Source of the DNA: a virus | Taxonomy: Duplodnaviria > Caudoviricetes | Reading direction: 5' to 3' (one strand) | Virus record (IMG/VR): IMGVR_UViG_3300014204_000111 | Coordinates: 156,862-220,861 of that record | DNA length: 64,000 bases | In this document: in pieces, positions 1 to 64,000 of the stretch | Numbering within the stretch: the stretch's first letter is position 1 | Layout of the letters: each line of letters starts with the position of its first letter | The notes under the pieces: model-generated | Seen by the model: the letters and a program-made list of their open reading frames with translations, nothing else | What the model was told of the DNA's origin: nothing | The model's database searches: none | Program-made: the position numbers and the translations under genes

Positions 1-2
1 AC

Positions 3-179
3 ACCCCTGTAGGTCTTCATAGACCAGATGCAGATACATATATTGAAAGTTATCCCGAACATCCTCATAATGAAAAATGGGAAGAGAAATTAAAGCAGAA
101 TAGCTACCTCCGTATGTTGTTCACCAAAGAAGAACGTGCCGAGGCTAAACGTAATATGGAAAAATACGGAGAACAATAA
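3..179 (+). CDS. 3' end of a gene entering the window (partial, hypothetical)
   Basis: Frame open from position 3 (TPVGLHRPDADTYIESYPEHPHNEKWEEKL...) to TAA at 177-179, which overlaps the next ATG (TAATG). Confidence 0.75.
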   Translation, partial: TPVGLHRPDADTYIESYPEHPHNEKWEEKLKQNSYLRMLFTKEERAEAKRNMEKYGEQ

Positions 180-1060
180 TGTCAACAGCAGAGCAAGTGA
201 TGCAACAAGCCGAAACCTATAAGTTATTCAAAGGTATTATTAATAATTTTGAAGAAGATTTGGTACAACATGGTTATGAGCTTGATGAACAAGATAAAGT
301 AAGAGTAATTAACTTGGTTATTGATACGACCCAGAAGCTTTTTAAAGGGTCTACAGATGAAGAGTTAATTGATTTTCTTGGTCGTTATGATAGAAATATT
401 AGAGCAACTGCTCTTAATACATTAAATAATGAATATGAACAAGAAGCTTTAACTAAATCTATGCAAGAATTGACATATCACCCAGACCATGTTTACGCTC
501 ATCAAGTAGAAGAGTCTGGAAAAGATGTTTATCCAGAAATGCTTAAGAGCAGATGGAATGAGTTGCCTGACGAACTTAAAAACCATATGGAACAATATCA
601 TATGGAAAATAGATTATGGCACACTCATACAGATAATTTGGCTGACCCATTGATTTTTGGTAAATCAGTTGAAACTAATATGGTTGAACGTAACTATATT
701 CATGAAATCGCTCACCGTCTTGACGAAAAAGCTGTAAGAGGCGAAGAGGCAGATGATGAAGAGATTTCAGTATATTCTGAGCTTTATAAAGCTGAAATTT
801 ATCCTGGTATGGTTGCCAGTGATGGTGTGGTTATTACTCCTGAGTTAGCTGAACATATGAATGGTATTCACGGCCCAAGATATCAAGCTCATCCTTTAGA
901 ACTTCCTATGATTGGCCCTTCTGGTTCATTTGTTGAATTTGAGCATTTAAAGAAATCAATGCCTGATAGACCTACATCATTTAAAACTGAGAATGAAGTT
1001 TCTATTTTGAAGCAAGAACTTTTTAATCTCGGCTACGAGACTCAAAAAAAAAATAGCTAA
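179..1060 (+). CDS. Acidic hypothetical protein, probable head-internal or protease-processed protein; short product of a probable frameshifted gene
   Basis: 293 aa ORF coupled by TAATG. Repeated hydrophobic-x-K-[SAG] motifs (LTKS, MLKS, FGKS, LYKA, LKKS). Ends just after an A10 run at 1044-1053. Confidence 0.7.
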   Translation: MSTAEQVMQQAETYKLFKGIINNFEEDLVQHGYELDEQDKVRVINLVIDTTQKLFKGSTDEELIDFLGRYDRNIRATALNTLNNEYEQEALTKSMQELTYHPDHVYAHQVEESGKDVYPEMLKSRWNELPDELKNHMEQYHMENRLWHTHTDNLADPLIFGKSVETNMVERNYIHEIAHRLDEKAVRGEEADDEEISVYSELYKAEIYPGMVASDGVVITPELAEHMNGIHGPRYQAHPLELPMIGPSGSFVEFEHLKKSMPDRPTSFKTENEVSILKQELFNLGYETQKKNS

Positions 1061-2189
1061 ATCCAGTCCTAATCCTGGCTGGTCAGATGATACTTACGAA
1101 GAAGACGATGATTCTGCACGTCAAGAGGCAGAAGAGTTAAGTTTAGGTCAAGATACTCCTTCTCAAGCAACTAAAAGATTTCTTCCAGCAGAAGGTCATG
1201 CTGATGGACAACATCCATATTTAAGTAACCCAATTCATTCTTCATTCTCTCATTTACAACAATATCTTCCTGAACTTAATCAGCATTTAAATGCATACTT
1301 ACAGCAAAATCCTAATTTTGACCCAAAGAATATACTTGCAGTTAGAGGAGCGGCATTAGAAGCTCTTCATCATCATCATACTCTAAATCACCTAAATCCT
1401 ACGCCTCCTCCGAATATACCTCAAATAGTTCAACAAGCAGGAGCGCTTATCCAAGGTCATCTTGATTCAGAAAAGAAAAATGTACAACAATCTTCACAAT
1501 CTTCATTAAGTAATCAAACTTGGGATAAGAATGATACAACAGATATTTTCGGTAAACCTACTTGGTTCCCACAACAAAAAGGTCACGGAGGTATGGGAGA
1601 ATTTTCTTCAAACTATATAGCTCCTTCAATGAATAAGTCTCTTAATTCTTTTGTCCAAATATCTATGCTTAAAGGTATGCTAGATAATTTACACACTAAA
1701 CATAATTACGGACACGGAGGAGAAATAGATGTATTAAGCGGAAAAACTGTTAATCCAAAAGATTTACCACAACCTGTTCAACCAATGCCATCTTCTCCTA
1801 TTGCTGTACCTAATGACCCTTGGAAAGAGGATAGGGAAGCACAAAAGTATGAGAAAAAGACTTTGCCACCTCATTCAGGAGATGGTTGGGGTTTAGCAGA
1901 TGATATTAGAGGAAATTTAACTGATGAACAAGAGATGGATGATGCTAATAATGACCCTAATAATGGACTAGCTCCAGAATTTAGGACAAAAACTGTTCAA
2001 TCAGACCCTAAGCAATCTCAAAGAATACAATCATTTCCTGGCAATTTATATCCTAGTAATCCATCTATGGTTCCTTCGACTCCTGCACCACAAGTATATA
2101 ATCCCAATGTTAAACCAAGTAATGTAGATATACTCCCCGGATTAAGAGCAATGATAGAAAGTGCTAAAGTAGGACAGGCTGGTAAATAA
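1044..2189 (+). CDS. Probable frameshift extension of 179..1060 (the supplied ORF 1593..2189 is only its 3' part); Pro/Gln/His-rich low-complexity protein
   Basis: Frame is stop-free from 1011 to 2189 with no ATG/GTG/TTG before 1593. After the A-run it reads KKIAKSSPNPGWSDDTYEEDDD. The GGAGGT before ATG 1593 has zero spacing, so it is not a usable RBS. Confidence 0.65.
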   Translation, partial: KKKIAKSSPNPGWSDDTYEEDDDSARQEAEELSLGQDTPSQATKRFLPAEGHADGQHPYLSNPIHSSFSHLQQYLPELNQHLNAYLQQNPNFDPKNILAVRGAALEALHHHHTLNHLNPTPPPNIPQIVQQAGALIQGHLDSEKKNVQQSSQSSLSNQTWDKNDTTDIFGKPTWFPQQKGHGGMGEFSSNYIAPSMNKSLNSFVQISMLKGMLDNLHTKHNYGHGGEIDVLSGKTVNPKDLPQPVQPMPSSPIAVPNDPWKEDREAQKYEKKTLPPHSGDGWGLADDIRGNLTDEQEMDDANNDPNNGLAPEFRTKTVQSDPKQSQRIQSFPGNLYPSNPSMVPSTPAPQVYNPNVKPSNVDILPGLRAMIESAKVGQAGK

Positions 2190-3448
2190 TGCAATTATTT
2201 AATGAAATTATTCAGGACTTAATCGGAGAACATGTATTTAATTGTTCTTGTGTTTCTGTGGAAACTAAGAAAACACTCATAACCTTATATTCAGATATGG
2301 TTGATAGCTTTGTAATGGGTGAACTTGGTAAATTTAAAATAACACAACAGATTTTTAAAGAATTTTTAAAAAATCAACTTCCCGAAGTTTTTGAAAAAGC
2401 TGACGCTCTTAGATTTGAAAGAGAAGCACAAGAAGATGTTGCTCAAATTATAAATAAATCTATTATTCAGCAGAAAATTCCTCAATTTGAACAAACACAT
2501 CAAGCATATTCTAAATGTTTATATATGAACCCATTTATTTTTGAAATGAAAGAAGGTTTTTACTTTAATAAACAAGGAGAACCATATATATATTTAGAAA
2601 TTCCTGATATTAAAGAACATATTCTCCATATAATAGATGATAGAAATAAATTTCCTAAAATTAAAGCAAGTTGGTTATTTTGTGATGATATAACTCCAGA
2701 ACTGGTACATAGATTTCATATGACAACTTATTCAATTGCGCTTATGATTAGGGACATTACGCATCATTTACAAGTAATGCATCCAGAAGATATTATTGCT
2801 AAACTATCTTCTGTGTTTATTCCAATTCCCCAAGGATTAAGTGTTTATTATCAAAATGAACAAGGACAATTATCTTTGCCATCATCACTTTACGCTACAG
2901 AATTAAAAGAAAGAGGTTTAGATAAAATTCCTTCGATTGGTGTATACGACCAATTAGTTAATGATAAAAATGCATTTTTTGATTTTATTAAACAAAACAA
3001 ATTAGCATCAGGTATTAAACTAGATTTAATTGGAGGAAGTTTATTTGGAGACTTTGGGTTATTAGGACACCCAAGTTATTTAGACCAAAAATTACCATAT
3101 ATTCATAATATACTATTACCTATGTTTTTAAATACTTATAAAAGAGAATCAATTAAACCTCAAATGTTACAAGCTCTAGAATCTAAATATCAAGAGTGTT
3201 TAGCAGAAATTCCGCCAGGATTACTAGAAAATGATAAAGTAGTATCTGTTCTTATCTCTTTATTACAAGAGGTTCAAGCTTTAGTTGTTTCTGGTGTAGG
3301 AGCAGCATTATATGCTATTACTCAGTATGGTGGATTTAACGAAATAACAGCAAGAATAGGTTTGTGTAGTAATACGACTTTATATGAATCTTTATCAGAT
3401 ACAGGAGTTAAAACACTATGTTATCTTAAAGGAGTAAGTCGTGATTAA
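2189..3448 (+). CDS. Hypothetical protein (419 aa) upstream of the prohead protease
   Basis: Long ORF, TAATG-coupled; no family recognised. Confidence 0.8.
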   Translation: MQLFNEIIQDLIGEHVFNCSCVSVETKKTLITLYSDMVDSFVMGELGKFKITQQIFKEFLKNQLPEVFEKADALRFEREAQEDVAQIINKSIIQQKIPQFEQTHQAYSKCLYMNPFIFEMKEGFYFNKQGEPYIYLEIPDIKEHILHIIDDRNKFPKIKASWLFCDDITPELVHRFHMTTYSIALMIRDITHHLQVMHPEDIIAKLSSVFIPIPQGLSVYYQNEQGQLSLPSSLYATELKERGLDKIPSIGVYDQLVNDKNAFFDFIKQNKLASGIKLDLIGGSLFGDFGLLGHPSYLDQKLPYIHNILLPMFLNTYKRESIKPQMLQALESKYQECLAEIPPGLLENDKVVSVLISLLQEVQALVVSGVGAALYAITQYGGFNEITARIGLCSNTTLYESLSDTGVKTLCYLKGVSRD

Positions 3449-4061
3449 TCTACAGGGAATCAAAATTCTTCCTATAAAAGAAAAACCATCTACTTTAATT
3501 ATTTCATCAAGTATATATGTAGATAAATTAATTGCTCTTCATCTTGGTTTTGAAGAGGTAATTAAACAATATGGTAATTTAACAAACTTAATAAGACTAG
3601 AAGTAGAACAATACAGAAGTGATTTAGGTCATTCTAATTTAATTTCAATTGACTTACCTTTATCAGTATATCATGCAAATTTCTCTTTACTCTCTGTTTT
3701 ACAAGTTGCTACGCTAATTATCGAACAAGATGAACATGATTTTGCTTCTCTTAATCCTTGTACGATGCAACAAATTAAAGAGAATAAAAGAATAATGGCT
3801 GATTTATATGCATTAATGCATTTACCAGATATTAATTTTATTTATTTTAGTGAAGGTTCTAACCATATGTTAACTACTCCTATTAAGCCAGTTAATGCTC
3901 CTGCAAATTGGGTAGATAAATTAGATAAAATTTTAGAAGAATATGAAGAATGGCAAAGTTCACAAGACCAAGAAACAAAACAATTATTTGGCGTAGAAAC
4001 AAGTAATGGATTTTTTGATAATATAGCAAAACAAGAAGTACAATTCTATCAAAATAAATAA
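3441..4061 (+). CDS. Hypothetical protein (206 aa)
   Basis: GTG start preceded by AAGGAG; overlaps the previous stop. Confidence 0.75.
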   Translation: MINLQGIKILPIKEKPSTLIISSSIYVDKLIALHLGFEEVIKQYGNLTNLIRLEVEQYRSDLGHSNLISIDLPLSVYHANFSLLSVLQVATLIIEQDEHDFASLNPCTMQQIKENKRIMADLYALMHLPDINFIYFSEGSNHMLTTPIKPVNAPANWVDKLDKILEEYEEWQSSQDQETKQLFGVETSNGFFDNIAKQEVQFYQNK

Positions 4062-4067
4062 AAGTGT

Positions 4068-4081
4068 GGGTAAAATACTGT
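4068..4081 (+). promoter_or_regulatory. GGG-TAAAAT promoter-like motif 5 nt upstream of the protease ATG (4082)
   Basis: GGGTAAAATACTGTATG; the motif recurs at 10393, 11008, 40519 and 58044. Confidence 0.55.
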
Positions 4082-6061
4082 ATGGCTAATAAAACCTTTA
4101 TAACTGGTGAAAATGTTAAAAGTCTTGTAAAGATGGAATATGACGGAGATGTTATCTTTGAAGGTATATTCGCATCTAATGATAGAGATATTCAAGGCGA
4201 TATTATTGATAAAACAATGCTTAAGCAAATGAATAATAATCTTAACACTGGTGCGCCTGTTTTCTTAAATCACTTTTATCATAGACCGGCTGTTGGTAAA
4301 GTTTTAAAATCAGAATATATGGAAGACCCAAATACAGGAAGAGCTTGGATTTGGGGGCGTGGTGTTGTTGATTCTGCTGATGCTGATTTTAAAAGACAAG
4401 TAGCAGATGGTAGATATAAATATATCTCGGTTGGTGGACATTTAGATGATTATGAAATGGAAAAGTCTGCCGATGGGAAATCTACTCGTCGTTGTAAAAG
4501 TGGAAAAGCTCTTGAGATATCTTTAACCGCAGTTCCTATTAATATATCTGCTGGTATGACATTAGCAAAAGGTCAAATTAACGATGAAATTACAGACCAA
4601 ATTATAGAAAATAATAACTTAATGAAAGCAATCTTCTCAATGGACGAGGATGAGCAAGGTAAATTAACTAAACTAAATTATCACGAAGTAGAATTTATCC
4701 CCATATCGGAGCAAAGTATGTTGCAAAAAGGTGAAGTTGGAGAATTCAAGAAGTTAGACGAAAAACCTAGCAAATCAAGTATTGAATTCGGACATGGTAC
4801 AAAAGTTGGAGAAGAAGACTTAGAAAAGTATTATAATCCAAAGGTTTCTGGCTTTATAACCAGCAAAGACGTAGACCCTCTTAATGTTTCTGACGAACAT
4901 TCTCAAGAATTCTTAAGCAAACATAAGACAAGTGTTATTGAATCAAATGAAAAACATGATGATTTTGGTTTTGTTGATAAAAACAGCGAATCTTTCTTAA
5001 ATAAAACTTCGATTTCTGACCCCGCTGCTCCTAACAAGTATGACCCAGGTAACTCTGTAGATAAAAATTCTAACTCTTGGATTCTTTCTCAGGCTAAAAC
5101 ATTTGTTTCTGGTTTAGATTCTATGCAAAAAGCAGTATTAGTTGATTTAATTTTCCACGATTTTAATACTGATAAATTATATGCAACATCTGGAGAAAGC
5201 CAGCCAAACGTCATTCACCGTTTATTACATCAAAAGAATTCTTATGCTAAAGCTGGTGGATTTTCTAATATTATTGGTCAAGAACTTACAGCATTATTAA
5301 AGTCTCTTGATTGGCGTAATTCTGATAACAATATGTATGATAGATTAGTATTAGACCATATTCTTGGCCCAAATCATATTGAAGAGGTAAAAGATTATTT
5401 AACTAAGTCTATGTATGGTTTTGCTGGAGACAAAGACCCTAATGAACCAGATGGCGATGAAATGGGACAAGACCCTTCAATGGGTGGTTCTCCTATGGGA
5501 CAAGACCCAAGTATGGGTGGAGCACCTATGGGACAAGACCCTTCAATGGGTGGAGCACCTGCAATGCCCGCTCCTGGTGCAGAAGGTACTGACCCAAGTA
5601 TGGGCGGTGGCGAAGACCCAACAATAGGCGCAGTTTCTCAAATTGTTGAAAAATATGCTCAGCAAGCAGGAATTGACCCCAATTCTATTCAACAACTATT
5701 ACAAGGTGGAGATGTAACTGGCGCAGCTAAGGCCGTTATTCAAGCATTACAGCAATCTAATCCTGACTTAGCTAATCAAATGTTAGATGAACTAAACCAA
5801 ACCCTACAGGGTGGTGGTTCTGAACAAGCAACACCTGGAGGTGGTGAAGCACCTGGCGCAGCTCCCCAATCAATGATGATGGGTAAATCAATTAATCCAG
5901 AAGAAGCTGTTGCTGCATATAGAGAAGCGAGAAAAGAACAGTTTACAAAGTCAAGAGTTTTCTCTGAACAACCTGCTCAATCTCGATATAATAGTAAACC
6001 AGCCAGCGGCGCTGACTTGGCAATGGCCTCTTGGATAGGTCAGTATAATATCGAAAGATAA
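4082..6061 (+). CDS. HK97-type prohead protease (peptidase S78/U35-like) fused to a long scaffold-like C-terminal region
   Basis: Motifs FEGIFAS..DRDIQGDII, PVFLNH (catalytic His), YISVGG (catalytic Ser), LEISLTAVPIN; lies directly upstream of the capsid gene. Start placed at ATG 4082 rather than GTG 4064, which overlaps the promoter motif. Confidence 0.88.
   Translation: MANKTFITGENVKSLVKMEYDGDVIFEGIFASNDRDIQGDIIDKTMLKQMNNNLNTGAPVFLNHFYHRPAVGKVLKSEYMEDPNTGRAWIWGRGVVDSADADFKRQVADGRYKYISVGGHLDDYEMEKSADGKSTRRCKSGKALEISLTAVPINISAGMTLAKGQINDEITDQIIENNNLMKAIFSMDEDEQGKLTKLNYHEVEFIPISEQSMLQKGEVGEFKKLDEKPSKSSIEFGHGTKVGEEDLEKYYNPKVSGFITSKDVDPLNVSDEHSQEFLSKHKTSVIESNEKHDDFGFVDKNSESFLNKTSISDPAAPNKYDPGNSVDKNSNSWILSQAKTFVSGLDSMQKAVLVDLIFHDFNTDKLYATSGESQPNVIHRLLHQKNSYAKAGGFSNIIGQELTALLKSLDWRNSDNNMYDRLVLDHILGPNHIEEVKDYLTKSMYGFAGDKDPNEPDGDEMGQDPSMGGSPMGQDPSMGGAPMGQDPSMGGAPAMPAPGAEGTDPSMGGGEDPTIGAVSQIVEKYAQQAGIDPNSIQQLLQGGDVTGAAKAVIQALQQSNPDLANQMLDELNQTLQGGGSEQATPGGGEAPGAAPQSMMMGKSINPEEAVAAYREARKEQFTKSRVFSEQPAQSRYNSKPASGADLAMASWIGQYNIER
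5462..5560 (+). repeat. Three tandem 33-bp coding repeats (MGQDPSMGG[S/A]P) with degenerate copies downstream
   Basis: ATGGGACAAGACCC...ATGGGTGG(TTCT/AGCA)CCT three times; GTDPSMGG and GEDPTIG follow at about 5585-5630. Confidence 0.9.
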
Positions 6062-6072
6062 GGAACTAAATA

Positions 6073-7353
6073 ATGAATCGTAGACAACCATTTGTGAAGA
6101 GCAATCAGAATTTCCAAAAAGCAGGAGATTTTCCTACTACATGGGGAGATTCAGGGAGTGTTCCCGCTGATTACCAAACAGTGTATAATCCTGGGCAAGG
6201 CTTTAACGTCTCTGCTCAAGTAGGAAGTCTTACAGCTCCTATTATTGGTAGCCCTGGTGTTATCAACTCAATCGGTGGTAGAGACTTCTTATCAATTGAT
6301 GTAACGCAAGAATATTTGCCTTATATCAACCAAGCGTCTTATTTGCGTAAGCACCACAGAGTCGTTCCTATGGACGGCCCAAGCAAGTATATTCCTAAGA
6401 TTGCTGGCCCAGCAAAAGTGTATGCAACTGGTGAAGGTCAGGTTATGAGTCAAACCGTAATCCCAACCACAACTGTTGCGTTGATTGCAAAAGCAATGGC
6501 AGTTTCTTTCGCAATTCCTCGTGAAATCGCGGATGACTCTATCATCAATTTGCTTCCTGCAATTAGAGAACACTTAGTTGACCGTTTCGTTCTTGCAGAA
6601 GAAGAAGCCTTCTTATTAGGTGATGAAAACACTTTCGCTGGTAGTGGTAGCGTTCGTTCTATGTTTAACGGATTGAGTGTCGGTGGTGAGTATAACTCCC
6701 TTGGCTCTTCAGATGTTATGGCAAATAACGGTGCTGAATTAATTAACGCCGCTGGAAACCCATTCTCAACTGAGCATGTTAACGAAGCTCTTGAGAAGTT
6801 GGACTTGCTAGGACAAAATCCTGACCATATTCTAGGTATTATTTCTCGTAAGCATGCAAGAACCCTACGTGGTGACTCTACGCTTTTACGTCAATTAACT
6901 AACTTTGGCCCAAGCCCAACCTTTAGAACTGGTCGTATAGGCCAAATCTTTGGTGTTAACTTGGTTCAAACTAACTTGTTGAATCCTAATGCGATGGTTC
7001 CAAGTGATGATGGTCAATGGTGGGGCTTCTTGGGCTTTGGTTCTGAAACTCCCGTTGAAATGACAACTCCTGGTGGAAATGACCCTGACCTTTTAAGTGA
7101 TTATGGTACTGGTAACAGAATCTATTCATATTATGGTTCAGAAGCTCTTGCTAAGGCGCATCAGACAACTCTTACTGAAGCTTTGTTTGTCCATAAGGAT
7201 AGCGCAGTTATCGGTGATAGACAGAAATTGGAAATCGAAATGTCTGCTCACACTCTATTAGCGGCTCGTTCGCTCTTGCTTGTGGCGCATGAGAGAATTG
7301 CATTTGCTTTACAATTACGTAGAGGTATTTGCAAGGTCATCCAGTTGGGTTGA
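6073..7353 (+). CDS. Major capsid protein (HK97 fold)
   Basis: Follows the protease; AAGGA RBS. HK97-like segments VYATGEG, IPREIADDSIINL..IREHL..RFVLAEEEAFLLGD, GQIFGVNLV, C-terminal ERIAFALQLRRGICKV. Strong terminator follows. Confidence 0.93.
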   Translation: MNRRQPFVKSNQNFQKAGDFPTTWGDSGSVPADYQTVYNPGQGFNVSAQVGSLTAPIIGSPGVINSIGGRDFLSIDVTQEYLPYINQASYLRKHHRVVPMDGPSKYIPKIAGPAKVYATGEGQVMSQTVIPTTTVALIAKAMAVSFAIPREIADDSIINLLPAIREHLVDRFVLAEEEAFLLGDENTFAGSGSVRSMFNGLSVGGEYNSLGSSDVMANNGAELINAAGNPFSTEHVNEALEKLDLLGQNPDHILGIISRKHARTLRGDSTLLRQLTNFGPSPTFRTGRIGQIFGVNLVQTNLLNPNAMVPSDDGQWWGFLGFGSETPVEMTTPGGNDPDLLSDYGTGNRIYSYYGSEALAKAHQTTLTEALFVHKDSAVIGDRQKLEIEMSAHTLLAARSLLLVAHERIAFALQLRRGICKVIQLG

Positions 7354-7389
7354 TGCATGTATCATCTTACCCATTCCATCAGATTATTC

Positions 7390-7417
7390 AAGAGGCTGTT
7401 AAAAGCCTCTTTTTTTT
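7390..7417 (+). terminator. Rho-independent terminator after the capsid gene
   Basis: AAGAGGCT-GTTAAA-AGCCTCTT followed by a T run. Confidence 0.85.
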
Positions 7418-7458
7418 GGGTATATAGAGTATACGAAAAATTATACAGGAGTATAACG

Positions 7459-8463
7459 ATGCAGTGGATTCAACAAGAAGACGATTTGCTTAAAGCAAAA
7501 TTTGCGACAACAGGTACATATGATTTACTACCCTTATTTCCTGGCAGAACTTGGAAATCTTTGGTACATCGTGCAACAAAATTGGGATTATCTAAAACTA
7601 AAGAATGTAGAACTAATTTAACTAGAAAAGCCTCATCATTGTCTCAAAATGATATTCTTTTAATGAAAGATAAGTATTCTAAAATTGAACAATATAAATG
7701 GCAATATTTAGCAGGAATGATAGATTCAGATGGTTGTATTCGTTTATACAAAAATACAGCAAATTATTCTCCAGTTATATATGTGACAAATATATCAGAA
7801 TCACTTATAGATTGGTTAGTAAATAATTTTGGTGGTTCTAAAAATAATATCAGACATAAAACGGGAGATTCAATTAATGGTATTACAGTGAAGAGCAGAA
7901 GACAGGCTTTTAGTTGGAAACTAACAGGTTTAGAAAATGTGGTAGAATTACTTAAATATCTAAAAAGTGAATTAATTATAAAGAGACAGCAAGCAGAAAT
8001 TATTCTTGATGCTCACTCTCAAGGCTGGTATTCTATTAATTTAGAACCTGTTTATACAAAATTAATTCAATCTAAAAAAGAATATGACATTAATAATTCT
8101 TGCTCTTCAGTTATTACAGATGCTTATCTAGCGGGAATGATTGATGGAGATGGATGTATTATATTAAGATACAATAATTATGACTTTATTAATGCTATGT
8201 TAGATATATCCAATGAAAGTATAATTTTAAATAAAAAATTATTAGATTTAGGATGGAATCAATTTATGAATAGAGGATTAATACATAATACAATTTATAA
8301 ACAAAAAGACTGTCTTTCTTTGCTCTTAAACATTAGCCCTTATCTCATCATCAAAAAAGAGCAAGCGGAATTAGTTATTGAATTCTTACAAAACAAAAAA
8401 ACCCTTGATAAAGAAGGTCAAGAGGATTATAAAAATCGTCTATCTCTTCTAAAACAAGGGTAA
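7459..8463 (+). CDS. Free-standing double-motif LAGLIDADG homing endonuclease with an N-terminal Myb/HTH-like segment
   Basis: YLAGMIDSDG and YLAGMIDGDG motifs; N-terminal W...EDDLL...RTWKSL..RATKLGL. AGGAG RBS 7 nt before ATG 7459; the supplied start at 7357 runs through the terminator. Confidence 0.9.
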   Translation: MQWIQQEDDLLKAKFATTGTYDLLPLFPGRTWKSLVHRATKLGLSKTKECRTNLTRKASSLSQNDILLMKDKYSKIEQYKWQYLAGMIDSDGCIRLYKNTANYSPVIYVTNISESLIDWLVNNFGGSKNNIRHKTGDSINGITVKSRRQAFSWKLTGLENVVELLKYLKSELIIKRQQAEIILDAHSQGWYSINLEPVYTKLIQSKKEYDINNSCSSVITDAYLAGMIDGDGCIILRYNNYDFINAMLDISNESIILNKKLLDLGWNQFMNRGLIHNTIYKQKDCLSLLLNISPYLIIKKEQAELVIEFLQNKKTLDKEGQEDYKNRLSLLKQG

Positions 8464-8483
8464 ATTAAATTGGTCAAACTCTA

Positions 8484-8503
8484 AAGGCGGCATTAGCCGC
8501 CTT
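8484..8503. terminator. GC-rich hairpin between convergent genes (probable terminator)
   Basis: AAGGCGGC-ATTA-GCCGCCTT at the junction of the + and - transcription units. Confidence 0.65.
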
Positions 8504-8768
8504 CTCCATAATATTTTATATAGCTTGTCGCATCTATTATGGCTAATTTCATTAAACGAATATAATAATTAAATGGTTGTATAAAACCATCATACTCTAT
8601 TCCACACGTAGGTTTATATCCATGTTTTGAAATATGAAGTGATAAATTAGTAAAATTAGGATAATTGTTACGGAAAAAACAATATAATTTTGGTTCTTGG
8701 CTTATTCTTTTATATGTTAACTTAAAAGGAACAAGATATTTCAAAATAATTTGCAGTGAATTAGTCAT
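8493..8768 (-). CDS. Small hypothetical protein (91 aa)
   Basis: Overlap-coupled to the upstream minus-strand ORF; ends in the hairpin. Confidence 0.6.
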   Translation of the reverse strand: MTNSLQIILKYLVPFKLTYKRISQEPKLYCFFRNNYPNFTNLSLHISKHGYKPTCGIEYDGFIQPFNYYIRLMKLAIIDATSYIKYYGEGG

Positions 8769-9010
8769 ATTTTATGAACAGTATCAAGAACTTCTTCTTT
8801 GAATTTTGCAACTTCAATTGCTAACATTGCTGGGAGTCCTCCTAAAAAGCTTTTATGCAAATATCCAAATATTTTTATTCTCTTTTGAAATTTACCTAAA
8901 GTAAGTGTTATAGAAGAATCTTCTGCTATATTAGATGTATTATAAACATGAACATTTTCAATTATATATTCATTACAATGAGTATTTGGCAATGTATCAC
9001 AATCAGACAT
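8765..9010 (-). CDS. Small hypothetical protein (81 aa)
   Basis: Overlap-coupled within the minus-strand cassette. Confidence 0.6.
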   Translation of the reverse strand: MSDCDTLPNTHCNEYIIENVHVYNTSNIAEDSSITLTLGKFQKRIKIFGYLHKSFLGGLPAMLAIEVAKFKEEVLDTVHKI

Positions 9011-9230
9011 TATCTACCTTCTTTATAAAATCATCAAGAATTATTTGAAGTACTTCTATATGAGTTGAAGGAAAAATATCACAAGGAAAAACATGAGAAC
9101 TAATCCTTCCTTTATATTTTATATGATATAAAACATCTTTTACTCCAGTTTTTATTGACACATTGACTCCATTTGACATACAAAGTCTATAAATAGCAAT
9201 TTTTCCCCATATTTTATTTATAAATTTCAC
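9003..9230 (-). CDS. Small hypothetical protein (75 aa)
   Basis: GTG start overlapping the TGA of the GMPR/IMPDH gene (GTGA). Confidence 0.6.
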   Translation of the reverse strand: MKFINKIWGKIAIYRLCMSNGVNVSIKTGVKDVLYHIKYKGRISSHVFPCDIFPSTHIEVLQIILDDFIKKVDNV

Positions 9231-10330
9231 TTAATTCTATTAACCTCAATAAATTCTGCTTTTTTCTGAAATTCTTTGATTGTTTTTGCTCCAACATACG
9301 TCATTGAACTCTTTAGTCCTCCAAGAAGTTTTTTAACAACATCGAGAGCAGAACCAGAATAAGGAACATATTTAGTTTCACCTTCTGCAACAATTCCTTC
9401 CTTCATTCCTCCATACCATTCTTGTTGGAAGTCTTCCGAAGATTGTCCCCAATATTGTCTATATAAATCTTGTGGATATTGTCTTTTTTCAAACATTCTT
9501 TTATATTCGGGTCTTATTGTTGGATTAGATTCTTCTAAGTCAATCATTTTTTGAATATCAATCATATGGTTAACTTTATCAATACCTAACTCTGAAGCCA
9601 TAACTCTTTGAGTGAACCATCTTCCTCCTGCTTCTTCTGTTCCTGCAAGTAAAGAACCAATCATAACTATATTTGCTCCTGCTGCAATAGCTTTAGCGAT
9701 ATCTCCAGAGGTTTTAATTCCACCGTCAGCGATAACAGGAACTTTAAATTGTTTGGCTACCTTAGAAACCCAATGAATAGCAGTGATTTGAGGAACACCA
9801 CAACCTGTTACCATTCTAGTAGTACAAGAATATCCTGGGCCAATACCAACCTTAAGAGCAGAAGCTCCTTCATTGCAAAAATCTCTTGCTGCTTCACCTG
9901 TTGCTATATTACTAACAATAATTTTGCCAGTATGATTATAACTTCTAATAAACTTAAGAGCATTTAAAACCATCTTAGAATGAGCGTGAGCAATATCGAT
10001 ACACAATTCAGCTCCTATATCATTAGTAATCTTACAAACTCTATCTTTCCATTCACTTGAAAGACAATCTCTCATTCCTATAGTAACAAACTCTCCAGGT
10101 TTTACATCTTCTAAATCAACAAATCTATGATGAATAAAAGGCCCACCATTATTAATAAATATATCTCTCATTGATAAAGTAGCAATACAATCCATATTTG
10201 CTGGAATAATAGGAATTTGAGTTATCATATCTTGAGCGATATAAGAACTTACATCTGGTTCAGTTCTACTTTCAACATTTGAAAACTGAGGAATAATCAA
10301 AACATCATCAAAATCTAGTCCCTTGGTCAT
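9227..10330 (-). CDS. guaC: GMP reductase / IMP dehydrogenase family enzyme, CBS-less, more GuaC-like
   Basis: [26 protein letters not shown], catalytic loop [30 protein letters not shown]-terminal [14 protein letters not shown]. The flap lacks the IMPDH Arg-Tyr dyad. AAGGAG RBS. Family is certain; guaC versus guaB is inferred. Confidence 0.85.
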
Positions 10331-10358
10331 AACGGCTCCTTCAAATTTGTACCCATTA

Positions 10359-10367
10359 ATGATACCC
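10359..10367 (-). promoter_or_regulatory. GGG-TATCAT promoter-like motif upstream of the guaC-like cassette
   Basis: Minus strand reads GGGTATCAT, the same GGG-TANNNT pattern, divergent from the + motif at 10393. Confidence 0.4.
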
Positions 10368-10392
10368 TAGTTTACAGCAATATAAGATAAAC

Positions 10393-10407
10393 GGGTAAAT
10401 TAGATGT
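10393..10407 (+). promoter_or_regulatory. GGG-TAAATT promoter-like motif 6 nt upstream of ATG 10408
   Basis: GGGTAAATTAGATGTATG; no SD before the ATG. Confidence 0.55.
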
Positions 10408-10941
10408 ATGAAAAAGATTTCGACAGATTTAAGACTTCCGACATTAGATATGAGTTATGAAGAAATTGTTCAATGGCTCTTTAATATTAGAGAAATTTGG
10501 GTAATTAAAGGTATTCCGAGACGTGTTTTTTCAGATTTTAAAAAACCTAAAAGCGGAAATGGATTAACTAAACGAGAAATCTTAGAATATATTCAAGAGA
10601 CTTTTGAGAGTAGTATAGAACTTAAAGAGGAACAAGAATCTCAAGTTTTCAATGCGGATTTAGAAGATAAATATTATGTATTTGAAATAGAGTATCTTGG
10701 CCCAGGTGGTCTTATTAGTTTAGAAACTGCTGATGGAGATATTGTTTTAGCAAAAGGAATTCCAATTGCTCTTTATGATAAGGGAGCACACCTCCTCCAA
10801 ATAGCAAGAGAAAGACCAGAAGAATTCACTGTTATAGCCAGAGATTATTACACTCATGAAGCCCAAATGTTAGATACTTATCGTAAAGTTAGAGATAAAA
10901 ACAAGAGTGTTCCAAACAAACCATTTTTTAATGTTTGGTAA
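10408..10941 (+). CDS. Hypothetical protein (177 aa) in the post-capsid position
   Basis: Clean ORF at the start of the resumed + strand unit. The LTKREILEYI helix is weakly reminiscent of Rho_N/HeH-like post-capsid proteins. Confidence 0.7.
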   Translation: MKKISTDLRLPTLDMSYEEIVQWLFNIREIWVIKGIPRRVFSDFKKPKSGNGLTKREILEYIQETFESSIELKEEQESQVFNADLEDKYYVFEIEYLGPGGLISLETADGDIVLAKGIPIALYDKGAHLLQIARERPEEFTVIARDYYTHEAQMLDTYRKVRDKNKSVPNKPFFNVW

Positions 10942-11007
10942 GTCCGAAGATAAAGAGATTTAGGATAAGACAGGAAATTAGAGCGCCTCGCATATTGGGC
11001 CAAAATT

Positions 11008-11021
11008 GGGTAATATAGATT
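11008..11021 (+). promoter_or_regulatory. GGG-TAATAT promoter-like motif 5 nt upstream of the HNH gene ATG
   Basis: GGGTAATATAGATTATG; no SD. Confidence 0.5.
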
Positions 11022-11597
11022 ATGAGTAAAATATGTACAAAATGCGGTATCGAAAAGTCGTTAGAAGAATTCCATAAGAGTTCTGCCTCAAAAGATGGTC
11101 ATAAGCCAATCTGCGTAGAATGTCGTTCTAGATGTACTACTCACCCTTTCACCCCAAAAGGAATGAAGTGGTGTGGTGGTTGTAAACAAAATTTGCCCAG
11201 AGACAAGTTTGATAAAAATGGTAATTGTTTGAGAAGTCTTTGTAAAGAATGTAGAAGTGACTATAGAAAAGGAACTCCTATGAGTGATAATGCTAAGAAA
11301 AATGCTAGAACTAAATATGAAGAGAATATGACTGTTTACTATGATTATTTATCAACTCAAAAATGCGCTGATTGCGGAGACACAGATATTAGAGTTTTAG
11401 AATTTGACCATTTACCTGAATATGAAAAGAGTTTTAATATTGCTCACAGAGCAGGTTATTTTTCTTGGGATAAAACTTCAGAAGAAATTAAGAAGTGCGA
11501 AGTAGTATGTAGAAACTGTCACGCTAAAAGAACAATTGACAGACGAGAGAATGCTTTTATAACTAAATATATAAAAGCCCAAAATAGTGAGGTGTAG
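11022..11597 (+). CDS. HNH endonuclease with tandem N-terminal zinc fingers
   Basis: CTKC..CVEC and CGGC..CKEC fingers, then CADCG...LEFDH...EIKKCEVVCRNCH. Confidence 0.9.
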   Translation: MSKICTKCGIEKSLEEFHKSSASKDGHKPICVECRSRCTTHPFTPKGMKWCGGCKQNLPRDKFDKNGNCLRSLCKECRSDYRKGTPMSDNAKKNARTKYEENMTVYYDYLSTQKCADCGDTDIRVLEFDHLPEYEKSFNIAHRAGYFSWDKTSEEIKKCEVVCRNCHAKRTIDRRENAFITKYIKAQNSEV

Positions 11598-11599
11598 TC

Positions 11600-12325
11600 A
11601 TTTTACTTCCCATTGGCCCTGTACTTGGTTTATCTTTTGGCGTCGATAGCATCTTAGAAAGAAGTCCTATTGACTATTGTGATATTGAACAAATCAAAAC
11701 TTGGCTTTACAGATTGGACATAGATTTACATGGCATTGACGGTGACGTTGACGGTGAAATTCGTAATGCTCTTTTATCAGTAAAGAGACAAGTAAATGGT
11801 CTTGTTCATACAGAATACGATTATGTTCGTCGTTTAGAATGGTATTCAGGAGAAGCCCAGAATACTATTGTTGTTAGATATTATCCAGTTGTTGAACTAG
11901 AATATGTTCGAATGTATAACATTGATTATAATAGATTTTTTCAATATGCTGGTTCTGAAATGATTGTTAATAATCGTATTGGAACAGTCACATTTCCACC
12001 TTTATATATTGTTTCTAACCCATATAGAGCAATCGGAGCCTCTTTATCTGGGTTCTCATTCTTTCCTGGTAGAAGTAATGTACAATTAGTATATACTACT
12101 GGATTTTTAAATGATTCTATTCCTACGGACTTTAGTGAAGCAGTTGCTCAATTAACTGCTGCGAGATTGCTAGAAACAGCTTATTTGAGAATCACTGATG
12201 GTACTAAGTCGAGAATTATTAGCGGAGTCCAAGAGAATTATGCAACTTTTTTTGAAGTAGCACAAGTCTGGAAAGATGAGGCTAAAAAAGCCTTAAGTAG
12301 ATATCGTCGTATCAGCATTGAATAA
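11600..12325 (+). CDS. Head-tail adaptor (connector) protein, probably starting at a non-canonical ATT
   Basis: GAGGTG 5 nt before ATT 11600. Frame open through YCDIEQIKTWL (adaptor N-terminal motif). Later FFPGRSNVQLVYTTGF..IPTDFSEAVAQL and ALSRYRR. Confidence 0.8.
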   Translation: MLLPIGPVLGLSFGVDSILERSPIDYCDIEQIKTWLYRLDIDLHGIDGDVDGEIRNALLSVKRQVNGLVHTEYDYVRRLEWYSGEAQNTIVVRYYPVVELEYVRMYNIDYNRFFQYAGSEMIVNNRIGTVTFPPLYIVSNPYRAIGASLSGFSFFPGRSNVQLVYTTGFLNDSIPTDFSEAVAQLTAARLLETAYLRITDGTKSRIISGVQENYATFFEVAQVWKDEAKKALSRYRRISIE

Positions 12326-12334
12326 AGAGATAAA

Positions 12335-12940
12335 ATGCCAATTAGAGATATAATAGAAATTCCCTTTCAATTCAAATATTTACATACAGAATATGGTATA
12401 ACTATTGACCCATATCCATTTGAAAATACAATGGAAACTCAAGTAGGGTCAATAGTTAGATATTTTTCGACTAAAATATTTGATGTTAGATGGGCTGCTA
12501 GAAGATTTATGAGGATGGTACATAGAAGTGGTATTCCTGTTAATTATTATGAGGCATTTTATCTCAATGAAGGACAAAAAGATAGTTTAACTGGAACTCA
12601 AAATTTTTCTGGTGTTGTAGCAGAACAAACATTTGATACAGGAAGAAGTGAAAGTGAGCCAAATATAGAAATTGGATATTTTAGTCCTAAACTTATTAAG
12701 GTATTACAACCTAATTTTAAAGGTGAAGTTACTAAAGAAGAAAAAGGACTTATTTATGAACAAGAAGCAGAAATTACTGCTCCTGCTTATTTCTTATTCC
12801 ATAGATGGGATATACTTCAAATTCAAGATTCTAAATGGGTCATTATTAATGAACCAAAAATTATATATGATAATAAAGGATTTGTTGAAGGATTTTCGCT
12901 TCGTGTTCGTTTATTAAGACCAGGAATTGTAGGTTTTTAA
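12335..12940 (+). CDS. Head closure / stopper-like neck protein
   Basis: Follows the adaptor; beta-rich C-terminus GLIYEQEAEITAP..FHRWDILQIQDSKWVI. Confidence 0.6.
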   Translation: MPIRDIIEIPFQFKYLHTEYGITIDPYPFENTMETQVGSIVRYFSTKIFDVRWAARRFMRMVHRSGIPVNYYEAFYLNEGQKDSLTGTQNFSGVVAEQTFDTGRSESEPNIEIGYFSPKLIKVLQPNFKGEVTKEEKGLIYEQEAEITAPAYFLFHRWDILQIQDSKWVIINEPKIIYDNKGFVEGFSLRVRLLRPGIVGF

Positions 12941-13488
12941 TGATAGATTTTATGTATTCTGTGGAAAGAAATATAAAAATTGCTTATCAAATTCAAAATA
13001 TAGCACAATCTTTGCAGCAAGATTTTTTAATGCAAGGATTTGAACAATATTTAAAAACAAATAAATTTAAAAGATACTTAGATTATATGTCTGATTTATT
13101 AAGAATAACAGTTGAGTCATATGTTCACCATAAATATCATCAATCAGATATTAGAGTGTTCAAAAATCCTGAAACAGGAGTACTCCCAGATTTGAACTTC
13201 TCTTTATATGGAAATGACGAATATGAACAACTCCTTAAAGATAGATATGTAGAAAAGGGTAATATAATAAGTAGTCGTGAACAATTATCTATTATAGCCA
13301 AACCGAGGGAAGCGGCTAGAGCACAAGAATTACTCTTTAGAACATCTAAGGGTGAAACTATTAAAGCCGATTCTTATATAGGAGAGTTAATACGCTCTTT
13401 TATGCTTGCTCATTCTCCTGTAATACAGCAAAATTATGATAATGATGTCCACAGTTATATTAGCAGAATCACTGCTTTTAGGATATAA
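12940..13488 (+). CDS. Putative neck protein (182 aa)
   Basis: Synteny only; TAATG-coupled. Confidence 0.5.
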   Translation: MIDFMYSVERNIKIAYQIQNIAQSLQQDFLMQGFEQYLKTNKFKRYLDYMSDLLRITVESYVHHKYHQSDIRVFKNPETGVLPDLNFSLYGNDEYEQLLKDRYVEKGNIISSREQLSIIAKPREAARAQELLFRTSKGETIKADSYIGELIRSFMLAHSPVIQQNYDNDVHSYISRITAFRI

Positions 13489-13491
13489 AAT

Positions 13492-16400
13492 ATGCCATTG
13501 AATAAAGTCAATTTCGCTCAAGGTGCTAATTTAAGCTCTGAGTGCTTACAAAATATACAAACAAATTTTGATAGATATCTAAGTTCACATCAACATGATG
13601 GAGTTAATAGTCCCTTTATAGATGCCTCTGAGGTGCATTTAGAGGGCCAAGACGCAGGTAATCCACTTAATCGCACATTATATGACCATGTAAGAGATTA
13701 CGCTATCCACGGGTTTGGAAATCGTTATGCTGTTACTAGTCCATATAGTGATACATTAAGTGAAAGTGATTATGTTGAGATAGATATTATCGAAGACTGT
13801 AAACAATGGACATTTAACGGGACTTATTGGGAAACTATCGTTCAACTAGCTAAGCCTATTGAAAGCGATTATACTGTTCAAATTCAGCCAGTATACAGTA
13901 ATCATTATGTAGATTTTTTTACAAAATTAAATCCAGATACAAACTTTGCTAATTTAGAAGGTGTTGTTCCTCTTAATAATACTCTTTTAAATTTACATAT
14001 TATTCCTACAAACTTAACTTCTTCTAGTTTTGGAGTAAGATTATACGCAATTGGTAAGGGGACTAGACATCAATTAGTATCATATGATGAATCTTTATTT
14101 GCAAATAAAAATAAAATTTATTTTGCTGAAAGATTAACGCTTCCTATTACAGGAAATAGTGAGTTAAATACATTTAAAATTCCTTATGCTGGAGGATTTA
14201 ATTATCTTCCTAAGAAAGGAAAATGTTCTTTTCCTGTTGATATATTTTTGGCAGTTAATGCTATTGTTACTCCTAATAGTACTAAACTTATTGTTGGGGA
14301 TAGCGTTAAGCCTCTACCATTTAATATAGCAGATAATAACACTTATGCATTCAGAGATATTAGCGAAGATATAGCTGGATTTCAAGCTCCAACAGATGCT
14401 GCTAATTTTGGTTTTATTACCGAAGAAGATGCAAAAAGTTTAGAAATTTTAAATCTTAGTTCTTTTAGTCAGGCACAACTAGCTAATATAGTTATTTCAG
14501 GAGATAATATTGAATATAAAACTAGAACTTTTCATTATATAGACCAGCAAGGAAATACTGTAGATACTATTCCTGATGAAATACTACCAGGAATGATGTA
14601 TTATGTTATTATTGTTGATACAGTTCATCATTTAAATGGAGACCCTGATTCTACTAGTACTATTATGAAGCCTCTATCAGAAATATTAATTATTTCTAGC
14701 GATAAAAATATCATAGAATATCAAGCTTCAATAGGAACTTTGACTCCTAGAACAGTAGATAGTTATGGAAATATAGCCGAAACAAATGTATTTTTAAGTG
14801 GCGACTATCAAGTTTTAGATAATGAATATATTCTTTTAAATAATGTAACTTATAATGGAAGACAAGCTGATGATTTATATTATCAACCACCAAAAAATAC
14901 AGAGGTATCAATTGCTTCTCAAGATTTTTCTGACGCTCATTCCGATAATGCATCTCGTATATTTTATGATAATCATAATTTATTAACTGATATATTTCCT
15001 GGTTTAACACCAGAAACTTCTGTGGCACTTTATTATAAAGGATTCAATTCTGTTGATTCTCAAGCTCTTTATCCTGATATGAAAGTAGATTTACGAAATA
15101 CTTCTACATATAATAAAACAGTGTACTTTTCTAATAAAGAATACTTAATTGATAGTAAATTTATTCCTATTAGAATTCGTCCTAAGTCAATAGTTGTTAA
15201 TGCTAAATCTGTTCTTACCACAGAATATAATGCTATTTTTGTTAGACCAAAAACTATTATCTTAAGACCAGAAGATGTATTTTATCCTTTAACTGGTGCT
15301 CAAAATACATTTAATTTCCCACAAGGTGTAGCTATTGGTTTAAACAAAACTTTAGCCTTTAAAGCACTTAATTTGGATAATTTTTCTGATAACTTCAATT
15401 CATATCATTTCTACGCTTATCTTAAATGTCCTACTAATGATGGCAAATATGTCACTGGATATGCTGAATTTTTTAATAATAACTTGTTAGACTATATTAA
15501 TGATGCAGATGCAGAGTCGATTGATTATCAAACTATTCAAGGAAATGCTGAAAGTAGAATCTTTACTGGAGAATTTTCCACATATGTTCCAGTATCAGGT
15601 AAACTAGTTAGTGAATTAATTGACAATTTAAGAAATTATTATATTGAAACAGATAAAGAGCCTTCTGAGGCTATTATTCCAGGTATAACAAAAGTTTTTA
15701 TTAATAAATCTGATATTCAACCACTGAATTATTTAAACAGATTCTATACTGGGTCAGACTTGTCTGCTAAATTTTTGGCACATAGTTCTACCACTCCGCT
15801 AGATTCACATATTGGTATAGTTAAGAATGTAGAAAAAACTAATTCAGAAACATGGAGAGTAAATCTTTACAGTCCAGTTCATCAAAATTCAGAAGCTACT
15901 TATTTACAAAAAATATTTGATGGATTAGATTTTATACCACAAGATGTAGTTAATATTAACGGAGAACCAGTCTTCTTATCCAAGACTCCTACAGAACCAT
16001 TATTATACAAGAGAATAACCGCTGAGGTTGTCAGTACAAACAAAATTATTTTGGATAAAAATGATATCATTAATACTAATAGATATCAAGATAATTTATT
16101 TAGCTTTGATGTTTACTCAGAAGACGATTCAAAAGTTGTTACTAATACAAAATATATTGCTAATAATAATGATGTAGAATTTACACACTATCTATATGTT
16201 GGGTCAGAATTACCATTTAATACTATTGATTGTATATTAGATGACCCTATTAATGCTTCTTTAGGAGCAACAGTTACTTACCAATTTTTAGACCAAGAAA
16301 GTGAATGGATTGACCTTACTTTATTAAACAATACAACAACTCAAAATTTAGATTTTTATGGATTAGGAGATTTTTCAGAATTTCCTAATTCTGTTGCTAT

Positions 16401-19400
16401 TTTTGAGCGTCCTAATATTGCCACTATTAACGAAAGATATTCTTCTCAACCTTATACTACAAGCAGATGGACAAAAAGCTCTTTACCTGATTTTAAATCT
16501 ACATCTAAATATTGGGTTAGAATTAAGGTAGATGTTCCAACTCATAATTCACTACCTTCTAGTGATACTCGTAAAGGGTATTTTCCTGTTATTAGAAGCG
16601 TTTCTGTATATTCAACCTCTCCTGCAAATATTAGGATTAATAACTGGTCTTGTACGGCTACACAAGATGTAAATCAAAAATACATAGTTACTCTTACTAA
16701 GGTAAGTAATGCCTCAACAGATATCAGTTATTTAAGAAAGGGAGATTTTGTTTCTTGGAGACAAATAATAGATAGTGTTACACACTATTTCCAAGGGACA
16801 CTTATAAGCGCAGCTAAAGACGGAAGTAATAATATTACTTTAATAATTAATAGTCCTAAATGGGCTGGAGAAGAATCTACGGTATCTATGGTTACGTCAT
16901 GTAGAAATCCTCTCTCATATATTCGTAATATTCGAGTGCCAATCGATAAAGATATACATGTTAATATTAGTAGAAGAACAAATCAACAAAATCCTATTCC
17001 TCCATTAGGAACTTCTGGATTTTATGATTCTATTGCTTATGGAGCGTTAAAACAACAATTTTTCTTAATCTCTGAAGACCATGAAACACCATTGACATTA
17101 AACGAAGATTTTGATAATATTCGTAATTGTTATGATGAATATGACGATAATGAGACTCCAGACAAAGGAGATATACGCACTTTTTACTTTAAGGGAGATT
17201 TTGTTCTTACTGAGGTATGTCCTCGTATTATTTCTGATACAGTTCAATATGGAATTATTTCAGACCACTCTATAGGTATCCATGATAAGTTATGGATTAA
17301 TTTGCTACAATATAATTCTTCAAACTTAAATTATTATGTAGCAAAACTTTCTACTAATGACCAGTATTATTTGGTTATTCGTAGTGGAGGAACTTTACCA
17401 GTTGAAGAAGATTTGAATGATTTTAATGTTGGAGCTTTTTCTAATAAGTTCGCTTATTTATGGGATGATAATTATCCTATTTTAAGTAGAGATGGAATTG
17501 TCGAAGATATATCAGAAGATTCTCCTGGTGGAACCTATAGTTTAACAGATATTGAATTTTCTCAAAGAGTGTCCAAATTTTATAAAGGAGATGCTTTATC
17601 TTTTGGTGCTAGAAATCTTATCGGTATAGTTTTTGATACCGATGATATTTATACATCTTATAATCCAGATAGACCTTCTTTTACAAATGTAAATGGTATT
17701 GATGATATTTCTAATACATTTGAACTAGTTCTTCCAATTAGTGTGACTAGTTTTGGAGATAATGTTTTTGTTAATAATGGATTAACAAATACTGGAGATA
17801 CTTTTGTTTACTCTGATGCTCGTACTATTTTAACAAAAGAAGCAACTTTAGATAGTTTCCCAGAATTACCTTATGAAATAGATTTATTAACCTTAGTAGA
17901 GTCTGATTCATTATATGCCAAAATTAATACTGTTAAAAATACAGAAGACGGTTTAGAAATTATACTTGGAGATAATCCTCCAAATACTGATGAAATATTA
18001 TTAGTATCAGAGGGTTATTATAGTAATATTTCCTCAACTTTAACTATTGAAGATGATGATATTAATCGTATTAAGTCCAGAATAACACAGTTAAGAACTG
18101 AAAACAAAGGACTTGGAGATGCTACAAATAATGGAGACTTCAAATACGAAAAACTTGTCCAAAGTCATAAAGCTTATGATTTTGGTAGGGCTTGGGCTGG
18201 CTTAAAAGATAAGCAAGCTAGAGTGGCTGTTAAGTTTAATCCTACTTTAGACGATAATGTTTCTTATAATATTAAGAACTTTTCTTTTTTACCAGGATAT
18301 GATGGAAATTCTATCAATGGTATTAATTCTATTGGAAATGGAATATATTGTTTTGTAACCCCAATTCGAAATATCAAACATTATAATCCCGCTCTTGATG
18401 GGAACTATTTTGGTGTAAATATTAAATTATCTGACTCTTTTGCCTCTTTATCTAATTTGACTTATGCTCATACTCATGGTGCTGTAGATACTTATAATGT
18501 TGAATCTATTGTTGATTCTATAGGTAAAGTACCATCTGATAGTTTATATTATTTATTATCTGATAATCCTATATCTGGTTATCTACCTTATGCAGGTAAT
18601 ATTGTTACAAGAACAGTTAATGGTGTTACATATACTAGAGCTGAGGCTAATGCTACTCTTTTAGATATTTCAACTGGAAGAAGGTATATTCGTGTAGCTA
18701 ATAAATGGAGAGACTTATTAACAAATACTGAACCAGTATATGAACTAGTTTCTAAATTCAATCCGTCAAATCATGATGAATCTTTAGTTTGGCATTTAGC
18801 AAAAATAGATAACGAATATTTTATCTATGTAGGTAATTATTCTATTATTGACCCAAGCACAATTCCTTTCTCAGTAGGAACTATTTTACAAAGTTTTGAT
18901 GCTTGGCCTATGACAACTAGTATAACATATGATAATCCATATTTTATAGTAGAAGCATCTTTTGATAGTCAGAAGAAACCACAAGACACAACTTATACTC
19001 ATCAAATTTGGAAGAAAGTTAAAGAAGGAGATAATACTACAGTTATTCCGTGGGGGCCAACTAATAATGCAGTATTTGGTGGTTCTTACTTAAATTATGC
19101 TACTTCTATTTTGCCAGTTAAGACAGGGCAAACTGTTTCAGTAGTATGCTTAAATCTTGGCGATGATGGTACAAAAGAATATATTAAAGCTAAAAGTATA
19201 TCACTTGGAACTGTTGCGGAAGCTTGGTATAATCCGGTAAATATTAATCGTATTGCAAAAATACATTATACAGCGGGTGTGGTTGACAGTATAGTTTTCA
19301 ATGATACTATTCCTCAATATATGGATATATGTCGAGTTATTAATAGCAAAGATATTTATATATTTTATGGAGTATCTCCTAATGGAAGATGGACAAAATA

Positions 19401-22400
19401 TGATTTGTCTATATTTGAAAATATTAACGATAAAAATAATACATTAAATAAATATGCTTATATTTCAACACCAAATGGCGTTTATAAACAAGAAGAATAT
19501 TATATTGGAAATACTAGATATTTATATTGGAAAAAATATAATTCATCTACTCATATAGCGAATAAATTTGTTGCTATTTCTAATAGTGAAGAGCAAGGGT
19601 CTAAAATTATTTATGAAAATCCTTATATAACTGGAGATTTTGATACTTTATTCAAGGGTAAGTCTATCTATATTAGAACACAACCTATTACTAATAACTA
19701 TAATACAAAGAATTCTAATTATGTTATGCCTGATTATGATGATACTTTATATGAAACTTTCTTAGGTAAGGTTTCTGAAGTCATTACCAAAACTAGAAAA
19801 CAAAGTATAACTGAACAAATAACTGGAGAAAAATCAAAAGAAACAGAAAATGACTCTACACAAAAAGATTTCTCTATTTCTGGTTCAACTATTATTACAG
19901 ATATTTATTTGAGATTTGAAGACGAAGCAGGGTCATTAAATAAAGATTTAGTTGATTTATTGTTCAAAACTCCAGTCCCAATTTACGAAGATGATTTATC
20001 ATCTTATGCCGAATCTCAGATGATAAACTGGTCTAGAGTTAATGCATTAGCAATTAATAAATCTACATATCCTGCAACTATTGTTCAGAATTTTAATTTG
20101 AATGATTATGTACATACGGATACTTTGAGTAATACGGTATTTTTCCCTGCAAGAGCGACAGATTGGGGAACAACAACTAGATTTACTGATTCATATGGAG
20201 CATCATATAATGATGCAGATTCTAAGCCATTGTTTGCTCCAACTCTCCATAGAGAGGGTAATTGGGCTTCTCAAACAAAAATTGGAGATAGAATCACATA
20301 TAAGCCAAAAGAAGTAAGTCATCATGCTTATAAGAAGTTAGTTTTACGTCAGCCTAAAGATGACCTTTATGTATTATTAGATTATATGTCTGACCCTCAC
20401 AGAGATTATATGACAGGTCAAGAACATACTCCTCTTATTTTCTCTGGTACTAATTCTTTATTATTTAATAGAGATATTTCTACTTACACACCTGTAACTG
20501 ATGGAAATAATAATACTCTTGGTATTTCTCAGCCTGGAGAAATTATTAACTTAGTTACTGATAAATATTTAGAAAAATTTGGGCCATATAGTTATAAAAC
20601 TTATAAAACTAAATTTTCAAGATTGGCAAATTTGGCTAATAGTGGAAATGCTAATTTATTAACAGTTGTATCTAAGAATGGAAATAATGATGATTTAGTA
20701 GAGTTGTCAGAAGCAGCAAGTTATATTGAGGCAGATGGATTAGACACCTATATTTCAATGGCATTTTTAACTTCTTTTGCAACCAATTCGATTAATACAA
20801 TAAATAAAGAGAAAGGTGTAAATACTACTGTACCTAGTTATGGAGTAAAATTAGACGGACAATATGAAATTTTAACAGGGTCTGATGAAGCTGAGCCAAA
20901 AATTGAATTCTCAAAATTTGTAACATCTTTGTCTCTTAAAAATTGGTCAATTGGTTATAGAGTTATTGTAGCTGAATCTGATGGAAGTTCTTGTACATTA
21001 CCTGTAATGGTTAAGTATAAAGAAGATGTATTCGACCATATGAAATATTATGACCCTAATAGTACGGCAACTATTGATGTTAGGGATTATATAATATTCT
21101 ATGATGGAGTAAGATATAATTTAATTACTCCTGATTATACATATAATAATGAAGATATTGCTTGTCTTACATCTACACTAGGTAAGGTATATTATAAATA
21201 TACTCTTGATGGATGGACAAGATTATCTACATTTGATGATTCTACTACCATTCGTAGAAAAATTACTGTAAATGATAATAATACAATAGAATCTGAATAC
21301 CTCAAAAATCTTTATCCAGGTATTGCTATTTTAAGTGAAAATGCTTTTAATTATAATACTATTTACGAAGATACTACAGGAGATATGATTCTTGGATATG
21401 TAAAAAGAATTAGATATGCATATTCCGAAGATGATGTAATTGACCAATCTAGAATAATTGTTGAACAAGTGGATAATATTCACTCATTAGCTTATCCTCC
21501 AGAGATATTTGGTGTAGGAGATACTTTCATTATTCGTGATAGAGTATTTACAGACACTATTGTTGACCCTATTGAGTTGTTTTTAGGAGATACTCCTGGG
21601 GAATGGATAGACGATAAGTATACAAGTATTTTATCATCTATTATAGGTAATCCTCTTCAATTAGTGGATACTCCAAATGCAGTAGAAGGATTTAGTGAAG
21701 CAGATTATTATAATTTAATTCCGGCAGGAACTAAATTTCTTAACTCTCCAGTAATTTTAACTGGCCCGTGGATAGGTCATGAAAATGAAATCTCATGTTG
21801 GACAGGTTCAGAGTGGTTATTTGATGCTCCAGAAATAGGCAGAATACTAGCTATTACTAGTAGAGATACTTATGTGCGTTGGGATGGTGTTCAATGGTCT
21901 GATATAGAAGTTCCTGCTTGGTGGTGGGATGCTTCTGCTCCAGAGGGTGTTATCGCTATTGCTACTACTGGATGCATGAGTAAAAAATCTGGAGACTATA
22001 TTGATAGAATAAACAATTTTGAACAAATGTGGAAATATATCACTCCTGAAGTAGGAGATATACTTATTGCCAAAGATAAACAAAAATATGAGTTTAAACA
22101 AGGAAGTCCTCTTGATTGGCATAATATAAATAATAGAACTTATCAAATAGAGTTAGATAATGGTAGAACATTAGATGCTGGTACTTACAGAACAGCCTTT
22201 GTATATCCTCCATTGATGACTAAGGTTCCAGAAGATAATACTCGTCATTCTTTCTATACGGCAGATATTGATGGAAAAGTTATCTATACTAATAACTTAT
22301 TATTCGATTATGAAAATCGTGTAATGATAAAGAGCTATAATGATAGATATTTTGGTAGAACTAGTGTATCCATTCATAAACAGTTACATAAGAATATTAA

Positions 22401-25400
22401 TGGTCAATTTTATAATAGATTAGAAGATGAAATACACATTAATACTGAAATTACAGATTTTAAAAATCCTATATCTGCAAATGCAATAGGAACAATAATA
22501 GCGTTTGTCTCTTCAACAGGAAATGATAAGGGTAATTATTATTACAATCTTTATACGCCTAATAATCAAAATTTAGTTTCAGCACAAAAAGTTAGTAGAT
22601 TCGAAATGATTGGAGATGGTAATGCTTACTTTATTTGTGTTGATGAAAAGAATCAAATTTTCGTTCTATTTGACACTAAAACACAAACATTAGTTAATGG
22701 TAGACCTAATATACTTCCTTTATCAGAATTAAATCTTTCTGGTGGAGAAGGAGATTTGTATGCTTACTTTTTATCAACAGCAAATCTTTATAAGTTTAAA
22801 ACTAAAACCACTGATTCAACTAATATTAATATTCCTGCTGCTACTATCTTTGACTTTCCACCTCAAGTTCAAAAGTGGGTTGGCTCATTTAAGAGAAATA
22901 ATTTTTATCTAACTAGTAAGGGAACAAAAGGATATACATATCTTACAGATTTAAATAATTTAACTCAATTTGACGCTCTTCATGCGAGAGATGAAAAAGC
23001 TGATTCAAAAGAAATCAAAAATACACTTACAAATACATTTTGGAGTTGGAATATTGATTCATCTCCTACATCAGAACTTTATAAAATAGGCTCTTCATAT
23101 AAGCAAATTAATACTCCTGATTATGATTGTAATAGTCCTATATTTAATAATACATATAGCTCATATCCAACGTTATATGAACCTTGTGCTATTTTACAGG
23201 ATGATTTCTTCTTATTACCTCACTATAAATATGATACAGATAATAAATCTGTTGTATTATCCTTAGTCATTAATAATCAAAGTATAAAAGAAAATACATC
23301 TGTTAAATCTGGTAATTTACCTAATTTGACATCTAAATATGGAAAAAATAACTCTACTCAAAATATTATAAGAACAGTATTACCTTATCATACAGTAAAA
23401 GCAGTTATAGATGTACCAGAATCAGAAATGACTGTATGGGGTGATGATGGAATGACGCATCCTATTCCAGGGATACATCTTCCATTAGTTTCTAATGTTG
23501 GAGATAAATATTTTGTAAGAGTTGTTAACTACATTGTTCCTCCTGTTGTTCATATTAGACAAATGTATGATAAATACAGAGAAGATTATCTAGGATTAGA
23601 TAATGCAAGTTATATTGTAGACCCAGATATTGCGTCTATTTATCCTTCTGACCCATTAGTATTATATGCTGGATATATCGTAACATGGAATTCTGCTTCT
23701 GGAAATTTTGATGTTGTTATTCCTTCTCCATACCAAGAAGCTATAATTCAAAATACATTCGGAAAATACACTGCTGACACTTCATATTATTATGATAGTA
23801 CTTATTCAACTTGGTTGACAGATAGACCTATTCAAGTTAAGTCAAGTAGTAAACCATTTAGATTGTATGAATATCAATTAGTTGAAGGAGAGGATGTTGG
23901 GGCTTCATTAGCAGCTCAATGGGTATTATGGACAACAACAGTTATTAACGAAGGTTATCCATACGTAACTATATATGAAGAAACTCCTAATATAGCAAAA
24001 TATTGGGCTTATTATGAAAATAAAGAGGTCTTTACAGATAAGAATCTTGATAACAATCCAATTACAGCTCCATTTGAAATAGACAACTTACTTGTGCAAG
24101 GAGTCAATGCTTTACACCGTATGAAAGTTTCTAGTAATGAAATTCAAAGTGTACAAATATGTCTAAATAAAGAGGCTGTAAGAGATTTAAATATAATTGA
24201 TAATAACGAAATTGCTTCAGAAGTTCTAAATATATTTGAAGTCTTAGACGAAGGACTAAGAAATACTTCTGCATATAATACAATTGTTACAGATATTTCT
24301 CCTGAAAATGATATTGACGGGTTAGAACAAGATTATAATGATGTATTTGGTAATTACAAGAAAATGATTGATACATTATTGTGTAATAATCCCATACTTA
24401 CCTTTGATACTACTGACCAAACTTTCTCAGAAGGTTCTTTATCTGTTAATAATAGCGCTGGAACTTTAACTTATAATGCTAATAAGACATTAGAAGGAAT
24501 GGTAGAAGTAATAAAACAAATTACTATTACTGATATAAATGATTTGCCAATTCCTATTCCAGAACTATCAGGACTATATTTAATTAAAAAAATATCTACA
24601 GTCACTCAAAATCATATAGAATTAGATGATGTTGTTGAGTCTATTGATGACATAATTTACATTCCTCAAGAAGCAAGAGAATTAAGAGAATATATTTATC
24701 TTTTATCCACTGGTTCTCCTGGTACTGGTTCTCCTGGCTCTGTATCAACACCTGGATATCTTGTAAAATGGATATATAATCCTAATATAGCAGACTCAGG
24801 AGAATATATACAATATGCTCCATCAGTAGGAGATACTATCTCATTTGATGGCAAATATTATCAATGCGAAAGTGTAACAATAAGTGAGGCTATTTGGACA
24901 TTAATAACTGATGTTACTCAAAATTATGATAATATTTTCTTTAAATATTATGAAGAATCAAGTCCTGATAATTACTGGACATCTGATGAAGTCCCTGCTC
25001 TTTATCCTGGGCTACCAATTAAAGATTTAAGTACTGGTAATATATATGTATATGGTGAATCTAGGTTTAACAATGATAAAAAACTAAGAAATATTGATGG
25101 TAATAAATCTTATAATTCTTATTCTATGTTAAAAATGGCTTTACCAACTGTTCATGAAAATATTAAATATCTTAATACACTACAAAAAGCTCTTAATATT
25201 GATTTATCACCATTTATCAGTATTTCTGCTGTTACCAAAAAGAGCGAGTTAGAACATAAATTTGGTGCAGAATATTTTGAGAATGTATTTCCTCCAAGAG
25301 AAGATGGTAAAACTAATGAGTTAATATCTATTTCAACTAATATTGAAACTAAAATTAATTCTGGAGCAAAAAGATTAGTAGGTACTAAAGATTTTGGATA

Positions 25401-27144
25401 TTATGTTAAAATATCTTACAACTCTGGTACTACATTGGGTAGTGATTCAAGTACAACTTATATAGAAAAATGGCAGTTAGGGCCAACTTGTCCTCCTGTT
25501 ATAACATCTGACTCAAATATTGTAACAGCACTAGGAACAACCGATATCTCTTCATTATTAATTCCTTCAGAATTAGTAGCTCCTAATATTTATTGGGAAA
25601 TTACAAATAGAAGTAATGTAACTAGTACAGTTACTCCTGAAAAATTAGACCTTTGGGCTGATGGATTAGGTACTTCTGAATTTATTGCTGCTAAAATACC
25701 AAGAGCGATATTTAACTATACTAATTATGAGAGTGGATTAATAGCCCTAGCATTAACCGGACAAGTTCTTGGTGATGTTAATACTGGTGTATGGATTTAT
25801 TTAGGAGAAGTATCAGTATCTATGTATACAAATGTAGAGGATAACGTAGCTCCTCTTATACTAGACCAGATACATTTTCTTGAAGAAAAAGTTACTTTAT
25901 TTAGTGCATTTGATTATAACAAGGCTCTTCAAAAATATGATATAGTAACTGATACTGATTGGTTAAATCAAGATGGAGTAAATAGACAAAAATACCATTC
26001 ATTAATAGGTTCTGGAAATCGTATTTCATTTGCTCACGATTGGGAAACTTATAATCTTAATAGTCAAGGAAATCCTCTTCCAGGTTCTATTAATACAACT
26101 GTTTTATTTAATGGACTAACTTCATCTGCCGCTCATGAGGGAGTAGATGTAGATACCTATAGAACATTAGTATCTGAAAAATTGACATCTAATGCGTCTG
26201 TAAGTAGTTATGGTTATATCACTAGTTTAATTAGAGGACAAAAAGGTGTATTTTATGGATTCCAGCCTAATGCAGTATTTGATAATACTGTAGATGCAGG
26301 ACAATTTATCTCAAGAGGTTGGTACTACTTCTGTGTTCCATCGTTATTTGATTATATTAAATTACCAGATGATTTCTTTGTTGAGTATAGTCAGTCTAAT
26401 AATTTAACATCTGTTACAGGAAATATTTCTGAGAAAGAAATTTGGATGGAATCATATTCTGGTACTGGTAAATGGGAAAGAGTTCCAATGCAAGTAATTG
26501 GTAAAAAAGAAACTATTTTAGTTCCTGACCAATTTTATACAAGAACAAATACTCATGATTTAAACTCAAATACATCTGACTTTGTTAAAGAAAGAGTTTA
26601 TACTCAATATTTACCAATTTTTGCTTCTACTATGAAGAGACATGGGCCTCCGTTTACACATGATTATCCTAGAGAATTTGGGTATATTAATTCTAACAGT
26701 GCGTTTTATCAGTTAAATAATATGCCAATTCCTAATGACTTAAGAAGTTGGCGTGATGCTGGGCCTGCATGGAGCACTAATGTTCTAGATTGGACAGTAC
26801 GACCTATTGGTGGATATTGGTTTAGAGTTCTTACAAATATTGGAAGAACATATGATGAAACTGCGACATTAGAGTTAGGAAAAACTACTAGAGATAATGA
26901 TTCGTTTGTTTTAGGTTCTAAATCTCAATATACTGAAGAAGATGGTACATTAGCCGACCCTGTAAAGAGATTAGATATTATTAATTTATTACATAATTGT
27001 CCTCCAATGTTCTTAAATATTGTTCGTAACGAATGTTGGATTGAAGATGCTACTATTTCTAATGGAAAATTAAACTTATTACTTGCAGGAAAAATAGAAG
27101 GCAAGGTACATATGGAGGTTTATACAATCGATGTTAATCAATAA
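13492..27144 (+). CDS. Giant 4550 aa virion structural protein (fibre or appendage-like, multiple beta modules including DUF2793-like repeats)
   Basis: 13.6 kb uninterrupted ORF, N/D/T/S/Y/I-rich. N-terminal F..G..L....LQ..Q.NF...HQHDG motif; DUF2793-like segment near 21721-21906; located among structural genes. Confidence 0.8.
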   Translation: MPLNKVNFAQGANLSSECLQNIQTNFDRYLSSHQHDGVNSPFIDASEVHLEGQDAGNPLNRTLYDHVRDYAIHGFGNRYAVTSPYSDTLSESDYVEIDIIEDCKQWTFNGTYWETIVQLAKPIESDYTVQIQPVYSNHYVDFFTKLNPDTNFANLEGVVPLNNTLLNLHIIPTNLTSSSFGVRLYAIGKGTRHQLVSYDESLFANKNKIYFAERLTLPITGNSELNTFKIPYAGGFNYLPKKGKCSFPVDIFLAVNAIVTPNSTKLIVGDSVKPLPFNIADNNTYAFRDISEDIAGFQAPTDAANFGFITEEDAKSLEILNLSSFSQAQLANIVISGDNIEYKTRTFHYIDQQGNTVDTIPDEILPGMMYYVIIVDTVHHLNGDPDSTSTIMKPLSEILIISSDKNIIEYQASIGTLTPRTVDSYGNIAETNVFLSGDYQVLDNEYILLNNVTYNGRQADDLYYQPPKNTEVSIASQDFSDAHSDNASRIFYDNHNLLTDIFPGLTPETSVALYYKGFNSVDSQALYPDMKVDLRNTSTYNKTVYFSNKEYLIDSKFIPIRIRPKSIVVNAKSVLTTEYNAIFVRPKTIILRPEDVFYPLTGAQNTFNFPQGVAIGLNKTLAFKALNLDNFSDNFNSYHFYAYLKCPTNDGKYVTGYAEFFNNNLLDYINDADAESIDYQTIQGNAESRIFTGEFSTYVPVSGKLVSELIDNLRNYYIETDKEPSEAIIPGITKVFINKSDIQPLNYLNRFYTGSDLSAKFLAHSSTTPLDSHIGIVKNVEKTNSETWRVNLYSPVHQNSEATYLQKIFDGLDFIPQDVVNINGEPVFLSKTPTEPLLYKRITAEVVSTNKIILDKNDIINTNRYQDNLFSFDVYSEDDSKVVTNTKYIANNNDVEFTHYLYVGSELPFNTIDCILDDPINASLGATVTYQFLDQESEWIDLTLLNNTTTQNLDFYGLGDFSEFPNSVAIFERPNIATINERYSSQPYTTSRWTKSSLPDFKSTSKYWVRIKVDVPTHNSLPSSDTRKGYFPVIRSVSVYSTSPANIRINNWSCTATQDVNQKYIVTLTKVSNASTDISYLRKGDFVSWRQIIDSVTHYFQGTLISAAKDGSNNITLIINSPKWAGEESTVSMVTSCRNPLSYIRNIRVPIDKDIHVNISRRTNQQNPIPPLGTSGFYDSIAYGALKQQFFLISEDHETPLTLNEDFDNIRNCYDEYDDNETPDKGDIRTFYFKGDFVLTEVCPRIISDTVQYGIISDHSIGIHDKLWINLLQYNSSNLNYYVAKLSTNDQYYLVIRSGGTLPVEEDLNDFNVGAFSNKFAYLWDDNYPILSRDGIVEDISEDSPGGTYSLTDIEFSQRVSKFYKGDALSFGARNLIGIVFDTDDIYTSYNPDRPSFTNVNGIDDISNTFELVLPISVTSFGDNVFVNNGLTNTGDTFVYSDARTILTKEATLDSFPELPYEIDLLTLVESDSLYAKINTVKNTEDGLEIILGDNPPNTDEILLVSEGYYSNISSTLTIEDDDINRIKSRITQLRTENKGLGDATNNGDFKYEKLVQSHKAYDFGRAWAGLKDKQARVAVKFNPTLDDNVSYNIKNFSFLPGYDGNSINGINSIGNGIYCFVTPIRNIKHYNPALDGNYFGVNIKLSDSFASLSNLTYAHTHGAVDTYNVESIVDSIGKVPSDSLYYLLSDNPISGYLPYAGNIVTRTVNGVTYTRAEANATLLDISTGRRYIRVANKWRDLLTNTEPVYELVSKFNPSNHDESLVWHLAKIDNEYFIYVGNYSIIDPSTIPFSVGTILQSFDAWPMTTSITYDNPYFIVEASFDSQKKPQDTTYTHQIWKKVKEGDNTTVIPWGPTNNAVFGGSYLNYATSILPVKTGQTVSVVCLNLGDDGTKEYIKAKSISLGTVAEAWYNPVNINRIAKIHYTAGVVDSIVFNDTIPQYMDICRVINSKDIYIFYGVSPNGRWTKYDLSIFENINDKNNTLNKYAYISTPNGVYKQEEYYIGNTRYLYWKKYNSSTHIANKFVAISNSEEQGSKIIYENPYITGDFDTLFKGKSIYIRTQPITNNYNTKNSNYVMPDYDDTLYETFLGKVSEVITKTRKQSITEQITGEKSKETENDSTQKDFSISGSTIITDIYLRFEDEAGSLNKDLVDLLFKTPVPIYEDDLSSYAESQMINWSRVNALAINKSTYPATIVQNFNLNDYVHTDTLSNTVFFPARATDWGTTTRFTDSYGASYNDADSKPLFAPTLHREGNWASQTKIGDRITYKPKEVSHHAYKKLVLRQPKDDLYVLLDYMSDPHRDYMTGQEHTPLIFSGTNSLLFNRDISTYTPVTDGNNNTLGISQPGEIINLVTDKYLEKFGPYSYKTYKTKFSRLANLANSGNANLLTVVSKNGNNDDLVELSEAASYIEADGLDTYISMAFLTSFATNSINTINKEKGVNTTVPSYGVKLDGQYEILTGSDEAEPKIEFSKFVTSLSLKNWSIGYRVIVAESDGSSCTLPVMVKYKEDVFDHMKYYDPNSTATIDVRDYIIFYDGVRYNLITPDYTYNNEDIACLTSTLGKVYYKYTLDGWTRLSTFDDSTTIRRKITVNDNNTIESEYLKNLYPGIAILSENAFNYNTIYEDTTGDMILGYVKRIRYAYSEDDVIDQSRIIVEQVDNIHSLAYPPEIFGVGDTFIIRDRVFTDTIVDPIELFLGDTPGEWIDDKYTSILSSIIGNPLQLVDTPNAVEGFSEADYYNLIPAGTKFLNSPVILTGPWIGHENEISCWTGSEWLFDAPEIGRILAITSRDTYVRWDGVQWSDIEVPAWWWDASAPEGVIAIATTGCMSKKSGDYIDRINNFEQMWKYITPEVGDILIAKDKQKYEFKQGSPLDWHNINNRTYQIELDNGRTLDAGTYRTAFVYPPLMTKVPEDNTRHSFYTADIDGKVIYTNNLLFDYENRVMIKSYNDRYFGRTSVSIHKQLHKNINGQFYNRLEDEIHINTEITDFKNPISANAIGTIIAFVSSTGNDKGNYYYNLYTPNNQNLVSAQKVSRFEMIGDGNAYFICVDEKNQIFVLFDTKTQTLVNGRPNILPLSELNLSGGEGDLYAYFLSTANLYKFKTKTTDSTNINIPAATIFDFPPQVQKWVGSFKRNNFYLTSKGTKGYTYLTDLNNLTQFDALHARDEKADSKEIKNTLTNTFWSWNIDSSPTSELYKIGSSYKQINTPDYDCNSPIFNNTYSSYPTLYEPCAILQDDFFLLPHYKYDTDNKSVVLSLVINNQSIKENTSVKSGNLPNLTSKYGKNNSTQNIIRTVLPYHTVKAVIDVPESEMTVWGDDGMTHPIPGIHLPLVSNVGDKYFVRVVNYIVPPVVHIRQMYDKYREDYLGLDNASYIVDPDIASIYPSDPLVLYAGYIVTWNSASGNFDVVIPSPYQEAIIQNTFGKYTADTSYYYDSTYSTWLTDRPIQVKSSSKPFRLYEYQLVEGEDVGASLAAQWVLWTTTVINEGYPYVTIYEETPNIAKYWAYYENKEVFTDKNLDNNPITAPFEIDNLLVQGVNALHRMKVSSNEIQSVQICLNKEAVRDLNIIDNNEIASEVLNIFEVLDEGLRNTSAYNTIVTDISPENDIDGLEQDYNDVFGNYKKMIDTLLCNNPILTFDTTDQTFSEGSLSVNNSAGTLTYNANKTLEGMVEVIKQITITDINDLPIPIPELSGLYLIKKISTVTQNHIELDDVVESIDDIIYIPQEARELREYIYLLSTGSPGTGSPGSVSTPGYLVKWIYNPNIADSGEYIQYAPSVGDTISFDGKYYQCESVTISEAIWTLITDVTQNYDNIFFKYYEESSPDNYWTSDEVPALYPGLPIKDLSTGNIYVYGESRFNNDKKLRNIDGNKSYNSYSMLKMALPTVHENIKYLNTLQKALNIDLSPFISISAVTKKSELEHKFGAEYFENVFPPREDGKTNELISISTNIETKINSGAKRLVGTKDFGYYVKISYNSGTTLGSDSSTTYIEKWQLGPTCPPVITSDSNIVTALGTTDISSLLIPSELVAPNIYWEITNRSNVTSTVTPEKLDLWADGLGTSEFIAAKIPRAIFNYTNYESGLIALALTGQVLGDVNTGVWIYLGEVSVSMYTNVEDNVAPLILDQIHFLEEKVTLFSAFDYNKALQKYDIVTDTDWLNQDGVNRQKYHSLIGSGNRISFAHDWETYNLNSQGNPLPGSINTTVLFNGLTSSAAHEGVDVDTYRTLVSEKLTSNASVSSYGYITSLIRGQKGVFYGFQPNAVFDNTVDAGQFISRGWYYFCVPSLFDYIKLPDDFFVEYSQSNNLTSVTGNISEKEIWMESYSGTGKWERVPMQVIGKKETILVPDQFYTRTNTHDLNSNTSDFVKERVYTQYLPIFASTMKRHGPPFTHDYPREFGYINSNSAFYQLNNMPIPNDLRSWRDAGPAWSTNVLDWTVRPIGGYWFRVLTNIGRTYDETATLELGKTTRDNDSFVLGSKSQYTEEDGTLADPVKRLDIINLLHNCPPMFLNIVRNECWIEDATISNGKLNLLLAGKIEGKVHMEVYTIDVNQ

Positions 27145-30100
27145 TGAATTTATTCCTGTAATACAAAAAACATCACAAACATATAGAACTATTCGAACCA
27201 AAAATTATGGTAATTTTTTGGGATTTGAAACTAATACGTTAATTTGGGATAAAAATATAGACCAAGGTATACGTTATTTTAATTATTCACAACAACCGTG
27301 GTGGAGAGGTACTTATTACAATAATTTAGATGGAAAATTTCCATTTCTTCCTATGGGTGGTAATAATTTTATTGATGACCTAGGTATTTATACTATTAAT
27401 GAAGGAACAAATTTTGCTCAGAGAGAAATGCTTTATCAAAAGGGAGACGAAGATAAAGGTCTAGATAAAAGCATTTGTCTAAAATGGCAAAAATCTTTAT
27501 CATCAGAAAAAATTACTCAGGTTCAAGATATAATTCCTACTGATATTCCATTGGTAGGTGGAGTATTGCCCTATGGTACTCAGAATGATTTATATAAAGA
27601 TACGTATATTGATATAAGTAATAATACTTCTCCTATTAAACCTATTACTTATTCTAAAACATCAACCTCAGAAGCAATATCTTATCAAGATATGTATCGT
27701 ATTGAGAATAGTTCTTTGTTACCTAACAATGCTTTTGTAGATAATAAAAATATAAATATAGAAAAAAGATTTTCTGATGAATATGGAACACCAGCAATAC
27801 TTCGCTTATTACCTGAATATATAACTCCTGTAGTTACTGATGAACCTCAACATCCTGCACAATTTTATAGCTCATTATACGGAAGATTAGATGGGGACAC
27901 TGTTATATTCTTATTACATAAAAATGACATAGTTTATGTTGGTAATAATAATACTTTGGGAATTGAATTAGCTGATGCTGCGAGAACTTTAAAACAAGGA
28001 ACACAAGAAGTTCCATCTCAAGGAACAGCATATGCCGCAGAACAAGGTGCTTGGTTAACTTTAGGCTCTGGTAATAGTGGTGGAGCAAAATATCATGCTA
28101 ATGATATAGTTGTTATTACTAATGATATTTCTGGGCCTTTGGCTGGAACATTTAAGAGTGATACATATTCTACGCCAGCTATTGTTAGACAAACATTAGC
28201 TACAGATAGATTTTCTTCTCCATATAATGCAACTGTATATCTAAAGGGAGCAGATTATTTATATTTTAATTACGATGCAATAAGAGAGCAAAAATATTCA
28301 AATCCTATTGCTCAAAGTAAGGCATTAAGTATTGGTTCAGTTTATTATATTCAACCAGTTGGTTTAAAAAATAAAAATGTTAGTACTGGAGTTTACACTG
28401 ATTTAAATAATGATTTGTATCATATAGGATTATTTCCAGGTATGCAATTATACTCCTATGCAACAAAAGACAAAGTTTATCCTCAAACTATTCTAGACTA
28501 TAAAGATGCAACTCGATATAATATCGTTACTAGTTGTAGCGATATTAATGCTGATTTTAACACTTCAGAATATCACTATCTAAATATAATCTTAGACTCT
28601 ATAGAAAAAAATAATGCACAATTATTTTCAGGCTCTTTACTGGGATGTTCTACATTAGACGATACTATACAGTATATTTATACAGATAAGGCGAATACAC
28701 TAGACACTATTCTCTCTTTAGACTTATTAGGAAAAAGTATTTTTAATACAGATACTGACCTATCTAGTAATAATAGAGCTATTATAATAGGATACGGATT
28801 AGGTTCTGCATGTGGTCATGTTATTACAGATTTTAATAATGATGCTATAAATTTTAATGATAATATAGATAAAATTAATTACAAAAAATATATTTTAATT
28901 ATCAAGTGGTTAATTGATGATGACGGAGTATATTATCTAAACTCTAGTTCTGATATGTCATCAGTTGCTTTTTCTCCATCAAGTTTGACTTTTAAAACTT
29001 ATGATGCTATAGATTTTACTGGAGAAGTTAAAGATGAAAATTCTCTTGCTACTATAAAGAAAGACTTTGTAGTATTAGAAGCTTCTCATCCAGTATACGA
29101 AACTGATTCTAATGGAGTATTATATGGTGGATTACAAGCTATTTATATTAAAGAATTAAATAGTCTTCCAAGCGAAGAAATTCCTTATACTATACCTGAT
29201 GTTAAAACAGCAAACGCTATAGAATCTGGTATCCGACCAGGAGTGATATTAAATGTAGGACAAGATATACAATGTTCAGAGTCAGCTTCTGCTGATATTA
29301 TCAATTTAGGAATATCACCCTCTGTCACTTGTTCTACAAGAAGAGTTCATTCACCTGTAGAATTAATTACTGCTATAGTAGATTATGATGACTTAGGAAC
29401 CTTATCAGAATTAACCTGGAAAGATACTAATAGACCAGAATATGATGACCCTTATGGTGCGGAATCTATGATTCCTACTGTACTTGCTGGTTATACACAT
29501 AATTATCAATCTTTAGCAAAAGGAGATAGTTGGAGACTATATAGCGAAAATATATTTATGGATAATTATATTGAAAATTATTTAGATAGTTTTCCTGATG
29601 ATAATTATTATGATGATATATTTGCCATAGATATTTATGAATGGCTTGTAGACAATAATAAGCTTATTCCTTCTACACAAAGAGCAGTCTCTAGTATTAG
29701 AGATTTTATAGAAAAAATTTCTGATGGAGAAATATCATTTTTAATTGAAGGTAGAAATGAACTACCATATATGACACTTACTGATGACATTTTATGTTAT
29801 CAGGTTAATGGTACTTATATTTGGCCTGCTAGTAATGTAGGTTATTGGTCAAATGGCGGATTTAATACTACTACATCAGTTGTTAATCCTTGGTATTTTG
29901 GAACAAATGACCCATCTCTTATAAATGAAGAGAAGGGAGGAATACACGTATTTGATTATGAACCCGTAAGTAGTTGGAGATTAGTGAATTTAAATGATGA
30001 TATATCTTCCGGTGGTCTTTATCAAGGTTATTATAATTCGACTTATATGAATAGCTTTACTGGTCAATGGTATGATTCAAATCATAGTCTAAAAAATACG

Positions 30101-33100
30101 GTAGGCTCTTCATTTAGTCCATATGTTGTTGAGCATACTATATTATCATCTCGTTTGCATGAAGTGCCTTCTATTGCTGATTGTCCTGAAAATCTACAGT
30201 TTGTTGTCAAATACGATAATACTGAAGAATATATGTCTATGTGTGGCTTAAAAGCACTATTAAGAGAAAAGATGGGCATTGCTGTAAGAGGTGATATAGA
30301 GGTATGGGAAGAAGCTATTATTAATCCTGGCTTATTATCATATAAAACTACAGCGAAAGTTATTAATAATCTTTCTGGTGGTTTATACGAATTTGGTCAA
30401 TATATGGATAACGGAGGTACATCTCCTAAATTTTGGAAATATCCTCTAGAAAATAGTAGAACAATTACTGCTTATGCTTATATGAATAGAAGCGCTAACT
30501 ACAGCGGAGAAGTGGAAAATCCTGGGTGGGAAAATTTACTAGAAAATAGTGGCGTAGGAGATTCATGGGAAACAGTTGATATTACTTTAGTTGGAGTAGG
30601 TACTGTTGAAGGACTTAAGGTAACTAATGAAATACCATGTAATATATCGGAAATAGATAAATATAAAGCATTATATGATACTAAAACTTTACCTCAAATA
30701 CTAGAAGTAGTAAATTATTATAACAAACATGATTTATCACCAAATGATGTAGAAATAACTCCTTCAACTGTTATTGGTGGATGGGAAGACTGGATAAGGT
30801 CTGCTGATGGAAGTTTTGAATCAGGATTTTATCAAACAACATATTTAGAAGAGCATTTAGAATCAGCTCTAGAAGTGGCACGTAGATGTGCGTTACTAGG
30901 AGTTTCTTACGATTTTTATCTTGATGAGTTAGATGTTCCAGAGCATATCTATATTACACCTATGAATCCAAATAATATTTGGAAAGTACACGGATTAAAT
31001 TACGATGTTGCTAACAATATTACTACTGGTCATAGTAATTTTATTTATCCGTATAATTATTTATATGGCTATTATAAAGATGATAGCTCTGAAACCAATG
31101 AAAGTAGTATTATGAATTTATTAAGACGAAAGGGTATTAAAATTGAAGATGAATATTTTACCTCTGGAACTCAGCAGATAGATTGTATCGTCACACCAAT
31201 TCCTTATACCTTTAGTTTTACATATAATGCTTCTGCTGTAGCTAATACTGTAGCTCGTAAGTGGTGGACTGGAGAAACAGAAATTTATAGAGCAGTTTAT
31301 GCTAAATACGCCTTACCCGAAGTTTATTCGCCATTTTTAGTCCTAGACATAGTAAGAGGAGATTATACATCATTAACAGAATACGGAACTGATGTAGACC
31401 CCGACTTTTATAATAATATTGGTAACGACGTTATATTAATTGTGAAGCCTTTTGATAATAGTTCATCTAGTGAAGTATTAAACTCTTTATCTCATTTATT
31501 AGCTAAAACTAATATTGACCCAACTAAACCTTATGATTATTTATTTGACAAATTTTATAACAAAGATGGACAGAGAAGATATCAAACATTAAAGTGGAAT
31601 CTTACTGCTTCAGTTGGATATGATGGCCCTTCACTTAAACAAAATATTTATAGAGGTTATTCTAGTAATCAATGTCGTACTGTTGGTCTAACAGAAAATG
31701 TATATACAGATAATAATAAAAAAATAGTAGATAAAGAAAGCGAAACAGAAGAAGCTACTATTTATCATCAAAAACCATTAATTATAGAAAATATAGATGG
31801 AGTTTATACTGACCGCTTATTTAATCAAGAAATTGCAGCTACTGAAAGTTATAAATTTGTATCTATTGAACCTAAATTAGGAACTATTATTTATAATTTA
31901 AATAGGTCAGGAAATATATATTCAGAGGGTTGGTATTACTATAATGGTTCTGAATGGATATTAGCTTCTTATATAAATGAACCTAAGAGTTTAGGATTTA
32001 TTGTAGACGTTAATTATCGATATACTTTAGATGGAGTTCCTGAAAATGGAGGAATTTTTCTCACTAAGACTCTATTTAAGGGAACTGAAAGTGGTGTTTT
32101 TGCACCTAATAAAGTAACAATAATTAAACCAACTACCTTTGCAATACCAAAATTACGAAGTTCAAATACTGATGCTATATTAGAGCAAGACGATTCTGAC
32201 TATAAATATGCCAAGCTCTTAATCCCTCCTACAGAATGGAAGAATAATCCTTCATATAATTTAGGTGATGGCGTTGTTGTTGCTTATAAAGAGAATGGAG
32301 AATTTGGAGTATATTCTACCGTAGAACAAACTAGTTATAACTTTACTATTTTAAATGAAATGCTTAAGTACTTCTTTGGAGGTACAAGTACATATTTTGC
32401 TGAGAACGGAGAATATACAGTTTATACTGGACTACATCAACCAGAGTGGCCTTTACCTAGAGATATGGAATTAATTCAAAAGAGTTCGTATGAATTAGAG
32501 TTAATTGATGATATGGTTCTTCTTGTCTTTATTGGTACTGCTTGTATTGAGATTATGTGTGGTAAAGGATTTGATATTAATAATCCTAAGAAAATTTATC
32601 ACAGATATTTAACTGAAGGTTGGAAAACTCCTTGGGGCAGTAATATTGCTAAAAAATATTATACTGATATTATTTTAGGAGAAGATTCTAACAACTTTAT
32701 TCAAGGTGACGAGAATAGAAATGCTGTACTATCTGCTCTTGCACCTGTAGTAATAGAAAATAGTGGATTTGATGTTGGTAATATTAGTAATGATATTTTG
32801 GAAAATCTTAAATTTTATTATTATGCAAAACCAACTAATATTGAAAATTTATATTCATTTAAAACAGCATATTCATTTGATGATGCTTCTGGGTCAAAGT
32901 ATAAAAGTGGAGATTCTTCATCTTTATACGTCTCTAATTTAGCCTCTCTCATCAATGACCAAGATAATAAGAGTCCTATTTTATATTCTGTTTATCTTGA
33001 ATTTCCTGTTGTAGATGATTTTAACTATATTAACTTTAAGTTAGATTTTAGTCATTTAATGCATTTAAAAAATGAGAATCAAAGTATTGCAGATTTTATA

Positions 33101-33823
33101 AATAATAAATTTACTGGTAGTGAATTTAATGTATCAGATAAAGGAAGATTAACTCTGAGAGATGGAGGGGCTAGATTATTTGATTCTATTGGTCTTATTG
33201 ATTTGCGTTACTATGATAGTAAAAATAATAAATGGATGAGTACTAATATAGTTGAAGAGTCAACAAGTCAAGGTTATTATAAACAAATTATAGCAGGTTA
33301 TAAATCTCAATCATTAGACCCGTTTGGTATAGTAAGAACTGCTCTTACCTTAGATGGTATGACATCTACTACAACTTTTGAAAAAAATTATAATCCATTT
33401 TTTGATTATGCTAATTCTACATTAACAATTGAAACTGGAGATAACGGAGAATTAGATTATTCTAATGTGACTATTAAATTAGCTGTCAAAGAAGGATTTA
33501 AAGAATTAGTAAAAAATGAATATATTATCGCTGATGAAAATACTCCTCTTATCTACGCCGTCTCCTTAACTGATAATTATTTTGAAGTTAAAGATAAAGA
33601 GATAAGGACAGACAAAATTTATAATAAAAAACTTATTTGGTTTGCTTCTCCGCCAATTGTTCAACATACTGGAGGAACAGATGATGTTATTCATATGTCT
33701 CAATTCAAAATTGATGATTCTATTTTTGGCCCATCTGACTTAACTGTTGCTCATGGAGCAGCATTACATGGACGCTATCCTCTGGATATACTAAGAGTTT
33801 TAAAAAGTTTATATCTAGAGTGA
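27131..33823 (+). CDS. Large 2230 aa virion structural protein (appendage-like)
   Basis: GGAGG upstream; 14-nt overlap with the previous gene; similar composition and modules (EPKLGTIIYN..GWYYYNGSEW). Confidence 0.78.
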   Translation: MLINNEFIPVIQKTSQTYRTIRTKNYGNFLGFETNTLIWDKNIDQGIRYFNYSQQPWWRGTYYNNLDGKFPFLPMGGNNFIDDLGIYTINEGTNFAQREMLYQKGDEDKGLDKSICLKWQKSLSSEKITQVQDIIPTDIPLVGGVLPYGTQNDLYKDTYIDISNNTSPIKPITYSKTSTSEAISYQDMYRIENSSLLPNNAFVDNKNINIEKRFSDEYGTPAILRLLPEYITPVVTDEPQHPAQFYSSLYGRLDGDTVIFLLHKNDIVYVGNNNTLGIELADAARTLKQGTQEVPSQGTAYAAEQGAWLTLGSGNSGGAKYHANDIVVITNDISGPLAGTFKSDTYSTPAIVRQTLATDRFSSPYNATVYLKGADYLYFNYDAIREQKYSNPIAQSKALSIGSVYYIQPVGLKNKNVSTGVYTDLNNDLYHIGLFPGMQLYSYATKDKVYPQTILDYKDATRYNIVTSCSDINADFNTSEYHYLNIILDSIEKNNAQLFSGSLLGCSTLDDTIQYIYTDKANTLDTILSLDLLGKSIFNTDTDLSSNNRAIIIGYGLGSACGHVITDFNNDAINFNDNIDKINYKKYILIIKWLIDDDGVYYLNSSSDMSSVAFSPSSLTFKTYDAIDFTGEVKDENSLATIKKDFVVLEASHPVYETDSNGVLYGGLQAIYIKELNSLPSEEIPYTIPDVKTANAIESGIRPGVILNVGQDIQCSESASADIINLGISPSVTCSTRRVHSPVELITAIVDYDDLGTLSELTWKDTNRPEYDDPYGAESMIPTVLAGYTHNYQSLAKGDSWRLYSENIFMDNYIENYLDSFPDDNYYDDIFAIDIYEWLVDNNKLIPSTQRAVSSIRDFIEKISDGEISFLIEGRNELPYMTLTDDILCYQVNGTYIWPASNVGYWSNGGFNTTTSVVNPWYFGTNDPSLINEEKGGIHVFDYEPVSSWRLVNLNDDISSGGLYQGYYNSTYMNSFTGQWYDSNHSLKNTVGSSFSPYVVEHTILSSRLHEVPSIADCPENLQFVVKYDNTEEYMSMCGLKALLREKMGIAVRGDIEVWEEAIINPGLLSYKTTAKVINNLSGGLYEFGQYMDNGGTSPKFWKYPLENSRTITAYAYMNRSANYSGEVENPGWENLLENSGVGDSWETVDITLVGVGTVEGLKVTNEIPCNISEIDKYKALYDTKTLPQILEVVNYYNKHDLSPNDVEITPSTVIGGWEDWIRSADGSFESGFYQTTYLEEHLESALEVARRCALLGVSYDFYLDELDVPEHIYITPMNPNNIWKVHGLNYDVANNITTGHSNFIYPYNYLYGYYKDDSSETNESSIMNLLRRKGIKIEDEYFTSGTQQIDCIVTPIPYTFSFTYNASAVANTVARKWWTGETEIYRAVYAKYALPEVYSPFLVLDIVRGDYTSLTEYGTDVDPDFYNNIGNDVILIVKPFDNSSSSEVLNSLSHLLAKTNIDPTKPYDYLFDKFYNKDGQRRYQTLKWNLTASVGYDGPSLKQNIYRGYSSNQCRTVGLTENVYTDNNKKIVDKESETEEATIYHQKPLIIENIDGVYTDRLFNQEIAATESYKFVSIEPKLGTIIYNLNRSGNIYSEGWYYYNGSEWILASYINEPKSLGFIVDVNYRYTLDGVPENGGIFLTKTLFKGTESGVFAPNKVTIIKPTTFAIPKLRSSNTDAILEQDDSDYKYAKLLIPPTEWKNNPSYNLGDGVVVAYKENGEFGVYSTVEQTSYNFTILNEMLKYFFGGTSTYFAENGEYTVYTGLHQPEWPLPRDMELIQKSSYELELIDDMVLLVFIGTACIEIMCGKGFDINNPKKIYHRYLTEGWKTPWGSNIAKKYYTDIILGEDSNNFIQGDENRNAVLSALAPVVIENSGFDVGNISNDILENLKFYYYAKPTNIENLYSFKTAYSFDDASGSKYKSGDSSSLYVSNLASLINDQDNKSPILYSVYLEFPVVDDFNYINFKLDFSHLMHLKNENQSIADFINNKFTGSEFNVSDKGRLTLRDGGARLFDSIGLIDLRYYDSKNNKWMSTNIVEESTSQGYYKQIIAGYKSQSLDPFGIVRTALTLDGMTSTTTFEKNYNPFFDYANSTLTIETGDNGELDYSNVTIKLAVKEGFKELVKNEYIIADENTPLIYAVSLTDNYFEVKDKEIRTDKIYNKKLIWFASPPIVQHTGGTDDVIHMSQFKIDDSIFGPSDLTVAHGAALHGRYPLDILRVLKSLYLE

Positions 33824-33852
33824 TAATAATGAACAAAAGAGGTGTTTAAACA

Positions 33853-35277
33853 ATGTGGAAAGAATATAATATAACCAATGCTAATTCAGAATTTACTGCG
33901 GAAGATTTTACTTTATTACAAAATCATTATCTTAAGCAAATAATTCGTCATAATCATCCGGTTATTAAAGCAGATAATATAAAAATTAGTGAAATGAGCG
34001 AGGAGCAAAATCCAGTTGGATTAGTAACTCCTATAGATGATTCTGTTTTAACTTGGCAAGACCATGTAAATTTAGCTCATACAAAAACTTTGACTGGAGG
34101 AAGATTGTTAGCAAGGGGTTATACTGTACCAATAAAGGCGAGATTTGTTATTACAACACCAATTATGGATTCTACTGCCAACTTACCATTTCCAACCTAT
34201 AATATGTCCACCGAAACTATTAACAAAAGTATTGCTTCTTCGGATGTTATGGAACAAGTTCCTCCGAATAGACATGACCATTCAGCTTACACTAATTACA
34301 GACATTATTTATGGATATTACCTATGAACAGTGTATGCCAAATACATCCATCACATAAGACTCTTATATCAGGTGATATTGGTAGTCTTGTTTTTTCCCA
34401 TATTCCTTTATATATACATCCATCTAATACAGATTTACTAAAGTCTATAATGGATTCGACTAATACACCTAATTATCGAGGATTAACATATATTCCTGAT
34501 TATGCTGAAGAAAAAATTTGGTCTTTGACTGATGATTCGACATGTTGGATGACGGGGTATAAGCCAATTGTAGCTAATAATAATAAAGATATTATGCTAT
34601 TTTTTAATGATTATTATAACGAATTTAACCAAATTTTATCTATTTTGAATTATGAAGAACAATTTAGAGAGTATATGTTTAGATTGGAAAAATCGGTAGG
34701 TAATGTAACACGACTAGAAAATACAGATATATCAGATATTACAAAGTTGATGGAATCAAAAAGAATTGATGTTTTAGATGCTCCAGAGCACAGTGGAATT
34801 ATTTTTGATAGTATTAAGAAAAAATATTCTCCTTTCTCTTTATTTGAATATAATTTTAAAACTGACAGAGTAAGTGATAGACTGAAAGATACACTAATAG
34901 AATCGTGTATGGAGAAACAAGCTAAAAATGTTACTTTCTATACTAAGGGATTATCTAATTTCACTAGCGTAATAGAAGAAAGTGAATTTTTACACGATTT
35001 ATATATTCCCTCATATTTTGAAGATGGATATAGACAATGTTTAATTTTAACAGGAGAATTAGGAGTTTCGTCTCGTTCTTTTAAAAAATTACACAAAGGA
35101 AGAGTTATGTTAGCTTATCAAATTATTGATGGCTTTATTTCTGTTCCTTATGAAATTTACTCTTATGATACTAAATCTACTGGTACAACAAGTAATGAAA
35201 TATTAGCTGGAACTTCAGTAGGAAAAAGTATTACAGATGTTACAAGAATGGATACCACAGAAACTTTATGTAAATAA
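33853..35277 (+). CDS. Putative structural protein (474 aa) sharing an N-terminal LQ...HxH motif with 13492 and 38228
   Basis: GAGGTG RBS; FTAEDFTLLQNHYLKQIIRHNH. Confidence 0.7.
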   Translation: MWKEYNITNANSEFTAEDFTLLQNHYLKQIIRHNHPVIKADNIKISEMSEEQNPVGLVTPIDDSVLTWQDHVNLAHTKTLTGGRLLARGYTVPIKARFVITTPIMDSTANLPFPTYNMSTETINKSIASSDVMEQVPPNRHDHSAYTNYRHYLWILPMNSVCQIHPSHKTLISGDIGSLVFSHIPLYIHPSNTDLLKSIMDSTNTPNYRGLTYIPDYAEEKIWSLTDDSTCWMTGYKPIVANNNKDIMLFFNDYYNEFNQILSILNYEEQFREYMFRLEKSVGNVTRLENTDISDITKLMESKRIDVLDAPEHSGIIFDSIKKKYSPFSLFEYNFKTDRVSDRLKDTLIESCMEKQAKNVTFYTKGLSNFTSVIEESEFLHDLYIPSYFEDGYRQCLILTGELGVSSRSFKKLHKGRVMLAYQIIDGFISVPYEIYSYDTKSTGTTSNEILAGTSVGKSITDVTRMDTTETLCK

Positions 35278-36692
35278 TGTCACTTAAAACTCCCATAGAT
35301 TTCAAAGATAATATTGTAGCAACAGAAATTAATTGCAATGACCCGATAATACATGAGGCAATATACCAATCGGGTCAATGCCACCCCTCTTTTGACCAAA
35401 GAGGTGTGTCAAATATTACAGACCCAAATGTAATAAAAGAACCAGACCCTATTGTATATGATGATATCACTATTACAGAAACAATTCATAAATGTGATTG
35501 TGATAGATTTATTTTAGATACTCCAAACTTAGAGACATGTTTAGATTTAAATGGCAACATTATACTTAAATGGAACGGTATACCTTGTGCTACAGCATAT
35601 GAGATTTATAGAGATGGAGCTACAACTCCTACAGTAATTCTTCCAGGCTCTTCACTTCATTATGTTGATATTGATATAACAGATATTAATCCTCATACAT
35701 ATACAATAAGAGCTTTACGATATACTACAGAATCTATTGGTTTAACAGAATGCACAGAAGAAGCCTTAACAGAGACTAATCCTTGTCTTATTGATGATAA
35801 TTATCTAATGGGAAGTGTTACTGGCCCTTACTCTAGTTTATTATCAGGATTAGTTACCACAGACCCAAATGGTACAGCAATTGCTTTTGCTAGAATTGAT
35901 GATACATCTATTAATGGAAAAATAAATTTTTATTTCTCAGATAGTACAGAGATTACTACTCATACTACTAATCCTGATAATATTTGGACTTCTCATACTA
36001 TTACAACAAATATTGGTTCTGGTATTGCTCAAGATTATCCTAATGCTGAAGAGACAAATATATCTTATACTAGACATAGTGAAAGACCTTTGCTAGCTTA
36101 TGTTGATAATATAAATAAATCTATTCATTTATCTATGGCTATATCGAAAGATTATCAAACATCTTCTAGTGATTGGGTTAATATGCAAGCATTTGGATTT
36201 GGGAATATAGGAGATGATAACTATATTACTGAATTAGTAATTAAGTGTTGGGATTATGAAGTAATGGATATGTTATACATTATTAATGATACCGCAGTAT
36301 ATTATGCTTATTCTACTGATTTAGGAACAACATGGAATGCTTATCAAGTTACAACGGCAGAACACGGAACTTGCTCTATTTGGTTATTTTATCATGAAAC
36401 TACTTTTGGAAAACCTAGTTTTATTTTATCTACTACTGATGTAACAACTACTTATCAAAAATGGCAGAGTACTACACAATTTATTTCTCCATTTTATGAA
36501 CTTCCAACTTATGAAACTAAATGGGAAAAAGATGGTGTATTGAAAAGTGATACTACTACATTCGAAGCATTAAAAATATATAACTTAGAGGATTGTGGTG
36601 TTCAAGGATATGGTTCTTGTTACTCTTATGAAATTGTTGCAAGAATAGTTGGAGAATCACTTTACTATGAAATGATAGCGATTGACGCATAA
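35277..36692 (+). CDS. Putative appendage or receptor-binding protein with an Fn3-like domain and Asp-box/beta-propeller region
   Basis: IILKWNG..ATAYEIYRDG...YVD......HTYTIRA (Fn3-like); YSTDLGTTW (BNR/Asp-box). Confidence 0.72.
   Translation: MSLKTPIDFKDNIVATEINCNDPIIHEAIYQSGQCHPSFDQRGVSNITDPNVIKEPDPIVYDDITITETIHKCDCDRFILDTPNLETCLDLNGNIILKWNGIPCATAYEIYRDGATTPTVILPGSSLHYVDIDITDINPHTYTIRALRYTTESIGLTECTEEALTETNPCLIDDNYLMGSVTGPYSSLLSGLVTTDPNGTAIAFARIDDTSINGKINFYFSDSTEITTHTTNPDNIWTSHTITTNIGSGIAQDYPNAEETNISYTRHSERPLLAYVDNINKSIHLSMAISKDYQTSSSDWVNMQAFGFGNIGDDNYITELVIKCWDYEVMDMLYIINDTAVYYAYSTDLGTTWNAYQVTTAEHGTCSIWLFYHETTFGKPSFILSTTDVTTTYQKWQSTTQFISPFYELPTYETKWEKDGVLKSDTTTFEALKIYNLEDCGVQGYGSCYSYEIVARIVGESLYYEMIAIDA
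35346..35438 (+). repeat. 93-bp exact direct repeat, copy 1
   Basis: Identical to 36734..36826; encodes IIHEAIYQSGQCHPSFDQRGVSNITDPNVIK. Confidence 0.95.
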
Positions 36693-37321
36693 TGACAGAT
36701 ATAATCATTCCCGAAATTAAATGTGAAGATATAATAATACATGAGGCAATATACCAATCGGGTCAATGCCACCCCTCTTTTGACCAAAGAGGTGTGTCAA
36801 ATATTACAGACCCAAATGTAATAAAACCAGAAGAACCGACTCATAAAAATCCAACGAGAACATATATGATAACAGAGATAATAGATTGCTGTAAATTTAT
36901 AGCTAGTAACTTTGCTCCTGAAGTAATAAATCAAAGAGAAGAACCAGGAAGTAGTTCATCTAGTAGTTCATCTAGTAGTTCTTCTAGTTCATCTAGTTCT
37001 TCGAGTAGTTCATCTAGCTCTTCTAGTAGCTCATCATCTAGTTCCTCTAGTAGCTCTGAAAGTACTCCTGGGAGTCCAGTATCACAATATTTAATATCAG
37101 TGACCAGAACACCTGTTGATGCTTCGGAAGCAGAAATAATACAAAGTGATGATTGTACATATTTAATTGCTAGATTAAATTCTGACAATATTCCTGATGA
37201 AATTTGTTCTGGTGGAACTCTTCTTAATGAAATTGCTCATTTAGAAACAAGAACAGAAATAACTACATCTTATATTTTTGATAATGATGGTCAAAGAGTA
37301 TCATTTACGGCGGTATTATAA
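36692..37321 (+). CDS. Putative structural protein with a duplicated N-terminus and a poly-serine tract
   Basis: Shares 31 identical codons with 35277; 36-Ser run; TAATG-coupled at both ends. Confidence 0.75.
   Translation: MTDIIIPEIKCEDIIIHEAIYQSGQCHPSFDQRGVSNITDPNVIKPEEPTHKNPTRTYMITEIIDCCKFIASNFAPEVINQREEPGSSSSSSSSSSSSSSSSSSSSSSSSSSSSSSSSSSSSESTPGSPVSQYLISVTRTPVDASEAEIIQSDDCTYLIARLNSDNIPDEICSGGTLLNEIAHLETRTEITTSYIFDNDGQRVSFTAVL
36734..36826 (+). repeat. 93-bp exact direct repeat, copy 2
   Basis: Identical to 35346..35438. Confidence 0.95.
36950..37057 (+). repeat. Poly-serine coding tract (36 codons)
   Basis: 108 nt made of mixed AGT/TCA/TCT/TCG/AGC/TCC codons. Confidence 0.95.
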
Positions 37322-38226
37322 TGAAATCTTATGCATTTGTGTCAAGCCAATATTTGAATGGTTATTATGGGCTAAGGTATATAATTTCAGATGGTTCAAT
37401 GAATTATGAAAAATATACGGTTTATCATGGAGCTACTTCACGTATCGATTTAGTACAAAGTACTACTGTTACAACAACAGAAGTAGTGCCTGTTTGTGTT
37501 TGGATAGAAGGAAGTACGTTACGTTTTGGTTCATCTAGTAACGGTATGAATATTATAACAGAATCAAAATTTAATGTACATACTATTGTTGCTTCGGGTG
37601 TAACAGAAGGATTAGCACTAACTTATGTTGGAGGATTACCTGTTATTGTATATGCTACTTCTTCTTCTCTTCATTTATTAGTGGGTCAATCAGCATTACC
37701 AACTAATGCTGGAGAATGGAATACATATGATATTACTCCTGGTGGAAGTACAATTTCCTGTAGAGGAATTAGTATTATCGAAAAAGATTCTACAACATTA
37801 CTCTTAACTATGAAAAATAGAACAGACAATAAATTATATTACGGAGTTATTACTACTTCTGGAGTATCTACTTATCATGATGTTATCTCTGTTGGAACTA
37901 CTGGAGCTGAATCATCAATGGGTGATGGTATTAGAATTTGGCAAAATGTTCCAGTAATAATAACAACATATAATAATGGAACTACTAGGGCGCAAGTAAT
38001 ATTTCTTAAAGCAAACAATGAAACTCCAACTTCTTCGTCAGATTGGGTAAATGATATAGTAGCAGACACAATTGACCCAACTTGGGGTTATATTAATAAT
38101 GGATTTGGAAGAGCATGTTTTAGCCCAGGTGTGGCTAATAATGCAACATTATTATATGGCAGTTTTTCACAAAATGCTGCCAACAGTAATATTAATATTT
38201 TTACAGTAGTAGCAACGGTGGTTTAA
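37321..38226 (+). CDS. Putative beta-propeller structural protein (301 aa)
   Basis: Repeated blade-like units (G.PVIVY, PTNAGEWNTYDI, PTSSSDWVND); TSSSDWVN is shared with 35277. Confidence 0.65.
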   Translation: MKSYAFVSSQYLNGYYGLRYIISDGSMNYEKYTVYHGATSRIDLVQSTTVTTTEVVPVCVWIEGSTLRFGSSSNGMNIITESKFNVHTIVASGVTEGLALTYVGGLPVIVYATSSSLHLLVGQSALPTNAGEWNTYDITPGGSTISCRGISIIEKDSTTLLLTMKNRTDNKLYYGVITTSGVSTYHDVISVGTTGAESSMGDGIRIWQNVPVIITTYNNGTTRAQVIFLKANNETPTSSSDWVNDIVADTIDPTWGYINNGFGRACFSPGVANNATLLYGSFSQNAANSNINIFTVVATVV

Positions 38227-38227
38227 A

Positions 38228-39790
38228 GTGATACCTAATAAACAAATTTTTGTTCATGGAGATACAATAACAAACATCCATATGAACACTTTACAAACTA
38301 ATTTTGAGTTATGGATGGCTAATCATTATCATGTTCATCGTTCCATTCCTGTATTAACAATTCGTTCTGATTCAAAACTAACAGAATTAATAGCTGAAGA
38401 TGACTTTTTATATAATTTTACTAATTATCAAATTAATAGCGACTACTCATTTATAGATGATACTTACGATTTCGTTGTTTTACAGTTAACTAAGTTATCG
38501 GATATGTATAATAAATCTATTTTACTCGGAAAAGAAAATTTAATATTAAAAGATATTCTTTTCAGTTATACAGATTCATATAGAATTACAGATGATATTA
38601 TCGAATTAATTATTAAAAATCCTATATTTACAGAAGATAATTTAGACATAATCATTACAGTTCCTCAATTAGTAACAAATGATGAATTTGAATTCGATGG
38701 AGATATTTATAATCAAAAACCACAGACTATTCATATTAATAAGGCTTTATTAGCTTCATTTGAAGTAGTTACTGTTGATACTCCATCATTAAATACTCTT
38801 TACTTAAATATAGATACATTAACCAACGCATTTGTTGGTATACCTTCTACTCCAATTATATTAGAGAGTATTATAGATGATAGTGCAAAATCGGCACTAA
38901 ATCATATATCAGATTTAACAAAACATTTTAATGTACTTGCTCCTGAATCAGGATTAATAGAAACAGCTAAATATAATCAATTTGCAACTCCAAATTGGAC
39001 TAAAGAGCACCCATTATATACTGATAGTAAATTTCTTATCTCTTCAAATGATAAAACATTAAGTCTTAATATTATTAAAGATGAATTAAATACTAACAAA
39101 GCTACTGTAACTATTGCTAACGAAAGACCTTTAGATGCTATGTTCAGAGGCTCTTCATCTAATCCTAACTGGTTAAGAGGTAGTTATTTTTCTGGTGAAG
39201 AGAGAAGCGATGTTGATATATTAAGGTCTGTCATTCAAGATACATATAACTATGAAGTTGAAGCAAATGAAACGAGTAATATAATTCAGACTTTTTCTAA
39301 ACAACAAAATGTTCCAGTTGCTAATGTTATTACTTCTCCAAATTCTATATGGCACGAAGCTTCATTTGAAAACAGAGTTTTAAGATTAGTAAAAAATAAT
39401 AATGTTTCAGTGGAACCTGGAAATGTTATGTTTAGAATGCCTATTATGATTAGATTGGCTCCAAACACACGAAATAAAAGTTATATGTACAGTTATTTTT
39501 ACGGGAAAAAGAAAAATAATTTAAATAAATCATATTTAGGTGGATATAAGGGACAAGGATTATATTATAATAGTAAATCAGATTTAATATTTAATATTAG
39601 TAAAGAAATGTTTTTTGAAAAAATTCTTATCTTAGGTTCTCCATATGAGTGCTTTAATATGGGAGCTGAACATGTTTATACAAGTATGATTGAAAAAGAT
39701 TATTCCAATCCTACTGCTAATTTTAATGGTTTTTATATCAAAGAAAGAAGTCTTTCAGAAATTAGAAAAGAAGAAACAAAGGAAATATAA
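38228..39790 (+). CDS. Putative structural protein (520 aa) with the shared N-terminal anchor motif
   Basis: PNKQIFVHGDTITNIHMNTLQTNFELWMANHYH aligns by eye with the 4550 aa N-terminus. Confidence 0.7.
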   Translation: MIPNKQIFVHGDTITNIHMNTLQTNFELWMANHYHVHRSIPVLTIRSDSKLTELIAEDDFLYNFTNYQINSDYSFIDDTYDFVVLQLTKLSDMYNKSILLGKENLILKDILFSYTDSYRITDDIIELIIKNPIFTEDNLDIIITVPQLVTNDEFEFDGDIYNQKPQTIHINKALLASFEVVTVDTPSLNTLYLNIDTLTNAFVGIPSTPIILESIIDDSAKSALNHISDLTKHFNVLAPESGLIETAKYNQFATPNWTKEHPLYTDSKFLISSNDKTLSLNIIKDELNTNKATVTIANERPLDAMFRGSSSNPNWLRGSYFSGEERSDVDILRSVIQDTYNYEVEANETSNIIQTFSKQQNVPVANVITSPNSIWHEASFENRVLRLVKNNNVSVEPGNVMFRMPIMIRLAPNTRNKSYMYSYFYGKKKNNLNKSYLGGYKGQGLYYNSKSDLIFNISKEMFFEKILILGSPYECFNMGAEHVYTSMIEKDYSNPTANFNGFYIKERSLSEIRKEETKEI

Positions 39791-40512
39791 TGCCTACTTT
39801 TATAGAGGGAGCTAAAAGCCCATTTGTTACAGATGTTCACGGAATTAATACTTTATTAGTTGACAATATTATAGCTGAATTTTATAAAAAAGCTATTTCA
39901 GATAAACTAGTGACAGTCGAAATTGGATTTCCTAAAACAGGATTTAAAACTCCTTGTATACAAATTTCTTGTCCATCATATCAATGTGTTGCTCCACTAG
40001 GATATAGAGTCGGGAAAAAAAATGAAGAGACAAAGCTCCAATTTCATGAAGATATTGATAGCAAAACTGGATTAATTACTAAAGTTAGAACAAATATTGC
40101 TGATACAGACCCAGCTAAACTTGAAATAGGATTTCAATCAACAGCTACTGTTAAAATTTCTGTTTATAATCATAACTATGATTCTATGCATCTTTTAGCT
40201 CAAGAGGTAATTGGACTAATGTTATGTAATTATGATACATATTTTACAAAGTTAGATAAACATAGTGATTTTTTTAAAAATGACCCAGAAGCTGCTCCAA
40301 AATTTATGGGATGTCATCTTAATAATATTATGGTGGACTATAACCAAGATATCGCTGGTGTATCTAATTTATATGTTACTAGTTTCTTTTTAACAATGCC
40401 ATATACAGTTAGAATTCAACAAAGATATACTTATATTACAGCAATTCGAGAAGAACAAACTCTAAAAGAAAATTTGAGTGAAGAAGTTATTTCTATTGTT
40501 ACAAGAGAGTAA
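39790..40512 (+). CDS. Tail terminator / tail completion protein
   Basis: Directly before the sheath; VEIGFPK..FKTPCIQI and TVKISVYNHN..SMHLLAQEV patterns. Confidence 0.65.
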   Translation: MPTFIEGAKSPFVTDVHGINTLLVDNIIAEFYKKAISDKLVTVEIGFPKTGFKTPCIQISCPSYQCVAPLGYRVGKKNEETKLQFHEDIDSKTGLITKVRTNIADTDPAKLEIGFQSTATVKISVYNHNYDSMHLLAQEVIGLMLCNYDTYFTKLDKHSDFFKNDPEAAPKFMGCHLNNIMVDYNQDIAGVSNLYVTSFFLTMPYTVRIQQRYTYITAIREEQTLKENLSEEVISIVTRE

Positions 40513-40518
40513 AATTTT

Positions 40519-40527
40519 GGGTAAAAT
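40519..40527 (+). promoter_or_regulatory. GGG-TAAAAT promoter-like motif upstream of the sheath gene
   Basis: GGGTAAAAT in the 80-bp intergenic gap; GAGAGG RBS further downstream. Confidence 0.55.
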
Positions 40528-40592
40528 AGGTTATTATCGCATGTTTTTAATTTAAGGTTATAGAAAGATAATGAATCATTTGAGAGGAAAAA

Positions 40593-42866
40593 ATGGCAAC
40601 TGACTTAACTAATAGAGTCGTTCCTAGTGTTTGGACAAAAATTATTAACAAAGTAACTTCTAACGTAAGTCCTGGCGCTGATACAATTGCATTTGTTGGC
40701 CCTGCTCTAAGTGGAACTTTGGACGAAGTTCAAACTTTTGGTAATCCAAGCACAGCTCTACAATCTTTAGGCGCTTGTCTAATGACAAATCAAATGTTTG
40801 CAGCTTGGAGCGGTGGAGCTGGAACAACAAAAACTGTACGTATCGGTGGAACTAGAGATTTTGATTCTGTGGTCTATCTTGATAATGATACCTCTCCCGA
40901 TGATGCAGTATATTATAATATTACTAAGTATTTACAATATCGTCATACTGATTTATATGATTGGTATGATACTGTACTCGGAGAATTTAGTCCTGGTATT
41001 TATGATATGCTAGGTGAAATGACTACGCCTGGTCAATTACAAGACGCGATTTTCTGTTCTTCCTCTGAAATTTTTGATACTTTTGATTTACAATGGGCAA
41101 CTGATGCTGACCCCAAAGGTTATATCGAAGTTCTTTATTATAGCGGAGATATGCTTGCTGAAATTCCAGGTTGGTCTCCATTCCCAACAATCACCATGAA
41201 TGATACTAACTATATTCATGGAGACAATGGTTCTGCTAGTGTTACAGGAACTGGAGCTACTTTACTTAGATTTGAATGGGAATTGGAAGATGTAGATGAC
41301 TGGATTCAAACAAGTTTAGTTGACTCAGAAGGAGTTAGCCATAGTGGTTATTTTATCGCTATTCGTCGTGGTGAAGACTATACTCCTGATGAAACTGGCG
41401 GATGGAATATTTCAAGACTCGCAAAGAGAATTGGTGCAGAGGCTCCTTATTTAGTTCTTTATCCATTAATCCAAGATGGTACTTCTCCGGCTAATGTTAT
41501 TGTTGAAGATGTAACAACTCCTGGTTCTGGATATGCTTGTGGTGATACTAGAGAAAAACCATCTATTCTCTTTACTGGTAAGAAAGCTTCTTCTGAAACA
41601 GATGAGCCAGTAACCGTTTATACTAGACTAGTAAATAATAGAAATATTCAAATTACCATTTCTAGAGATGATTCTCTTGGTAATACAACTACAGAAAATT
41701 ATACGATTGTTCCGAGTATTGATGTAGATACAAATAAGCGTGTTTATAGCACCGAAGACTTTATTGCCGATGTTAATGCACATTCTACCATTGTTACTGC
41801 TGAAGATTTAAGTGAATTTTCTGGTCTTGAATCTGTAAATACTTGTTTTGGATGGAGTGCTCCTATTCAGACAAGTGAAGTAGCTGCTCAAAATAGTCTT
41901 TCAACTGCTAAAGCTAATTTACTAACAGGTGGAAACTCTAATCTTGATAGTGTTAATCTTAAAGATTATTCTTATGGTCTTAGCAAACTATCATCTGAAA
42001 CAGATATTTATTGGGTTCTACCAGTAATTCCAGACGAATCTCTTTATTTTGCTGGCACTACTAATATTGATAGTGATAAATTTAATGCTATTATGCAATT
42101 ATTTTATACTCATGTTGAGAGTATATCTGAAGGGTTGAATATGAAGCCTAGAGTACTTATGAGTTGGCTAAGTCCTGCTATACAAAATGCAGGAACAATT
42201 CAAAATAGTAATCAAAATATTCAAACAGGAAGCGTTAATAGATTAGGAGCAGTAAGTAGAGTTCTTTATTCAGTAGATAAATTGAGTTGGCTAGAATTAG
42301 AAGGAAGTGGCTCTTTAGTAGCAAGAAGAGAATATCTTGCCTCTCATTTTGCAGGAATGTTAGCTGGACTAGAACCTGGCGTTCCTGGTACTCGTAAACC
42401 TATTAAGGGTGGAACCCCAGATAAAGTTTATGATGCTGAAGCACTAGATATATTAATCCGTAATGGTGTTCTTGCTTGTACTCGCGTTGAAGGTAAGGGT
42501 ATTTGTCTTGCAAAAGCCGTAACAAGCGAAATTGGTACTCTTTTATCAGCTATTACTGCGAGAAGAATTGCTGACAGGATAGCGGTAGATACAACCGCAA
42601 TTTTAGAAGCAAACTTTATTGGTCAGAGTTTAGAATCACAAGTAATTGTCGATATCAAAAAGGCAATAGAATCCTATTTAAATACAAAGATTCTTCCGGC
42701 AACAGCGGGAGGTTTAATTAGTGGATATGAGAACATCATAGTGTTACCTGATGGTGTTAATCCTAATAAAGTTAATGTTGCTTATGACTTATTAATTAAA
42801 ACTGACTTAGATTATATTGACCAAACAATTTATCTTCGTAATAATACGATAACAGTAGCACTCTAA
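40593..42866 (+). CDS. Contractile tail sheath protein with an inserted domain
   Basis: VVPSVWTKI, IAFVGPALSG, FAGMLAG..PGTRKPI, LDILIRNGV, ITARRIADRI..ANFIG, LDYIDQTI; followed by the tube gene. Confidence 0.92.
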   Translation: MATDLTNRVVPSVWTKIINKVTSNVSPGADTIAFVGPALSGTLDEVQTFGNPSTALQSLGACLMTNQMFAAWSGGAGTTKTVRIGGTRDFDSVVYLDNDTSPDDAVYYNITKYLQYRHTDLYDWYDTVLGEFSPGIYDMLGEMTTPGQLQDAIFCSSSEIFDTFDLQWATDADPKGYIEVLYYSGDMLAEIPGWSPFPTITMNDTNYIHGDNGSASVTGTGATLLRFEWELEDVDDWIQTSLVDSEGVSHSGYFIAIRRGEDYTPDETGGWNISRLAKRIGAEAPYLVLYPLIQDGTSPANVIVEDVTTPGSGYACGDTREKPSILFTGKKASSETDEPVTVYTRLVNNRNIQITISRDDSLGNTTTENYTIVPSIDVDTNKRVYSTEDFIADVNAHSTIVTAEDLSEFSGLESVNTCFGWSAPIQTSEVAAQNSLSTAKANLLTGGNSNLDSVNLKDYSYGLSKLSSETDIYWVLPVIPDESLYFAGTTNIDSDKFNAIMQLFYTHVESISEGLNMKPRVLMSWLSPAIQNAGTIQNSNQNIQTGSVNRLGAVSRVLYSVDKLSWLELEGSGSLVARREYLASHFAGMLAGLEPGVPGTRKPIKGGTPDKVYDAEALDILIRNGVLACTRVEGKGICLAKAVTSEIGTLLSAITARRIADRIAVDTTAILEANFIGQSLESQVIVDIKKAIESYLNTKILPATAGGLISGYENIIVLPDGVNPNKVNVAYDLLIKTDLDYIDQTIYLRNNTITVAL

Positions 42867-42877
42867 GGTGGTAAAAA

Positions 42878-43321
42878 ATGGCTAATGGGTATCCCGTAAC
42901 CGGGAGTCTGGTACAAATATGGTATGATGGAAAGGTAATTGGCTATGGTCAAGGCTTTAAGATTGACATGAAAGTTGATTATCAAATGGCCCGTGAACTT
43001 GGAAAGGTTTATCCAAGTACATTTGTTCTCTCTTTTATTACTGTTACTGGAGGATTTACTGTTGCCGACTATGCAACATTAAAGAGTCTTGAAAAGATTT
43101 TAACTGATGTGGGTTCTGCTAGAGGTACTAGCGCTCCTTCAGGTAAATCATTTAAATTAGTTCCGACAGATGACTCTGATTTTCCAGAAGTTAATACAGA
43201 TGCTCCTCAATATATTGTTGAGGATGTTAGATTTGTAAATATGACTACCCAAGGAGATATTAGTGGACAATTAGTAACTACTACCATCTCATTTATGGGT
43301 AGAAAGATTTCGGCTGCTTAA
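42878..43321 (+). CDS. Tail tube protein
   Basis: 147 aa directly after the sheath; TGSLVQIWYDGKVIGYGQ, ARELGK. Confidence 0.85.
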   Translation: MANGYPVTGSLVQIWYDGKVIGYGQGFKIDMKVDYQMARELGKVYPSTFVLSFITVTGGFTVADYATLKSLEKILTDVGSARGTSAPSGKSFKLVPTDDSDFPEVNTDAPQYIVEDVRFVNMTTQGDISGQLVTTTISFMGRKISAA

Positions 43322-43330
43322 GGATAATGT

Positions 43331-43687
43331 ATGCAAGAAGTGGAGTTTGAGGGAAGTAAGTATACTATTAAAACAGAGCCGATGACCATTGGAGACCTAA
43401 TGGACATGACGGCATATATGGATTATCTAAAATGGTACTCGCAACGACTATTGCCTGAGCAGGTTCCTTGTTCAGAAGATAGCAAAGAATTTTACGGACA
43501 AGTGGCAAGAGCCTTAGTTATTGTAAAAGCAGGATTAGCTCCTCCGGGGCATAGTAATATGAATCCTATGACTTTACTACAATTAAGAGGTAAGTTGCCT
43601 GAGTTTGTAAAATTTATTTGTCATCAATATGATATTTCCAAAGAACCTGCTTTGGCAACTACAGAAGAAGAAGCTAAAAAAAAATAG
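43331..43687 (+). CDS. Tail assembly chaperone (gpG-like)
   Basis: After the tube gene; ends EEEAKKK on an A9 slippery run. Confidence 0.8.
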   Translation: MQEVEFEGSKYTIKTEPMTIGDLMDMTAYMDYLKWYSQRLLPEQVPCSEDSKEFYGQVARALVIVKAGLAPPGHSNMNPMTLLQLRGKLPEFVKFICHQYDISKEPALATTEEEAKKK

Positions 43688-43908
43688 CAGAAAATCCTCA
43701 TCTTAAGGCTATTCTTGATTTGGGTTTTTATATGGGTGTGAATCCATTCGCACCAACTTTGCGTGAAACTCGTCAAGATTATTTCTTGCTCTTAACTGTT
43801 CATAGAGAGTACATGATTAATCAACGTAAAATTCAAGCTCAAATTGAGAAGGATAAAGCAGACGCAATTAATCAATTTCTTCCATCAAGAGGAGCGTTTA
43901 GAAGATAA
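43678..43908 (+). CDS. Tail assembly chaperone -1 frameshift extension (gpT-like)
   Basis: A AAA AAA heptamer at 43678-43684; the -1 frame is open as KKIAENPHLKAILDLGFYMGVNPF... to TAA at 43908. Confidence 0.8.
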   Translation, partial: KKIAENPHLKAILDLGFYMGVNPFAPTLRETRQDYFLLLTVHREYMINQRKIQAQIEKDKADAINQFLPSRGAFRR

Positions 43909-45524
43909 TGCCTAATGAAGTACAAATTATTATACAATCTAATGCAGAATCTACCATAGCAAGATTATGGGAGGCTGTTTCTGACGTTTCTTCTCGTACT
44001 CAAAGTAATATTCCTTCTATTTCTCCTATTTCAGATAATTATATCGCAAAAGAAATTGCTCCTCCAGAACCAAGTACATATAGAGACCCAATAAATGCTA
44101 TTGCCCCTCCGCAAATAACAACAACTCCTATTAATATTACTAATCAAATAAATACACCTCAATTACCAAGTATTGAGCCAATTATTCCGCAACTTACTCA
44201 TACTCAAGAATGGGTGAATAAAGATATTGGATATGATAAACAAGAGTTTATTCCTCAAATTAGACCTATCGAATATCAGCCACAAGATTATGAAAAACAT
44301 ATAAGAGTGCCTGAAATTCCGTTTACTCCTATTCAAATTTCTCCAACAGAAATAAATCAATTTAATTTGCCAGAAATTAGTGCCAATCATCCACAAATTG
44401 AAATTCCTCGTTTAGAGCTTCCAATTCTTCAAAAAATAGAAGCAAGAGAACAACAGATAAGAATGCCTGAATTCTCATTTATAACTCCTACATATAAAGA
44501 ATTTGAAAAAAACACAATTTCTCCGATTAATATTGATACATCTATAGAGCCAAAAGAGTCTCCTCAGTTTGAATATTCAGTTCCAGAATTTAATATTTCG
44601 GTTCCTAACGAATATAAAGAGTATGAAGAGAAGTTTCAACCATCTCAGTATATACAACCTGAACAACAATGGCAACCTATCCCAATTTCATCTCCCTCTT
44701 TTCAAGAGGTGACAATTCCAGAAATACAAAAACCAGAGATTCTTCAAGGCTCTTCATCTTTTCAATATGTTACGCCTGAATTTATTCCAATGAAAGATTC
44801 TCAATATGTTGGATTTATACCTTCTGATAAAGTAGATTTTTCTTATGTTAATGATATCAAAGACACTCAAATTCAACCTATTCAGAGTGGATTTGAACCA
44901 CAATTTCAAATTCAGCCTATCCCAACAGAATATCAGTCTCAATTCTCTTTACCAGATATTTCTATAGAACATCCTCAGTTTTCAACTAGAGACATAGGTA
45001 TTCCAGAATTATCGATGTTTTCTCCTAGAGAAATTAATTCTGTAGAAATAACCCCAACTGATAGACAAATACCAATTATAAATGAAGTTCAACAAAATTT
45101 TTCATTTCCATCTATTGAAGTAGGATTAAGAGAACCTGAACTTAAGGATATTAATCTACCAGCTATTCAACAATTAATTGCTCCCGCGATTGCTCTTTTG
45201 TCTCCTGATAGACAAGAGGTACAACCTATTATGTTAGAGACAAAAGAATTTAATTATCAACAAAAAGAATTCACTACTCCTGATTTTCCTTTCTCTTTAC
45301 CTGAAATAAAAATGTTTGAAAAAGAAGAAGAATCTATAAAACCAATAGAGTATAAACAAGAGCCACCATTCGAATATGAACAACCTAGAATTGAGGTAAA
45401 ATTAATGGATGATTGGAAATTTGGAGGAAGAAGAGAAACTATAGCTAATGTGTCAAAAACATTTCAACAGAAAGAAGGTTCTCAAGTTGAGATAGGATGG
45501 ATATTTAATAGTAGGTATAATTAA
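43908..45524 (+). CDS. Protein in the tape measure position; atypical Pro/Gln/Glu/Ile-rich sequence
   Basis: Lies between the G/GT chaperone and the baseplate hub. TMP-like start EVQIIIQSNAESTIARL, but about 65 Pro in 538 aa by hand count. Confidence 0.55.
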   Translation: MPNEVQIIIQSNAESTIARLWEAVSDVSSRTQSNIPSISPISDNYIAKEIAPPEPSTYRDPINAIAPPQITTTPINITNQINTPQLPSIEPIIPQLTHTQEWVNKDIGYDKQEFIPQIRPIEYQPQDYEKHIRVPEIPFTPIQISPTEINQFNLPEISANHPQIEIPRLELPILQKIEAREQQIRMPEFSFITPTYKEFEKNTISPINIDTSIEPKESPQFEYSVPEFNISVPNEYKEYEEKFQPSQYIQPEQQWQPIPISSPSFQEVTIPEIQKPEILQGSSSFQYVTPEFIPMKDSQYVGFIPSDKVDFSYVNDIKDTQIQPIQSGFEPQFQIQPIPTEYQSQFSLPDISIEHPQFSTRDIGIPELSMFSPREINSVEITPTDRQIPIINEVQQNFSFPSIEVGLREPELKDINLPAIQQLIAPAIALLSPDRQEVQPIMLETKEFNYQQKEFTTPDFPFSLPEIKMFEKEEESIKPIEYKQEPPFEYEQPRIEVKLMDDWKFGGRRETIANVSKTFQQKEGSQVEIGWIFNSRYN

Positions 45525-47347
45525 TGGCTAGACCTGGAGATTATGTTGTTAGTATGGGGGATATCATTATCCCTAATGTTGTTGAAATAACAATGTTAAA
45601 AAATATGATTAATATGAACCCAAGAGGTATAATTGATGTTGACCTTTGGGCTGATATTGCTTCTGGATTTATGCCCGGAATTTGTGTTATTAAAACTAGA
45701 ACTAATGTAGAAGATTATTTTAGATATAACACTCCTTTTTGTGTAATAAAAAAGATACAAGGAAGAGGAGAAGTATTGAATTTTATAACTGCATCTCTCT
45801 CTTATTTATCTAAAGTAAAATACTTTGGAAAAACTGTTGGTGCTACAAAAGATGGACAAAAATTATATGATAGTTTCGTAAAATTATTAGCTTTTGGCTA
45901 TATATCTGTTTTTATAGGAGTTGTCAAAACATTCCATCAAGCAACTAGTTCATCAGGTAATAATGCTGGATATGAATTTATTATAGGTGCTCAAGATTTA
46001 GGTTCTTTCTTAGAATTTCCTTTTGTTAATAAGACTGCAATAAACACCAAAACACAATCAGGTAATAGAAAAATAGATGTAATACCTGCTTTTTACTCTA
46101 CTCCAGACCCTAATGATGCTATTTGGACATGCAAAAGAATGGAAATAGGAGTTCATAGTAAAAAATTCTCAGCAAGATTAATGAACAATGGTATTGGAGA
46201 AGATGTTGTTGGAAGAACTCCTTTTATTCACTCTATCCTACAATATAATCTAGATAACTCTCCACAATATGAAGATTATTACAAAAAATTATCCATATTA
46301 TCATTAAAGCCAATTGTAGGACTTTCTTCTACTCCCGAAGCGGATGAAATTGGTGCTCTATATTTGATGAAGAGCTTAGGAGAATTAAAAGTTCCTATTT
46401 CTGGAGAACATCAAAATAGTACTATACCAGCAGAAGCTATTCCAGAACATATAGCTCAGCAAATAACAGAAACAAATATACACCCTAATACTTCAATTTC
46501 TAATATTATTAGAGATATTACGCCTAAGTATTTTTACGAAACTTTTGTAAGAGAAGATACAGGAGAATTTATATTTAGAAGAGCTAATTGGTATGGTGAT
46601 AAAAATTTCTTACAAATAAGACAATCTTTCCAAAACCCTATTACTCCTATAGTTCCTCCTTGGGGTTCTTTAGTTACTTATCAAAAACTTTATGGAGGAA
46701 AGATGGGAGAAAATGCAGCATATAAAGTAGGTACTATTACTCAATTTGGTTTTGCAGATGTTATTACAGGCTTTGCTTCTGATAAAAACTTTTCAAAATT
46801 TGGGCAAAAAATTAATAGAGATTTTGAGATTTTTCCTAATCCAAATTGTCATACATATAATGCAAAATCAACTACATTTATAGATAAATCTAACGGTAAT
46901 CCAATTAATAATTTACAGACAACTTGGCAATTTTTTGGAAGTGATTATTATAAAATCAATGATAATTTAGTATCTTGGACTGGTATTAGTAAACCAGATA
47001 GTCCTACTCCAAAAGAGGCCGCAGGTAAAAGAATGATAAATTGGATGTCCAAATACCTTCATTCTCATAACTATTATTTATGGATGGGATTTAGTACTTA
47101 TTTTATAGCTCCAATTGGTTCTGTTGTATTTATTCCTTCATTGCCACTAATTAATCAACATGCTCCTAGCCTTGTTCCATTACCTGCATTAGGAGATGCA
47201 ACAACAATGACAAGTGGAGAAGAATCTGGGTATTATAGAATTGTAGGTAAATGCTTAAAAGTTGCGTATAGAGAAGATGGGTCTTACTCGGAAGAATATA
47301 ATATTTTATGCGCTAACTGCGGATTAGGAATGAAACAAGGAAATTAA
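45524..47347 (+). CDS. Baseplate hub protein (gp27/gpD-like)
   Basis: Synteny; VFIGVV..F, IIGAQDLGSFL, SISNIIRDITPKYFYETFVRED.GEFIFRR, C-terminal IGSVVFI..YYRIVG. Confidence 0.65.
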   Translation: MARPGDYVVSMGDIIIPNVVEITMLKNMINMNPRGIIDVDLWADIASGFMPGICVIKTRTNVEDYFRYNTPFCVIKKIQGRGEVLNFITASLSYLSKVKYFGKTVGATKDGQKLYDSFVKLLAFGYISVFIGVVKTFHQATSSSGNNAGYEFIIGAQDLGSFLEFPFVNKTAINTKTQSGNRKIDVIPAFYSTPDPNDAIWTCKRMEIGVHSKKFSARLMNNGIGEDVVGRTPFIHSILQYNLDNSPQYEDYYKKLSILSLKPIVGLSSTPEADEIGALYLMKSLGELKVPISGEHQNSTIPAEAIPEHIAQQITETNIHPNTSISNIIRDITPKYFYETFVREDTGEFIFRRANWYGDKNFLQIRQSFQNPITPIVPPWGSLVTYQKLYGGKMGENAAYKVGTITQFGFADVITGFASDKNFSKFGQKINRDFEIFPNPNCHTYNAKSTTFIDKSNGNPINNLQTTWQFFGSDYYKINDNLVSWTGISKPDSPTPKEAAGKRMINWMSKYLHSHNYYLWMGFSTYFIAPIGSVVFIPSLPLINQHAPSLVPLPALGDATTMTSGEESGYYRIVGKCLKVAYREDGSYSEEYNILCANCGLGMKQGN

Positions 47348-47348
47348 G

Positions 47349-49580
47349 ATGGCAGATAAAAGACATATATATAGAGTTGTTGCAGTATATCCAGAGAATC
47401 AAACAGTAGACTTAGTTCCTTCAATGTATTATCAGGGATTTGAAAGTGATAGTTCTGTCAAAACAGGAGCTATTATTCATAAAGTGCCTTACATTTCTTC
47501 TTCAATAAGTGACCAAGGTTCTATTTATGAATGGACTAGATTATTAGCTAAAGATGTGAATAAATCTTTTGAAAATAATTCTAAACAATATAAGCAGTCC
47601 TTTGCTTTTGGACATTTTAGAAATCCTGCTTATTTCAAATTTACTTATGAAAATTATTATAAAAATAAAGGAACAAATCCTAAAAATATTTCAGGTGGTG
47701 TTACATATCGACCAGAAGAAGGTTCGTTAGCAATTTATGATTCTGACTTAGGAATGGTATTAGGTTTCACTTCTGGTGATATGTCAATAATTAACCCTAT
47801 TCCAAATATTGCGGCAAATGATATACCTCCAGAATTTAATATGGGATATCATACAGCATTAATTAATATTCATAAAATGAAAGATATAATCCCAGGATTT
47901 ATAGCATCTTTTGCTAGTTCAATTGGATATTATAAAACACTACAAATTAAAGACGAAGTATCTTTTATGGAAACAAACAGAGATGCTTCTAAAGATAGTT
48001 ATCCTAGAGATATTGATGCTTTATCTCTTTCTCCTCTTCAATCAGGAAATTATCCAATTGTTCCAAATAATTTATGGTGGCAGAGTTTACAGACTGCTCA
48101 TGCAGAACCTTTAACACCATCATATATAAGAGGAAAGCAAGATGAATTTAAGAGATTATGTGATGTTTATGGACTACAAACAAAAGTAAAAGGTTATATT
48201 AATAGAGCTTTTAAGCCAAGAGAATATTTATCTACTATTGACCCAACATATCCTCTTTTTACATCAGCATCTGATTTTGCAAAATTTAATCCTAAAACTA
48301 ATACATTATCTATTTCTAATTTTTGGTTAGGTGATAGAAATATATTTGATAATTTTGTAACAGATGATGACGTTAAAAAAAATATAGCAAGTTATAAACA
48401 AAAAACTTATAAAGAAGCTACTTCGCTTTTTAAGTATGAAGATGATACAGATGTTCATATTATTCCAGAATCAGGTATTAGACATTCTAGAGATGGTAAA
48501 ATTCATATATTTGCTGATGTTTCTAGAACACATGCAGATAATACTAAACCATTAGATTTTTCAGAATTTTATAATCAAAGTTCTGATTTTTATAATAATA
48601 TTTATTCTTATTATAAAACATATTTACATAATTTTAAGTCTGTATATTCATCTAATGCTGGAGAACTTTATTCAGATTCTAGCGTATTAGGAGTAAACAA
48701 GTATTATTTTGACACTTTTAGGCTAGATACTCCAGAAAAACTTGGTAAAAAACAAATTAATTCTGTAGCAGAAAGAGGCTCTTATTTTACAATTGACCCT
48801 AGTTATATCGAGTTAAGCTCTGATAGTGTTAAAGGTGGATTTTTACTGCTTAAATCATCTCGTTCATATGAATGGCATAGAGAATATTGTAAATCAACCA
48901 TAATGATGCCTTTTGAAACATTTAGAACTCATTTAGCTGAAAATAGTAATGTTTACTTAAATTTTGACCATCCTGCAAATGGACAACAAACTGATAATTT
49001 TTGTTATCAAATTTTTACTAATGATAAAATCAGAGAGGGAACTTGGGCTTTAGAAGCACCTTTAGTTGGAACAAAGTCTTGGAGAACATATAATAAAGCA
49101 ATTCGTTCATATGTTATTGAAGTAGAAGAAGGTGGAGCTGTATCACATTCTGCTGGTATTTATGTAGGAGTTTCTAACGGAGATTCTAATGATATTACCC
49201 CTCCTTCTATAGAAGGAATAAATTTAGACCTTGCAGCCGATAGTCCTCCTCCGACAAGTACCACTAATGATGGAGGTATTGTTTGGATTAGAGCTGGAGC
49301 TGGTGGAATGAGTGGTACATTACCTGATGCTATGACTAAAGCATCAGAATCTGGAACTGGAAGAATAATTTTAGAAGCCGGAGAAATAGAAATAAGAACT
49401 CCTCGTTTTATGTGGGGGCCAATTAGAGATGACCAAAAAACTAGAATGGCTAAATTAAATTTAGGTGAAGTAGCACTTTCTTTAGTTCCAGCGGTAGGTC
49501 AAGCACTTAAAAATGCTGGAAAGGCTCTTTATCAGTGGTATCCAGTAAGAAATGAATTTCCGTATAGTAGTATAATGTAA
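47349..49580 (+). CDS. Baseplate central spike (gp5/gpV-like OB fold) with large insertions
   Basis: RVVAVYPENQTVDL..VPY and GGVTYRPEEGS OB-fold pattern; C-terminal IILEAGEIEI beta repeats. Confidence 0.6.
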   Translation: MADKRHIYRVVAVYPENQTVDLVPSMYYQGFESDSSVKTGAIIHKVPYISSSISDQGSIYEWTRLLAKDVNKSFENNSKQYKQSFAFGHFRNPAYFKFTYENYYKNKGTNPKNISGGVTYRPEEGSLAIYDSDLGMVLGFTSGDMSIINPIPNIAANDIPPEFNMGYHTALINIHKMKDIIPGFIASFASSIGYYKTLQIKDEVSFMETNRDASKDSYPRDIDALSLSPLQSGNYPIVPNNLWWQSLQTAHAEPLTPSYIRGKQDEFKRLCDVYGLQTKVKGYINRAFKPREYLSTIDPTYPLFTSASDFAKFNPKTNTLSISNFWLGDRNIFDNFVTDDDVKKNIASYKQKTYKEATSLFKYEDDTDVHIIPESGIRHSRDGKIHIFADVSRTHADNTKPLDFSEFYNQSSDFYNNIYSYYKTYLHNFKSVYSSNAGELYSDSSVLGVNKYYFDTFRLDTPEKLGKKQINSVAERGSYFTIDPSYIELSSDSVKGGFLLLKSSRSYEWHREYCKSTIMMPFETFRTHLAENSNVYLNFDHPANGQQTDNFCYQIFTNDKIREGTWALEAPLVGTKSWRTYNKAIRSYVIEVEEGGAVSHSAGIYVGVSNGDSNDITPPSIEGINLDLAADSPPPTSTTNDGGIVWIRAGAGGMSGTLPDAMTKASESGTGRIILEAGEIEIRTPRFMWGPIRDDQKTRMAKLNLGEVALSLVPAVGQALKNAGKALYQWYPVRNEFPYSSIM

Positions 49581-50074
49581 TGATAAGATTAACAACAGTA
49601 GGTAACAATCAGGTCTTAGACCTAGTTTATGCACAATTATTCACTTTAGATGGTAAAAATAGAATACTTATAGAGGATGCTGTTCATTTTAGAGTACAAG
49701 CAAATGGAGGTAAATTATCTCCACTAACTATAGAAGGGTACATTCCACTAACTGATATGGAGAAATATAAAGAGTTAGAAAAATATTTAACTGATAGTAG
49801 AGATATATTGTCTCCCGCTATTCCTAGAATGCCTCAGTTTGAAATTACTCAAAAAAGAACAACTGCTTCCGAATCAAGGACACAAGAAGCTGTAATAAAT
49901 GATACAGAGTTAGTATTTCGAGGATTGTTAAATTCTTGGACATTTGAATTAAATACAGAACAAAATATGTTACTTAATTATAGTATTGTATTTTTAGTGT
50001 ATCCATATGCTAATTCTGCTGAAAATCAACAAATGAAGACAAAACAAATTAGACAAGTGTATCATCTGGGGTAA
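49580..50074 (+). CDS. Putative baseplate or tube-initiator protein
   Basis: Synteny; PLTIEG..FRGLLNSWTF..YSIVF tube-like fold pattern. Confidence 0.5.
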   Translation: MIRLTTVGNNQVLDLVYAQLFTLDGKNRILIEDAVHFRVQANGGKLSPLTIEGYIPLTDMEKYKELEKYLTDSRDILSPAIPRMPQFEITQKRTTASESRTQEAVINDTELVFRGLLNSWTFELNTEQNMLLNYSIVFLVYPYANSAENQQMKTKQIRQVYHLG

Positions 50075-50080
50075 ACTATA

Positions 50081-50611
50081 ATGGAAGAACTTGTAGAAAA
50101 AGGAATAGCAGAAAATATTACAACAGTCACATTATTACTTGGTGGTTCTGCTTACTTATTACCTATGGTACAGCAAATTGAAATTGAATGTGCTTATATG
50201 ACCTCTAAAGGAGAAGCAATTGGAGGCCCATATGGGACAACTTTCAGACCATCTTTTTATACAATTACTGTATCTGGATATGAACCATTTAATACAGATT
50301 TTCCTATTATAAATAAATTATATCAGTCTATTTCGAATGTTTCTGAGGCTGTATCTCCCGAACTTAAATTACCTAGTACTTTTGAAATTAAAATTGATGG
50401 TAAATCTTTATTTGACCCATATTATGTTATGCCTTATGGTATGAAACTAGATTTAACAACTAAAGAGAAAAGTAGATTTTATACTCTTTCTTTTATTGGA
50501 CAAAAAGTTCTAAATGGATTTTTACGAAGAAATGAGTTAATTGGAATGACAGAATTTCCAATAATATCTCATATGTCAATTCCTATGAGAAGTGGAAGAT
50601 GGATAATTTAA
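50081..50611 (+). CDS. Putative baseplate or tube-initiator protein
   Basis: Synteny; TITVSG..FYTLSF pattern resembling the preceding gene. Confidence 0.5.
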   Translation: MEELVEKGIAENITTVTLLLGGSAYLLPMVQQIEIECAYMTSKGEAIGGPYGTTFRPSFYTITVSGYEPFNTDFPIINKLYQSISNVSEAVSPELKLPSTFEIKIDGKSLFDPYYVMPYGMKLDLTTKEKSRFYTLSFIGQKVLNGFLRRNELIGMTEFPIISHMSIPMRSGRWII

Positions 50612-51006
50612 AAACTATATTAGCACAAATTTCTGAGCAAATAGATGGAAGCATAACTGCTTCAATTCATTTTGGCGAAGATACTTATACTATTGCAGAT
50701 TCTATTGTATTTAATCAAGCTGTTTCTGATTTTAGAAATTTATATATTAATGATACTCACCCAAATTATTTAGAATATAATGAACTTAAAATCAAAATTG
50801 GAAATATTTTAGCGGATATAAAAGATAAACCAAGTTTACAAGTTAATATGGTACTTAAAGACTATAATCTTGATATTAATACTCTGCAATTTGCAGAAAA
50901 ATATTATGGGTCTTTAGATTCTATTAAAGATATGTATTTGGCAAATGCAGTAAATACGGATTTTGAATTATTATCTTTTGGTAAGGTTTTAATATTGGAT
51001 ATATAA
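50599..51006 (+). CDS. Baseplate protein with a degenerate C-terminal LysM (gpX/gp53-like)
   Basis: NTLQFAEKYYGSLDSIKDMYLAN...LSFGKVLIL. Confidence 0.6.
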   Translation: MDNLKTILAQISEQIDGSITASIHFGEDTYTIADSIVFNQAVSDFRNLYINDTHPNYLEYNELKIKIGNILADIKDKPSLQVNMVLKDYNLDINTLQFAEKYYGSLDSIKDMYLANAVNTDFELLSFGKVLILDI

Positions 51007-51749
51007 TGTTAGCAGGAAAACTAATAACACAATTGGATAAAAACTATAGAGTAAAAACTTTAGACTATATTGACTGTAGTACTATGTTGAATCCGTTTGA
51101 TATAAATAATACTAATGAAATGTTAATTCCAATAGATTTTCCTTACTCTCCAGAGGTTTATTCTGATATTACTGTATTTAAAACTCTTCCTACTCTTGAT
51201 ATTGAAAATGGATTAATCCAGATAGGCCAAGAATGGCTCTCCTACGCATACAGGGAGGCTGCTGGTGACTATATAAGACTGTATGTTGTGCAGAGGGCGC
51301 TTAAATGTACTTCGATGCAGGAACATAAACCAGGAACCTTTATTTATAAATTATCCACTATTATTGAAAAGAATTATGATAGCCAAAATATTAGAGATAT
51401 ACAATTAGATGAACGAAAAATTCATTTATCTCCTTCTAATCAGAAAATAGAAGATATTAGAGGTATAGATGTTATTCTTCAAGATGTGAAATTAACTATG
51501 ATTAATGCTGGTAATGAATTATTAAATTCTCAGTCTGATTATGAAACTTTATTTGATAAAAATTGGTTAACTGCATTCTATACAGAACAATTATTGAACA
51601 GTCCATTAGGTATAAGTCAAGTTAACATTATTGATATACAAAATCAGCAAGATAACCCTAACAAAATAGTAGTAGTAGCAGATGTATTTATTAATCACCA
51701 AATTTATTCTAATATACAAATTGTTCTTGGTTCAAAGAGAGGAATTTAA
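51006..51749 (+). CDS. Baseplate wedge / sheath initiator (gp25-like C-terminus) with an extra N-terminal module
   Basis: Before baseplate J; RDIQLD..IEDIRGIDVILQDVKL; extra GLIQIGQEWLSY...VQRALKCT...H..GT module. Confidence 0.55.
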   Translation: MLAGKLITQLDKNYRVKTLDYIDCSTMLNPFDINNTNEMLIPIDFPYSPEVYSDITVFKTLPTLDIENGLIQIGQEWLSYAYREAAGDYIRLYVVQRALKCTSMQEHKPGTFIYKLSTIIEKNYDSQNIRDIQLDERKIHLSPSNQKIEDIRGIDVILQDVKLTMINAGNELLNSQSDYETLFDKNWLTAFYTEQLLNSPLGISQVNIIDIQNQQDNPNKIVVVADVFINHQIYSNIQIVLGSKRGI

Positions 51750-53077
51750 TGACTTTTAACGAAATACTAAATTATTTTAGAGACTCAATAAGAGCTTTTT
51801 GTAATAAAAAATTAAATTTTTCAGAAAACTCTTTTGTTTATGGTCTAGGTCAAGCAGTGGCTTCTTTAGGTATTAAAATTATGGCTGCATTGGATAATAC
51901 TGAAACAAGAACATCACTTTTAACTGCTACAGGAGAGGATTTAGAAGCTATTTTTGCTAATTTCAAATTAACTAGAAAACAAGCTTCTACTGCTAAGGGA
52001 TTTATAAATATCTGGTTACTTTCATCAGATTTTGCAAATCAGACAGAACCTACCATTATTTATGCAGGTAGTTCCGTAGATGATAAGGATGGAAACTCTT
52101 TTATTGTAACCGAAACTTGTGTAATACCTAGCAAATTAGCTTATTATCCTAGCACATTAGTTAGTTCAATGACTACGAGAATGTATGCTATTCCACTTAA
52201 AAATAATACATTAGAATATTCTGAATCAGGGTCTTTAAATAGTATTAGAGAACAATTTATTGATTCTATAGAGATAGCTATTGAAAGTGAAAGTACTGGG
52301 GTACAAGCTAATACTCCAAGTTCTTATTTAACAACATACAGAGGCTCTTTACTTTACTGTAATAACAGAGAACCTATTACTGGTGGAACAGATATAGAAG
52401 ATGACGAATCCTTTAGATATAGAGGATTATCATTTATAAAAGGTGCTAATAGTAAATTTTCTTATTATAGTATTCAACATTTTTTATTATCCCAAGATAG
52501 CATATTAGATGCTAATATTATTGAAGATTATAATTGTTTATCATTTATCCCTCCAAGAGTGGGACATGTATATGCTATTATTAACACTACTTTATCTCCA
52601 GTATTAAGAGATACTTCTGAGCCTTATGTTGTAGATTCTCCACGAAATATTTATCAAAAAATCAGAAATTCTATTGAAACTGAAATGTATCGACCTTTAG
52701 GTATTGGTATTACAGTTAGAGAAGCTGATGTATTAAATGTAAATTTTAAATCTACCAGTGAAAATAATTTAAAAATATACATCAAATCTAACGCTATTAC
52801 ATCTATTAAAGAAACTGAACTAAAACAATTAATTTATGAATATTTTTTAAACACTAAAATAGGTCAAGATATTTATAAATCTGATATTTATAGTTTACTC
52901 AAAACAGATTCAGATGTAATAGATATTGAAGATTTTTCTTTTATGAGTGTGTATGGAGTAGATGTAAATGGAAATGAGTTATATAATACTGTTTCTGTTT
53001 TAACAGCATCTTGTAATCAAGTATATAGAATCAAAGCAGCGGATAATATTAATCTTGTTTGCTACAATTTGGAGTAA
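51749..53077 (+). CDS. Baseplate J-like wedge protein (gp6/gpJ)
   Basis: LLTATGEDL, LTRKQASTAKG, STGVQAN, NREPITGGTDIEDDESFRYR, RPLGIGITV. Confidence 0.9.
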   Translation: MTFNEILNYFRDSIRAFCNKKLNFSENSFVYGLGQAVASLGIKIMAALDNTETRTSLLTATGEDLEAIFANFKLTRKQASTAKGFINIWLLSSDFANQTEPTIIYAGSSVDDKDGNSFIVTETCVIPSKLAYYPSTLVSSMTTRMYAIPLKNNTLEYSESGSLNSIREQFIDSIEIAIESESTGVQANTPSSYLTTYRGSLLYCNNREPITGGTDIEDDESFRYRGLSFIKGANSKFSYYSIQHFLLSQDSILDANIIEDYNCLSFIPPRVGHVYAIINTTLSPVLRDTSEPYVVDSPRNIYQKIRNSIETEMYRPLGIGITVREADVLNVNFKSTSENNLKIYIKSNAITSIKETELKQLIYEYFLNTKIGQDIYKSDIYSLLKTDSDVIDIEDFSFMSVYGVDVNGNELYNTVSVLTASCNQVYRIKAADNINLVCYNLE

Positions 53078-53079
53078 AA

Positions 53080-53760
53080 ATGGCAGTTATTGTTGCCCGT
53101 GGATTTAACCCCGTTACGATAGAACCTTTAGTAACCTTAGAAGAATATATACCTTATAATAATAATTCACTATCTTCATTGGGATTATTTGCTGAAGGTG
53201 GAACTTTGACACAATCTTATTTTATTAATGCTCTGACTGAAACTCCATTTAATATTCAGTCTGTTTATTTATATATTGATGCTGAAGGAACATGGTCAAA
53301 AGATATACAGGTTTGGGGAGATTCTAAAAGAGCATTTATTAGTCCTTTAGGTACTCCTAAACTTAGATTTTATCTATTATCTCCATCAGAAAGTAATAGG
53401 ATTCATACAGTAGAATTAGATTCCGAAGGAAACAAAACTCTTGTATCCCATATTACCTTAGATGAATATCAAAATGACGCTACAACAGCTATAGAAGAGT
53501 ACCATACTGAAGGTTCTGGAGTAACATCTATGGATAATTTTATTCAAAGTTTTGATATCATATGTAATATAGCTGATTACGGATTAACTGGAGATGTTGT
53601 TACTACCGAATATTTAGATTTATATTATTATGACACTGATAACCCTACATTAAGACAAAAATATGATATTTTAGTTTATTGTGAATTACCTTTTAATAAT
53701 ATTAATGTGTTAGATACAGAAACTCCAATAGGTGTTTCTTCATCTGACTATGTGGAATAA
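53080..53760 (+). CDS. Hypothetical baseplate-region protein
   Basis: GGAG RBS before ATG 53080, preferred over TTG 53059. Confidence 0.65.
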   Translation: MAVIVARGFNPVTIEPLVTLEEYIPYNNNSLSSLGLFAEGGTLTQSYFINALTETPFNIQSVYLYIDAEGTWSKDIQVWGDSKRAFISPLGTPKLRFYLLSPSESNRIHTVELDSEGNKTLVSHITLDEYQNDATTAIEEYHTEGSGVTSMDNFIQSFDIICNIADYGLTGDVVTTEYLDLYYYDTDNPTLRQKYDILVYCELPFNNINVLDTETPIGVSSSDYVE

Positions 53761-53762
53761 AA

Positions 53763-55988
53763 ATGTCTACTATATATGATGATTTAAATGATGTAATAGT
53801 TTGTACTTTCCGTTATCAAAACGCCAGTAACGGTAACACCATTTCTTATCAGGCAAATTATTTAAATCGTTATAAACAGTATAATACAACTATCTCATCT
53901 ATTAGCGATTCAGTTTCTTCTGATTTAGCAAAACAATCTTTAATGATGACCAAATTTGCTATTCAAGAATTAACTGAGTCTGAAGAAGTTGATAATAAAG
54001 TAGGTCTTGTTCCAAAAGATAGTACACCAAGTCAACTTGTTATTTATGGAATAGAAATTAATGGAAGTAATGAATATCAGAAAATTCCTATACTTAAATT
54101 TCAACTAATACCATTAGACAGAAATGTTTATGGTCGTCCTAGTATTTATATTGGTACAAAATATAAAACTGGAAAAGAAGTTTCACAAGCTTTAGAAGAT
54201 GAAATAGAAGATTCTCCTAGTTATTTAAAGAGACAGGTAGCAAGAATTGAATGGGATAGTCGTATTGGTAAACAAATATTAGAATACGCTGGTACTCCAA
54301 GACAAATTATTAATTGGTTTATGGGAGGTCTGCCATTTGCTCTTGATATTTTTACAGAAGATGATTTTGAATTAGTCAAATCTACTATGGAAAATGAAAA
54401 CTCTAATTATAGCGATGATAGATTAAAACCAGGAGATACCTTTAATAGTGCTTGGGAGGCAATATATAGTCAAGTTGTAGAGCTAAATGAAGTTGAATTA
54501 GAGTTTATTGATAGTAATAATGCTCCTAGCTATTCTATGTTTAAATCTATCGCTTCTACCATGAATATTATTCAAAATAGAATTATTAGATTTTTTAATA
54601 AGTTCTTTTTATCATTATTTGATGAATTAGATATACATTATTGGTTAAATATATTAAATACAAAATTATATAATTTTCAAGAATATGTAGATTATACATC
54701 TACAATAATTGATATAGAGACTGATTTATATAACAAAATTTTAAGTATTACATTAGACAATACAACAAATTGGCCTCCATTTGGATTTTTTTGGCATGGA
54801 GAAGAACTTTGCCAATATCGTTCTAAAAATGGAAATCAATTAATTGATATAGATAGAAATATCAGAGGTAGTTCAGCTTCCGATTTTGTTATATTAGATA
54901 CAATTACAATGAGAGGTAATTTAATCAGACAGGAAGATGAAACACTTTTTAGAGATAGATTATCTAGTTTATTGGGGCCAAAAGAATCTCTCCAAAGTAT
55001 TCAAGAAGCTCTTGATAATGTAGTATCTAATACAGAAGGCACTGTAACTGTTTTTGATTTACATTGTAAAGAGTATTTAAATCCAGATAATAAATTAAGC
55101 GCTTGGGTTACTCCAAAAAGAGATATAGGTTGGTTTTTAGGAAGCGAAGGATATCCAGTTATTTCTGAAGGAGTGGGTAATTATGATGTGTCAGAAAAAA
55201 CTTTAACAATAACTATTCTCTCTGATAGAGATGTTCTTTCAGATATTCGTTCAGGAGCGAAAATACAAGTTAGTCAGGACGGGTATAATTGGTTAGATTC
55301 TTATATTAGTGGAGCAAATTTAAACTTTTTTTATACTCCTCAAAAAGAAGCTTACGATAACGGAGACTTAGTTACTGAACCTGATTATGGTGATATTATT
55401 TTAACAACAGAATTTTACGAATTACCTGACACTAATAATCTTAAATTTAGAGTTTTTGGTCTTGGTAGTGAAACAAATAAAATTCGTTCAGTTGATTTAA
55501 CAAATAAATTAAATTTTGCGCCTCAAACATTAATTGATAAATATCTTGAAACAACAGGATATTTTATGAATACATTTGAAGTAACAGATATTATTTATGA
55601 AACAGATTTAAATAACACAGCAACTACATTATATGAAGCTGAGTTGGATGAAGATACGGGAATATTTGGAGATGACTCTTCTCCTTCTCTTCATCCTTGG
55701 CAAGTTAATCAAACTAATGATAAGTATAATTATACAGGGAATATTTTACATTACACTGTTGAACCTTTAGAGAATCATCCTTTAAGTGGAAGATATCCTT
55801 TTATGGTAATTGTTAATAATTGGCATTTTAATAATAATATAATAGAAGAAACAGTTAATAGATTAAAAGCAGTTGGAACTACACCTAATTATGCAATAAA
55901 TAAAAATGTTAAATTTTTTAGAACAATTATCTCTAACGAAAGAATACCTAATGTTCAATTTGCTTTTACATATCATCACGGAGAATAA
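53763..55988 (+). CDS. Baseplate wedge protein (gpI/gp7-like), expanded
   Basis: RQEDETLFRDRL..KESLQSIQEAL and C-terminal VNRLKAVGT patterns; follows baseplate J. Confidence 0.6.
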   Translation: MSTIYDDLNDVIVCTFRYQNASNGNTISYQANYLNRYKQYNTTISSISDSVSSDLAKQSLMMTKFAIQELTESEEVDNKVGLVPKDSTPSQLVIYGIEINGSNEYQKIPILKFQLIPLDRNVYGRPSIYIGTKYKTGKEVSQALEDEIEDSPSYLKRQVARIEWDSRIGKQILEYAGTPRQIINWFMGGLPFALDIFTEDDFELVKSTMENENSNYSDDRLKPGDTFNSAWEAIYSQVVELNEVELEFIDSNNAPSYSMFKSIASTMNIIQNRIIRFFNKFFLSLFDELDIHYWLNILNTKLYNFQEYVDYTSTIIDIETDLYNKILSITLDNTTNWPPFGFFWHGEELCQYRSKNGNQLIDIDRNIRGSSASDFVILDTITMRGNLIRQEDETLFRDRLSSLLGPKESLQSIQEALDNVVSNTEGTVTVFDLHCKEYLNPDNKLSAWVTPKRDIGWFLGSEGYPVISEGVGNYDVSEKTLTITILSDRDVLSDIRSGAKIQVSQDGYNWLDSYISGANLNFFYTPQKEAYDNGDLVTEPDYGDIILTTEFYELPDTNNLKFRVFGLGSETNKIRSVDLTNKLNFAPQTLIDKYLETTGYFMNTFEVTDIIYETDLNNTATTLYEAELDEDTGIFGDDSSPSLHPWQVNQTNDKYNYTGNILHYTVEPLENHPLSGRYPFMVIVNNWHFNNNIIEETVNRLKAVGTTPNYAINKNVKFFRTIISNERIPNVQFAFTYHHGE

Positions 55989-56038
55989 TTAATGTTACTC
56001 AAAGAAAAAACAATTCAATATAATATAGGAAAAATATA

Positions 56039-57556
56039 ATGGCTCTTCTACAAAGTGATTTTTTAATTGTTAGACCAATTCGTACTAAATATGAAGATTA
56101 TCCGATTAGAGATATATCAAAAATTGGCTTACCTAATTTAAGTACTGATGGTGGAATGGTTTTCGATGCAAGTTTAGGTAACTGTTGGAGAAATACCTTA
56201 CCAGATGAAATACAAACTAGTGCAGTTACTGGAACTTATGCTTCAGAAGATTATGAACGCTATAATGATGATGGTTTAGCTCTTGATGCCTCTGAAAGAA
56301 TTACGTATCAAAACTTTGCTGATTATCATAAAATTTATGTTTTTAATAATGGATTAGAAAGTTTACCAGATGTAAGATTTACTGTCACTAGTACAACAAG
56401 AGTCTTGAACGATAATGCTTCTCCTATTTGGAAAACATATATAGCATTAGGACTTTCAGATGCTAGTGATTATACAGAAATAGAAACCCCAATTTATACT
56501 AGAGATTATTATCCTGATTTGACAGTTATAGGATTTCCAAGAATCAGTTCAAATGATACACCTGGAGAAGATACTATATTAGATGCCAAAGTAGCAAAAG
56601 ATATTATTTATGTGGGAAGAACCAGTTCTACTACTCCATATGATGCACCGAGAGGCCCACATAAGATAGTTAGAAAAATTGAGTCAGACTATAATCTATA
56701 TGCAGAACGTAAATATTTAAAAGCTACAGCAACAAATATTACAACAATTTTAGCAGATGTAGATATTTATGTCTTTGGAGAAACTAACTCTCAAATAGTT
56801 GTGGGTATATGTACATCAACTGGTGATTTTAAATTAGCTGATGATGGAGTTTCGCCTGTTTCATTCCATAAAATTTATGGTATATTTTGTGTAGATAAAA
56901 CTCCTGGCTATGATATTACTTGCTGGAATGATTTTACAGAAGAAACTCTTTCAGCTCCTCCACAAGACGTAACAATTCAGTGGAAGTTGGTTAGTGGCAC
57001 TGTTTGGACAGATTGGGTTGTAATTAAAACTACTAATAAATTTAGTTTAACATTTTTTGATGAAGAGATTCTAGACCACGGACGTACACAAGCACTATGT
57101 CTTAGCCCAAGTCCTAAAGTAACAGATTTTATACAATCTACAACCTTATTACATACTCTGGCTAATTCAAGTTTAACTCCTATTGTAAATGATAGTACAG
57201 GTCTCTTCACTCTTCAAGAGGATACTAATTATGGTCTTGTAGAATTTGATTCTCCTGGTAGTGATTTAACATCAGTCTCTTTAGCTGATAGAGTAGTGGG
57301 AGTTGACGTAGACGGAGTTATATATGATTTAGGATATATAGTAGAACTTAATACTACTCCTTCTGACGGTCTTGGTATTACTGTTTCTAATTTTGATACT
57401 AGTTTAACAACACTCAGTTGTACTGTTCAAATCTATAGTACTAAATATTCTCGTGCAGCGTTTTGGTTTAGAAGAGAAATTGCTTGTCAAGTTGATGTTG
57501 TTCCAACTACTGAAGTTGATATGCAATGGATGCTGTACGGATTGAGAGGTCTATAA
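56039..57556 (+). CDS. Putative tail or baseplate-associated structural protein (505 aa)
   Basis: Acidic, Thr-rich, beta-type sequence; YHKIYVFNN and AFWFRR motifs; end of the tail module. Confidence 0.6.
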   Translation: MALLQSDFLIVRPIRTKYEDYPIRDISKIGLPNLSTDGGMVFDASLGNCWRNTLPDEIQTSAVTGTYASEDYERYNDDGLALDASERITYQNFADYHKIYVFNNGLESLPDVRFTVTSTTRVLNDNASPIWKTYIALGLSDASDYTEIETPIYTRDYYPDLTVIGFPRISSNDTPGEDTILDAKVAKDIIYVGRTSSTTPYDAPRGPHKIVRKIESDYNLYAERKYLKATATNITTILADVDIYVFGETNSQIVVGICTSTGDFKLADDGVSPVSFHKIYGIFCVDKTPGYDITCWNDFTEETLSAPPQDVTIQWKLVSGTVWTDWVVIKTTNKFSLTFFDEEILDHGRTQALCLSPSPKVTDFIQSTTLLHTLANSSLTPIVNDSTGLFTLQEDTNYGLVEFDSPGSDLTSVSLADRVVGVDVDGVIYDLGYIVELNTTPSDGLGITVSNFDTSLTTLSCTVQIYSTKYSRAAFWFRREIACQVDVVPTTEVDMQWMLYGLRGL

Positions 57557-57831
57557 TGGTAGAAGATAAAAATACACGATTTCGTATAACTGTTTTAATT
57601 ACCAAAATTGTATTTGTATTACTTATTTTATCTCTTTTAATTGACATAGCAAATGGATTATTTCCGTTACTTATAGGAGGAGCTGCCTTTATTAAATTTG
57701 GTGAATTTACATTATTAATTGCTGGTGTATTTATAGCCAAAATGGGAGCTGCTATTGAATCTTATTTTGATACAAAAAGACAGGAAGATAAAGAAAGAGA
57801 CATAAAAATTGCAGTAGATGGTAAAAAATAA
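57556..57831 (+). CDS. Small two-TM membrane protein, probable holin
   Basis: TAATG-coupled with GAGAGG upstream; two hydrophobic stretches and a highly charged C-terminus. Confidence 0.55.
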   Translation: MVEDKNTRFRITVLITKIVFVLLILSLLIDIANGLFPLLIGGAAFIKFGEFTLLIAGVFIAKMGAAIESYFDTKRQEDKERDIKIAVDGKK

Positions 57832-57848
57832 ACTATATAGAGGAATTA

Positions 57849-58049
57849 ATGAAAGAAAAAATAGAAATAAGACTTAATGAATTAAAAAAAGAATTTGAAG
57901 AAACTCAGAAGTATAGAGAAGAATTATTACAAAAATTAGATAAAACTTCTGAAATTCTTCTCAAAATTGATGCTGCGGCATATGAATTAAATAAATTATA
58001 TAATCAAATAACGGGTAAAGATTTTGATTTTAAGTCCCAGAGTGGGTAA
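57849..58049 (+). CDS. Small coiled-coil protein (66 aa)
   Basis: GAGGA RBS; heptad-like L/E/K pattern. Confidence 0.7.
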   Translation: MKEKIEIRLNELKKEFEETQKYREELLQKLDKTSEILLKIDAAAYELNKLYNQITGKDFDFKSQSG

Positions 58050-58057
58050 AATAATGT
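58044..58057 (+). promoter_or_regulatory. GGG-TAAAAT promoter-like motif upstream of 58101
   Basis: GGGTAAAATAATGTATG differs from the motif at 4068 by one base. Confidence 0.55.
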
Positions 58058-58100
58058 ATGTCTTCTAATACCACAGAATAACATAAGGAAATAGATAAAA

Positions 58101-59129
58101 ATGGCAGATACAATTTATAGTGCAACTACAACTACCAAAGCTGGACTGTTAGCCGCAATAAATGATAGAATTGATGCTCTTACTAAATGGACAGCAAGTA
58201 CTGGTGGAAATACAGCTAGTATTGCTAATACAGACCATACTCAAATGATGTTACAAATAACTTATGCATCAGCTTCAGATACTATTTTATTTGCTATGCA
58301 TGATGGTACTGGTTATACGAAAGAAGCAACTATGACTTTCTCTAATGCTGGAGTAAGTTCTCAAGTAGTTAATCTATACTCATTAGTTAATGATGATAGA
58401 TTAATATTTGTTATTAGTACCAAAGATGCTAACAATATTTATACCAATAATATGTTTTACTTTGGTAGAATTGCAGCTTTTGATGCAGATGATAAACATG
58501 CTTGGGGACTCTATGTTTCTGGTGCTCCTGAATTGATGGGTAAAAACTTCACTAATTTAGGTATCGGATATGGAGTTTTAGAATGTATGTATATTAGAGC
58601 AGTCACTAGATTTTCTAATGATGCTGATGAACCTATTAGTATCATGGGCAGCGATTACGCTAAACGCTCTACAGTAGTAACTCCGTTTACATTTATGGAT
58701 ATGGAAGGATACGATGGGGCAGAGTACGGTTATAATGCTGAGGGATTAAAAACAAATATCTTAACTGGTACTCCTACTTTTGGTGGCCCTAATTTACGTG
58801 ATATTTTTGAAGAAGAAAAATATCTTGCCTCAAGAGTTATTCGTATAGGTGTTTATAAAGAATTTGATGGTAGAGACGGTTTTGGTATGAAGGGTACAAT
58901 GGACGGACTTTATCATGTTAAGAATACTTGGAGCCAAGATTCAAATAAATTAACAGTACCTAAAACTAAGGGTATGGCTCCTACAACAGTGTCTATTCTT
59001 GTTTCATCTAGAGGCGCTGGCTTTTTGGGTTCTACAACTAATTGGTTAGTAGTTCCTTTATCTAATAGAAGTAATACTTTCTATATTTATAATGGTCTTA
59101 ATGTAATCGCTATTCCTCAATTGTCATAA
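58101..59129 (+). CDS. Putative virion structural protein (342 aa)
   Basis: AAGGA RBS; N-terminus (T..LLAAI...L..WT) and G/T-rich beta composition resemble tail-associated proteins. Confidence 0.6.
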   Translation: MADTIYSATTTTKAGLLAAINDRIDALTKWTASTGGNTASIANTDHTQMMLQITYASASDTILFAMHDGTGYTKEATMTFSNAGVSSQVVNLYSLVNDDRLIFVISTKDANNIYTNNMFYFGRIAAFDADDKHAWGLYVSGAPELMGKNFTNLGIGYGVLECMYIRAVTRFSNDADEPISIMGSDYAKRSTVVTPFTFMDMEGYDGAEYGYNAEGLKTNILTGTPTFGGPNLRDIFEEEKYLASRVIRIGVYKEFDGRDGFGMKGTMDGLYHVKNTWSQDSNKLTVPKTKGMAPTTVSILVSSRGAGFLGSTTNWLVVPLSNRSNTFYIYNGLNVIAIPQLS

Positions 59130-59139
59130 AGAGAAAAGA

Positions 59140-60498
59140 ATGAATAAATATATCACCGCTGAAGAGTTATTGCGCGCAACTGAAAAGAAAGTAGAAGATA
59201 AATTTGCTGCGGCTGCTCAATCTTGCTTTCCTCGCAAAGTTACACTCCAAAAAGCTGTAGAGATTGAAAGAGATATTGTAGTTGATAATTCTATTGAAGA
59301 TGTTATTAATTTTACTCGCTCGATGGCATCTCCTCTATCAGAGGCAGATATGTTCCATTTCATCTCTTTTGGTTCTGATTCACAGAGAAAAGCTAACACT
59401 ATTGTATCCGCACAGGCTAATACATTTAGTCCTGAAGAAAGAAGAAAACAATTAGCTCTTCTTCTTGCTAAAGCAGACCAATATCCAGACCATATTAATT
59501 CTAGAGAACAGTTAATTCTTAAAGATATTAATAAAAATATTATAGAAATTCTCGAAGGTAATATGAATAGAACGAGCCTCAATTCTTTTGTTGATAAAGC
59601 CCAAAGATTCTTCACTGGTAAGGCTACTGCTGAAGATTTACAAGGTGAAACAATTAGATTTGCAGGCTCTTTTTCTAAGAGTATGGATTCTATGATGGAA
59701 CAAGTTTCAACTCTAACAGATGATGAAGCTGAATTTCTAAAGAGTGTTGTTTTGGAAGCTGCTGAAGATGCAGTCTGGGGGCCATATGGACATCTTTTGG
59801 CTGGAATTGACCTCCCAAAAGCCCCATTAGCCAATGATTTTGGCACAAATTCTTATGTTGGCCCTGTCGCTGGCGTTCAACGTCATCCTCAACAATGGCC
59901 TACTCAAAAAGAGAATCCTATGACTGATTCTATGGGGGTGCATGGTCTAATGATGCACGACTCTATAGTTGCTAATTCTCCTAAAATGGGAATGACTAAT
60001 CATATTAGTACAAAACCTAGTAATTCTCCAATTGGTAATCAACCTACTCAGTATTTTAACACTCCTCTTGGTGCAGGTGGAGATAAGTCTTTTAATGCTA
60101 CAGACCCAGCAATGATTGATAGTATGAATCAAGCAGGTGGTTATCCTGGTGCTCAAGCTGTTGACCAAGCTGCTCATCCTATTACACAAGAAGGAATGGG
60201 ACATGGTGGAGAACCTCCTAGAGTTGGTTCTTTTGGTTTTAATGGTGCAGGTGGAGACGAAGATGATTTAGGTGGACAAGCGGAGCAAATTTTTGCTCAA
60301 TTAGATGCCCTAACTCAAGCACAACATGGTGGAGAAGCTTCAATGGCTTCTGAAAGCGGAATGGGAACTGTAACAGGTTCTTTTGGACATGATGGAGATA
60401 AACATTGCGGAGATAAGTTTTCAATGTATAAATCTCTTCTTTTGGAGGATGAGCAAAGCTCCCCTTTTCCAAGGGAATTGGTAGAAACGAAGAAGTAG
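59140..60498 (+). CDS. Probable head-internal, protease-processed protein; short product of a -1 frameshifted gene
   Basis: Many hydrophobic-x-K-[SA] motifs (LQKA, LAKA, FSKS, FLKS, MYKS); G/P/Q/M low-complexity C-half with HGG motifs. Confidence 0.7.
   Translation: MNKYITAEELLRATEKKVEDKFAAAAQSCFPRKVTLQKAVEIERDIVVDNSIEDVINFTRSMASPLSEADMFHFISFGSDSQRKANTIVSAQANTFSPEERRKQLALLLAKADQYPDHINSREQLILKDINKNIIEILEGNMNRTSLNSFVDKAQRFFTGKATAEDLQGETIRFAGSFSKSMDSMMEQVSTLTDDEAEFLKSVVLEAAEDAVWGPYGHLLAGIDLPKAPLANDFGTNSYVGPVAGVQRHPQQWPTQKENPMTDSMGVHGLMMHDSIVANSPKMGMTNHISTKPSNSPIGNQPTQYFNTPLGAGGDKSFNATDPAMIDSMNQAGGYPGAQAVDQAAHPITQEGMGHGGEPPRVGSFGFNGAGGDEDDLGGQAEQIFAQLDALTQAQHGGEASMASESGMGTVTGSFGHDGDKHCGDKFSMYKSLLLEDEQSSPFPRELVETKK
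60444..60468 (+). other. Candidate programmed -1 frameshift signal: internal SD GGAGG plus slippery heptamer C CCT TTT
   Basis: GGAGG at 60444-60448, 13-nt spacer, in-frame X XXY YYZ heptamer at 60462-60468; the -1 frame is open to 61022. Confidence 0.7.
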
Positions 60499-61022
60499 GA
60501 TTATTACAACATGGTGGGCCAGACCCAGGCGAAGAAAATGAAGAGCATGGAGGAATTAGACCTAATATTAAAATGCCATTATCTCAACAATTAAGTCCAG
60601 AAGAAGAACAAGCTGTTTATAATCATCATACAAATATGATGAAAGTGCTAAGTGCAAATAATAAAAATGACCCTAATTCTTTGAATTATTTTGAAGGTAA
60701 ATTAAATGAATTGGCTAATCATCATGGTTCTGAGGTTGTTGGAGATGCATGGCAAGAAGGAAATTTACTTCCATTAATGAAGAGACACCCTACTTATATT
60801 CCCAATCTTTTAGCAGAAGTTAAGAGACAAAAAAGTCCTAGTCAACAACAATTGCCATTTGGTCATGGAGGAATTAAATTAGATAAAAATAATGGTTATT
60901 TATCTAACGGAAATTATAATCCACCTACACCAAAAGAAGAAAAGAAAGAAGAATTTAAACCACAACCAGAATTACCTGCTGATGTCAATATAAACAACTG
61001 GGATAAACCCAGAACTAAATAA
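60462..61022 (+). CDS. -1 frameshift extension of 59140..60498 (includes the supplied ORF 60573..61022)
   Basis: Reads PFSKGIGRNEEVGLLQHGGPDPGEENEEHGGIRPNIKMPLSQQL...; same motifs as the zero-frame part. ATG 60573 lacks a well-spaced SD. Confidence 0.68.
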   Translation, partial: PFSKGIGRNEEVGLLQHGGPDPGEENEEHGGIRPNIKMPLSQQLSPEEEQAVYNHHTNMMKVLSANNKNDPNSLNYFEGKLNELANHHGSEVVGDAWQEGNLLPLMKRHPTYIPNLLAEVKRQKSPSQQQLPFGHGGIKLDKNNGYLSNGNYNPPTPKEEKKEEFKPQPELPADVNINNWDKPRTK

Positions 61023-61050
61023 GCTACCCCATAACGTCCCTCCCTCCTTT

Positions 61051-61075
61051 TGCCGCCGTGATGGGCGGCATTTTT
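61051..61075 (+). terminator. Rho-independent terminator ending the + strand structural unit
   Basis: TGCCGCC-GTGATG-GGCGGCA-TTTTT. Confidence 0.85.
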
Positions 61076-61081
61076 GTAAAT

Positions 61082-61106
61082 AAAAAAGGCTCCATTTCTG
61101 GAGCCT
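61082..61106 (-). terminator. Rho-independent terminator ending the minus-strand operon
   Basis: AGGCTCCA-TTTC-TGGAGCCT preceded by an A run (U run on the minus strand). Confidence 0.85.
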
Positions 61107-61111
61107 CTTAT

Positions 61112-61321
61112 TTAGACCAACATATAGACGTTTGTTCCGTTTTTAAGAACCATCTTTACTAGACGATGATAAACAACGTCTACCTTTTCTGAGGTCTTTG
61201 CTGCAAGCATTTGAGCTGCTGCTCTCTTAATGCTTTTAGGATACATATTCTTGGCATCTGTTACTTTGACATAAAGCTTACCACGATTATTATCCCTACT
61301 GGTGATACGATAAATAGGCAT
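61112..61321 (-). CDS. Small basic hypothetical protein (69 aa)
   Basis: Strong RBS AGGAGGGTG; K/R-rich; followed by the terminator. Confidence 0.75.
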   Translation of the reverse strand: MPIYRITSRDNNRGKLYVKVTDAKNMYPKSIKRAAAQMLAAKTSEKVDVVYHRLVKMVLKNGTNVYMLV

Positions 61322-61362
61322 TACACCCTCCTACAAAATATAATATTATAAACAATTTATGG

Positions 61363-62334
61363 TTAAGACCATAATTTACTGTATTCTAAACAAAACTTAT
61401 CCCATACTCTTCTTATCGAATGTATGTCATTAATATCAGTAATTTGACGATTTAAACATATTTCATATAAAAACTTATAAACAGCTTCTTCATTGTAAGA
61501 TATATCTTCAAATAAATTTTGAGGTATACCTCCATAAACTTCTTTAACTACATTATGTCCCGTAAATATTCCCATACCTAATGAAATAGATGGAATTTTA
61601 TGAGCTAATGCTTCTAGTATAAAACTACTATTAACAGCAATAAGTGCAGTTGAATTTTTCATTAAGTAAAAATTTAATTGTTTATTTTGCTCGTCAGTTA
61701 TTCTTGGGTCTATATATGCTACGCGTGGCATTCCATTAAATAAACTTAACCCCATTCTTTGTTTTGGATGTTGTTTAACTATTAAAGTATGGTCTTTAGG
61801 TATAACATTAGCTATTTGACCTACTAATGTAGTAAAATCTTGCGCCCAATTAGGAGCATCAAACCTCATAACACTGTCTCTTGTATGCTGAATAGGAAAT
61901 AGAATATATGGAGGAGGTGGAAGAGGAATGTGCGCTATTGGTTCTGTTTGACAAAAATAATAACGAGCTAAAAATTCATCCAATTCTTTCTTTTGCTCTT
62001 CATTGATATTATCAAAATGTGCTTCTGGTATAGAAGATTTAGCACAATGTCCTTTGCAATCAATATTTAAAGATGTATAATGAGGTAAGAATCCATTTTC
62101 CATATATGCCATCGAAGGAGATGTTGGATGATGGTCATTACTTGCTTTTCTATGTGGCCCAGCCCAAACAAAGGTGAGTCTTTCACTAGGATTAGTTCGT
62201 GCTAATCTGGCTGTTTCATTTCCACGAAGATAATCCACTCTTGTTTTATATCCACATTTATTTAAATATGAAGCAAGAGCTGAAACAAAATCATTTGGTC
62301 TTGCAAAAACAATATCTTTAGGAACAGTTTTCAT
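61363..62334 (-). CDS. KpsS/KpsC-like (Capsule_synth, GT107-type) glycosyltransferase
   Basis: YMENGFLP..IDCKG..AKSS, YILFPIQ..RDS, LIVKQHP, IAVNSSFILEAL...P.ISLG..F match the family pattern. Confidence 0.78.
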   Translation of the reverse strand: MKTVPKDIVFARPNDFVSALASYLNKCGYKTRVDYLRGNETARLARTNPSERLTFVWAGPHRKASNDHHPTSPSMAYMENGFLPHYTSLNIDCKGHCAKSSIPEAHFDNINEEQKKELDEFLARYYFCQTEPIAHIPLPPPPYILFPIQHTRDSVMRFDAPNWAQDFTTLVGQIANVIPKDHTLIVKQHPKQRMGLSLFNGMPRVAYIDPRITDEQNKQLNFYLMKNSTALIAVNSSFILEALAHKIPSISLGMGIFTGHNVVKEVYGGIPQNLFEDISYNEEAVYKFLYEICLNRQITDINDIHSIRRVWDKFCLEYSKLWS

Positions 62335-62825
62335 TAAATTCTTGGCTCGTTTGCATGCATTCTAAGTAAACTTTGTGCAGCATTGGCAGTTCTAGTTAAA
62401 TTATAATAAGTATTTCTTAAATAATTCTTAAGATTACGAGATGTAGAAGTTACTGCTTCTAATTGGGCCATTGCCTTATCTCTTTCTCCTCTAACAATAT
62501 TAGGAAATGATTGATTGTAATCTTTTCTATATTCTGCATCAGCTTTAAGATAAAGAGTCATGACATATTGTGCATATCCAGATGCTTTAGTTAAGATTTC
62601 TTCTGCCATCTGAGGATTAAGAGCAACTCCAAACATAATCTTAACTATACTATCCATATCTTTTGTCCATTTCCAGCCAGCCGCATCAAACAATTCTATT
62701 CCCAACTGAATAGATACATTCATAGCATTAGAAGCTGTAATTTCTCCAAACATTTCTCTAAAAATATCTGGGGAAATATTCCCATCCTCAATTACTTCTG
62801 AGTGAATTTCATTATCTGTTAACAT
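62334..62825 (-). CDS. Helical hypothetical protein (163 aa)
   Basis: TAATG-coupled on both sides; no family recognised. Confidence 0.7.
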   Translation of the reverse strand: MLTDNEIHSEVIEDGNISPDIFREMFGEITASNAMNVSIQLGIELFDAAGWKWTKDMDSIVKIMFGVALNPQMAEEILTKASGYAQYVMTLYLKADAEYRKDYNQSFPNIVRGERDKAMAQLEAVTSTSRNLKNYLRNTYYNLTRTANAAQSLLRMHANEPRI

Positions 62826-63550
62826 TATTTATCCTTAATTATTTCGTTTAAATCTGCGTTAAGAGTACTTATATTAAAGCCTAGAGGAGATTTTCCTAAT
62901 GCATCAATCCAATCTGATGAAAAAGTAGTATAAGCTTCATCAGTATATTTTTTGTAAAAATTATAAGACATAGCTTTTATACTTCCCCAAGTTACCACAT
63001 ATATATATTTAGTATCATATCCTACTACACTTACGCAGTGACCATTATGTGAATTAGGTCTTTGAAGTGTTCTATTCCAAGAAATTTGAAGAGGATTTTT
63101 CATTACATAATTGGGCAAAGCTAACCCAATATATGCAGCACCAAAAAGATGGATAGCATGTTTTAGTTGGTCAATAGAGCCAGGTTTAAGCTGAGCAAAT
63201 GCTTCAATTTTATGGTTAGCTACTCCATTTTGTCTCCATAAATTAAGTACATCTAGCATTACTGCTCCAGCATCTTTTCCACCATTTACTTTTTTATAAG
63301 CATCTAAAATTTGTTTTTCAGTAGGTAGAAATATTTTATTAGTTGCAGTTGTCCTATCTAAAATAGTATGACCAACTGAAGCACATGTACAATTACCATA
63401 CCTATCATTACCAAAGATAGGCCATTGAATGACTTTTTTATAAATATCTATTACATCAGGAAATTGTGGAAGTAAGGGAGTTAAATAACTCCCAAACTTC
63501 AAGGTACGTTTATCTATTTTAGGTGGTAATTTACCTAATTGATAATTCAT
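62825..63550 (-). CDS. Papain-like (C1-related) cysteine peptidase
   Basis: GNDRYGNCTCAS (catalytic Cys), NGHCVSVVGYD (catalytic His), VTWG in place of NSWG. Confidence 0.8.
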   Translation of the reverse strand: MNYQLGKLPPKIDKRTLKFGSYLTPLLPQFPDVIDIYKKVIQWPIFGNDRYGNCTCASVGHTILDRTTATNKIFLPTEKQILDAYKKVNGGKDAGAVMLDVLNLWRQNGVANHKIEAFAQLKPGSIDQLKHAIHLFGAAYIGLALPNYVMKNPLQISWNRTLQRPNSHNGHCVSVVGYDTKYIYVVTWGSIKAMSYNFYKKYTDEAYTTFSSDWIDALGKSPLGFNISTLNADLNEIIKDK

Positions 63551-64000
63551 TTATGCATCCTTTATTTTATAGTATTCTTTTAAAGCTTTAGAACGAACAC
63601 TCCAAGGTTGTGTGGCTGATTTAAGAGACCTACCTTCTAAAAGAGCTTTCTTAATTAGCCAAGCACCATATCGAACTAAATCTTTATCATCTCCCCAGAC
63701 AAACTTATAAGTTTTAGTATTTTGTGAAGATAATTTTAAGGTGGTTTCGTTTGCTCTTTTACCACCAGTAAATCTACATTTATGATAGTCTTTTCTAACT
63801 TGAAGAAGACCTGTTGCCCAAGTTCTAAAACCTGACTCAAATCTTATAAAAGGAAGTAGGCATCTTTTAGGAAGTTGAAATTCTTCCTCAGTTTCGCATA
63901 CAATATTTGCAACATATTCTATGTAATCTGGACGAACCGCATTAGTTCTTTTATCAAACATTTCAGGTAGATTAGCGTCTATCTTACTAAAATGACCATA
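63551..64000 (-). CDS. Lytic transglycosylase (SLT)-like protein, N-terminus outside the window
   Basis: LLPFIRFESGF (catalytic Glu-Ser) and GLLQV motifs; the frame stays open from ATG 63961 to the window edge (YGHFSKIDANLPEM). Confidence 0.6.
   Translation of the reverse strand, partial: YGHFSKIDANLPEMFDKRTNAVRPDYIEYVANIVCETEEEFQLPKRCLLPFIRFESGFRTWATGLLQVRKDYHKCRFTGGKRANETTLKLSSQNTKTYKFVWGDDKDLVRYGAWLIKKALLEGRSLKSATQPWSVRSKALKEYYKIKDA

Follow-up and report, generated by a model that had tools for sequence, protein, structure and literature searches.

Two unrelated jumbo-phage genes, each encoding a short and a frameshift-extended protein marked with a putative head-protease site motif, probably load a set fraction of a fast-evolving C-terminal piece into the head

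The stretch of phage DNA analysed here (64,000 nucleotides, hereafter the window) contains two genes, gene 1 and gene 2, in which the reading frame is broken and a long open frame continues in another phase. The locus raises the question of whether these breaks are recoding sites and, if so, what the longer products are for. Recoding in both genes was well supported by architecture, conservation and slippery motifs. Each gene would specify a short protein and a rarer, frameshift-extended longer one, both marked with the putative cut-site motif of the head protease, and the pair probably serves to load a set fraction of a fast-evolving C-terminal piece into the head. The reading towards which we lean, by a little, is that the two genes, unrelated to each other, both encode a carrier plus an extension in a clade of uncultured jumbo phages, where the extension is added by recoding, the carrier is cut by the prohead protease and the extension is freed in the head. 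Two known things would be combined here, namely frameshift-added C-terminal extensions and protease-processed head proteins. The features of the two genes are as follows.

179..1060, + strand: gene 1 frame-0 product, 293 amino acids, with an acidic conserved N domain, seven hydrophobic-x-K-[SAG] sites (K sites) and an invariant HExxH
1044..1053, + strand: A10 slip site; frame 0 stops two codons on, the -1 frame stops immediately (TAG) and the +1/-2 frame is open to 2189
1053..2189, + strand: gene 1 extension, 378 codons in the +1 frame, P/Q/N/H-rich, with IAK/S at the junction and two GHGG motifs; its stop and the next gene's start overlap
59140..60498, + strand: gene 2 frame-0 product, 452 amino acids, with a conserved helical N domain (residues ~1-227) carrying six K sites, then a G/P/Q-rich region with GHGG, QHGG and GHDG
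60444..60448, + strand: GGAGG, 13 nt 5' of the heptamer, a possible Shine-Dalgarno-like stimulator
60462..60468, + strand: slippery heptamer C_CCT_TTT, in phase, for a -1 shift
60468..61022, + strand: gene 2 extension, 184 codons in the -1 frame, with FSK/G at the junction and FGHGG further on

Gene 1 is located just after the portal gene, and its ORF is overlapped by a stop-free frame (1011..2189; relative frame +1, or -2) that has no ATG, GTG or TTG before 1593 and is thus start-less for 194 codons. No stop interrupts the extension frame over 392 codons, at a genomic GC content of 31.7%, and the fused protein has K sites within the extension at residues 486 and 498. The ORF of gene 2 overlaps a -1 frame (60453..61022) in which the first ATG of the extension is at 60573. 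The 40 start-less codons before this ATG, which form the second longest such lead genome-wide, contain two HGG motifs. Of seven in-phase CCCTTTY copies genome-wide, the one in gene 2 alone leads into a long open -1 frame. In a genome-wide scan, a slippery motif and a long alternative frame lacking a start occurred together only in gene 1, gene 2 and the tail-chaperone pair (43331..43687 / 43678..43908). Gene 2 itself closes the tail and baseplate block and is outside the head module. The architecture shared by the two genes without overall similarity, as given in a preliminary description of this DNA, was confirmed: the N domains were unrelated by BLASTP and hhalign, both N parts were acidic (net charge -25 for gene 1 and -9 for gene 2) and the composition of the extensions was rich in P, Q, N and H.

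Relatives were located via the capsid protein and an exhaustive HMMER search, which gave orthologs of gene 1 in two genomes (L001 and L002) and of gene 2 in four (G001, L007, L008 and L009). N-domain identity was 38-43% in the gene 1 family and 24-31% in the gene 2 family, and the extensions could not be aligned among relatives. The frame change was kept in the ortholog of every relative found. An in-phase slippery heptamer was present at seven of the nine -1 junctions across the two families, the gene 2 junction of the window included (C_CCU_UUY at five, A_AAU_UUU at one and an A9 run, A_AAA_AAA, at one). In the gene 1 family, L001 has C_CCT_TTC with TAA directly after, and the L002 junction has no canonical heptamer, just U_UUC. 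In the gene 2 family, G001 has A_AAT_TTT followed after 4 nt by a hairpin of 12 bp (z -2.3), L008 has C_CCT_TTC, L009 has an A9 run, and L007 has two -1 shifts in series, each at C_CCT_TTY with TAA directly after. The stimulatory elements varied by junction: GGAGG 13 nt upstream in the window, a strong hairpin in G001 only and a 6-bp GC stem at the first L007 site (L007a), with downstream structure at the remaining junctions no better than in shuffles. The earlier claim that these are real recoding sites, not chance overlaps, is upheld by the retention of the frame change with a slippery motif in diverged orthologs.

Two head proteins encoded downstream of gene 1 share the K motif with genes 1 and 2.

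4064..6061, + strand: prohead-protease-like domain (~residues 30-185) fused to a scaffold-like low-complexity C part, with PHROG protease and head-protein matches and 11 K sites against 3.4 expected
6073..7353, + strand: HK97-fold major capsid protein, with N-terminal FVK/S and FQK/A kept in relatives

The motif, hydrophobic-x-K-[SAG], was compared with expectations from composition-preserving shuffles. It had been defined on these same proteins in the preliminary description, and the relatives alone provide an out-of-sample test. Gene 1 contained 10 sites against 2.1 expected, gene 2 contained 8 against 2.4 and the capsid protein 4 against 1.1; for the head set (these three and the protease-scaffold) the total was 33 against 9 (z 8.3), and for the relatives' orthologs 47 against 14 (z 9.2). 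Enrichment was likewise seen in the protease-scaffolds of the relatives (10 against 2.2; 13 against 2.8) and in their capsid proteins, but not in portal, the upstream neighbour of gene 2 or an HNH protein. The rest of the proteome stood at expectation (273 against 277, z -0.3), and no enrichment was observed for control motifs with R at P1, reversed order, acidic P1' or E at P1. Several sites were invariant in their motif context (K18, K56, K123 and K259 of gene 1; K111 of gene 2). The density of the motif in the protease-scaffold and at the capsid N-terminus, as originally described, thus held after composition correction, out of sample and in position. The motif appears to be a specific code common to genes 1 and 2, the capsid N-terminus and the protease-scaffold. 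By analogy, we read it as the cleavage code of an HK97-type prohead protease with K at P1; in HK97, cleavage occurs between K103 and S104.

A K site was found within 16 residues of the junction at 8/8 junctions (P about 2e-4), a clustering that fits release of the extension. The fresh K site described right after the shift was present in the window (IAK/S and FSK/G) and L007; elsewhere among the relatives, the closest site lay 14-16 residues past the junction or 5-6 before it. We infer the head location, cleavage, stoichiometry and fate of the extension, with possible ejection, along the following lines. Standard decoding would mostly yield the conserved N-terminal carrier, with a disordered stretch in addition for gene 2, and a fraction of decoding events would shift frame near the end of the ORF and add the fast-evolving, disordered P/Q/N/G/H-rich extension. 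For gene 2 the route would be a -1 ribosomal slip on C_CCU_UUU; for gene 1 it would be slippage on A10, most likely by RNA polymerase with the loss of one A, the alternative being a +1 or -2 ribosomal slip. The prohead core would form with carriers co-assembled, the number of extension-bearing carriers would be set by the shift frequency, and the carrier would be shredded by the protease with cuts at the junction-proximal K sites, so that the extension would end up free within the head.

The recoding may be real and the products nevertheless transient assembly factors resembling lambda G/GT, with the extension acting as an adaptor for the portal, the shell or an HGG-bearing polyprotein, and with both forms destroyed by the protease and leaving the head, so that nothing is kept or ejected. 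Lambda G and GT are made at 30:1 through -1 frameshifting. The excess of G over GT (PMC5009743) is matched here, since the frame-0 product comprises nothing but the N domain in gene 1 of the window and in L007, L008 and L009. The extensions too contain K sites, and they are disordered and acidic with short linear hydrophobic-G-[HD]-G motifs, as is typical of binding adaptors. However, K sites are sparse in the extensions relative to the carriers and clustered at the junctions, which looks like release, not wholesale destruction, and divergence of the extensions past alignment would be unusual for an adaptor with a conserved partner. We regard this explanation as rather unlikely, though it is the best placed of the alternatives.

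The A10 junction of gene 1 raises a separate doubt, as it might reflect an error or an indel of recent origin, either inactivating or phase-variable, in which case the true or ancestral gene would be an in-frame 669-aa fusion and gene 2 alone would be recoded. A9 would restore a single ORF and, because A10 is covered by contigs only, A9 (a plain fusion) or a mixed population might exist at 1044..1053. The N domain continues in frame into a low-complexity region in L001 and L002, and an additional, unexpected +1 break at A5 within the N domain of L009 indicates that such contigs can carry indel errors. On the other hand, A10 was agreed by two assemblies, a second one, made from the probable source run (Logan contig, 80.5 kb, depth 17), being identical to window positions 1..8000 with no difference or gap, and it is the sole homopolymer of at least 10 in the 220,861-bp genome. 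The run coincides exactly with where the conserved N domain ends, like the shift sites of L007, L008 and L009 in the other family, and stops follow within 0-2 codons in both other frames. An A9 run followed by TAGC also links the two genes of the tail-chaperone pair, so this phage employs recoding on A runs. A sequence error or indel is accordingly judged improbable, and the A-run junction of the window is taken as a lineage-specific replacement, since the gene 1 orthologs rely on -1 sites, not an A run, and these lie far beyond the N domain. It is very improbable that each downstream ORF is an independent gene that begins at a start of its own and overlaps by chance: the ATG at 60573 does have GGAGGA ~18 nt upstream, but two of the 15 HGG motifs of the proteome lie within the 40 codons before it, the gene 1 extension begins with its 194 start-less codons, and slippery heptamers recur in both families.

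The reading of genes 1 and 2 as recoded carriers with releasable extensions has partial precedents. Frameshift-made C-terminal extensions are known for lambda gpG/gpGT, the A2 major head protein, the capsid and tail proteins of PSA and A118, and Ig-like extensions (PMC5009743). As in these systems, a slippery site lies near the 3' end of a structural-module gene, the minor trans-frame product would consist of the shared N part plus a C-terminal module, and the ratio would be set by shift efficiency, with the choice of -1 or +1 appearing not to matter. Unlike them, genes 1 and 2 do not encode tail chaperones or subunits of the capsid or tail; their N parts are two new unrelated families full of protease-site motifs, and the added part is disordered and hypervariable, with no Ig-like or T domain and with two serial shifts in one ortholog. 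Genes 1 and 2 were also considered as the lambda G/GT-type tail chaperone itself and rejected, as the slot directly upstream of the tape-measure gene is filled by 43331..43687 / 43678..43908 and they lie elsewhere. Slippage by RNA polymerase is efficient where 9 A or T follow one another, and A runs also allow ribosomes to enter the +1 frame; transcriptional slippage on such runs is described for Thermus thermophilus dnaX, Shigella mxiE/spa genes and IS elements (PMC5009743). Gene 1 resembles these in having 9-10 A at the junction, nearby stops in the unwanted frames, and predicted short and long products from one gene; it differs in requiring the loss of one A or the gain of two.

The carriers resemble T4 internal proteins and Alt (with their capsid-targeting sequence) and the E proteins of phiKZ and SPN3US in having a long N region with several copies of the capsid maturation-site motif (PMC10052503). 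In SPN3US, N-terminal propeptides of 111-254 aa are removed from ejection proteins by the prohead protease in multiple cuts (PMC10052503). The implied outcome here would be the same, with the N region removed and the C-terminal mature part released in the head. The motif differs, being HK97-like rather than of the A-X-E (x-x-E) type of phiKZ and SPN3US, and recoding would govern how much of the mature part is present. No homology of genes 1 and 2 to known internal or ejection proteins was found in Pfam, PHROGs, PDB profiles or fold searches. The extensions are acidic, in contrast to the basic T4 internal proteins.

For gene 1, the position just after the portal, the conserved N and variable C parts and the presumed head packaging are also those of MuF / SPP1 gp7. 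In Microbacterium phages, MuF-VIP2 fusions link a minor head protein to a variable C-terminal toxin (PMC7302621), and MuF-like and VIP2 gene pairs are among the joins predicted in the PRFect paper (PMC10885494). In contrast, the C part of gene 1 has no enzyme domain and is linked by frameshift, not fusion. Phage_Mu_F and Phage_min_cap2 gave no Pfam match even at E = 10 and no PHROG match, the sole link being an Atlas feature-score lead of 0.83. The N domain of gene 1 is His-rich, with HEIAH invariant in three sequences and 12 of 14 His invariant (p = 9e-7), and with this HExxH it may have more than a mere targeting role. No zincin profile match was found for it, an AlphaFold model of the HExxH region had pLDDT below 60, and the Atlas leads were ATLF and M90 (scores 0.82-0.84).

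Thirteen of the 15 HGG motifs of the proteome are in the gene 1 extension, gene 2 and a 1975-aa polyprotein just upstream of the window. The motif is D/H-variable in relatives (FGDG, AGDG) and is therefore not simply a cut site like the K motif. In its wider form, hydrophobic-G-[HD]-G, it is almost confined to the proteins of genes 1 and 2 and this neighbouring multi-enzyme polyprotein.

A broader and distinctly speculative proposal, which we hold doubtful, is that the frameshift sites are evolvable ports of a modular head-loading system, in which unrelated, protease-destroyed carriers acquire hypervariable disordered cargo via slippery sites (C_CCU_UUY or A runs), with hydrophobic-G-[HD]-G as a second signal. 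If this were true, a single gene with serial sites, such as that of L007, would yield nested products whose ratios are geometric, and hydrophobic-G-[HD]-G would be a packaging tag or cut site, with the His-rich HExxH domain of gene 1 as its possible reader.

The phage is an uncultured jumbo phage, and its sequence probably came from a landfill metagenome. The genome comprises 220,861 bp (31.7% GC) with overlapping ends, and the window is its last 64 kb. A single long structural block on the + strand extends from the terminase/portal region, upstream of the window, to position 61022, and includes the following features:

179..2189, + strand, gene 1, two small genes after the portal gene and ahead of the protease-scaffold gene
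4064..6061, + strand, protease-scaffold fusion, with a protease domain matching HK97-type head protease and head-protein PHROGs
6073..7353, + strand, capsid protein, after the protease-scaffold
59140..61022, + strand, gene 2, which closes the block behind baseplate-like and fibre-like genes

Tandem MGQDPSMGG-type repeats were present in the low-complexity middle of the protease-scaffold fusion (5400..5560). The ORF immediately 3' of the capsid gene (7357..8463) probably encodes a LAGLIDADG homing endonuclease, because it contains two LAGMID(S/G)DGCI motifs; the metagenomic relative L001 had an HNH gene in the matching slot. The block also holds two giant ORFs (13492..27144, 4550 aa; 27131..33823, approximately 2230 aa), and a second relative, L002, has an ORF exceeding 3560 aa in the matching place.

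Gene 2 is very probably recoded. Its ORF (59140..60498) was overlapped by a -1 frame (60453..61022), and an in-phase heptamer, C_CCT_TTT (60462..60468), located 13 nt downstream of a GGAGG, yields the junction ...SSPF-SK/GIG (hyphen, frame change; slash, candidate prohead protease cut). The 40 start-less codons of the extension that precede the ATG at 60573 contain 2 of the 15 HGG motifs of the phage proteome.

Recoding of gene 1 is likely, with somewhat less confidence than for gene 2. The frame-0 ORF (179..1060) ends in ...TQKKNS, and the +1 frame was free of stop codons from 1011 to 2189, with its first ATG, GTG or TTG at 1593; by arithmetic from the genome base composition, the chance of this 194-codon stop-free run is approximately 2e-7. 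The frame overlap contains an A10 run (1044..1053), the only homopolymer of at least 10 in the genome. Loss of one A, or a ribosomal slip of +1 or -2, gives the product ...QKK-IAK/SSPNPGW, and the -1 frame encounters TAG immediately. Runs of 9 A or T make bacterial RNA polymerase slip efficiently, and A runs can let ribosomes enter the +1 frame through a -2 or +1 shift (PMC5009743). The probable source run also has a second assembly (depth 17), which reproduced window positions 1..8000 without any difference, including the A10. In a groundwater metagenome run from another study (X2, 2022), 151-nt pieces identical to parts of window positions 1..8000 were found at low depth, with 802..1068 uncovered.

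A similar run was found at the pair 43331..43687 / 43678..43908, just ahead of the tape-measure slot, which is the classic position of the tail chaperones. Here a -1 join occurs at GCT-A9-TAG (A9 at 43676..43684), and the A9 followed by TAGC closely resembles the A10 followed by TAGC of gene 1. When the whole genome was scanned for start-less overlapping frames that carry slippery motifs, the only results were gene 1, gene 2 and the chaperone-like pair. Two further A9 runs lay in frame within ordinary genes of the phage, and A9 alone is therefore not diagnostic. The preliminary description had proposed that each gene changes frame and meets a new K-[S/G] site right after the shift (IAK-S in gene 1, FSK-G in gene 2); the junction translations agreed with this. 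The acidic N-terminal parts and the P/Q/H/N-rich extensions were also as described there.

Among GenBank phages, neither near nor protein-level searching turned up a match to gene 1, gene 2 or the capsid protein. The capsid protein had metagenomic relatives at 55-81% identity, of which L001 and L002 lay on long contigs; L001 is from the phage that G001 (202 kb) also represents. Single-protein pattern scans of IMG/VR and JGI returned nothing, and G001 was found by N-domain alignment only. Word-indexed protein searches with the N domain of gene 1 retrieved only the query, and those with the N-domain alignment only L002. When gene 2 was used in an exhaustive HMMER search, four distant N-domain homologs emerged, and DNA was available for three of them (L007, L008 and L009). 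The protein sequence of one gene 2 homolog, P0015, ends in ...KKKT. A frame change was present in every ortholog found.

Frame changes in metagenomic orthologs of gene 1 and gene 2 (contig; family; shift; site)
L001; gene 1; -1 after 775 aa; C_CCT_TTC, TAA immediately next
L002; gene 1; -1 after approximately 430 aa; U_UUC AGA only, without a heptamer
G001; gene 2; -1 after 503 aa; A_AAT_TTT, followed after 4 nt by a 12-bp hairpin (z -2.3)
L007 (3998..5960); gene 2; -1 twice in series, after 224 and 438 aa; C_CCT_TTC TAA, then C_CCT_TTT TAA
L008; gene 2; -1 after 213 aa; C_CCT_TTC
L009; gene 2; -1 at the N-domain end; A9 run

CCCTTTY was found at five junctions in two unrelated families, which cannot be chance; the whole genome of the window phage has only 7 in-phase copies. 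The ortholog in L007 is read in all three frames, and both of its -1 sites are C_CCT_TTY with TAA immediately next. Identity among the N domains was 38-43% for gene 1 and 24-31% for gene 2; the regions past the N domains and the extensions were not alignable across the relatives. The shift lay directly after the N domain in window gene 1, L007, L008 and L009, and after a long disordered stretch in window gene 2, G001, L001 and L002. Stimulatory elements were inconsistent from junction to junction. All of the sequences compared were metagenomic. On the 3.9-kb contig L009, the N domain was broken by a further +1 change at an A5 (3092..3231, 3161..3766), which is probably an assembly indel and a warning against relying on single metagenomic junctions.

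The K motif (hydrophobic-x-K-[SAG], read as a prohead protease cut site with K at P1) was counted against shuffles of every predicted protein in the genome (approximately 260). The six proteins below were the most enriched.

K motif in the six most enriched predicted proteins (coordinates; protein; observed vs expected)
179..2189; gene 1, fused; 10 vs 2.1
4064..6061; protease-scaffold; 11 vs 3.4
6073..7353; capsid protein; 4 vs 1.1
11022..11597; small HNH-like protein; 5 vs 0.9
33853..35277; 474-aa protein; 7 vs 1.7 (p approximately 0.002)
59140..61022; gene 2, fused; 8 vs 2.4

Gene 1, gene 2, the protease-scaffold and the capsid protein pooled had 33 motifs vs 9.1 expected (z 8.3), and the remaining proteome 273 vs 277. 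Five control motifs (K replaced by R, the order reversed, an acidic residue at P1' or at P3, and E at P1) were flat. The 33853..35277 product may be another protease substrate. As the motif had been defined on these very proteins in the preliminary description, the relatives provide the real, out-of-sample test. Their gene 1 and gene 2 orthologs contained 47 K sites vs 14 expected (z 9.2), their protease-scaffolds 10 vs 2.2 and 13 vs 2.8, and their capsid proteins 4 vs approximately 1.2; the portal, an HNH protein and the conserved gene just upstream of gene 2 were at or below expectation. The capsid N-termini of all three phages read PF[VI]K/[SA] ... QK/A. Shuffles and relatives upheld the earlier claim that the motif is dense in gene 1, gene 2, the protease-scaffold and the capsid N-terminus. 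The HK97 capsid maturation cut lies between K103 and S104, and K at P1 in the present proteins would be as in that system.

In gene 1, K18, K56, K123 and K259 were invariant, as was K111 in gene 2, in each case with P3 hydrophobic and P1' small. The sites were many in the carriers (the conserved N parts), few in the disordered parts and clustered at the junctions. A K site was present at most 16 residues from the junction in 8/8 cases (random mean 2.95, P = 2e-4), with 12 sites vs 3.6 expected within 16 residues of the 8 junctions.

HGG belongs to a broader pattern, hydrophobic-G-[HD]-G, which, at the level of sequence, is a second short motif common to these proteins; the relatives have FGDG, AGDG and IHGGDG. 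In the phage proteome, 13/15 HGG were in the gene 1 extension, gene 2 and a 1975-aa polyprotein encoded upstream of the window (genome 145137..151064). The idea that HGG is simply a cut site of the K type, with H taking the P1 place, was rejected, since the relatives have D at that position.

BLASTP and hhalign detected no relation between the gene 1 and gene 2 carriers, in accordance with the lack of overall similarity first noted. Because the carriers come from two unrelated families, their architecture is either convergent or modular. In the gene 1 N domain (window 179..1051; L001 3133..4200; L002 3124..4100), 12/14 His were invariant (p = 9e-7). These include HExxH-RLDE, and because of the HExxH this part may bind metal or be a peptidase; the domain may represent a new family of either kind. 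The ESM Atlas gave weak leads from it to zincins, and profile and fold searches gave no support for the zincin reading. In searches of Pfam, PHROGs, PDB profiles, Foldseek against BFVD and PDB, and the ESM Atlas, neither the two N domains nor the extension of gene 1 received a usable assignment. The AlphaFold models had mean pLDDT values of 60 and 62.

As read from the sequences, a carrier domain comes first in these genes, then in some of them a disordered spacer, then a junction with flanking K sites, and finally an extension. From this we infer a location in the head, cleavage by the prohead protease and release of the extension there. Programmed frameshifts in phage structural modules, the tail-chaperone pair aside, are known chiefly from capsid and tail subunits. 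Frameshift-added C-terminal modules are known, as are protease-processed head proteins. A search of the accessible literature found no paper linking recoding to protease-processed head-internal proteins, and no description of the combination was known when it was proposed; in the PRFect paper, MuF-like and VIP2 gene pairs are merely listed among predicted joins (PMC10885494). The carriers resemble the long, multiply cut N-terminal propeptides of the SPN3US ejection proteins (PMC10052503), or scaffold components. Dosing of the extension by the shift would follow the logic of lambda G/GT (PMC5009743).

The comparison adds C_CCU_UUY adjoining a stop codon as a recurrent shift site in bacterial viruses, and L007 provides a rare example of one gene read in all three frames. 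If the model is true, giant phages would fix how many copies of a protein are packaged with no need for separate promoters. A slippery site ending a carrier ORF, a start-less frame and a protease motif would then together form a rule for unannotated head cargo in metagenomic phages, and such genes would offer natural ports for putting defined amounts of foreign polypeptide into capsids.

Follow-up and report, generated by a model that had tools for sequence, protein, structure and literature searches.

A candidate tape measure protein with a proline-rich, non-helical core in an uncultured jumbo myophage

Gene order in the tail module

The DNA analysed here, a window of 64,000 nucleotides, corresponds to bases 156862-220861 of a 220,861-bp record. 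It contains a tail module in which the gene for a 538-residue proline-rich protein, P0001, lies between a frameshifted pair of tail assembly chaperone genes and the gene for a hub-like baseplate protein, P0004 (Table 1). The whole record has a GC content of 31.7%, a 124-bp terminal overlap and direct terminal repeats, and is scored as 100% complete by CheckV. Because this complete record encodes a portal, a tail sheath and a Baseplate J protein, we take it to be the complete genome of an uncultured jumbo myophage. In tblastn searches against cultured phages, the portal shared only 23–25% identity with its counterparts, mostly those of Bacillus, Enterococcus, Staphylococcus and Lactobacillus phages, and the sheath, the hub-like protein and the Baseplate J protein had no match. 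The portal itself is unusually long (950 aa, 11.7% Gln; genome 153345-156197); PHROG profiles match it to residue 584 at most and the Pfam domain to about residue 395, with a long C-terminal extension beyond.

Table 1 Features of the tail module around P0001. Coordinates are those of the window.
Feature	Coordinates	Strand	Basis and remarks
Tail sheath, 757 aa	40593..42866	+	phrog_279, E 6.8e-19; weak Pfam Phage_sheath_1C match; 46%-identical homologue in L003
Putative tail tube, 147 aa	42878..43321	+	Position and size only
Tail assembly chaperone G, 118 aa, ending ...EEEAKKK*	43331..43687	+	Same-position homologues in L003 and L004
-1 slippery heptamer A AAA AAA, final two Lys codons of G	43678..43684	+	GCT AAA AAA AAA TAG
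T extension of the G/GT fusion, 74 codons + stop, -1 frame	43684..43908	+	Stop overlaps P0001 start (TAATG)
P0001, candidate non-helical tape measure protein, 538 aa	43908..45524	+	Composition, motifs, slot; ends overlap flanking genes
P0004, hub-like baseplate protein, 607 aa	45524..47347	+	ESM Atlas clusters; follows the TMP-slot gene in relatives
Presumed baseplate/spike component, 743 aa	47349..49580	+	Position only; no family match; 0% helix-competent
Baseplate J / wedge subunit, 442 aa	51749..53077	+	Pfam Baseplate_J, E 1.1e-12; phrog_6, E 7.9e-38

The -1 reading frame opens exactly at the slippery site, and the same arrangement was found in two other genomes, L003 (SRR22279389) and L004 (JGI 3300037067). 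The slippery site of L004 is identical to that of the window, and in both a stop codon directly follows the heptamer on its 3' side, unlike in L003, where the heptamer reads A AAA AAG and G extends in the zero frame by another ten codons (L003:3887-3931). The G proteins of the three genomes share 36–54% identity, and the T peptide encoded in the -1 frame is kept in all three, with its PF and R-DY-L motifs. Because both the G part and the -1-frame T part are conserved, this is a genuine G/GT programmed frameshift.

The other assignments in the module vary in their basis. The putative tube protein and its 49%-identical relative both weakly match phrog_985, annotated as a virion structural protein (E 0.007), and no PDB sequence matches the putative tube protein. 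Searches of Pfam, PHROG and PDB sequences likewise returned no match to P0004, whose nearest ESM Atlas clusters include GpP-like_1st, Phage_GPD and VgrG (feature score 0.96; TM 0.45–0.64). Beyond P0004, the tail module also contains a 135-aa ORF and the Baseplate J gene.

In myophages the gene for the tape measure protein (TMP) comes after the frameshifted chaperone pair (PMC8570332, PMC3556154), and P0001 lies directly 3' of the G/GT pair and 5' of the baseplate hub genes. The module reads sheath, putative tube, G, T (-1 frame), P0001, hub-like protein, Baseplate J, and this is the gene order of Mu, which runs sheath, tube, chaperone, TMP, N, hub, V and wedge proteins. That P0001 occupies the TMP slot, as the original prediction proposed, is well supported. 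Neither P0001 nor P0004 gave a Pfam match (E up to 0.1) to the N-terminal domain of Mu gp43 or N-type DNA circularisation proteins. A complex prediction of the G chaperone with full-length P0001, run without controls, scored 0.00, which speaks neither for binding nor against it.

Composition and motifs of P0001

The original prediction described a 538-aa ORF with about 12% Pro and with Gly and Ala scarce in its core, and the composition of P0001 is indeed 12.1% Pro (65 residues), 1.9% Gly and 2.6% Ala, together with 13.8% Ile, 9.9% Gln and 11.2% Glu. It ranks highest in Pro and lowest in Gly among the window's ORFs that reach 100 aa (n = 44); other Pro-rich ORFs lie at window positions 1593-2189 (11.6% Pro) and 60573-61022 (10.1% Pro, 12.8% Asn). 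The high content of Ile and Phe is unusual for a truly disordered chain. No membrane segment was detected in P0001, as had been predicted, the 19-aa Kyte-Doolittle mean peaking at 1.28. Both the start and the stop of the gene overlap neighbouring genes (TAATG), and its GC3 and proline codon use are like those of the adjacent genes, which argues that it is native to this genome.

The recurring proline-centred units noted earlier are all present, with FNLPEI at residue 152, IRMPEF at 184, FSLPDI at 346, FSFPSI at 398 and FSLPEI at 462. The pattern that was used to describe them occurs five times compared to 0.12 expected (0/2000 shuffles), and a strict motif, phi-x-phi-P-[DE]-phi, occurs eight times compared to 0.21 expected (0/5000 shuffles). 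The longer internal repeat that accompanied them also stands: a 14-aa repeat at residues 150-163 and 344-357 scored 53, above the maximum of 46 obtained in 200 shuffles. Further internal repeats scored at chance level relative to shuffles. The strict motifs are spaced irregularly, 13–158 aa apart, and show no sign of a per-ring repeat; with this spacing, and with one repeat alone exceeding the shuffles, a regular tandem ruler unit was ruled out.

A full-length relative of P0001 conserves the termini and the length

In phmmer-type searches against sets of 5.8 billion and 1.84 billion proteins, P0001 matched itself alone, and nothing usable as a homologue was found among PDB sequences, INPHARED phages or the ESM Atlas. 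P0001 had no Pfam match at E up to 0.1, no PHROG match and no match to any TMP family, including the curated families PhageMin_Tail, TMP_2, TMP_3 and Tape_meas_lam_C and the PHROG TMP families. Relatives were instead traced through the neighbouring genes. Homologues of P0004 at 41% and 35% identity lie 3' of the TMP-slot gene in L004 and L005, and the L004 gene between G/T and the hub homologue, which derives from a metagenome, encodes a 519-aa protein, P0007, the only full-length relative of P0001. A third phage with a member of the family contributed just a 37-aa N-terminal and a 22-aa C-terminal fragment. Queries with the sheath, a sheath alignment, a hub alignment and a P0001/P0007 alignment found no additional relative in IMG/VR, JGI metagenome or GTDB genome contigs. 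P0001 is thus a member of a small orphan family.

BLASTP aligned only the N-terminal 31 residues of P0001 and P0007 (MPNE[VI]xI[IV]IQSNA..., E 4e-4). Global alignment of the two proteins was collinear and scored well above shuffled sequences (z 9.5), with z values of 4.3 (global) and 6.3 (local) for the core and 4.3 for the C-terminus, where the motifs YEQxR and WKF[GN]G[RT]R are common to both. P0007 is also low in Gly and Ala and rich in Ile (16%), and it contains five phi-x-phi-P-[DE]-phi motifs compared to 0.18 expected; 81% of its prolines are preceded by a hydrophobic residue and 46% are followed by an acidic one. Proline richness itself did not hold up as a conserved trait, since P0007 has only 5.0% Pro.

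Although the cores of the two proteins have diverged almost beyond recognition, their lengths of 538 and 519 aa have been kept, and the sheath and hub proteins that flank the slot retain 41–50% identity between relatives. Length that is kept while sequence is lost would be expected of a spacer or ruler, as judged here from two protein sequences.

The core of P0001 cannot form a continuous helix

We compared P0001 and P0007 with four reference TMPs taken from public records, lambda H, P2 T, Mu gp42 and T4 gp29 (Table 2). Residues were counted as helix-competent if they fell in a 28-aa stretch of high helix propensity that lacked Pro and contained no more than one Gly. The long α-helical or coiled-coil core of the reference TMPs, with its little Pro and abundant Ala, was not found in P0001, which differs from all four in Pro and Ala content and in the 100-degree periodicity of the hydrophobic moment. 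The prolines of P0001 span residues 36-493, and because none of the Pro-free gaps in that stretch exceeds 22 aa, the ~460-aa core cannot be a continuous α-helix. This argument from proline spacing stands on its own, independently of any structural model. Together with the lack of helix-competent residues, it bears out the non-helical core of the original prediction, and we regard the non-helical character of P0001 as well supported.

Table 2 Composition and periodicity of P0001 and P0007 compared with reference TMPs. z values are relative to shuffled sequences.
Property	Reference TMPs	P0001	P0007
Pro	1.5-4.2%	12.1%	5.0%
Ala	10.5-17%	2.6%	1.5%
Longest Pro-free run	116-167 aa	45 aa	56 aa
Helix-competent residues	24-58% (lambda H, P2 T, Mu gp42)	0%	6.5%
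Hydrophobic moment at 100 degrees, z	3.0-5.9	-0.4	-0.4
Hydrophobic moment at 160 degrees, z	-1.6 to -0.2	2.8	1.9
Hydrophobic autocorrelation at lag 1, z		-5.7	-5.0
Net charge	-16 to +34	-38	-53

Structure prediction was in agreement with this, at very low confidence. AlphaFold2 placed helices in P0001 only at residues 13-30, 174-183, 235-241 and 417-430 (mean pLDDT 36) and modelled P0007 mostly as short strands and coil (mean pLDDT 34), and the ESM Atlas model of P0001 had a pLDDT of 0.37. Such single-sequence, very low-confidence models only fail to show the long helices of a canonical TMP, and they cannot fix the conformation of the chain. The earlier statement that only the termini of P0001 look TMP-like was partly right, in that residues 13-30 are predicted to be helical and both termini are conserved in the relative.

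What this core would measure depends on its conformation. From 538 aa we calculated a length of ~81 nm for a helix and of ~167–178 nm for a fully extended or polyproline-II chain. It is possible, and we suggest this tentatively, that a non-helical, essentially unfolded acidic chain measures the contractile tail at ~0.3 nm per residue, to give ~170–180 nm from its 538 aa rather than ~80 nm, and that the chaperone or the wall of the tube docks onto the phi-x-phi-P-[DE]-phi motifs.

A hydrophobic content of 32–36%, as we found in P0001 and P0007, is however high for a disordered chain, so that folding into β structure on assembly is a live alternative. P0001 would still be the tape measure, with its core forming a compact β-rich trimer or hexamer, or packing strand by strand against the wall, and a rise equal to or below that of a helix would give a tail of ~80 nm or less. 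Adjacent hydrophobic residues are strongly avoided in both proteins, a weak 160-degree signal is present (z 2.8 and 1.9), AlphaFold2 draws many short strands in P0007, and that relative has just 5% Pro. The autocorrelation is also negative at lag 4 in both proteins, and their strong alternating hydrophobic pattern would fit β structure or folding on assembly as well as it would fit a free extended chain. On the other hand, the strongly negative net charges of P0001 and P0007 and frequent prolines would oppose compact packing, the models, at pLDDT 34–36, have no defined fold, and no repeat is regular enough for a β-solenoid. On this evidence we consider folding of the core on assembly a doubtful explanation.

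Search for another ruler in the genome

We also looked for a conventional TMP elsewhere. The whole genome had no match to Pfam families PF10145, PF20155, PF06791 and PF09718, and the same searches were positive in most of 14 control genomes. Helix capability was scored across the genome for every ORF that reached 150 aa, 139 in total, and the most helix-capable were those for PolIII alpha, the portal, an SbcC/Rad50-like protein, a glycosyltransferase and a sigma factor. The original prediction had seen no other TMP candidate in the window and proposed searching the rest of the genome for a canonical helical one; its observation holds for the window and extends to the complete 220.9-kb genome, in which no other helix-capable ruler candidate was found.

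Several long proteins were considered individually as rulers. A 1975-aa protein was ruled out as a polyprotein with GNAT and VanY domains, the 950-aa protein as the portal, and a 576-aa ORF as an SbcC/Rad50-like SMC ATPase. This ATPase (genome 38090-39820) is 52% helix-capable, the highest value among ORFs of more than 500 aa, and is the sole apparent coiled-coil candidate outside the tail module. A Gly/Ala-rich protein of 941 aa was rejected, having weak matches only and falling outside the 15 most helix-capable ORFs. It is encoded far from the tail module (genome 134839-137664), contains 10.4% Gly, 9.4% Ala and 1.4% Glu, and weakly matches a PHROG major tail protein (E 0.0026) and Pfam E1_FCCH.

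The head genes are separated from the tail module by two giant ORFs, 4550 and 2230 aa long (window 13492-27144 and 27131-33823, with a 14-nt overlap). They match no family and are 3.6% and 7.4% helix-competent, and were rejected as rulers. Both are rich in Asn, Ser and Ile, with no PHROG match and a sub-threshold match to DUF2793 only, and may encode fibres or decoration proteins. Just upstream of the sheath region is a 209-aa ORF with 23.9% Ser and no family match (window 36692-37321). Within the tail module, the 607- and 743-aa neighbours of P0001 were rejected because both are 0% helix-competent and the 607-aa protein is hub-like.

P0001 could instead be an ejected or hub-associated tail protein, such as a plug or pilot, that follows G/GT by chance, with tail length set by another, unrecognised protein or mechanism. 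This would accommodate the absence of any TMP family match and a composition unlike that of any reference TMP, and no function has been assigned to the giant ORFs that precede the sheath. However, G/GT chaperones are known to serve the TMP whose gene directly follows theirs (PMC3556154, PMC8570332), the complete genome offers no other helix-capable or lumen-type candidate, the giant ORFs have little helix-competent sequence and, being located 5' of the sheath, are not in the chaperone-to-hub slot, and the length of P0001 is conserved where its sequence is not. We therefore judge a plug or pilot improbable. That the ORF is no functional gene and its composition an artefact of AT-rich DNA, as its orphan status among billions of proteins might suggest, is effectively refuted, since chance does not yield a 538-codon open frame in 31.6% GC DNA, its ends are coupled to its neighbours, its GC3 and proline codon use match theirs, and a collinear homologue occupies the same slot in another phage.

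A proposed model for P0001 as a tape measure

A role for P0001 as TMP or ruler is likely. We think it probable that P0001 is the tape measure, a tube-lumen protein, of this uncultured jumbo myophage and that its core is unable to form the usual continuous helix or coiled coil. The protein would consist of a helical N-terminus of ~30 aa, a strongly acidic core of ~460 aa in which Ile, Pro, Gln and Glu are abundant but Gly and Ala scarce, and a conserved C-terminal segment containing WKFxGxR. We hypothesize that G and the frameshift product GT bind the chain and keep it soluble, and that its C-terminal end binds in the hub, the product of the gene that follows. Polymerisation of tube and sheath around the chain would then continue as far as the N-terminal end, so that chain length would set tail length, and the chain would finally be expelled ahead of the DNA.

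P0001 shares several features with known rulers. Like the myophage TMPs Mu gp42, P2 gpT and T4 gp29, and like lambda gpH, it is encoded after the tube and a -1 frameshift chaperone pair and before the hub, and as in these proteins the termini are the conserved parts; T4 gp29, at 590 aa, is also similar in size. The net charge of P0001 lies outside the range of the reference TMPs (Table 2). The TMP of phiTE has been seen as six long helices (PMC11972413). T4 gp29 was proposed to enter the baseplate unfolded and then to extend with the tube (PMC3004832), so that a non-globular ruler has been envisaged before.

In the literature that we searched, with incomplete coverage, we found no report of proline-rich, disordered or non-helical phage TMPs, nor of a protein in the TMP slot that is unable to be helical at all. 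Unfolded, secreted rulers are known from type III systems. FliK, which sets hook length, and YscP/SctP, which sets needle length, are largely non-globular, proline-containing chains in which the number of residues sets the length of a tubular polymer; their export runs through the tube as it grows, and they have a switch domain at the C-terminus. These proteins may serve as a precedent, by analogy, for a ruler that is not a coiled coil, although their machines are unrelated to that of P0001, in which neither FliK nor any other Pfam domain was matched at E up to 0.1.

TMPs are described as long α-helical proteins, and the length of the gene is converted into a predicted tail length by a rule of ~0.15 nm per residue (PMC13585406, PMC3556154); a TMP is annotated in 25.8% of myovirus-type genomes (PMC13585406). 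If our reading of P0001 is correct, a family in the TMP slot that is unable to be helical would break the 0.15 nm per residue rule, and the assembly logic of chaperone, ruler and tube would need no coiled coil. It would also help to explain why annotation misses the TMP in most metagenomic myophages, and it would provide a natural test of how the conformation of a chain converts the number of its residues into length.

Follow-up and report, generated by a model that had tools for sequence, protein, structure and literature searches.

A phage gene family probably decoded by programmed -1 ribosomal frameshifting, with slip sites that differ in position between relatives

Positions 59140-61022 of the window (the whole stretch of DNA that was analysed, 64,000 nucleotides, which forms the final 64 kb of IMG/VR record IMGVR_UViG_3300014204_000111) are probably a single gene decoded by programmed -1 ribosomal frameshifting at the slippery heptamer C CCT TTT. 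This reading, which was that of the original prediction, is supported by coding in a stretch that lacks start codons and by -1 breaks at heptamers of the same class in relatives. The mechanism is one already known, namely bacterial tandem slippage with a Shine-Dalgarno (SD) stimulator, as in dnaX; what is new is the gene family itself, the wandering of the site among orthologues and, in one relative (L002), two apparent successive -1 shifts in a phage gene. Here, we describe the site and its coding context, then its counterparts in relatives, the elements that may stimulate the shift and the known systems that it resembles.

The record is 220,861 bp long, has direct terminal repeats, is rated complete and has a GC content of 31.7%. 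The region holding the gene is a plus-strand late structural operon, and a KpsS-like Capsule_synth gene on the opposite strand converges on the gene. The surroundings are as follows:

51749-53077, plus strand: Baseplate_J gene, after which come large fibre-like ORFs
57526-57831, plus strand: 101-aa ORF, a small membrane protein with two or three hydrophobic helices, preceding the 66-aa ORF
between 57526-57831 and 58101-59129, plus strand: 66-aa ORF, coiled-coil-like
58101-59129, plus strand: 342-aa protein, conserved in relatives, the immediate upstream neighbour of 59140-61022
61051-61078, plus strand: intrinsic terminator closing the operon, from a terminator search

No terminator was found between the zero frame and the -1 frame of 59140-61022. 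The order of the 101-aa and 66-aa ORFs upstream of the 342-aa protein is kept in relatives (102 aa and 69 aa in L003). The two frames of the gene and the elements at their junction are these:

59140..60498, plus strand: zero-frame ORF of 452 aa, with its stop TAG at 60496-60498
60444..60448, plus strand: internal SD-like GGAGG, a candidate stimulator, 13 nt 5' of the heptamer
60453..60498, plus strand: 46-nt overlap in which the frame must change, from the last upstream -1-frame stop to the zero-frame stop
60462..60468, plus strand: slippery heptamer C CCT TTT, its first C in the third codon position (tcC CCT TTT)
60468..61022, plus strand: -1-frame extension of 184 codons plus TAA, with three HGG motifs
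60573..60575, plus strand: first ATG of the -1 frame, an alternative independent start, the sole SD-like sequence of which (GGAGGA) ends 18 nt upstream

Read in the zero frame the site is ...ttg gag gat gag caa agc tcC CCT TTT cca..., and the TAG comes after nine more sense codons. In the -1 frame a TGA lies at 60450-60452, the reading is open from 60453 and the TAA at 61020-61022 ends it, and the overlap contains just one in-frame X XXY YYZ heptamer. The original prediction had described an in-frame heptamer nine codons before the stop of 59140..60498, a -1 frame opening after that TGA and running to 61022, a GGAGG followed by 13 nt and C CCT TTT, an FSKG created at once by the shift and three more HGG motifs in the extension, and all of these were found as described. 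The shifted reading would be ...SSPF-SKGIGRNEE..., giving a transframe product of 443 + 184 = 627 aa.

In-frame X XXY YYZ heptamers occur 479 times in the 61,690 codons of the 220,861-bp genome (0.78% of codons). The -1 frame remains open after them for a median of 4 codons, with a 95th percentile of 25, and the 184 open codons after 60462-60468 are the second longest such run among the 479. The pattern GGAGG-N8-16-CCCTTTY has an expected count of 0.05 per window. Five further in-frame C CCT TTY heptamers lie inside ordinary genes of the genome, and thus the motif alone is no marker of recoding.

The stretch that immediately follows the heptamer (60468-60572) is coding in character. Its 35 codons include no ATG, GTG or TTG and score 0.81 bits per codon, using codon-usage log-odds trained on the phage's other genes, against averages of 0.66 in frame and -0.93 off frame over windows of 35 codons. 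None of the off-frame 35-codon windows in the genome's predicted genes reaches 0.81, and in its remaining two frames the stretch itself scores -0.45 and -1.10. The motif HGG, with just 12 copies among the 61,690 predicted residues (0.19 per 1000 aa), is found twice in the last 90 residues before the shift and twice in the 35 start-less codons after it, so the motif array continues straight across the junction. Six of the genome's 12 HGG motifs are in one 1976-aa protein (genome C1 145137-151064, outside the window).

Such a stretch is hard to accommodate if there are two separate genes, the second encoding a 149-aa protein from ATG 60573 through its own initiation or re-initiation after the TAG, and the upstream open frame being a relic. 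The ORF 60573-61022 does start with an ATG, and gene callers split the relatives likewise, but the 35 upstream codons are stop-free and coding-like with their two HGG motifs, and the closest SD-like sequence stops 18 nt short of the ATG where 5-9 nt is usual, an 18-nt distance being seen in 2 of the 121 phage genes that have such a motif. We therefore regard separate genes as improbable, and the relatives described below add to the case against them.

Homologues of the gene are distant. Searching the phage collection with 59140-61022 at the DNA and protein level gave no matches, and IMG/VR, scanned with each of the two ORFs, the upstream neighbour, an alignment of that neighbour or P0006, returned nothing except the phage itself. 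A HMMER search of 1.8 billion representatives recovered four homologues, all short (E 6e-15 to 1e-4) and matching residues 1 to ~220 only; this N-domain gives an alignment too variable to serve for a pattern scan. The relatives compared here are the contigs of these four homologues together with one found via the conserved 342-aa neighbour (n=5, from other metagenomes), and four of the five (L002, L003, L004 and L006) provide DNA across a junction. Their syntenic order is the 342-aa neighbour, the homologue and a convergent Capsule_synth gene. The homologues are broken into pieces, each in the -1 frame relative to the one before, and every short overlap contains a phased slippery heptamer; the breaks fall at one or both of two places, boundary 1 after the N-domain and boundary 2 at ~residue 440-500:

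Window: boundary 1 in frame, ctC CCA AAA; boundary 2 C CCT TTT with GGAGG 13 nt upstream
L002: boundary 1 C CCT TTC TAA (6437-6446) with a hairpin; boundary 2 C CCT TTT TAA (7078-7087) in a 13-nt overlap
L004: boundary 1 C CCT TTC GAG TAA (6633-6645) with a G-rich SD-like stretch upstream; boundary 2 in frame
L006: boundary 1 in frame, Pro-Phe being CCA TTT; boundary 2 A AAT TTT (4503-4509) with a 12-bp hairpin
L003: boundary 1 A AAA AAA AAC (an A9 run); the contig ends before boundary 2

Conservation of the heptamer in relatives had been put forward in the original prediction as a check, and it speaks for the frameshift, with five junctions in four relatives each having an in-frame slippery heptamer of varied sequence. 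All six junctions, the window's included, are -1 and have phased heptamers, five of them of the H_HH.U_UU.Y class, with C CCT TTY at three of the junctions in relatives. By our own arithmetic, taking heptamers at 0.78% of codons, the probability of one falling by chance in all six overlaps (4-18 codons) is ~1e-6. The position of the break shifts between orthologues yet always coincides with a heptamer, and the composite lengths are alike at 627, 653 and 607 aa. The C-terminal part of L004, which is in frame, and the post-shift ORF of L006 are homologous (E 3e-7), which means that pieces joined by a shift in one phage form one polypeptide in another. L005, a contig from another sample, carries the in-frame part of L006 in identical form.

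These comparisons bear again on the reading as two genes, as the -1 frames of the relatives open 19-75 codons before any start, that of L006 having no ATG for 180 codons, and the break moves relative to the homologous domains. In L002 (5772-7731) two successive -1 shifts are needed to read one 653-aa protein, and its two sites would imply products nested in three sizes, namely 224, about 440 and 653 aa. The second L002 junction looks homologous in position to that of the window: the sequence ...KSLLLEDEQSSPF, which leads up to the window's junction, is similar to ...KSMLVDEYSRPF ahead of the L002 junction, at an equal distance from the N-terminus (~residue 440). BLASTP of the window's C-terminal parts against L002, L004 and L006 gave no significant similarity, these regions being too fast-evolving for significant alignment with the window, and so the apparent homology of the two sites rests on the ~12-residue match and the equal N-terminal distance.

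If one base had been deleted from the C4 or T4 run, whether through a sequencing or assembly error or through a recent inactivating mutation, the same DNA would be a broken version of a single 627-aa ORF or a pseudogene. Loss of a C or T from CCCCTTTT gives a protein identical to that of a -1 slip, so sequence alone cannot separate the two. Frame breaks of other kinds are also present, as the genome has a second one at an A10 run (1044-1053) and L003 carries a +1-type break in the N-domain (3170-3185), where its N-terminal 30 codons are in a +1-related frame near aat tcc tcc caa; this resembles the outcome of an indel error or a mutation more than that of recoding, and some breaks in the family may not be programmed. 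At the window's junction we nevertheless give a deletion little chance. Four-base runs are not error-prone, and longer A/T runs number in the hundreds in the genome; four junctions in three other independently assembled phages also have a -1 break at a heptamer of the window's class, and the split of L004 into 214-aa and 364-aa genes, 84 nt apart, was called again in a second sequencing run. Word-index protein searches found the window's own protein and two known relatives only, and no full-length in-frame form. In-frame relatives, moreover, avoid slippery codons at boundary 1, the Pro-Phe of L006 there being the non-slippery CCA TTT. Transcriptional slippage, in which RNA polymerase would add or drop a base in the C4 or T4 run and the long product would come from the shifted mRNA, is very improbable: its product would be identical and it is plausible at the A9 and A10 runs of L003 and 1044, but productive polymerase slippage requires ~7 or more identical bases in a run and the runs here are of only 4, the X XXY YYZ phasing kept at all six junctions matters to ribosomes and not to polymerase, and SD-like or hairpin stimulators are placed at ribosomal distances.

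Returning to programmed frameshifting, a stimulator would be expected either as an SD-like sequence 10-14 nt upstream of the heptamer or as a structure 4-9 nt downstream, and the position of GGAGG falls within the first of these ranges. Its duplex with the 16S 3' end (anti-SD) is predicted at -9.3 kcal/mol, a value matched by only 2.1% of gene positions. Downstream of the window's site no convincing hairpin or pseudoknot was found (z -0.8), and an Rfam search at the slip site gave nothing real. Across the family the candidate stimulators are complementary, being either SD-like upstream or a hairpin downstream. Where a hairpin is absent, the anti-SD duplexes are -9.3 (window), -11.0 (L004) and a weaker -4.9 (L002 site 2) kcal/mol; where an SD-like stretch is absent, L002 site 1 has a hairpin of -15.5 kcal/mol 5 nt downstream and the L006 site a 12-bp hairpin of -19.5 kcal/mol (z -3.1) 4 nt downstream. 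It is thus plausible that GGAGG stimulates shifting in the window, given that the phage's own genes use SD-type initiation (G enrichment at -12..-7, typical spacing 5-9 nt), that the duplex reaches -9.3 kcal/mol and that relatives without an SD-like stretch have hairpins. The sequence of the element is not kept at the apparently homologous L002 site, which has GGTGG. In three of the four C CCT TTY sites the zero-frame stop lies zero or one codon past the heptamer, and this fits the 'shifty stop' effect reportedly described by Weiss et al. in 1987.

The proposed course of events would begin with a ribosome at tcC CCU UUU, its P site holding tRNA-Pro paired to CCU and its A site tRNA-Phe paired to UUU, while the 16S anti-SD pairs with the GGAGG 13 nt upstream and probably leaves the ribosome paused or strained. 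In a fraction of ribosomes both tRNAs would slip back by one base onto CCC UUU (CCU to CCC, UUU to UUU). Among its 20 tRNA genes (genome C1 53912-103583, outside the window) the phage has tRNA-Pro(UGG) and tRNA-Phe(GAA), the pair that would slip at C CCU UUU, and both are compatible with re-pairing. We infer that the slippage takes place on the ribosome, where shifted ribosomes would read 184 more codons in the -1 frame to give the 627-aa protein and unshifted ribosomes would stop at TAG 60496 to give the 452-aa protein. Both products would contain the helical N-domain and the greater part of the low-complexity region, with the C-terminal module as the difference between them, and the ratio of short to long product would be fixed by the efficiency of the shift. 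Heptamers of the form H_HH.U_UU.Y count among the most efficient -1 motifs of E. coli, and C_CC.U_UU.C was singled out as a high-level frameshifter (Sharma et al., PMC4066793).

A close mechanistic parallel is E. coli dnaX (A AAA AAG), where an internal SD-like sequence 10-14 nt upstream stimulates the -1 shift (Larsen 1994, as cited in PMC4066793). The likeness lies in the in-frame tandem-slippage heptamer, the upstream SD-like sequence and two products with a common N-terminus. However, dnaX has a downstream hairpin and the window's site, with its C CCU UUU, has none; the dnaX shift truncates its product whereas that of the window would lengthen it by 184 residues; and the genes are unrelated. 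Assignment as a dnaX-type frameshift was rejected on the absence of a Pfam or PHROG family, the different heptamer and the missing hairpin.

Among virion proteins, the T3 coat protein, the major head and tail proteins of Lactobacillus phage A2 and proteins of Listeria phages A118/A500 acquire C-terminal extensions by -1 frameshifting (PMC5009743). These resemble the window gene in belonging to late operons, in having the slip site in the last codons and in adding a C-terminal module to the minority product. In contrast to them, the window protein is not recognisable as a capsid or tail-tube protein, its extension is not Ig-like, and its relatives hold one or two sites at differing domain boundaries. 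The G/GT-type frameshift of phage tail assembly chaperones, reportedly described by Xu, Hendrix and Duda in 2004, shares with the window gene a -1 slip that is retained among widely diverged phages, heptamers that vary, and a short product nested within a long one. Unlike it, the window gene lies after the baseplate and fibre genes and not between tube and tape measure, is far longer (452/627 aa) and has no sequence relation. Identity with a tail assembly chaperone was likewise rejected, as the slot upstream of the tape measure is taken by 43331-43687 with its -1 extension and the gene lies 15 kb downstream, past Baseplate_J.

That canonical tail-assembly-chaperone frameshift occupies window positions 43331-43907, and insofar as it sits at 43676-43907 the original prediction was right to speak of a 'non-chaperone gene' at 59140-61022. 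Its 118-aa ORF (43331-43687) ends gct AAA AAA AAA TAG, with the slip A AAA AAA and TAG at 43676-43687; the -1 frame continues for 74 more codons to 43907, and the TAA of the extension overlaps the start codon (ATG, at 43908) of the 'tape measure slot' gene.

Outside bacteria, some retroviruses make two successive -1 frameshifts in gag-pro-pol (PMC5009743), and C CCU UUU is the slippery heptamer of West Nile virus (PMC11797035). The need of L002 for two successive -1 shifts in one gene recalls the former, but the retroviral and West Nile virus systems are eukaryotic and driven by pseudoknots, whereas here a bacterial ribosome would meet SD-like sequences, simple hairpins or an adjacent stop. 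To our knowledge, two successive -1 shifts in one gene are known from retroviruses and not from phages. Apart from those in tail chaperones, transposases and dnaX, we know of few -1 frameshifts of the bacterial type that are conserved, and the present case would add to them an uncharacterised gene family of large uncultured phages. The family forms a natural series for testing trade-offs between heptamer, SD spacing, hairpin and stop codon, and it illustrates how such genes get divided by gene callers into two or three 'hypothetical proteins'.

The product of 59140..60498 consists of an N-terminal all-alpha domain of ~220 aa followed by a low-complexity region rich in Gly, Pro, Gln and His. 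Searches of Pfam and PHROGs gave sub-threshold matches only and no family. The AF2 model of the N-domain is entirely helical (pLDDT 61), and Foldseek of this model against the PDB returned no match; the model of the 342-aa upstream neighbour (pLDDT 44) was too poor for use. The gene keeps its place right behind the conserved 342-aa protein, where the fibre region ends, which suggests that its product may act in morphogenesis or be associated with the virion, maybe in virion or tail-fibre assembly.

A broader and distinctly more speculative idea, which we think unlikely, is that movable -1 sites at domain boundaries dose nested isoforms (the N-domain alone, N-domain plus middle, and full length) in fixed ratios. 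Were it true, different phages would put one or two sites at different boundaries, L002 would make three isoforms and the window too would make three products. The window does contain, at 59814-59820, an in-frame ctC CCA AAA exactly at the relatives' first frameshift place at the end of the N-domain. The -1 frame stops five codons past it, and a shift there would give a ~232-aa product of the N-domain only, so this heptamer could be either a vestige or a second recoding site with dnaX-like truncation.

Two other places in the genome have comparable frame arrangements. The ORF at 179-1060 ends just past the A10 run at 1044-1053, and the +1 frame, open from 1011 to 2189, has two HGG motifs; the break could stem from an error in the homopolymer, from slippage of the polymerase or from a +1/-2 shift. 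The proposal that 179-2189 is a paralogue of 59140-61022 was not supported, with BLASTP E values of 0.036 and 0.086 and a probability of 0.2% in profile comparison. Finally, the gene at genome C1 50754-51605 (outside the window) has an in-frame C CCA AAG 14 codons before its stop, followed by a 107-codon open -1 frame, which is possibly a recoding site or merely an overlapping neighbour.
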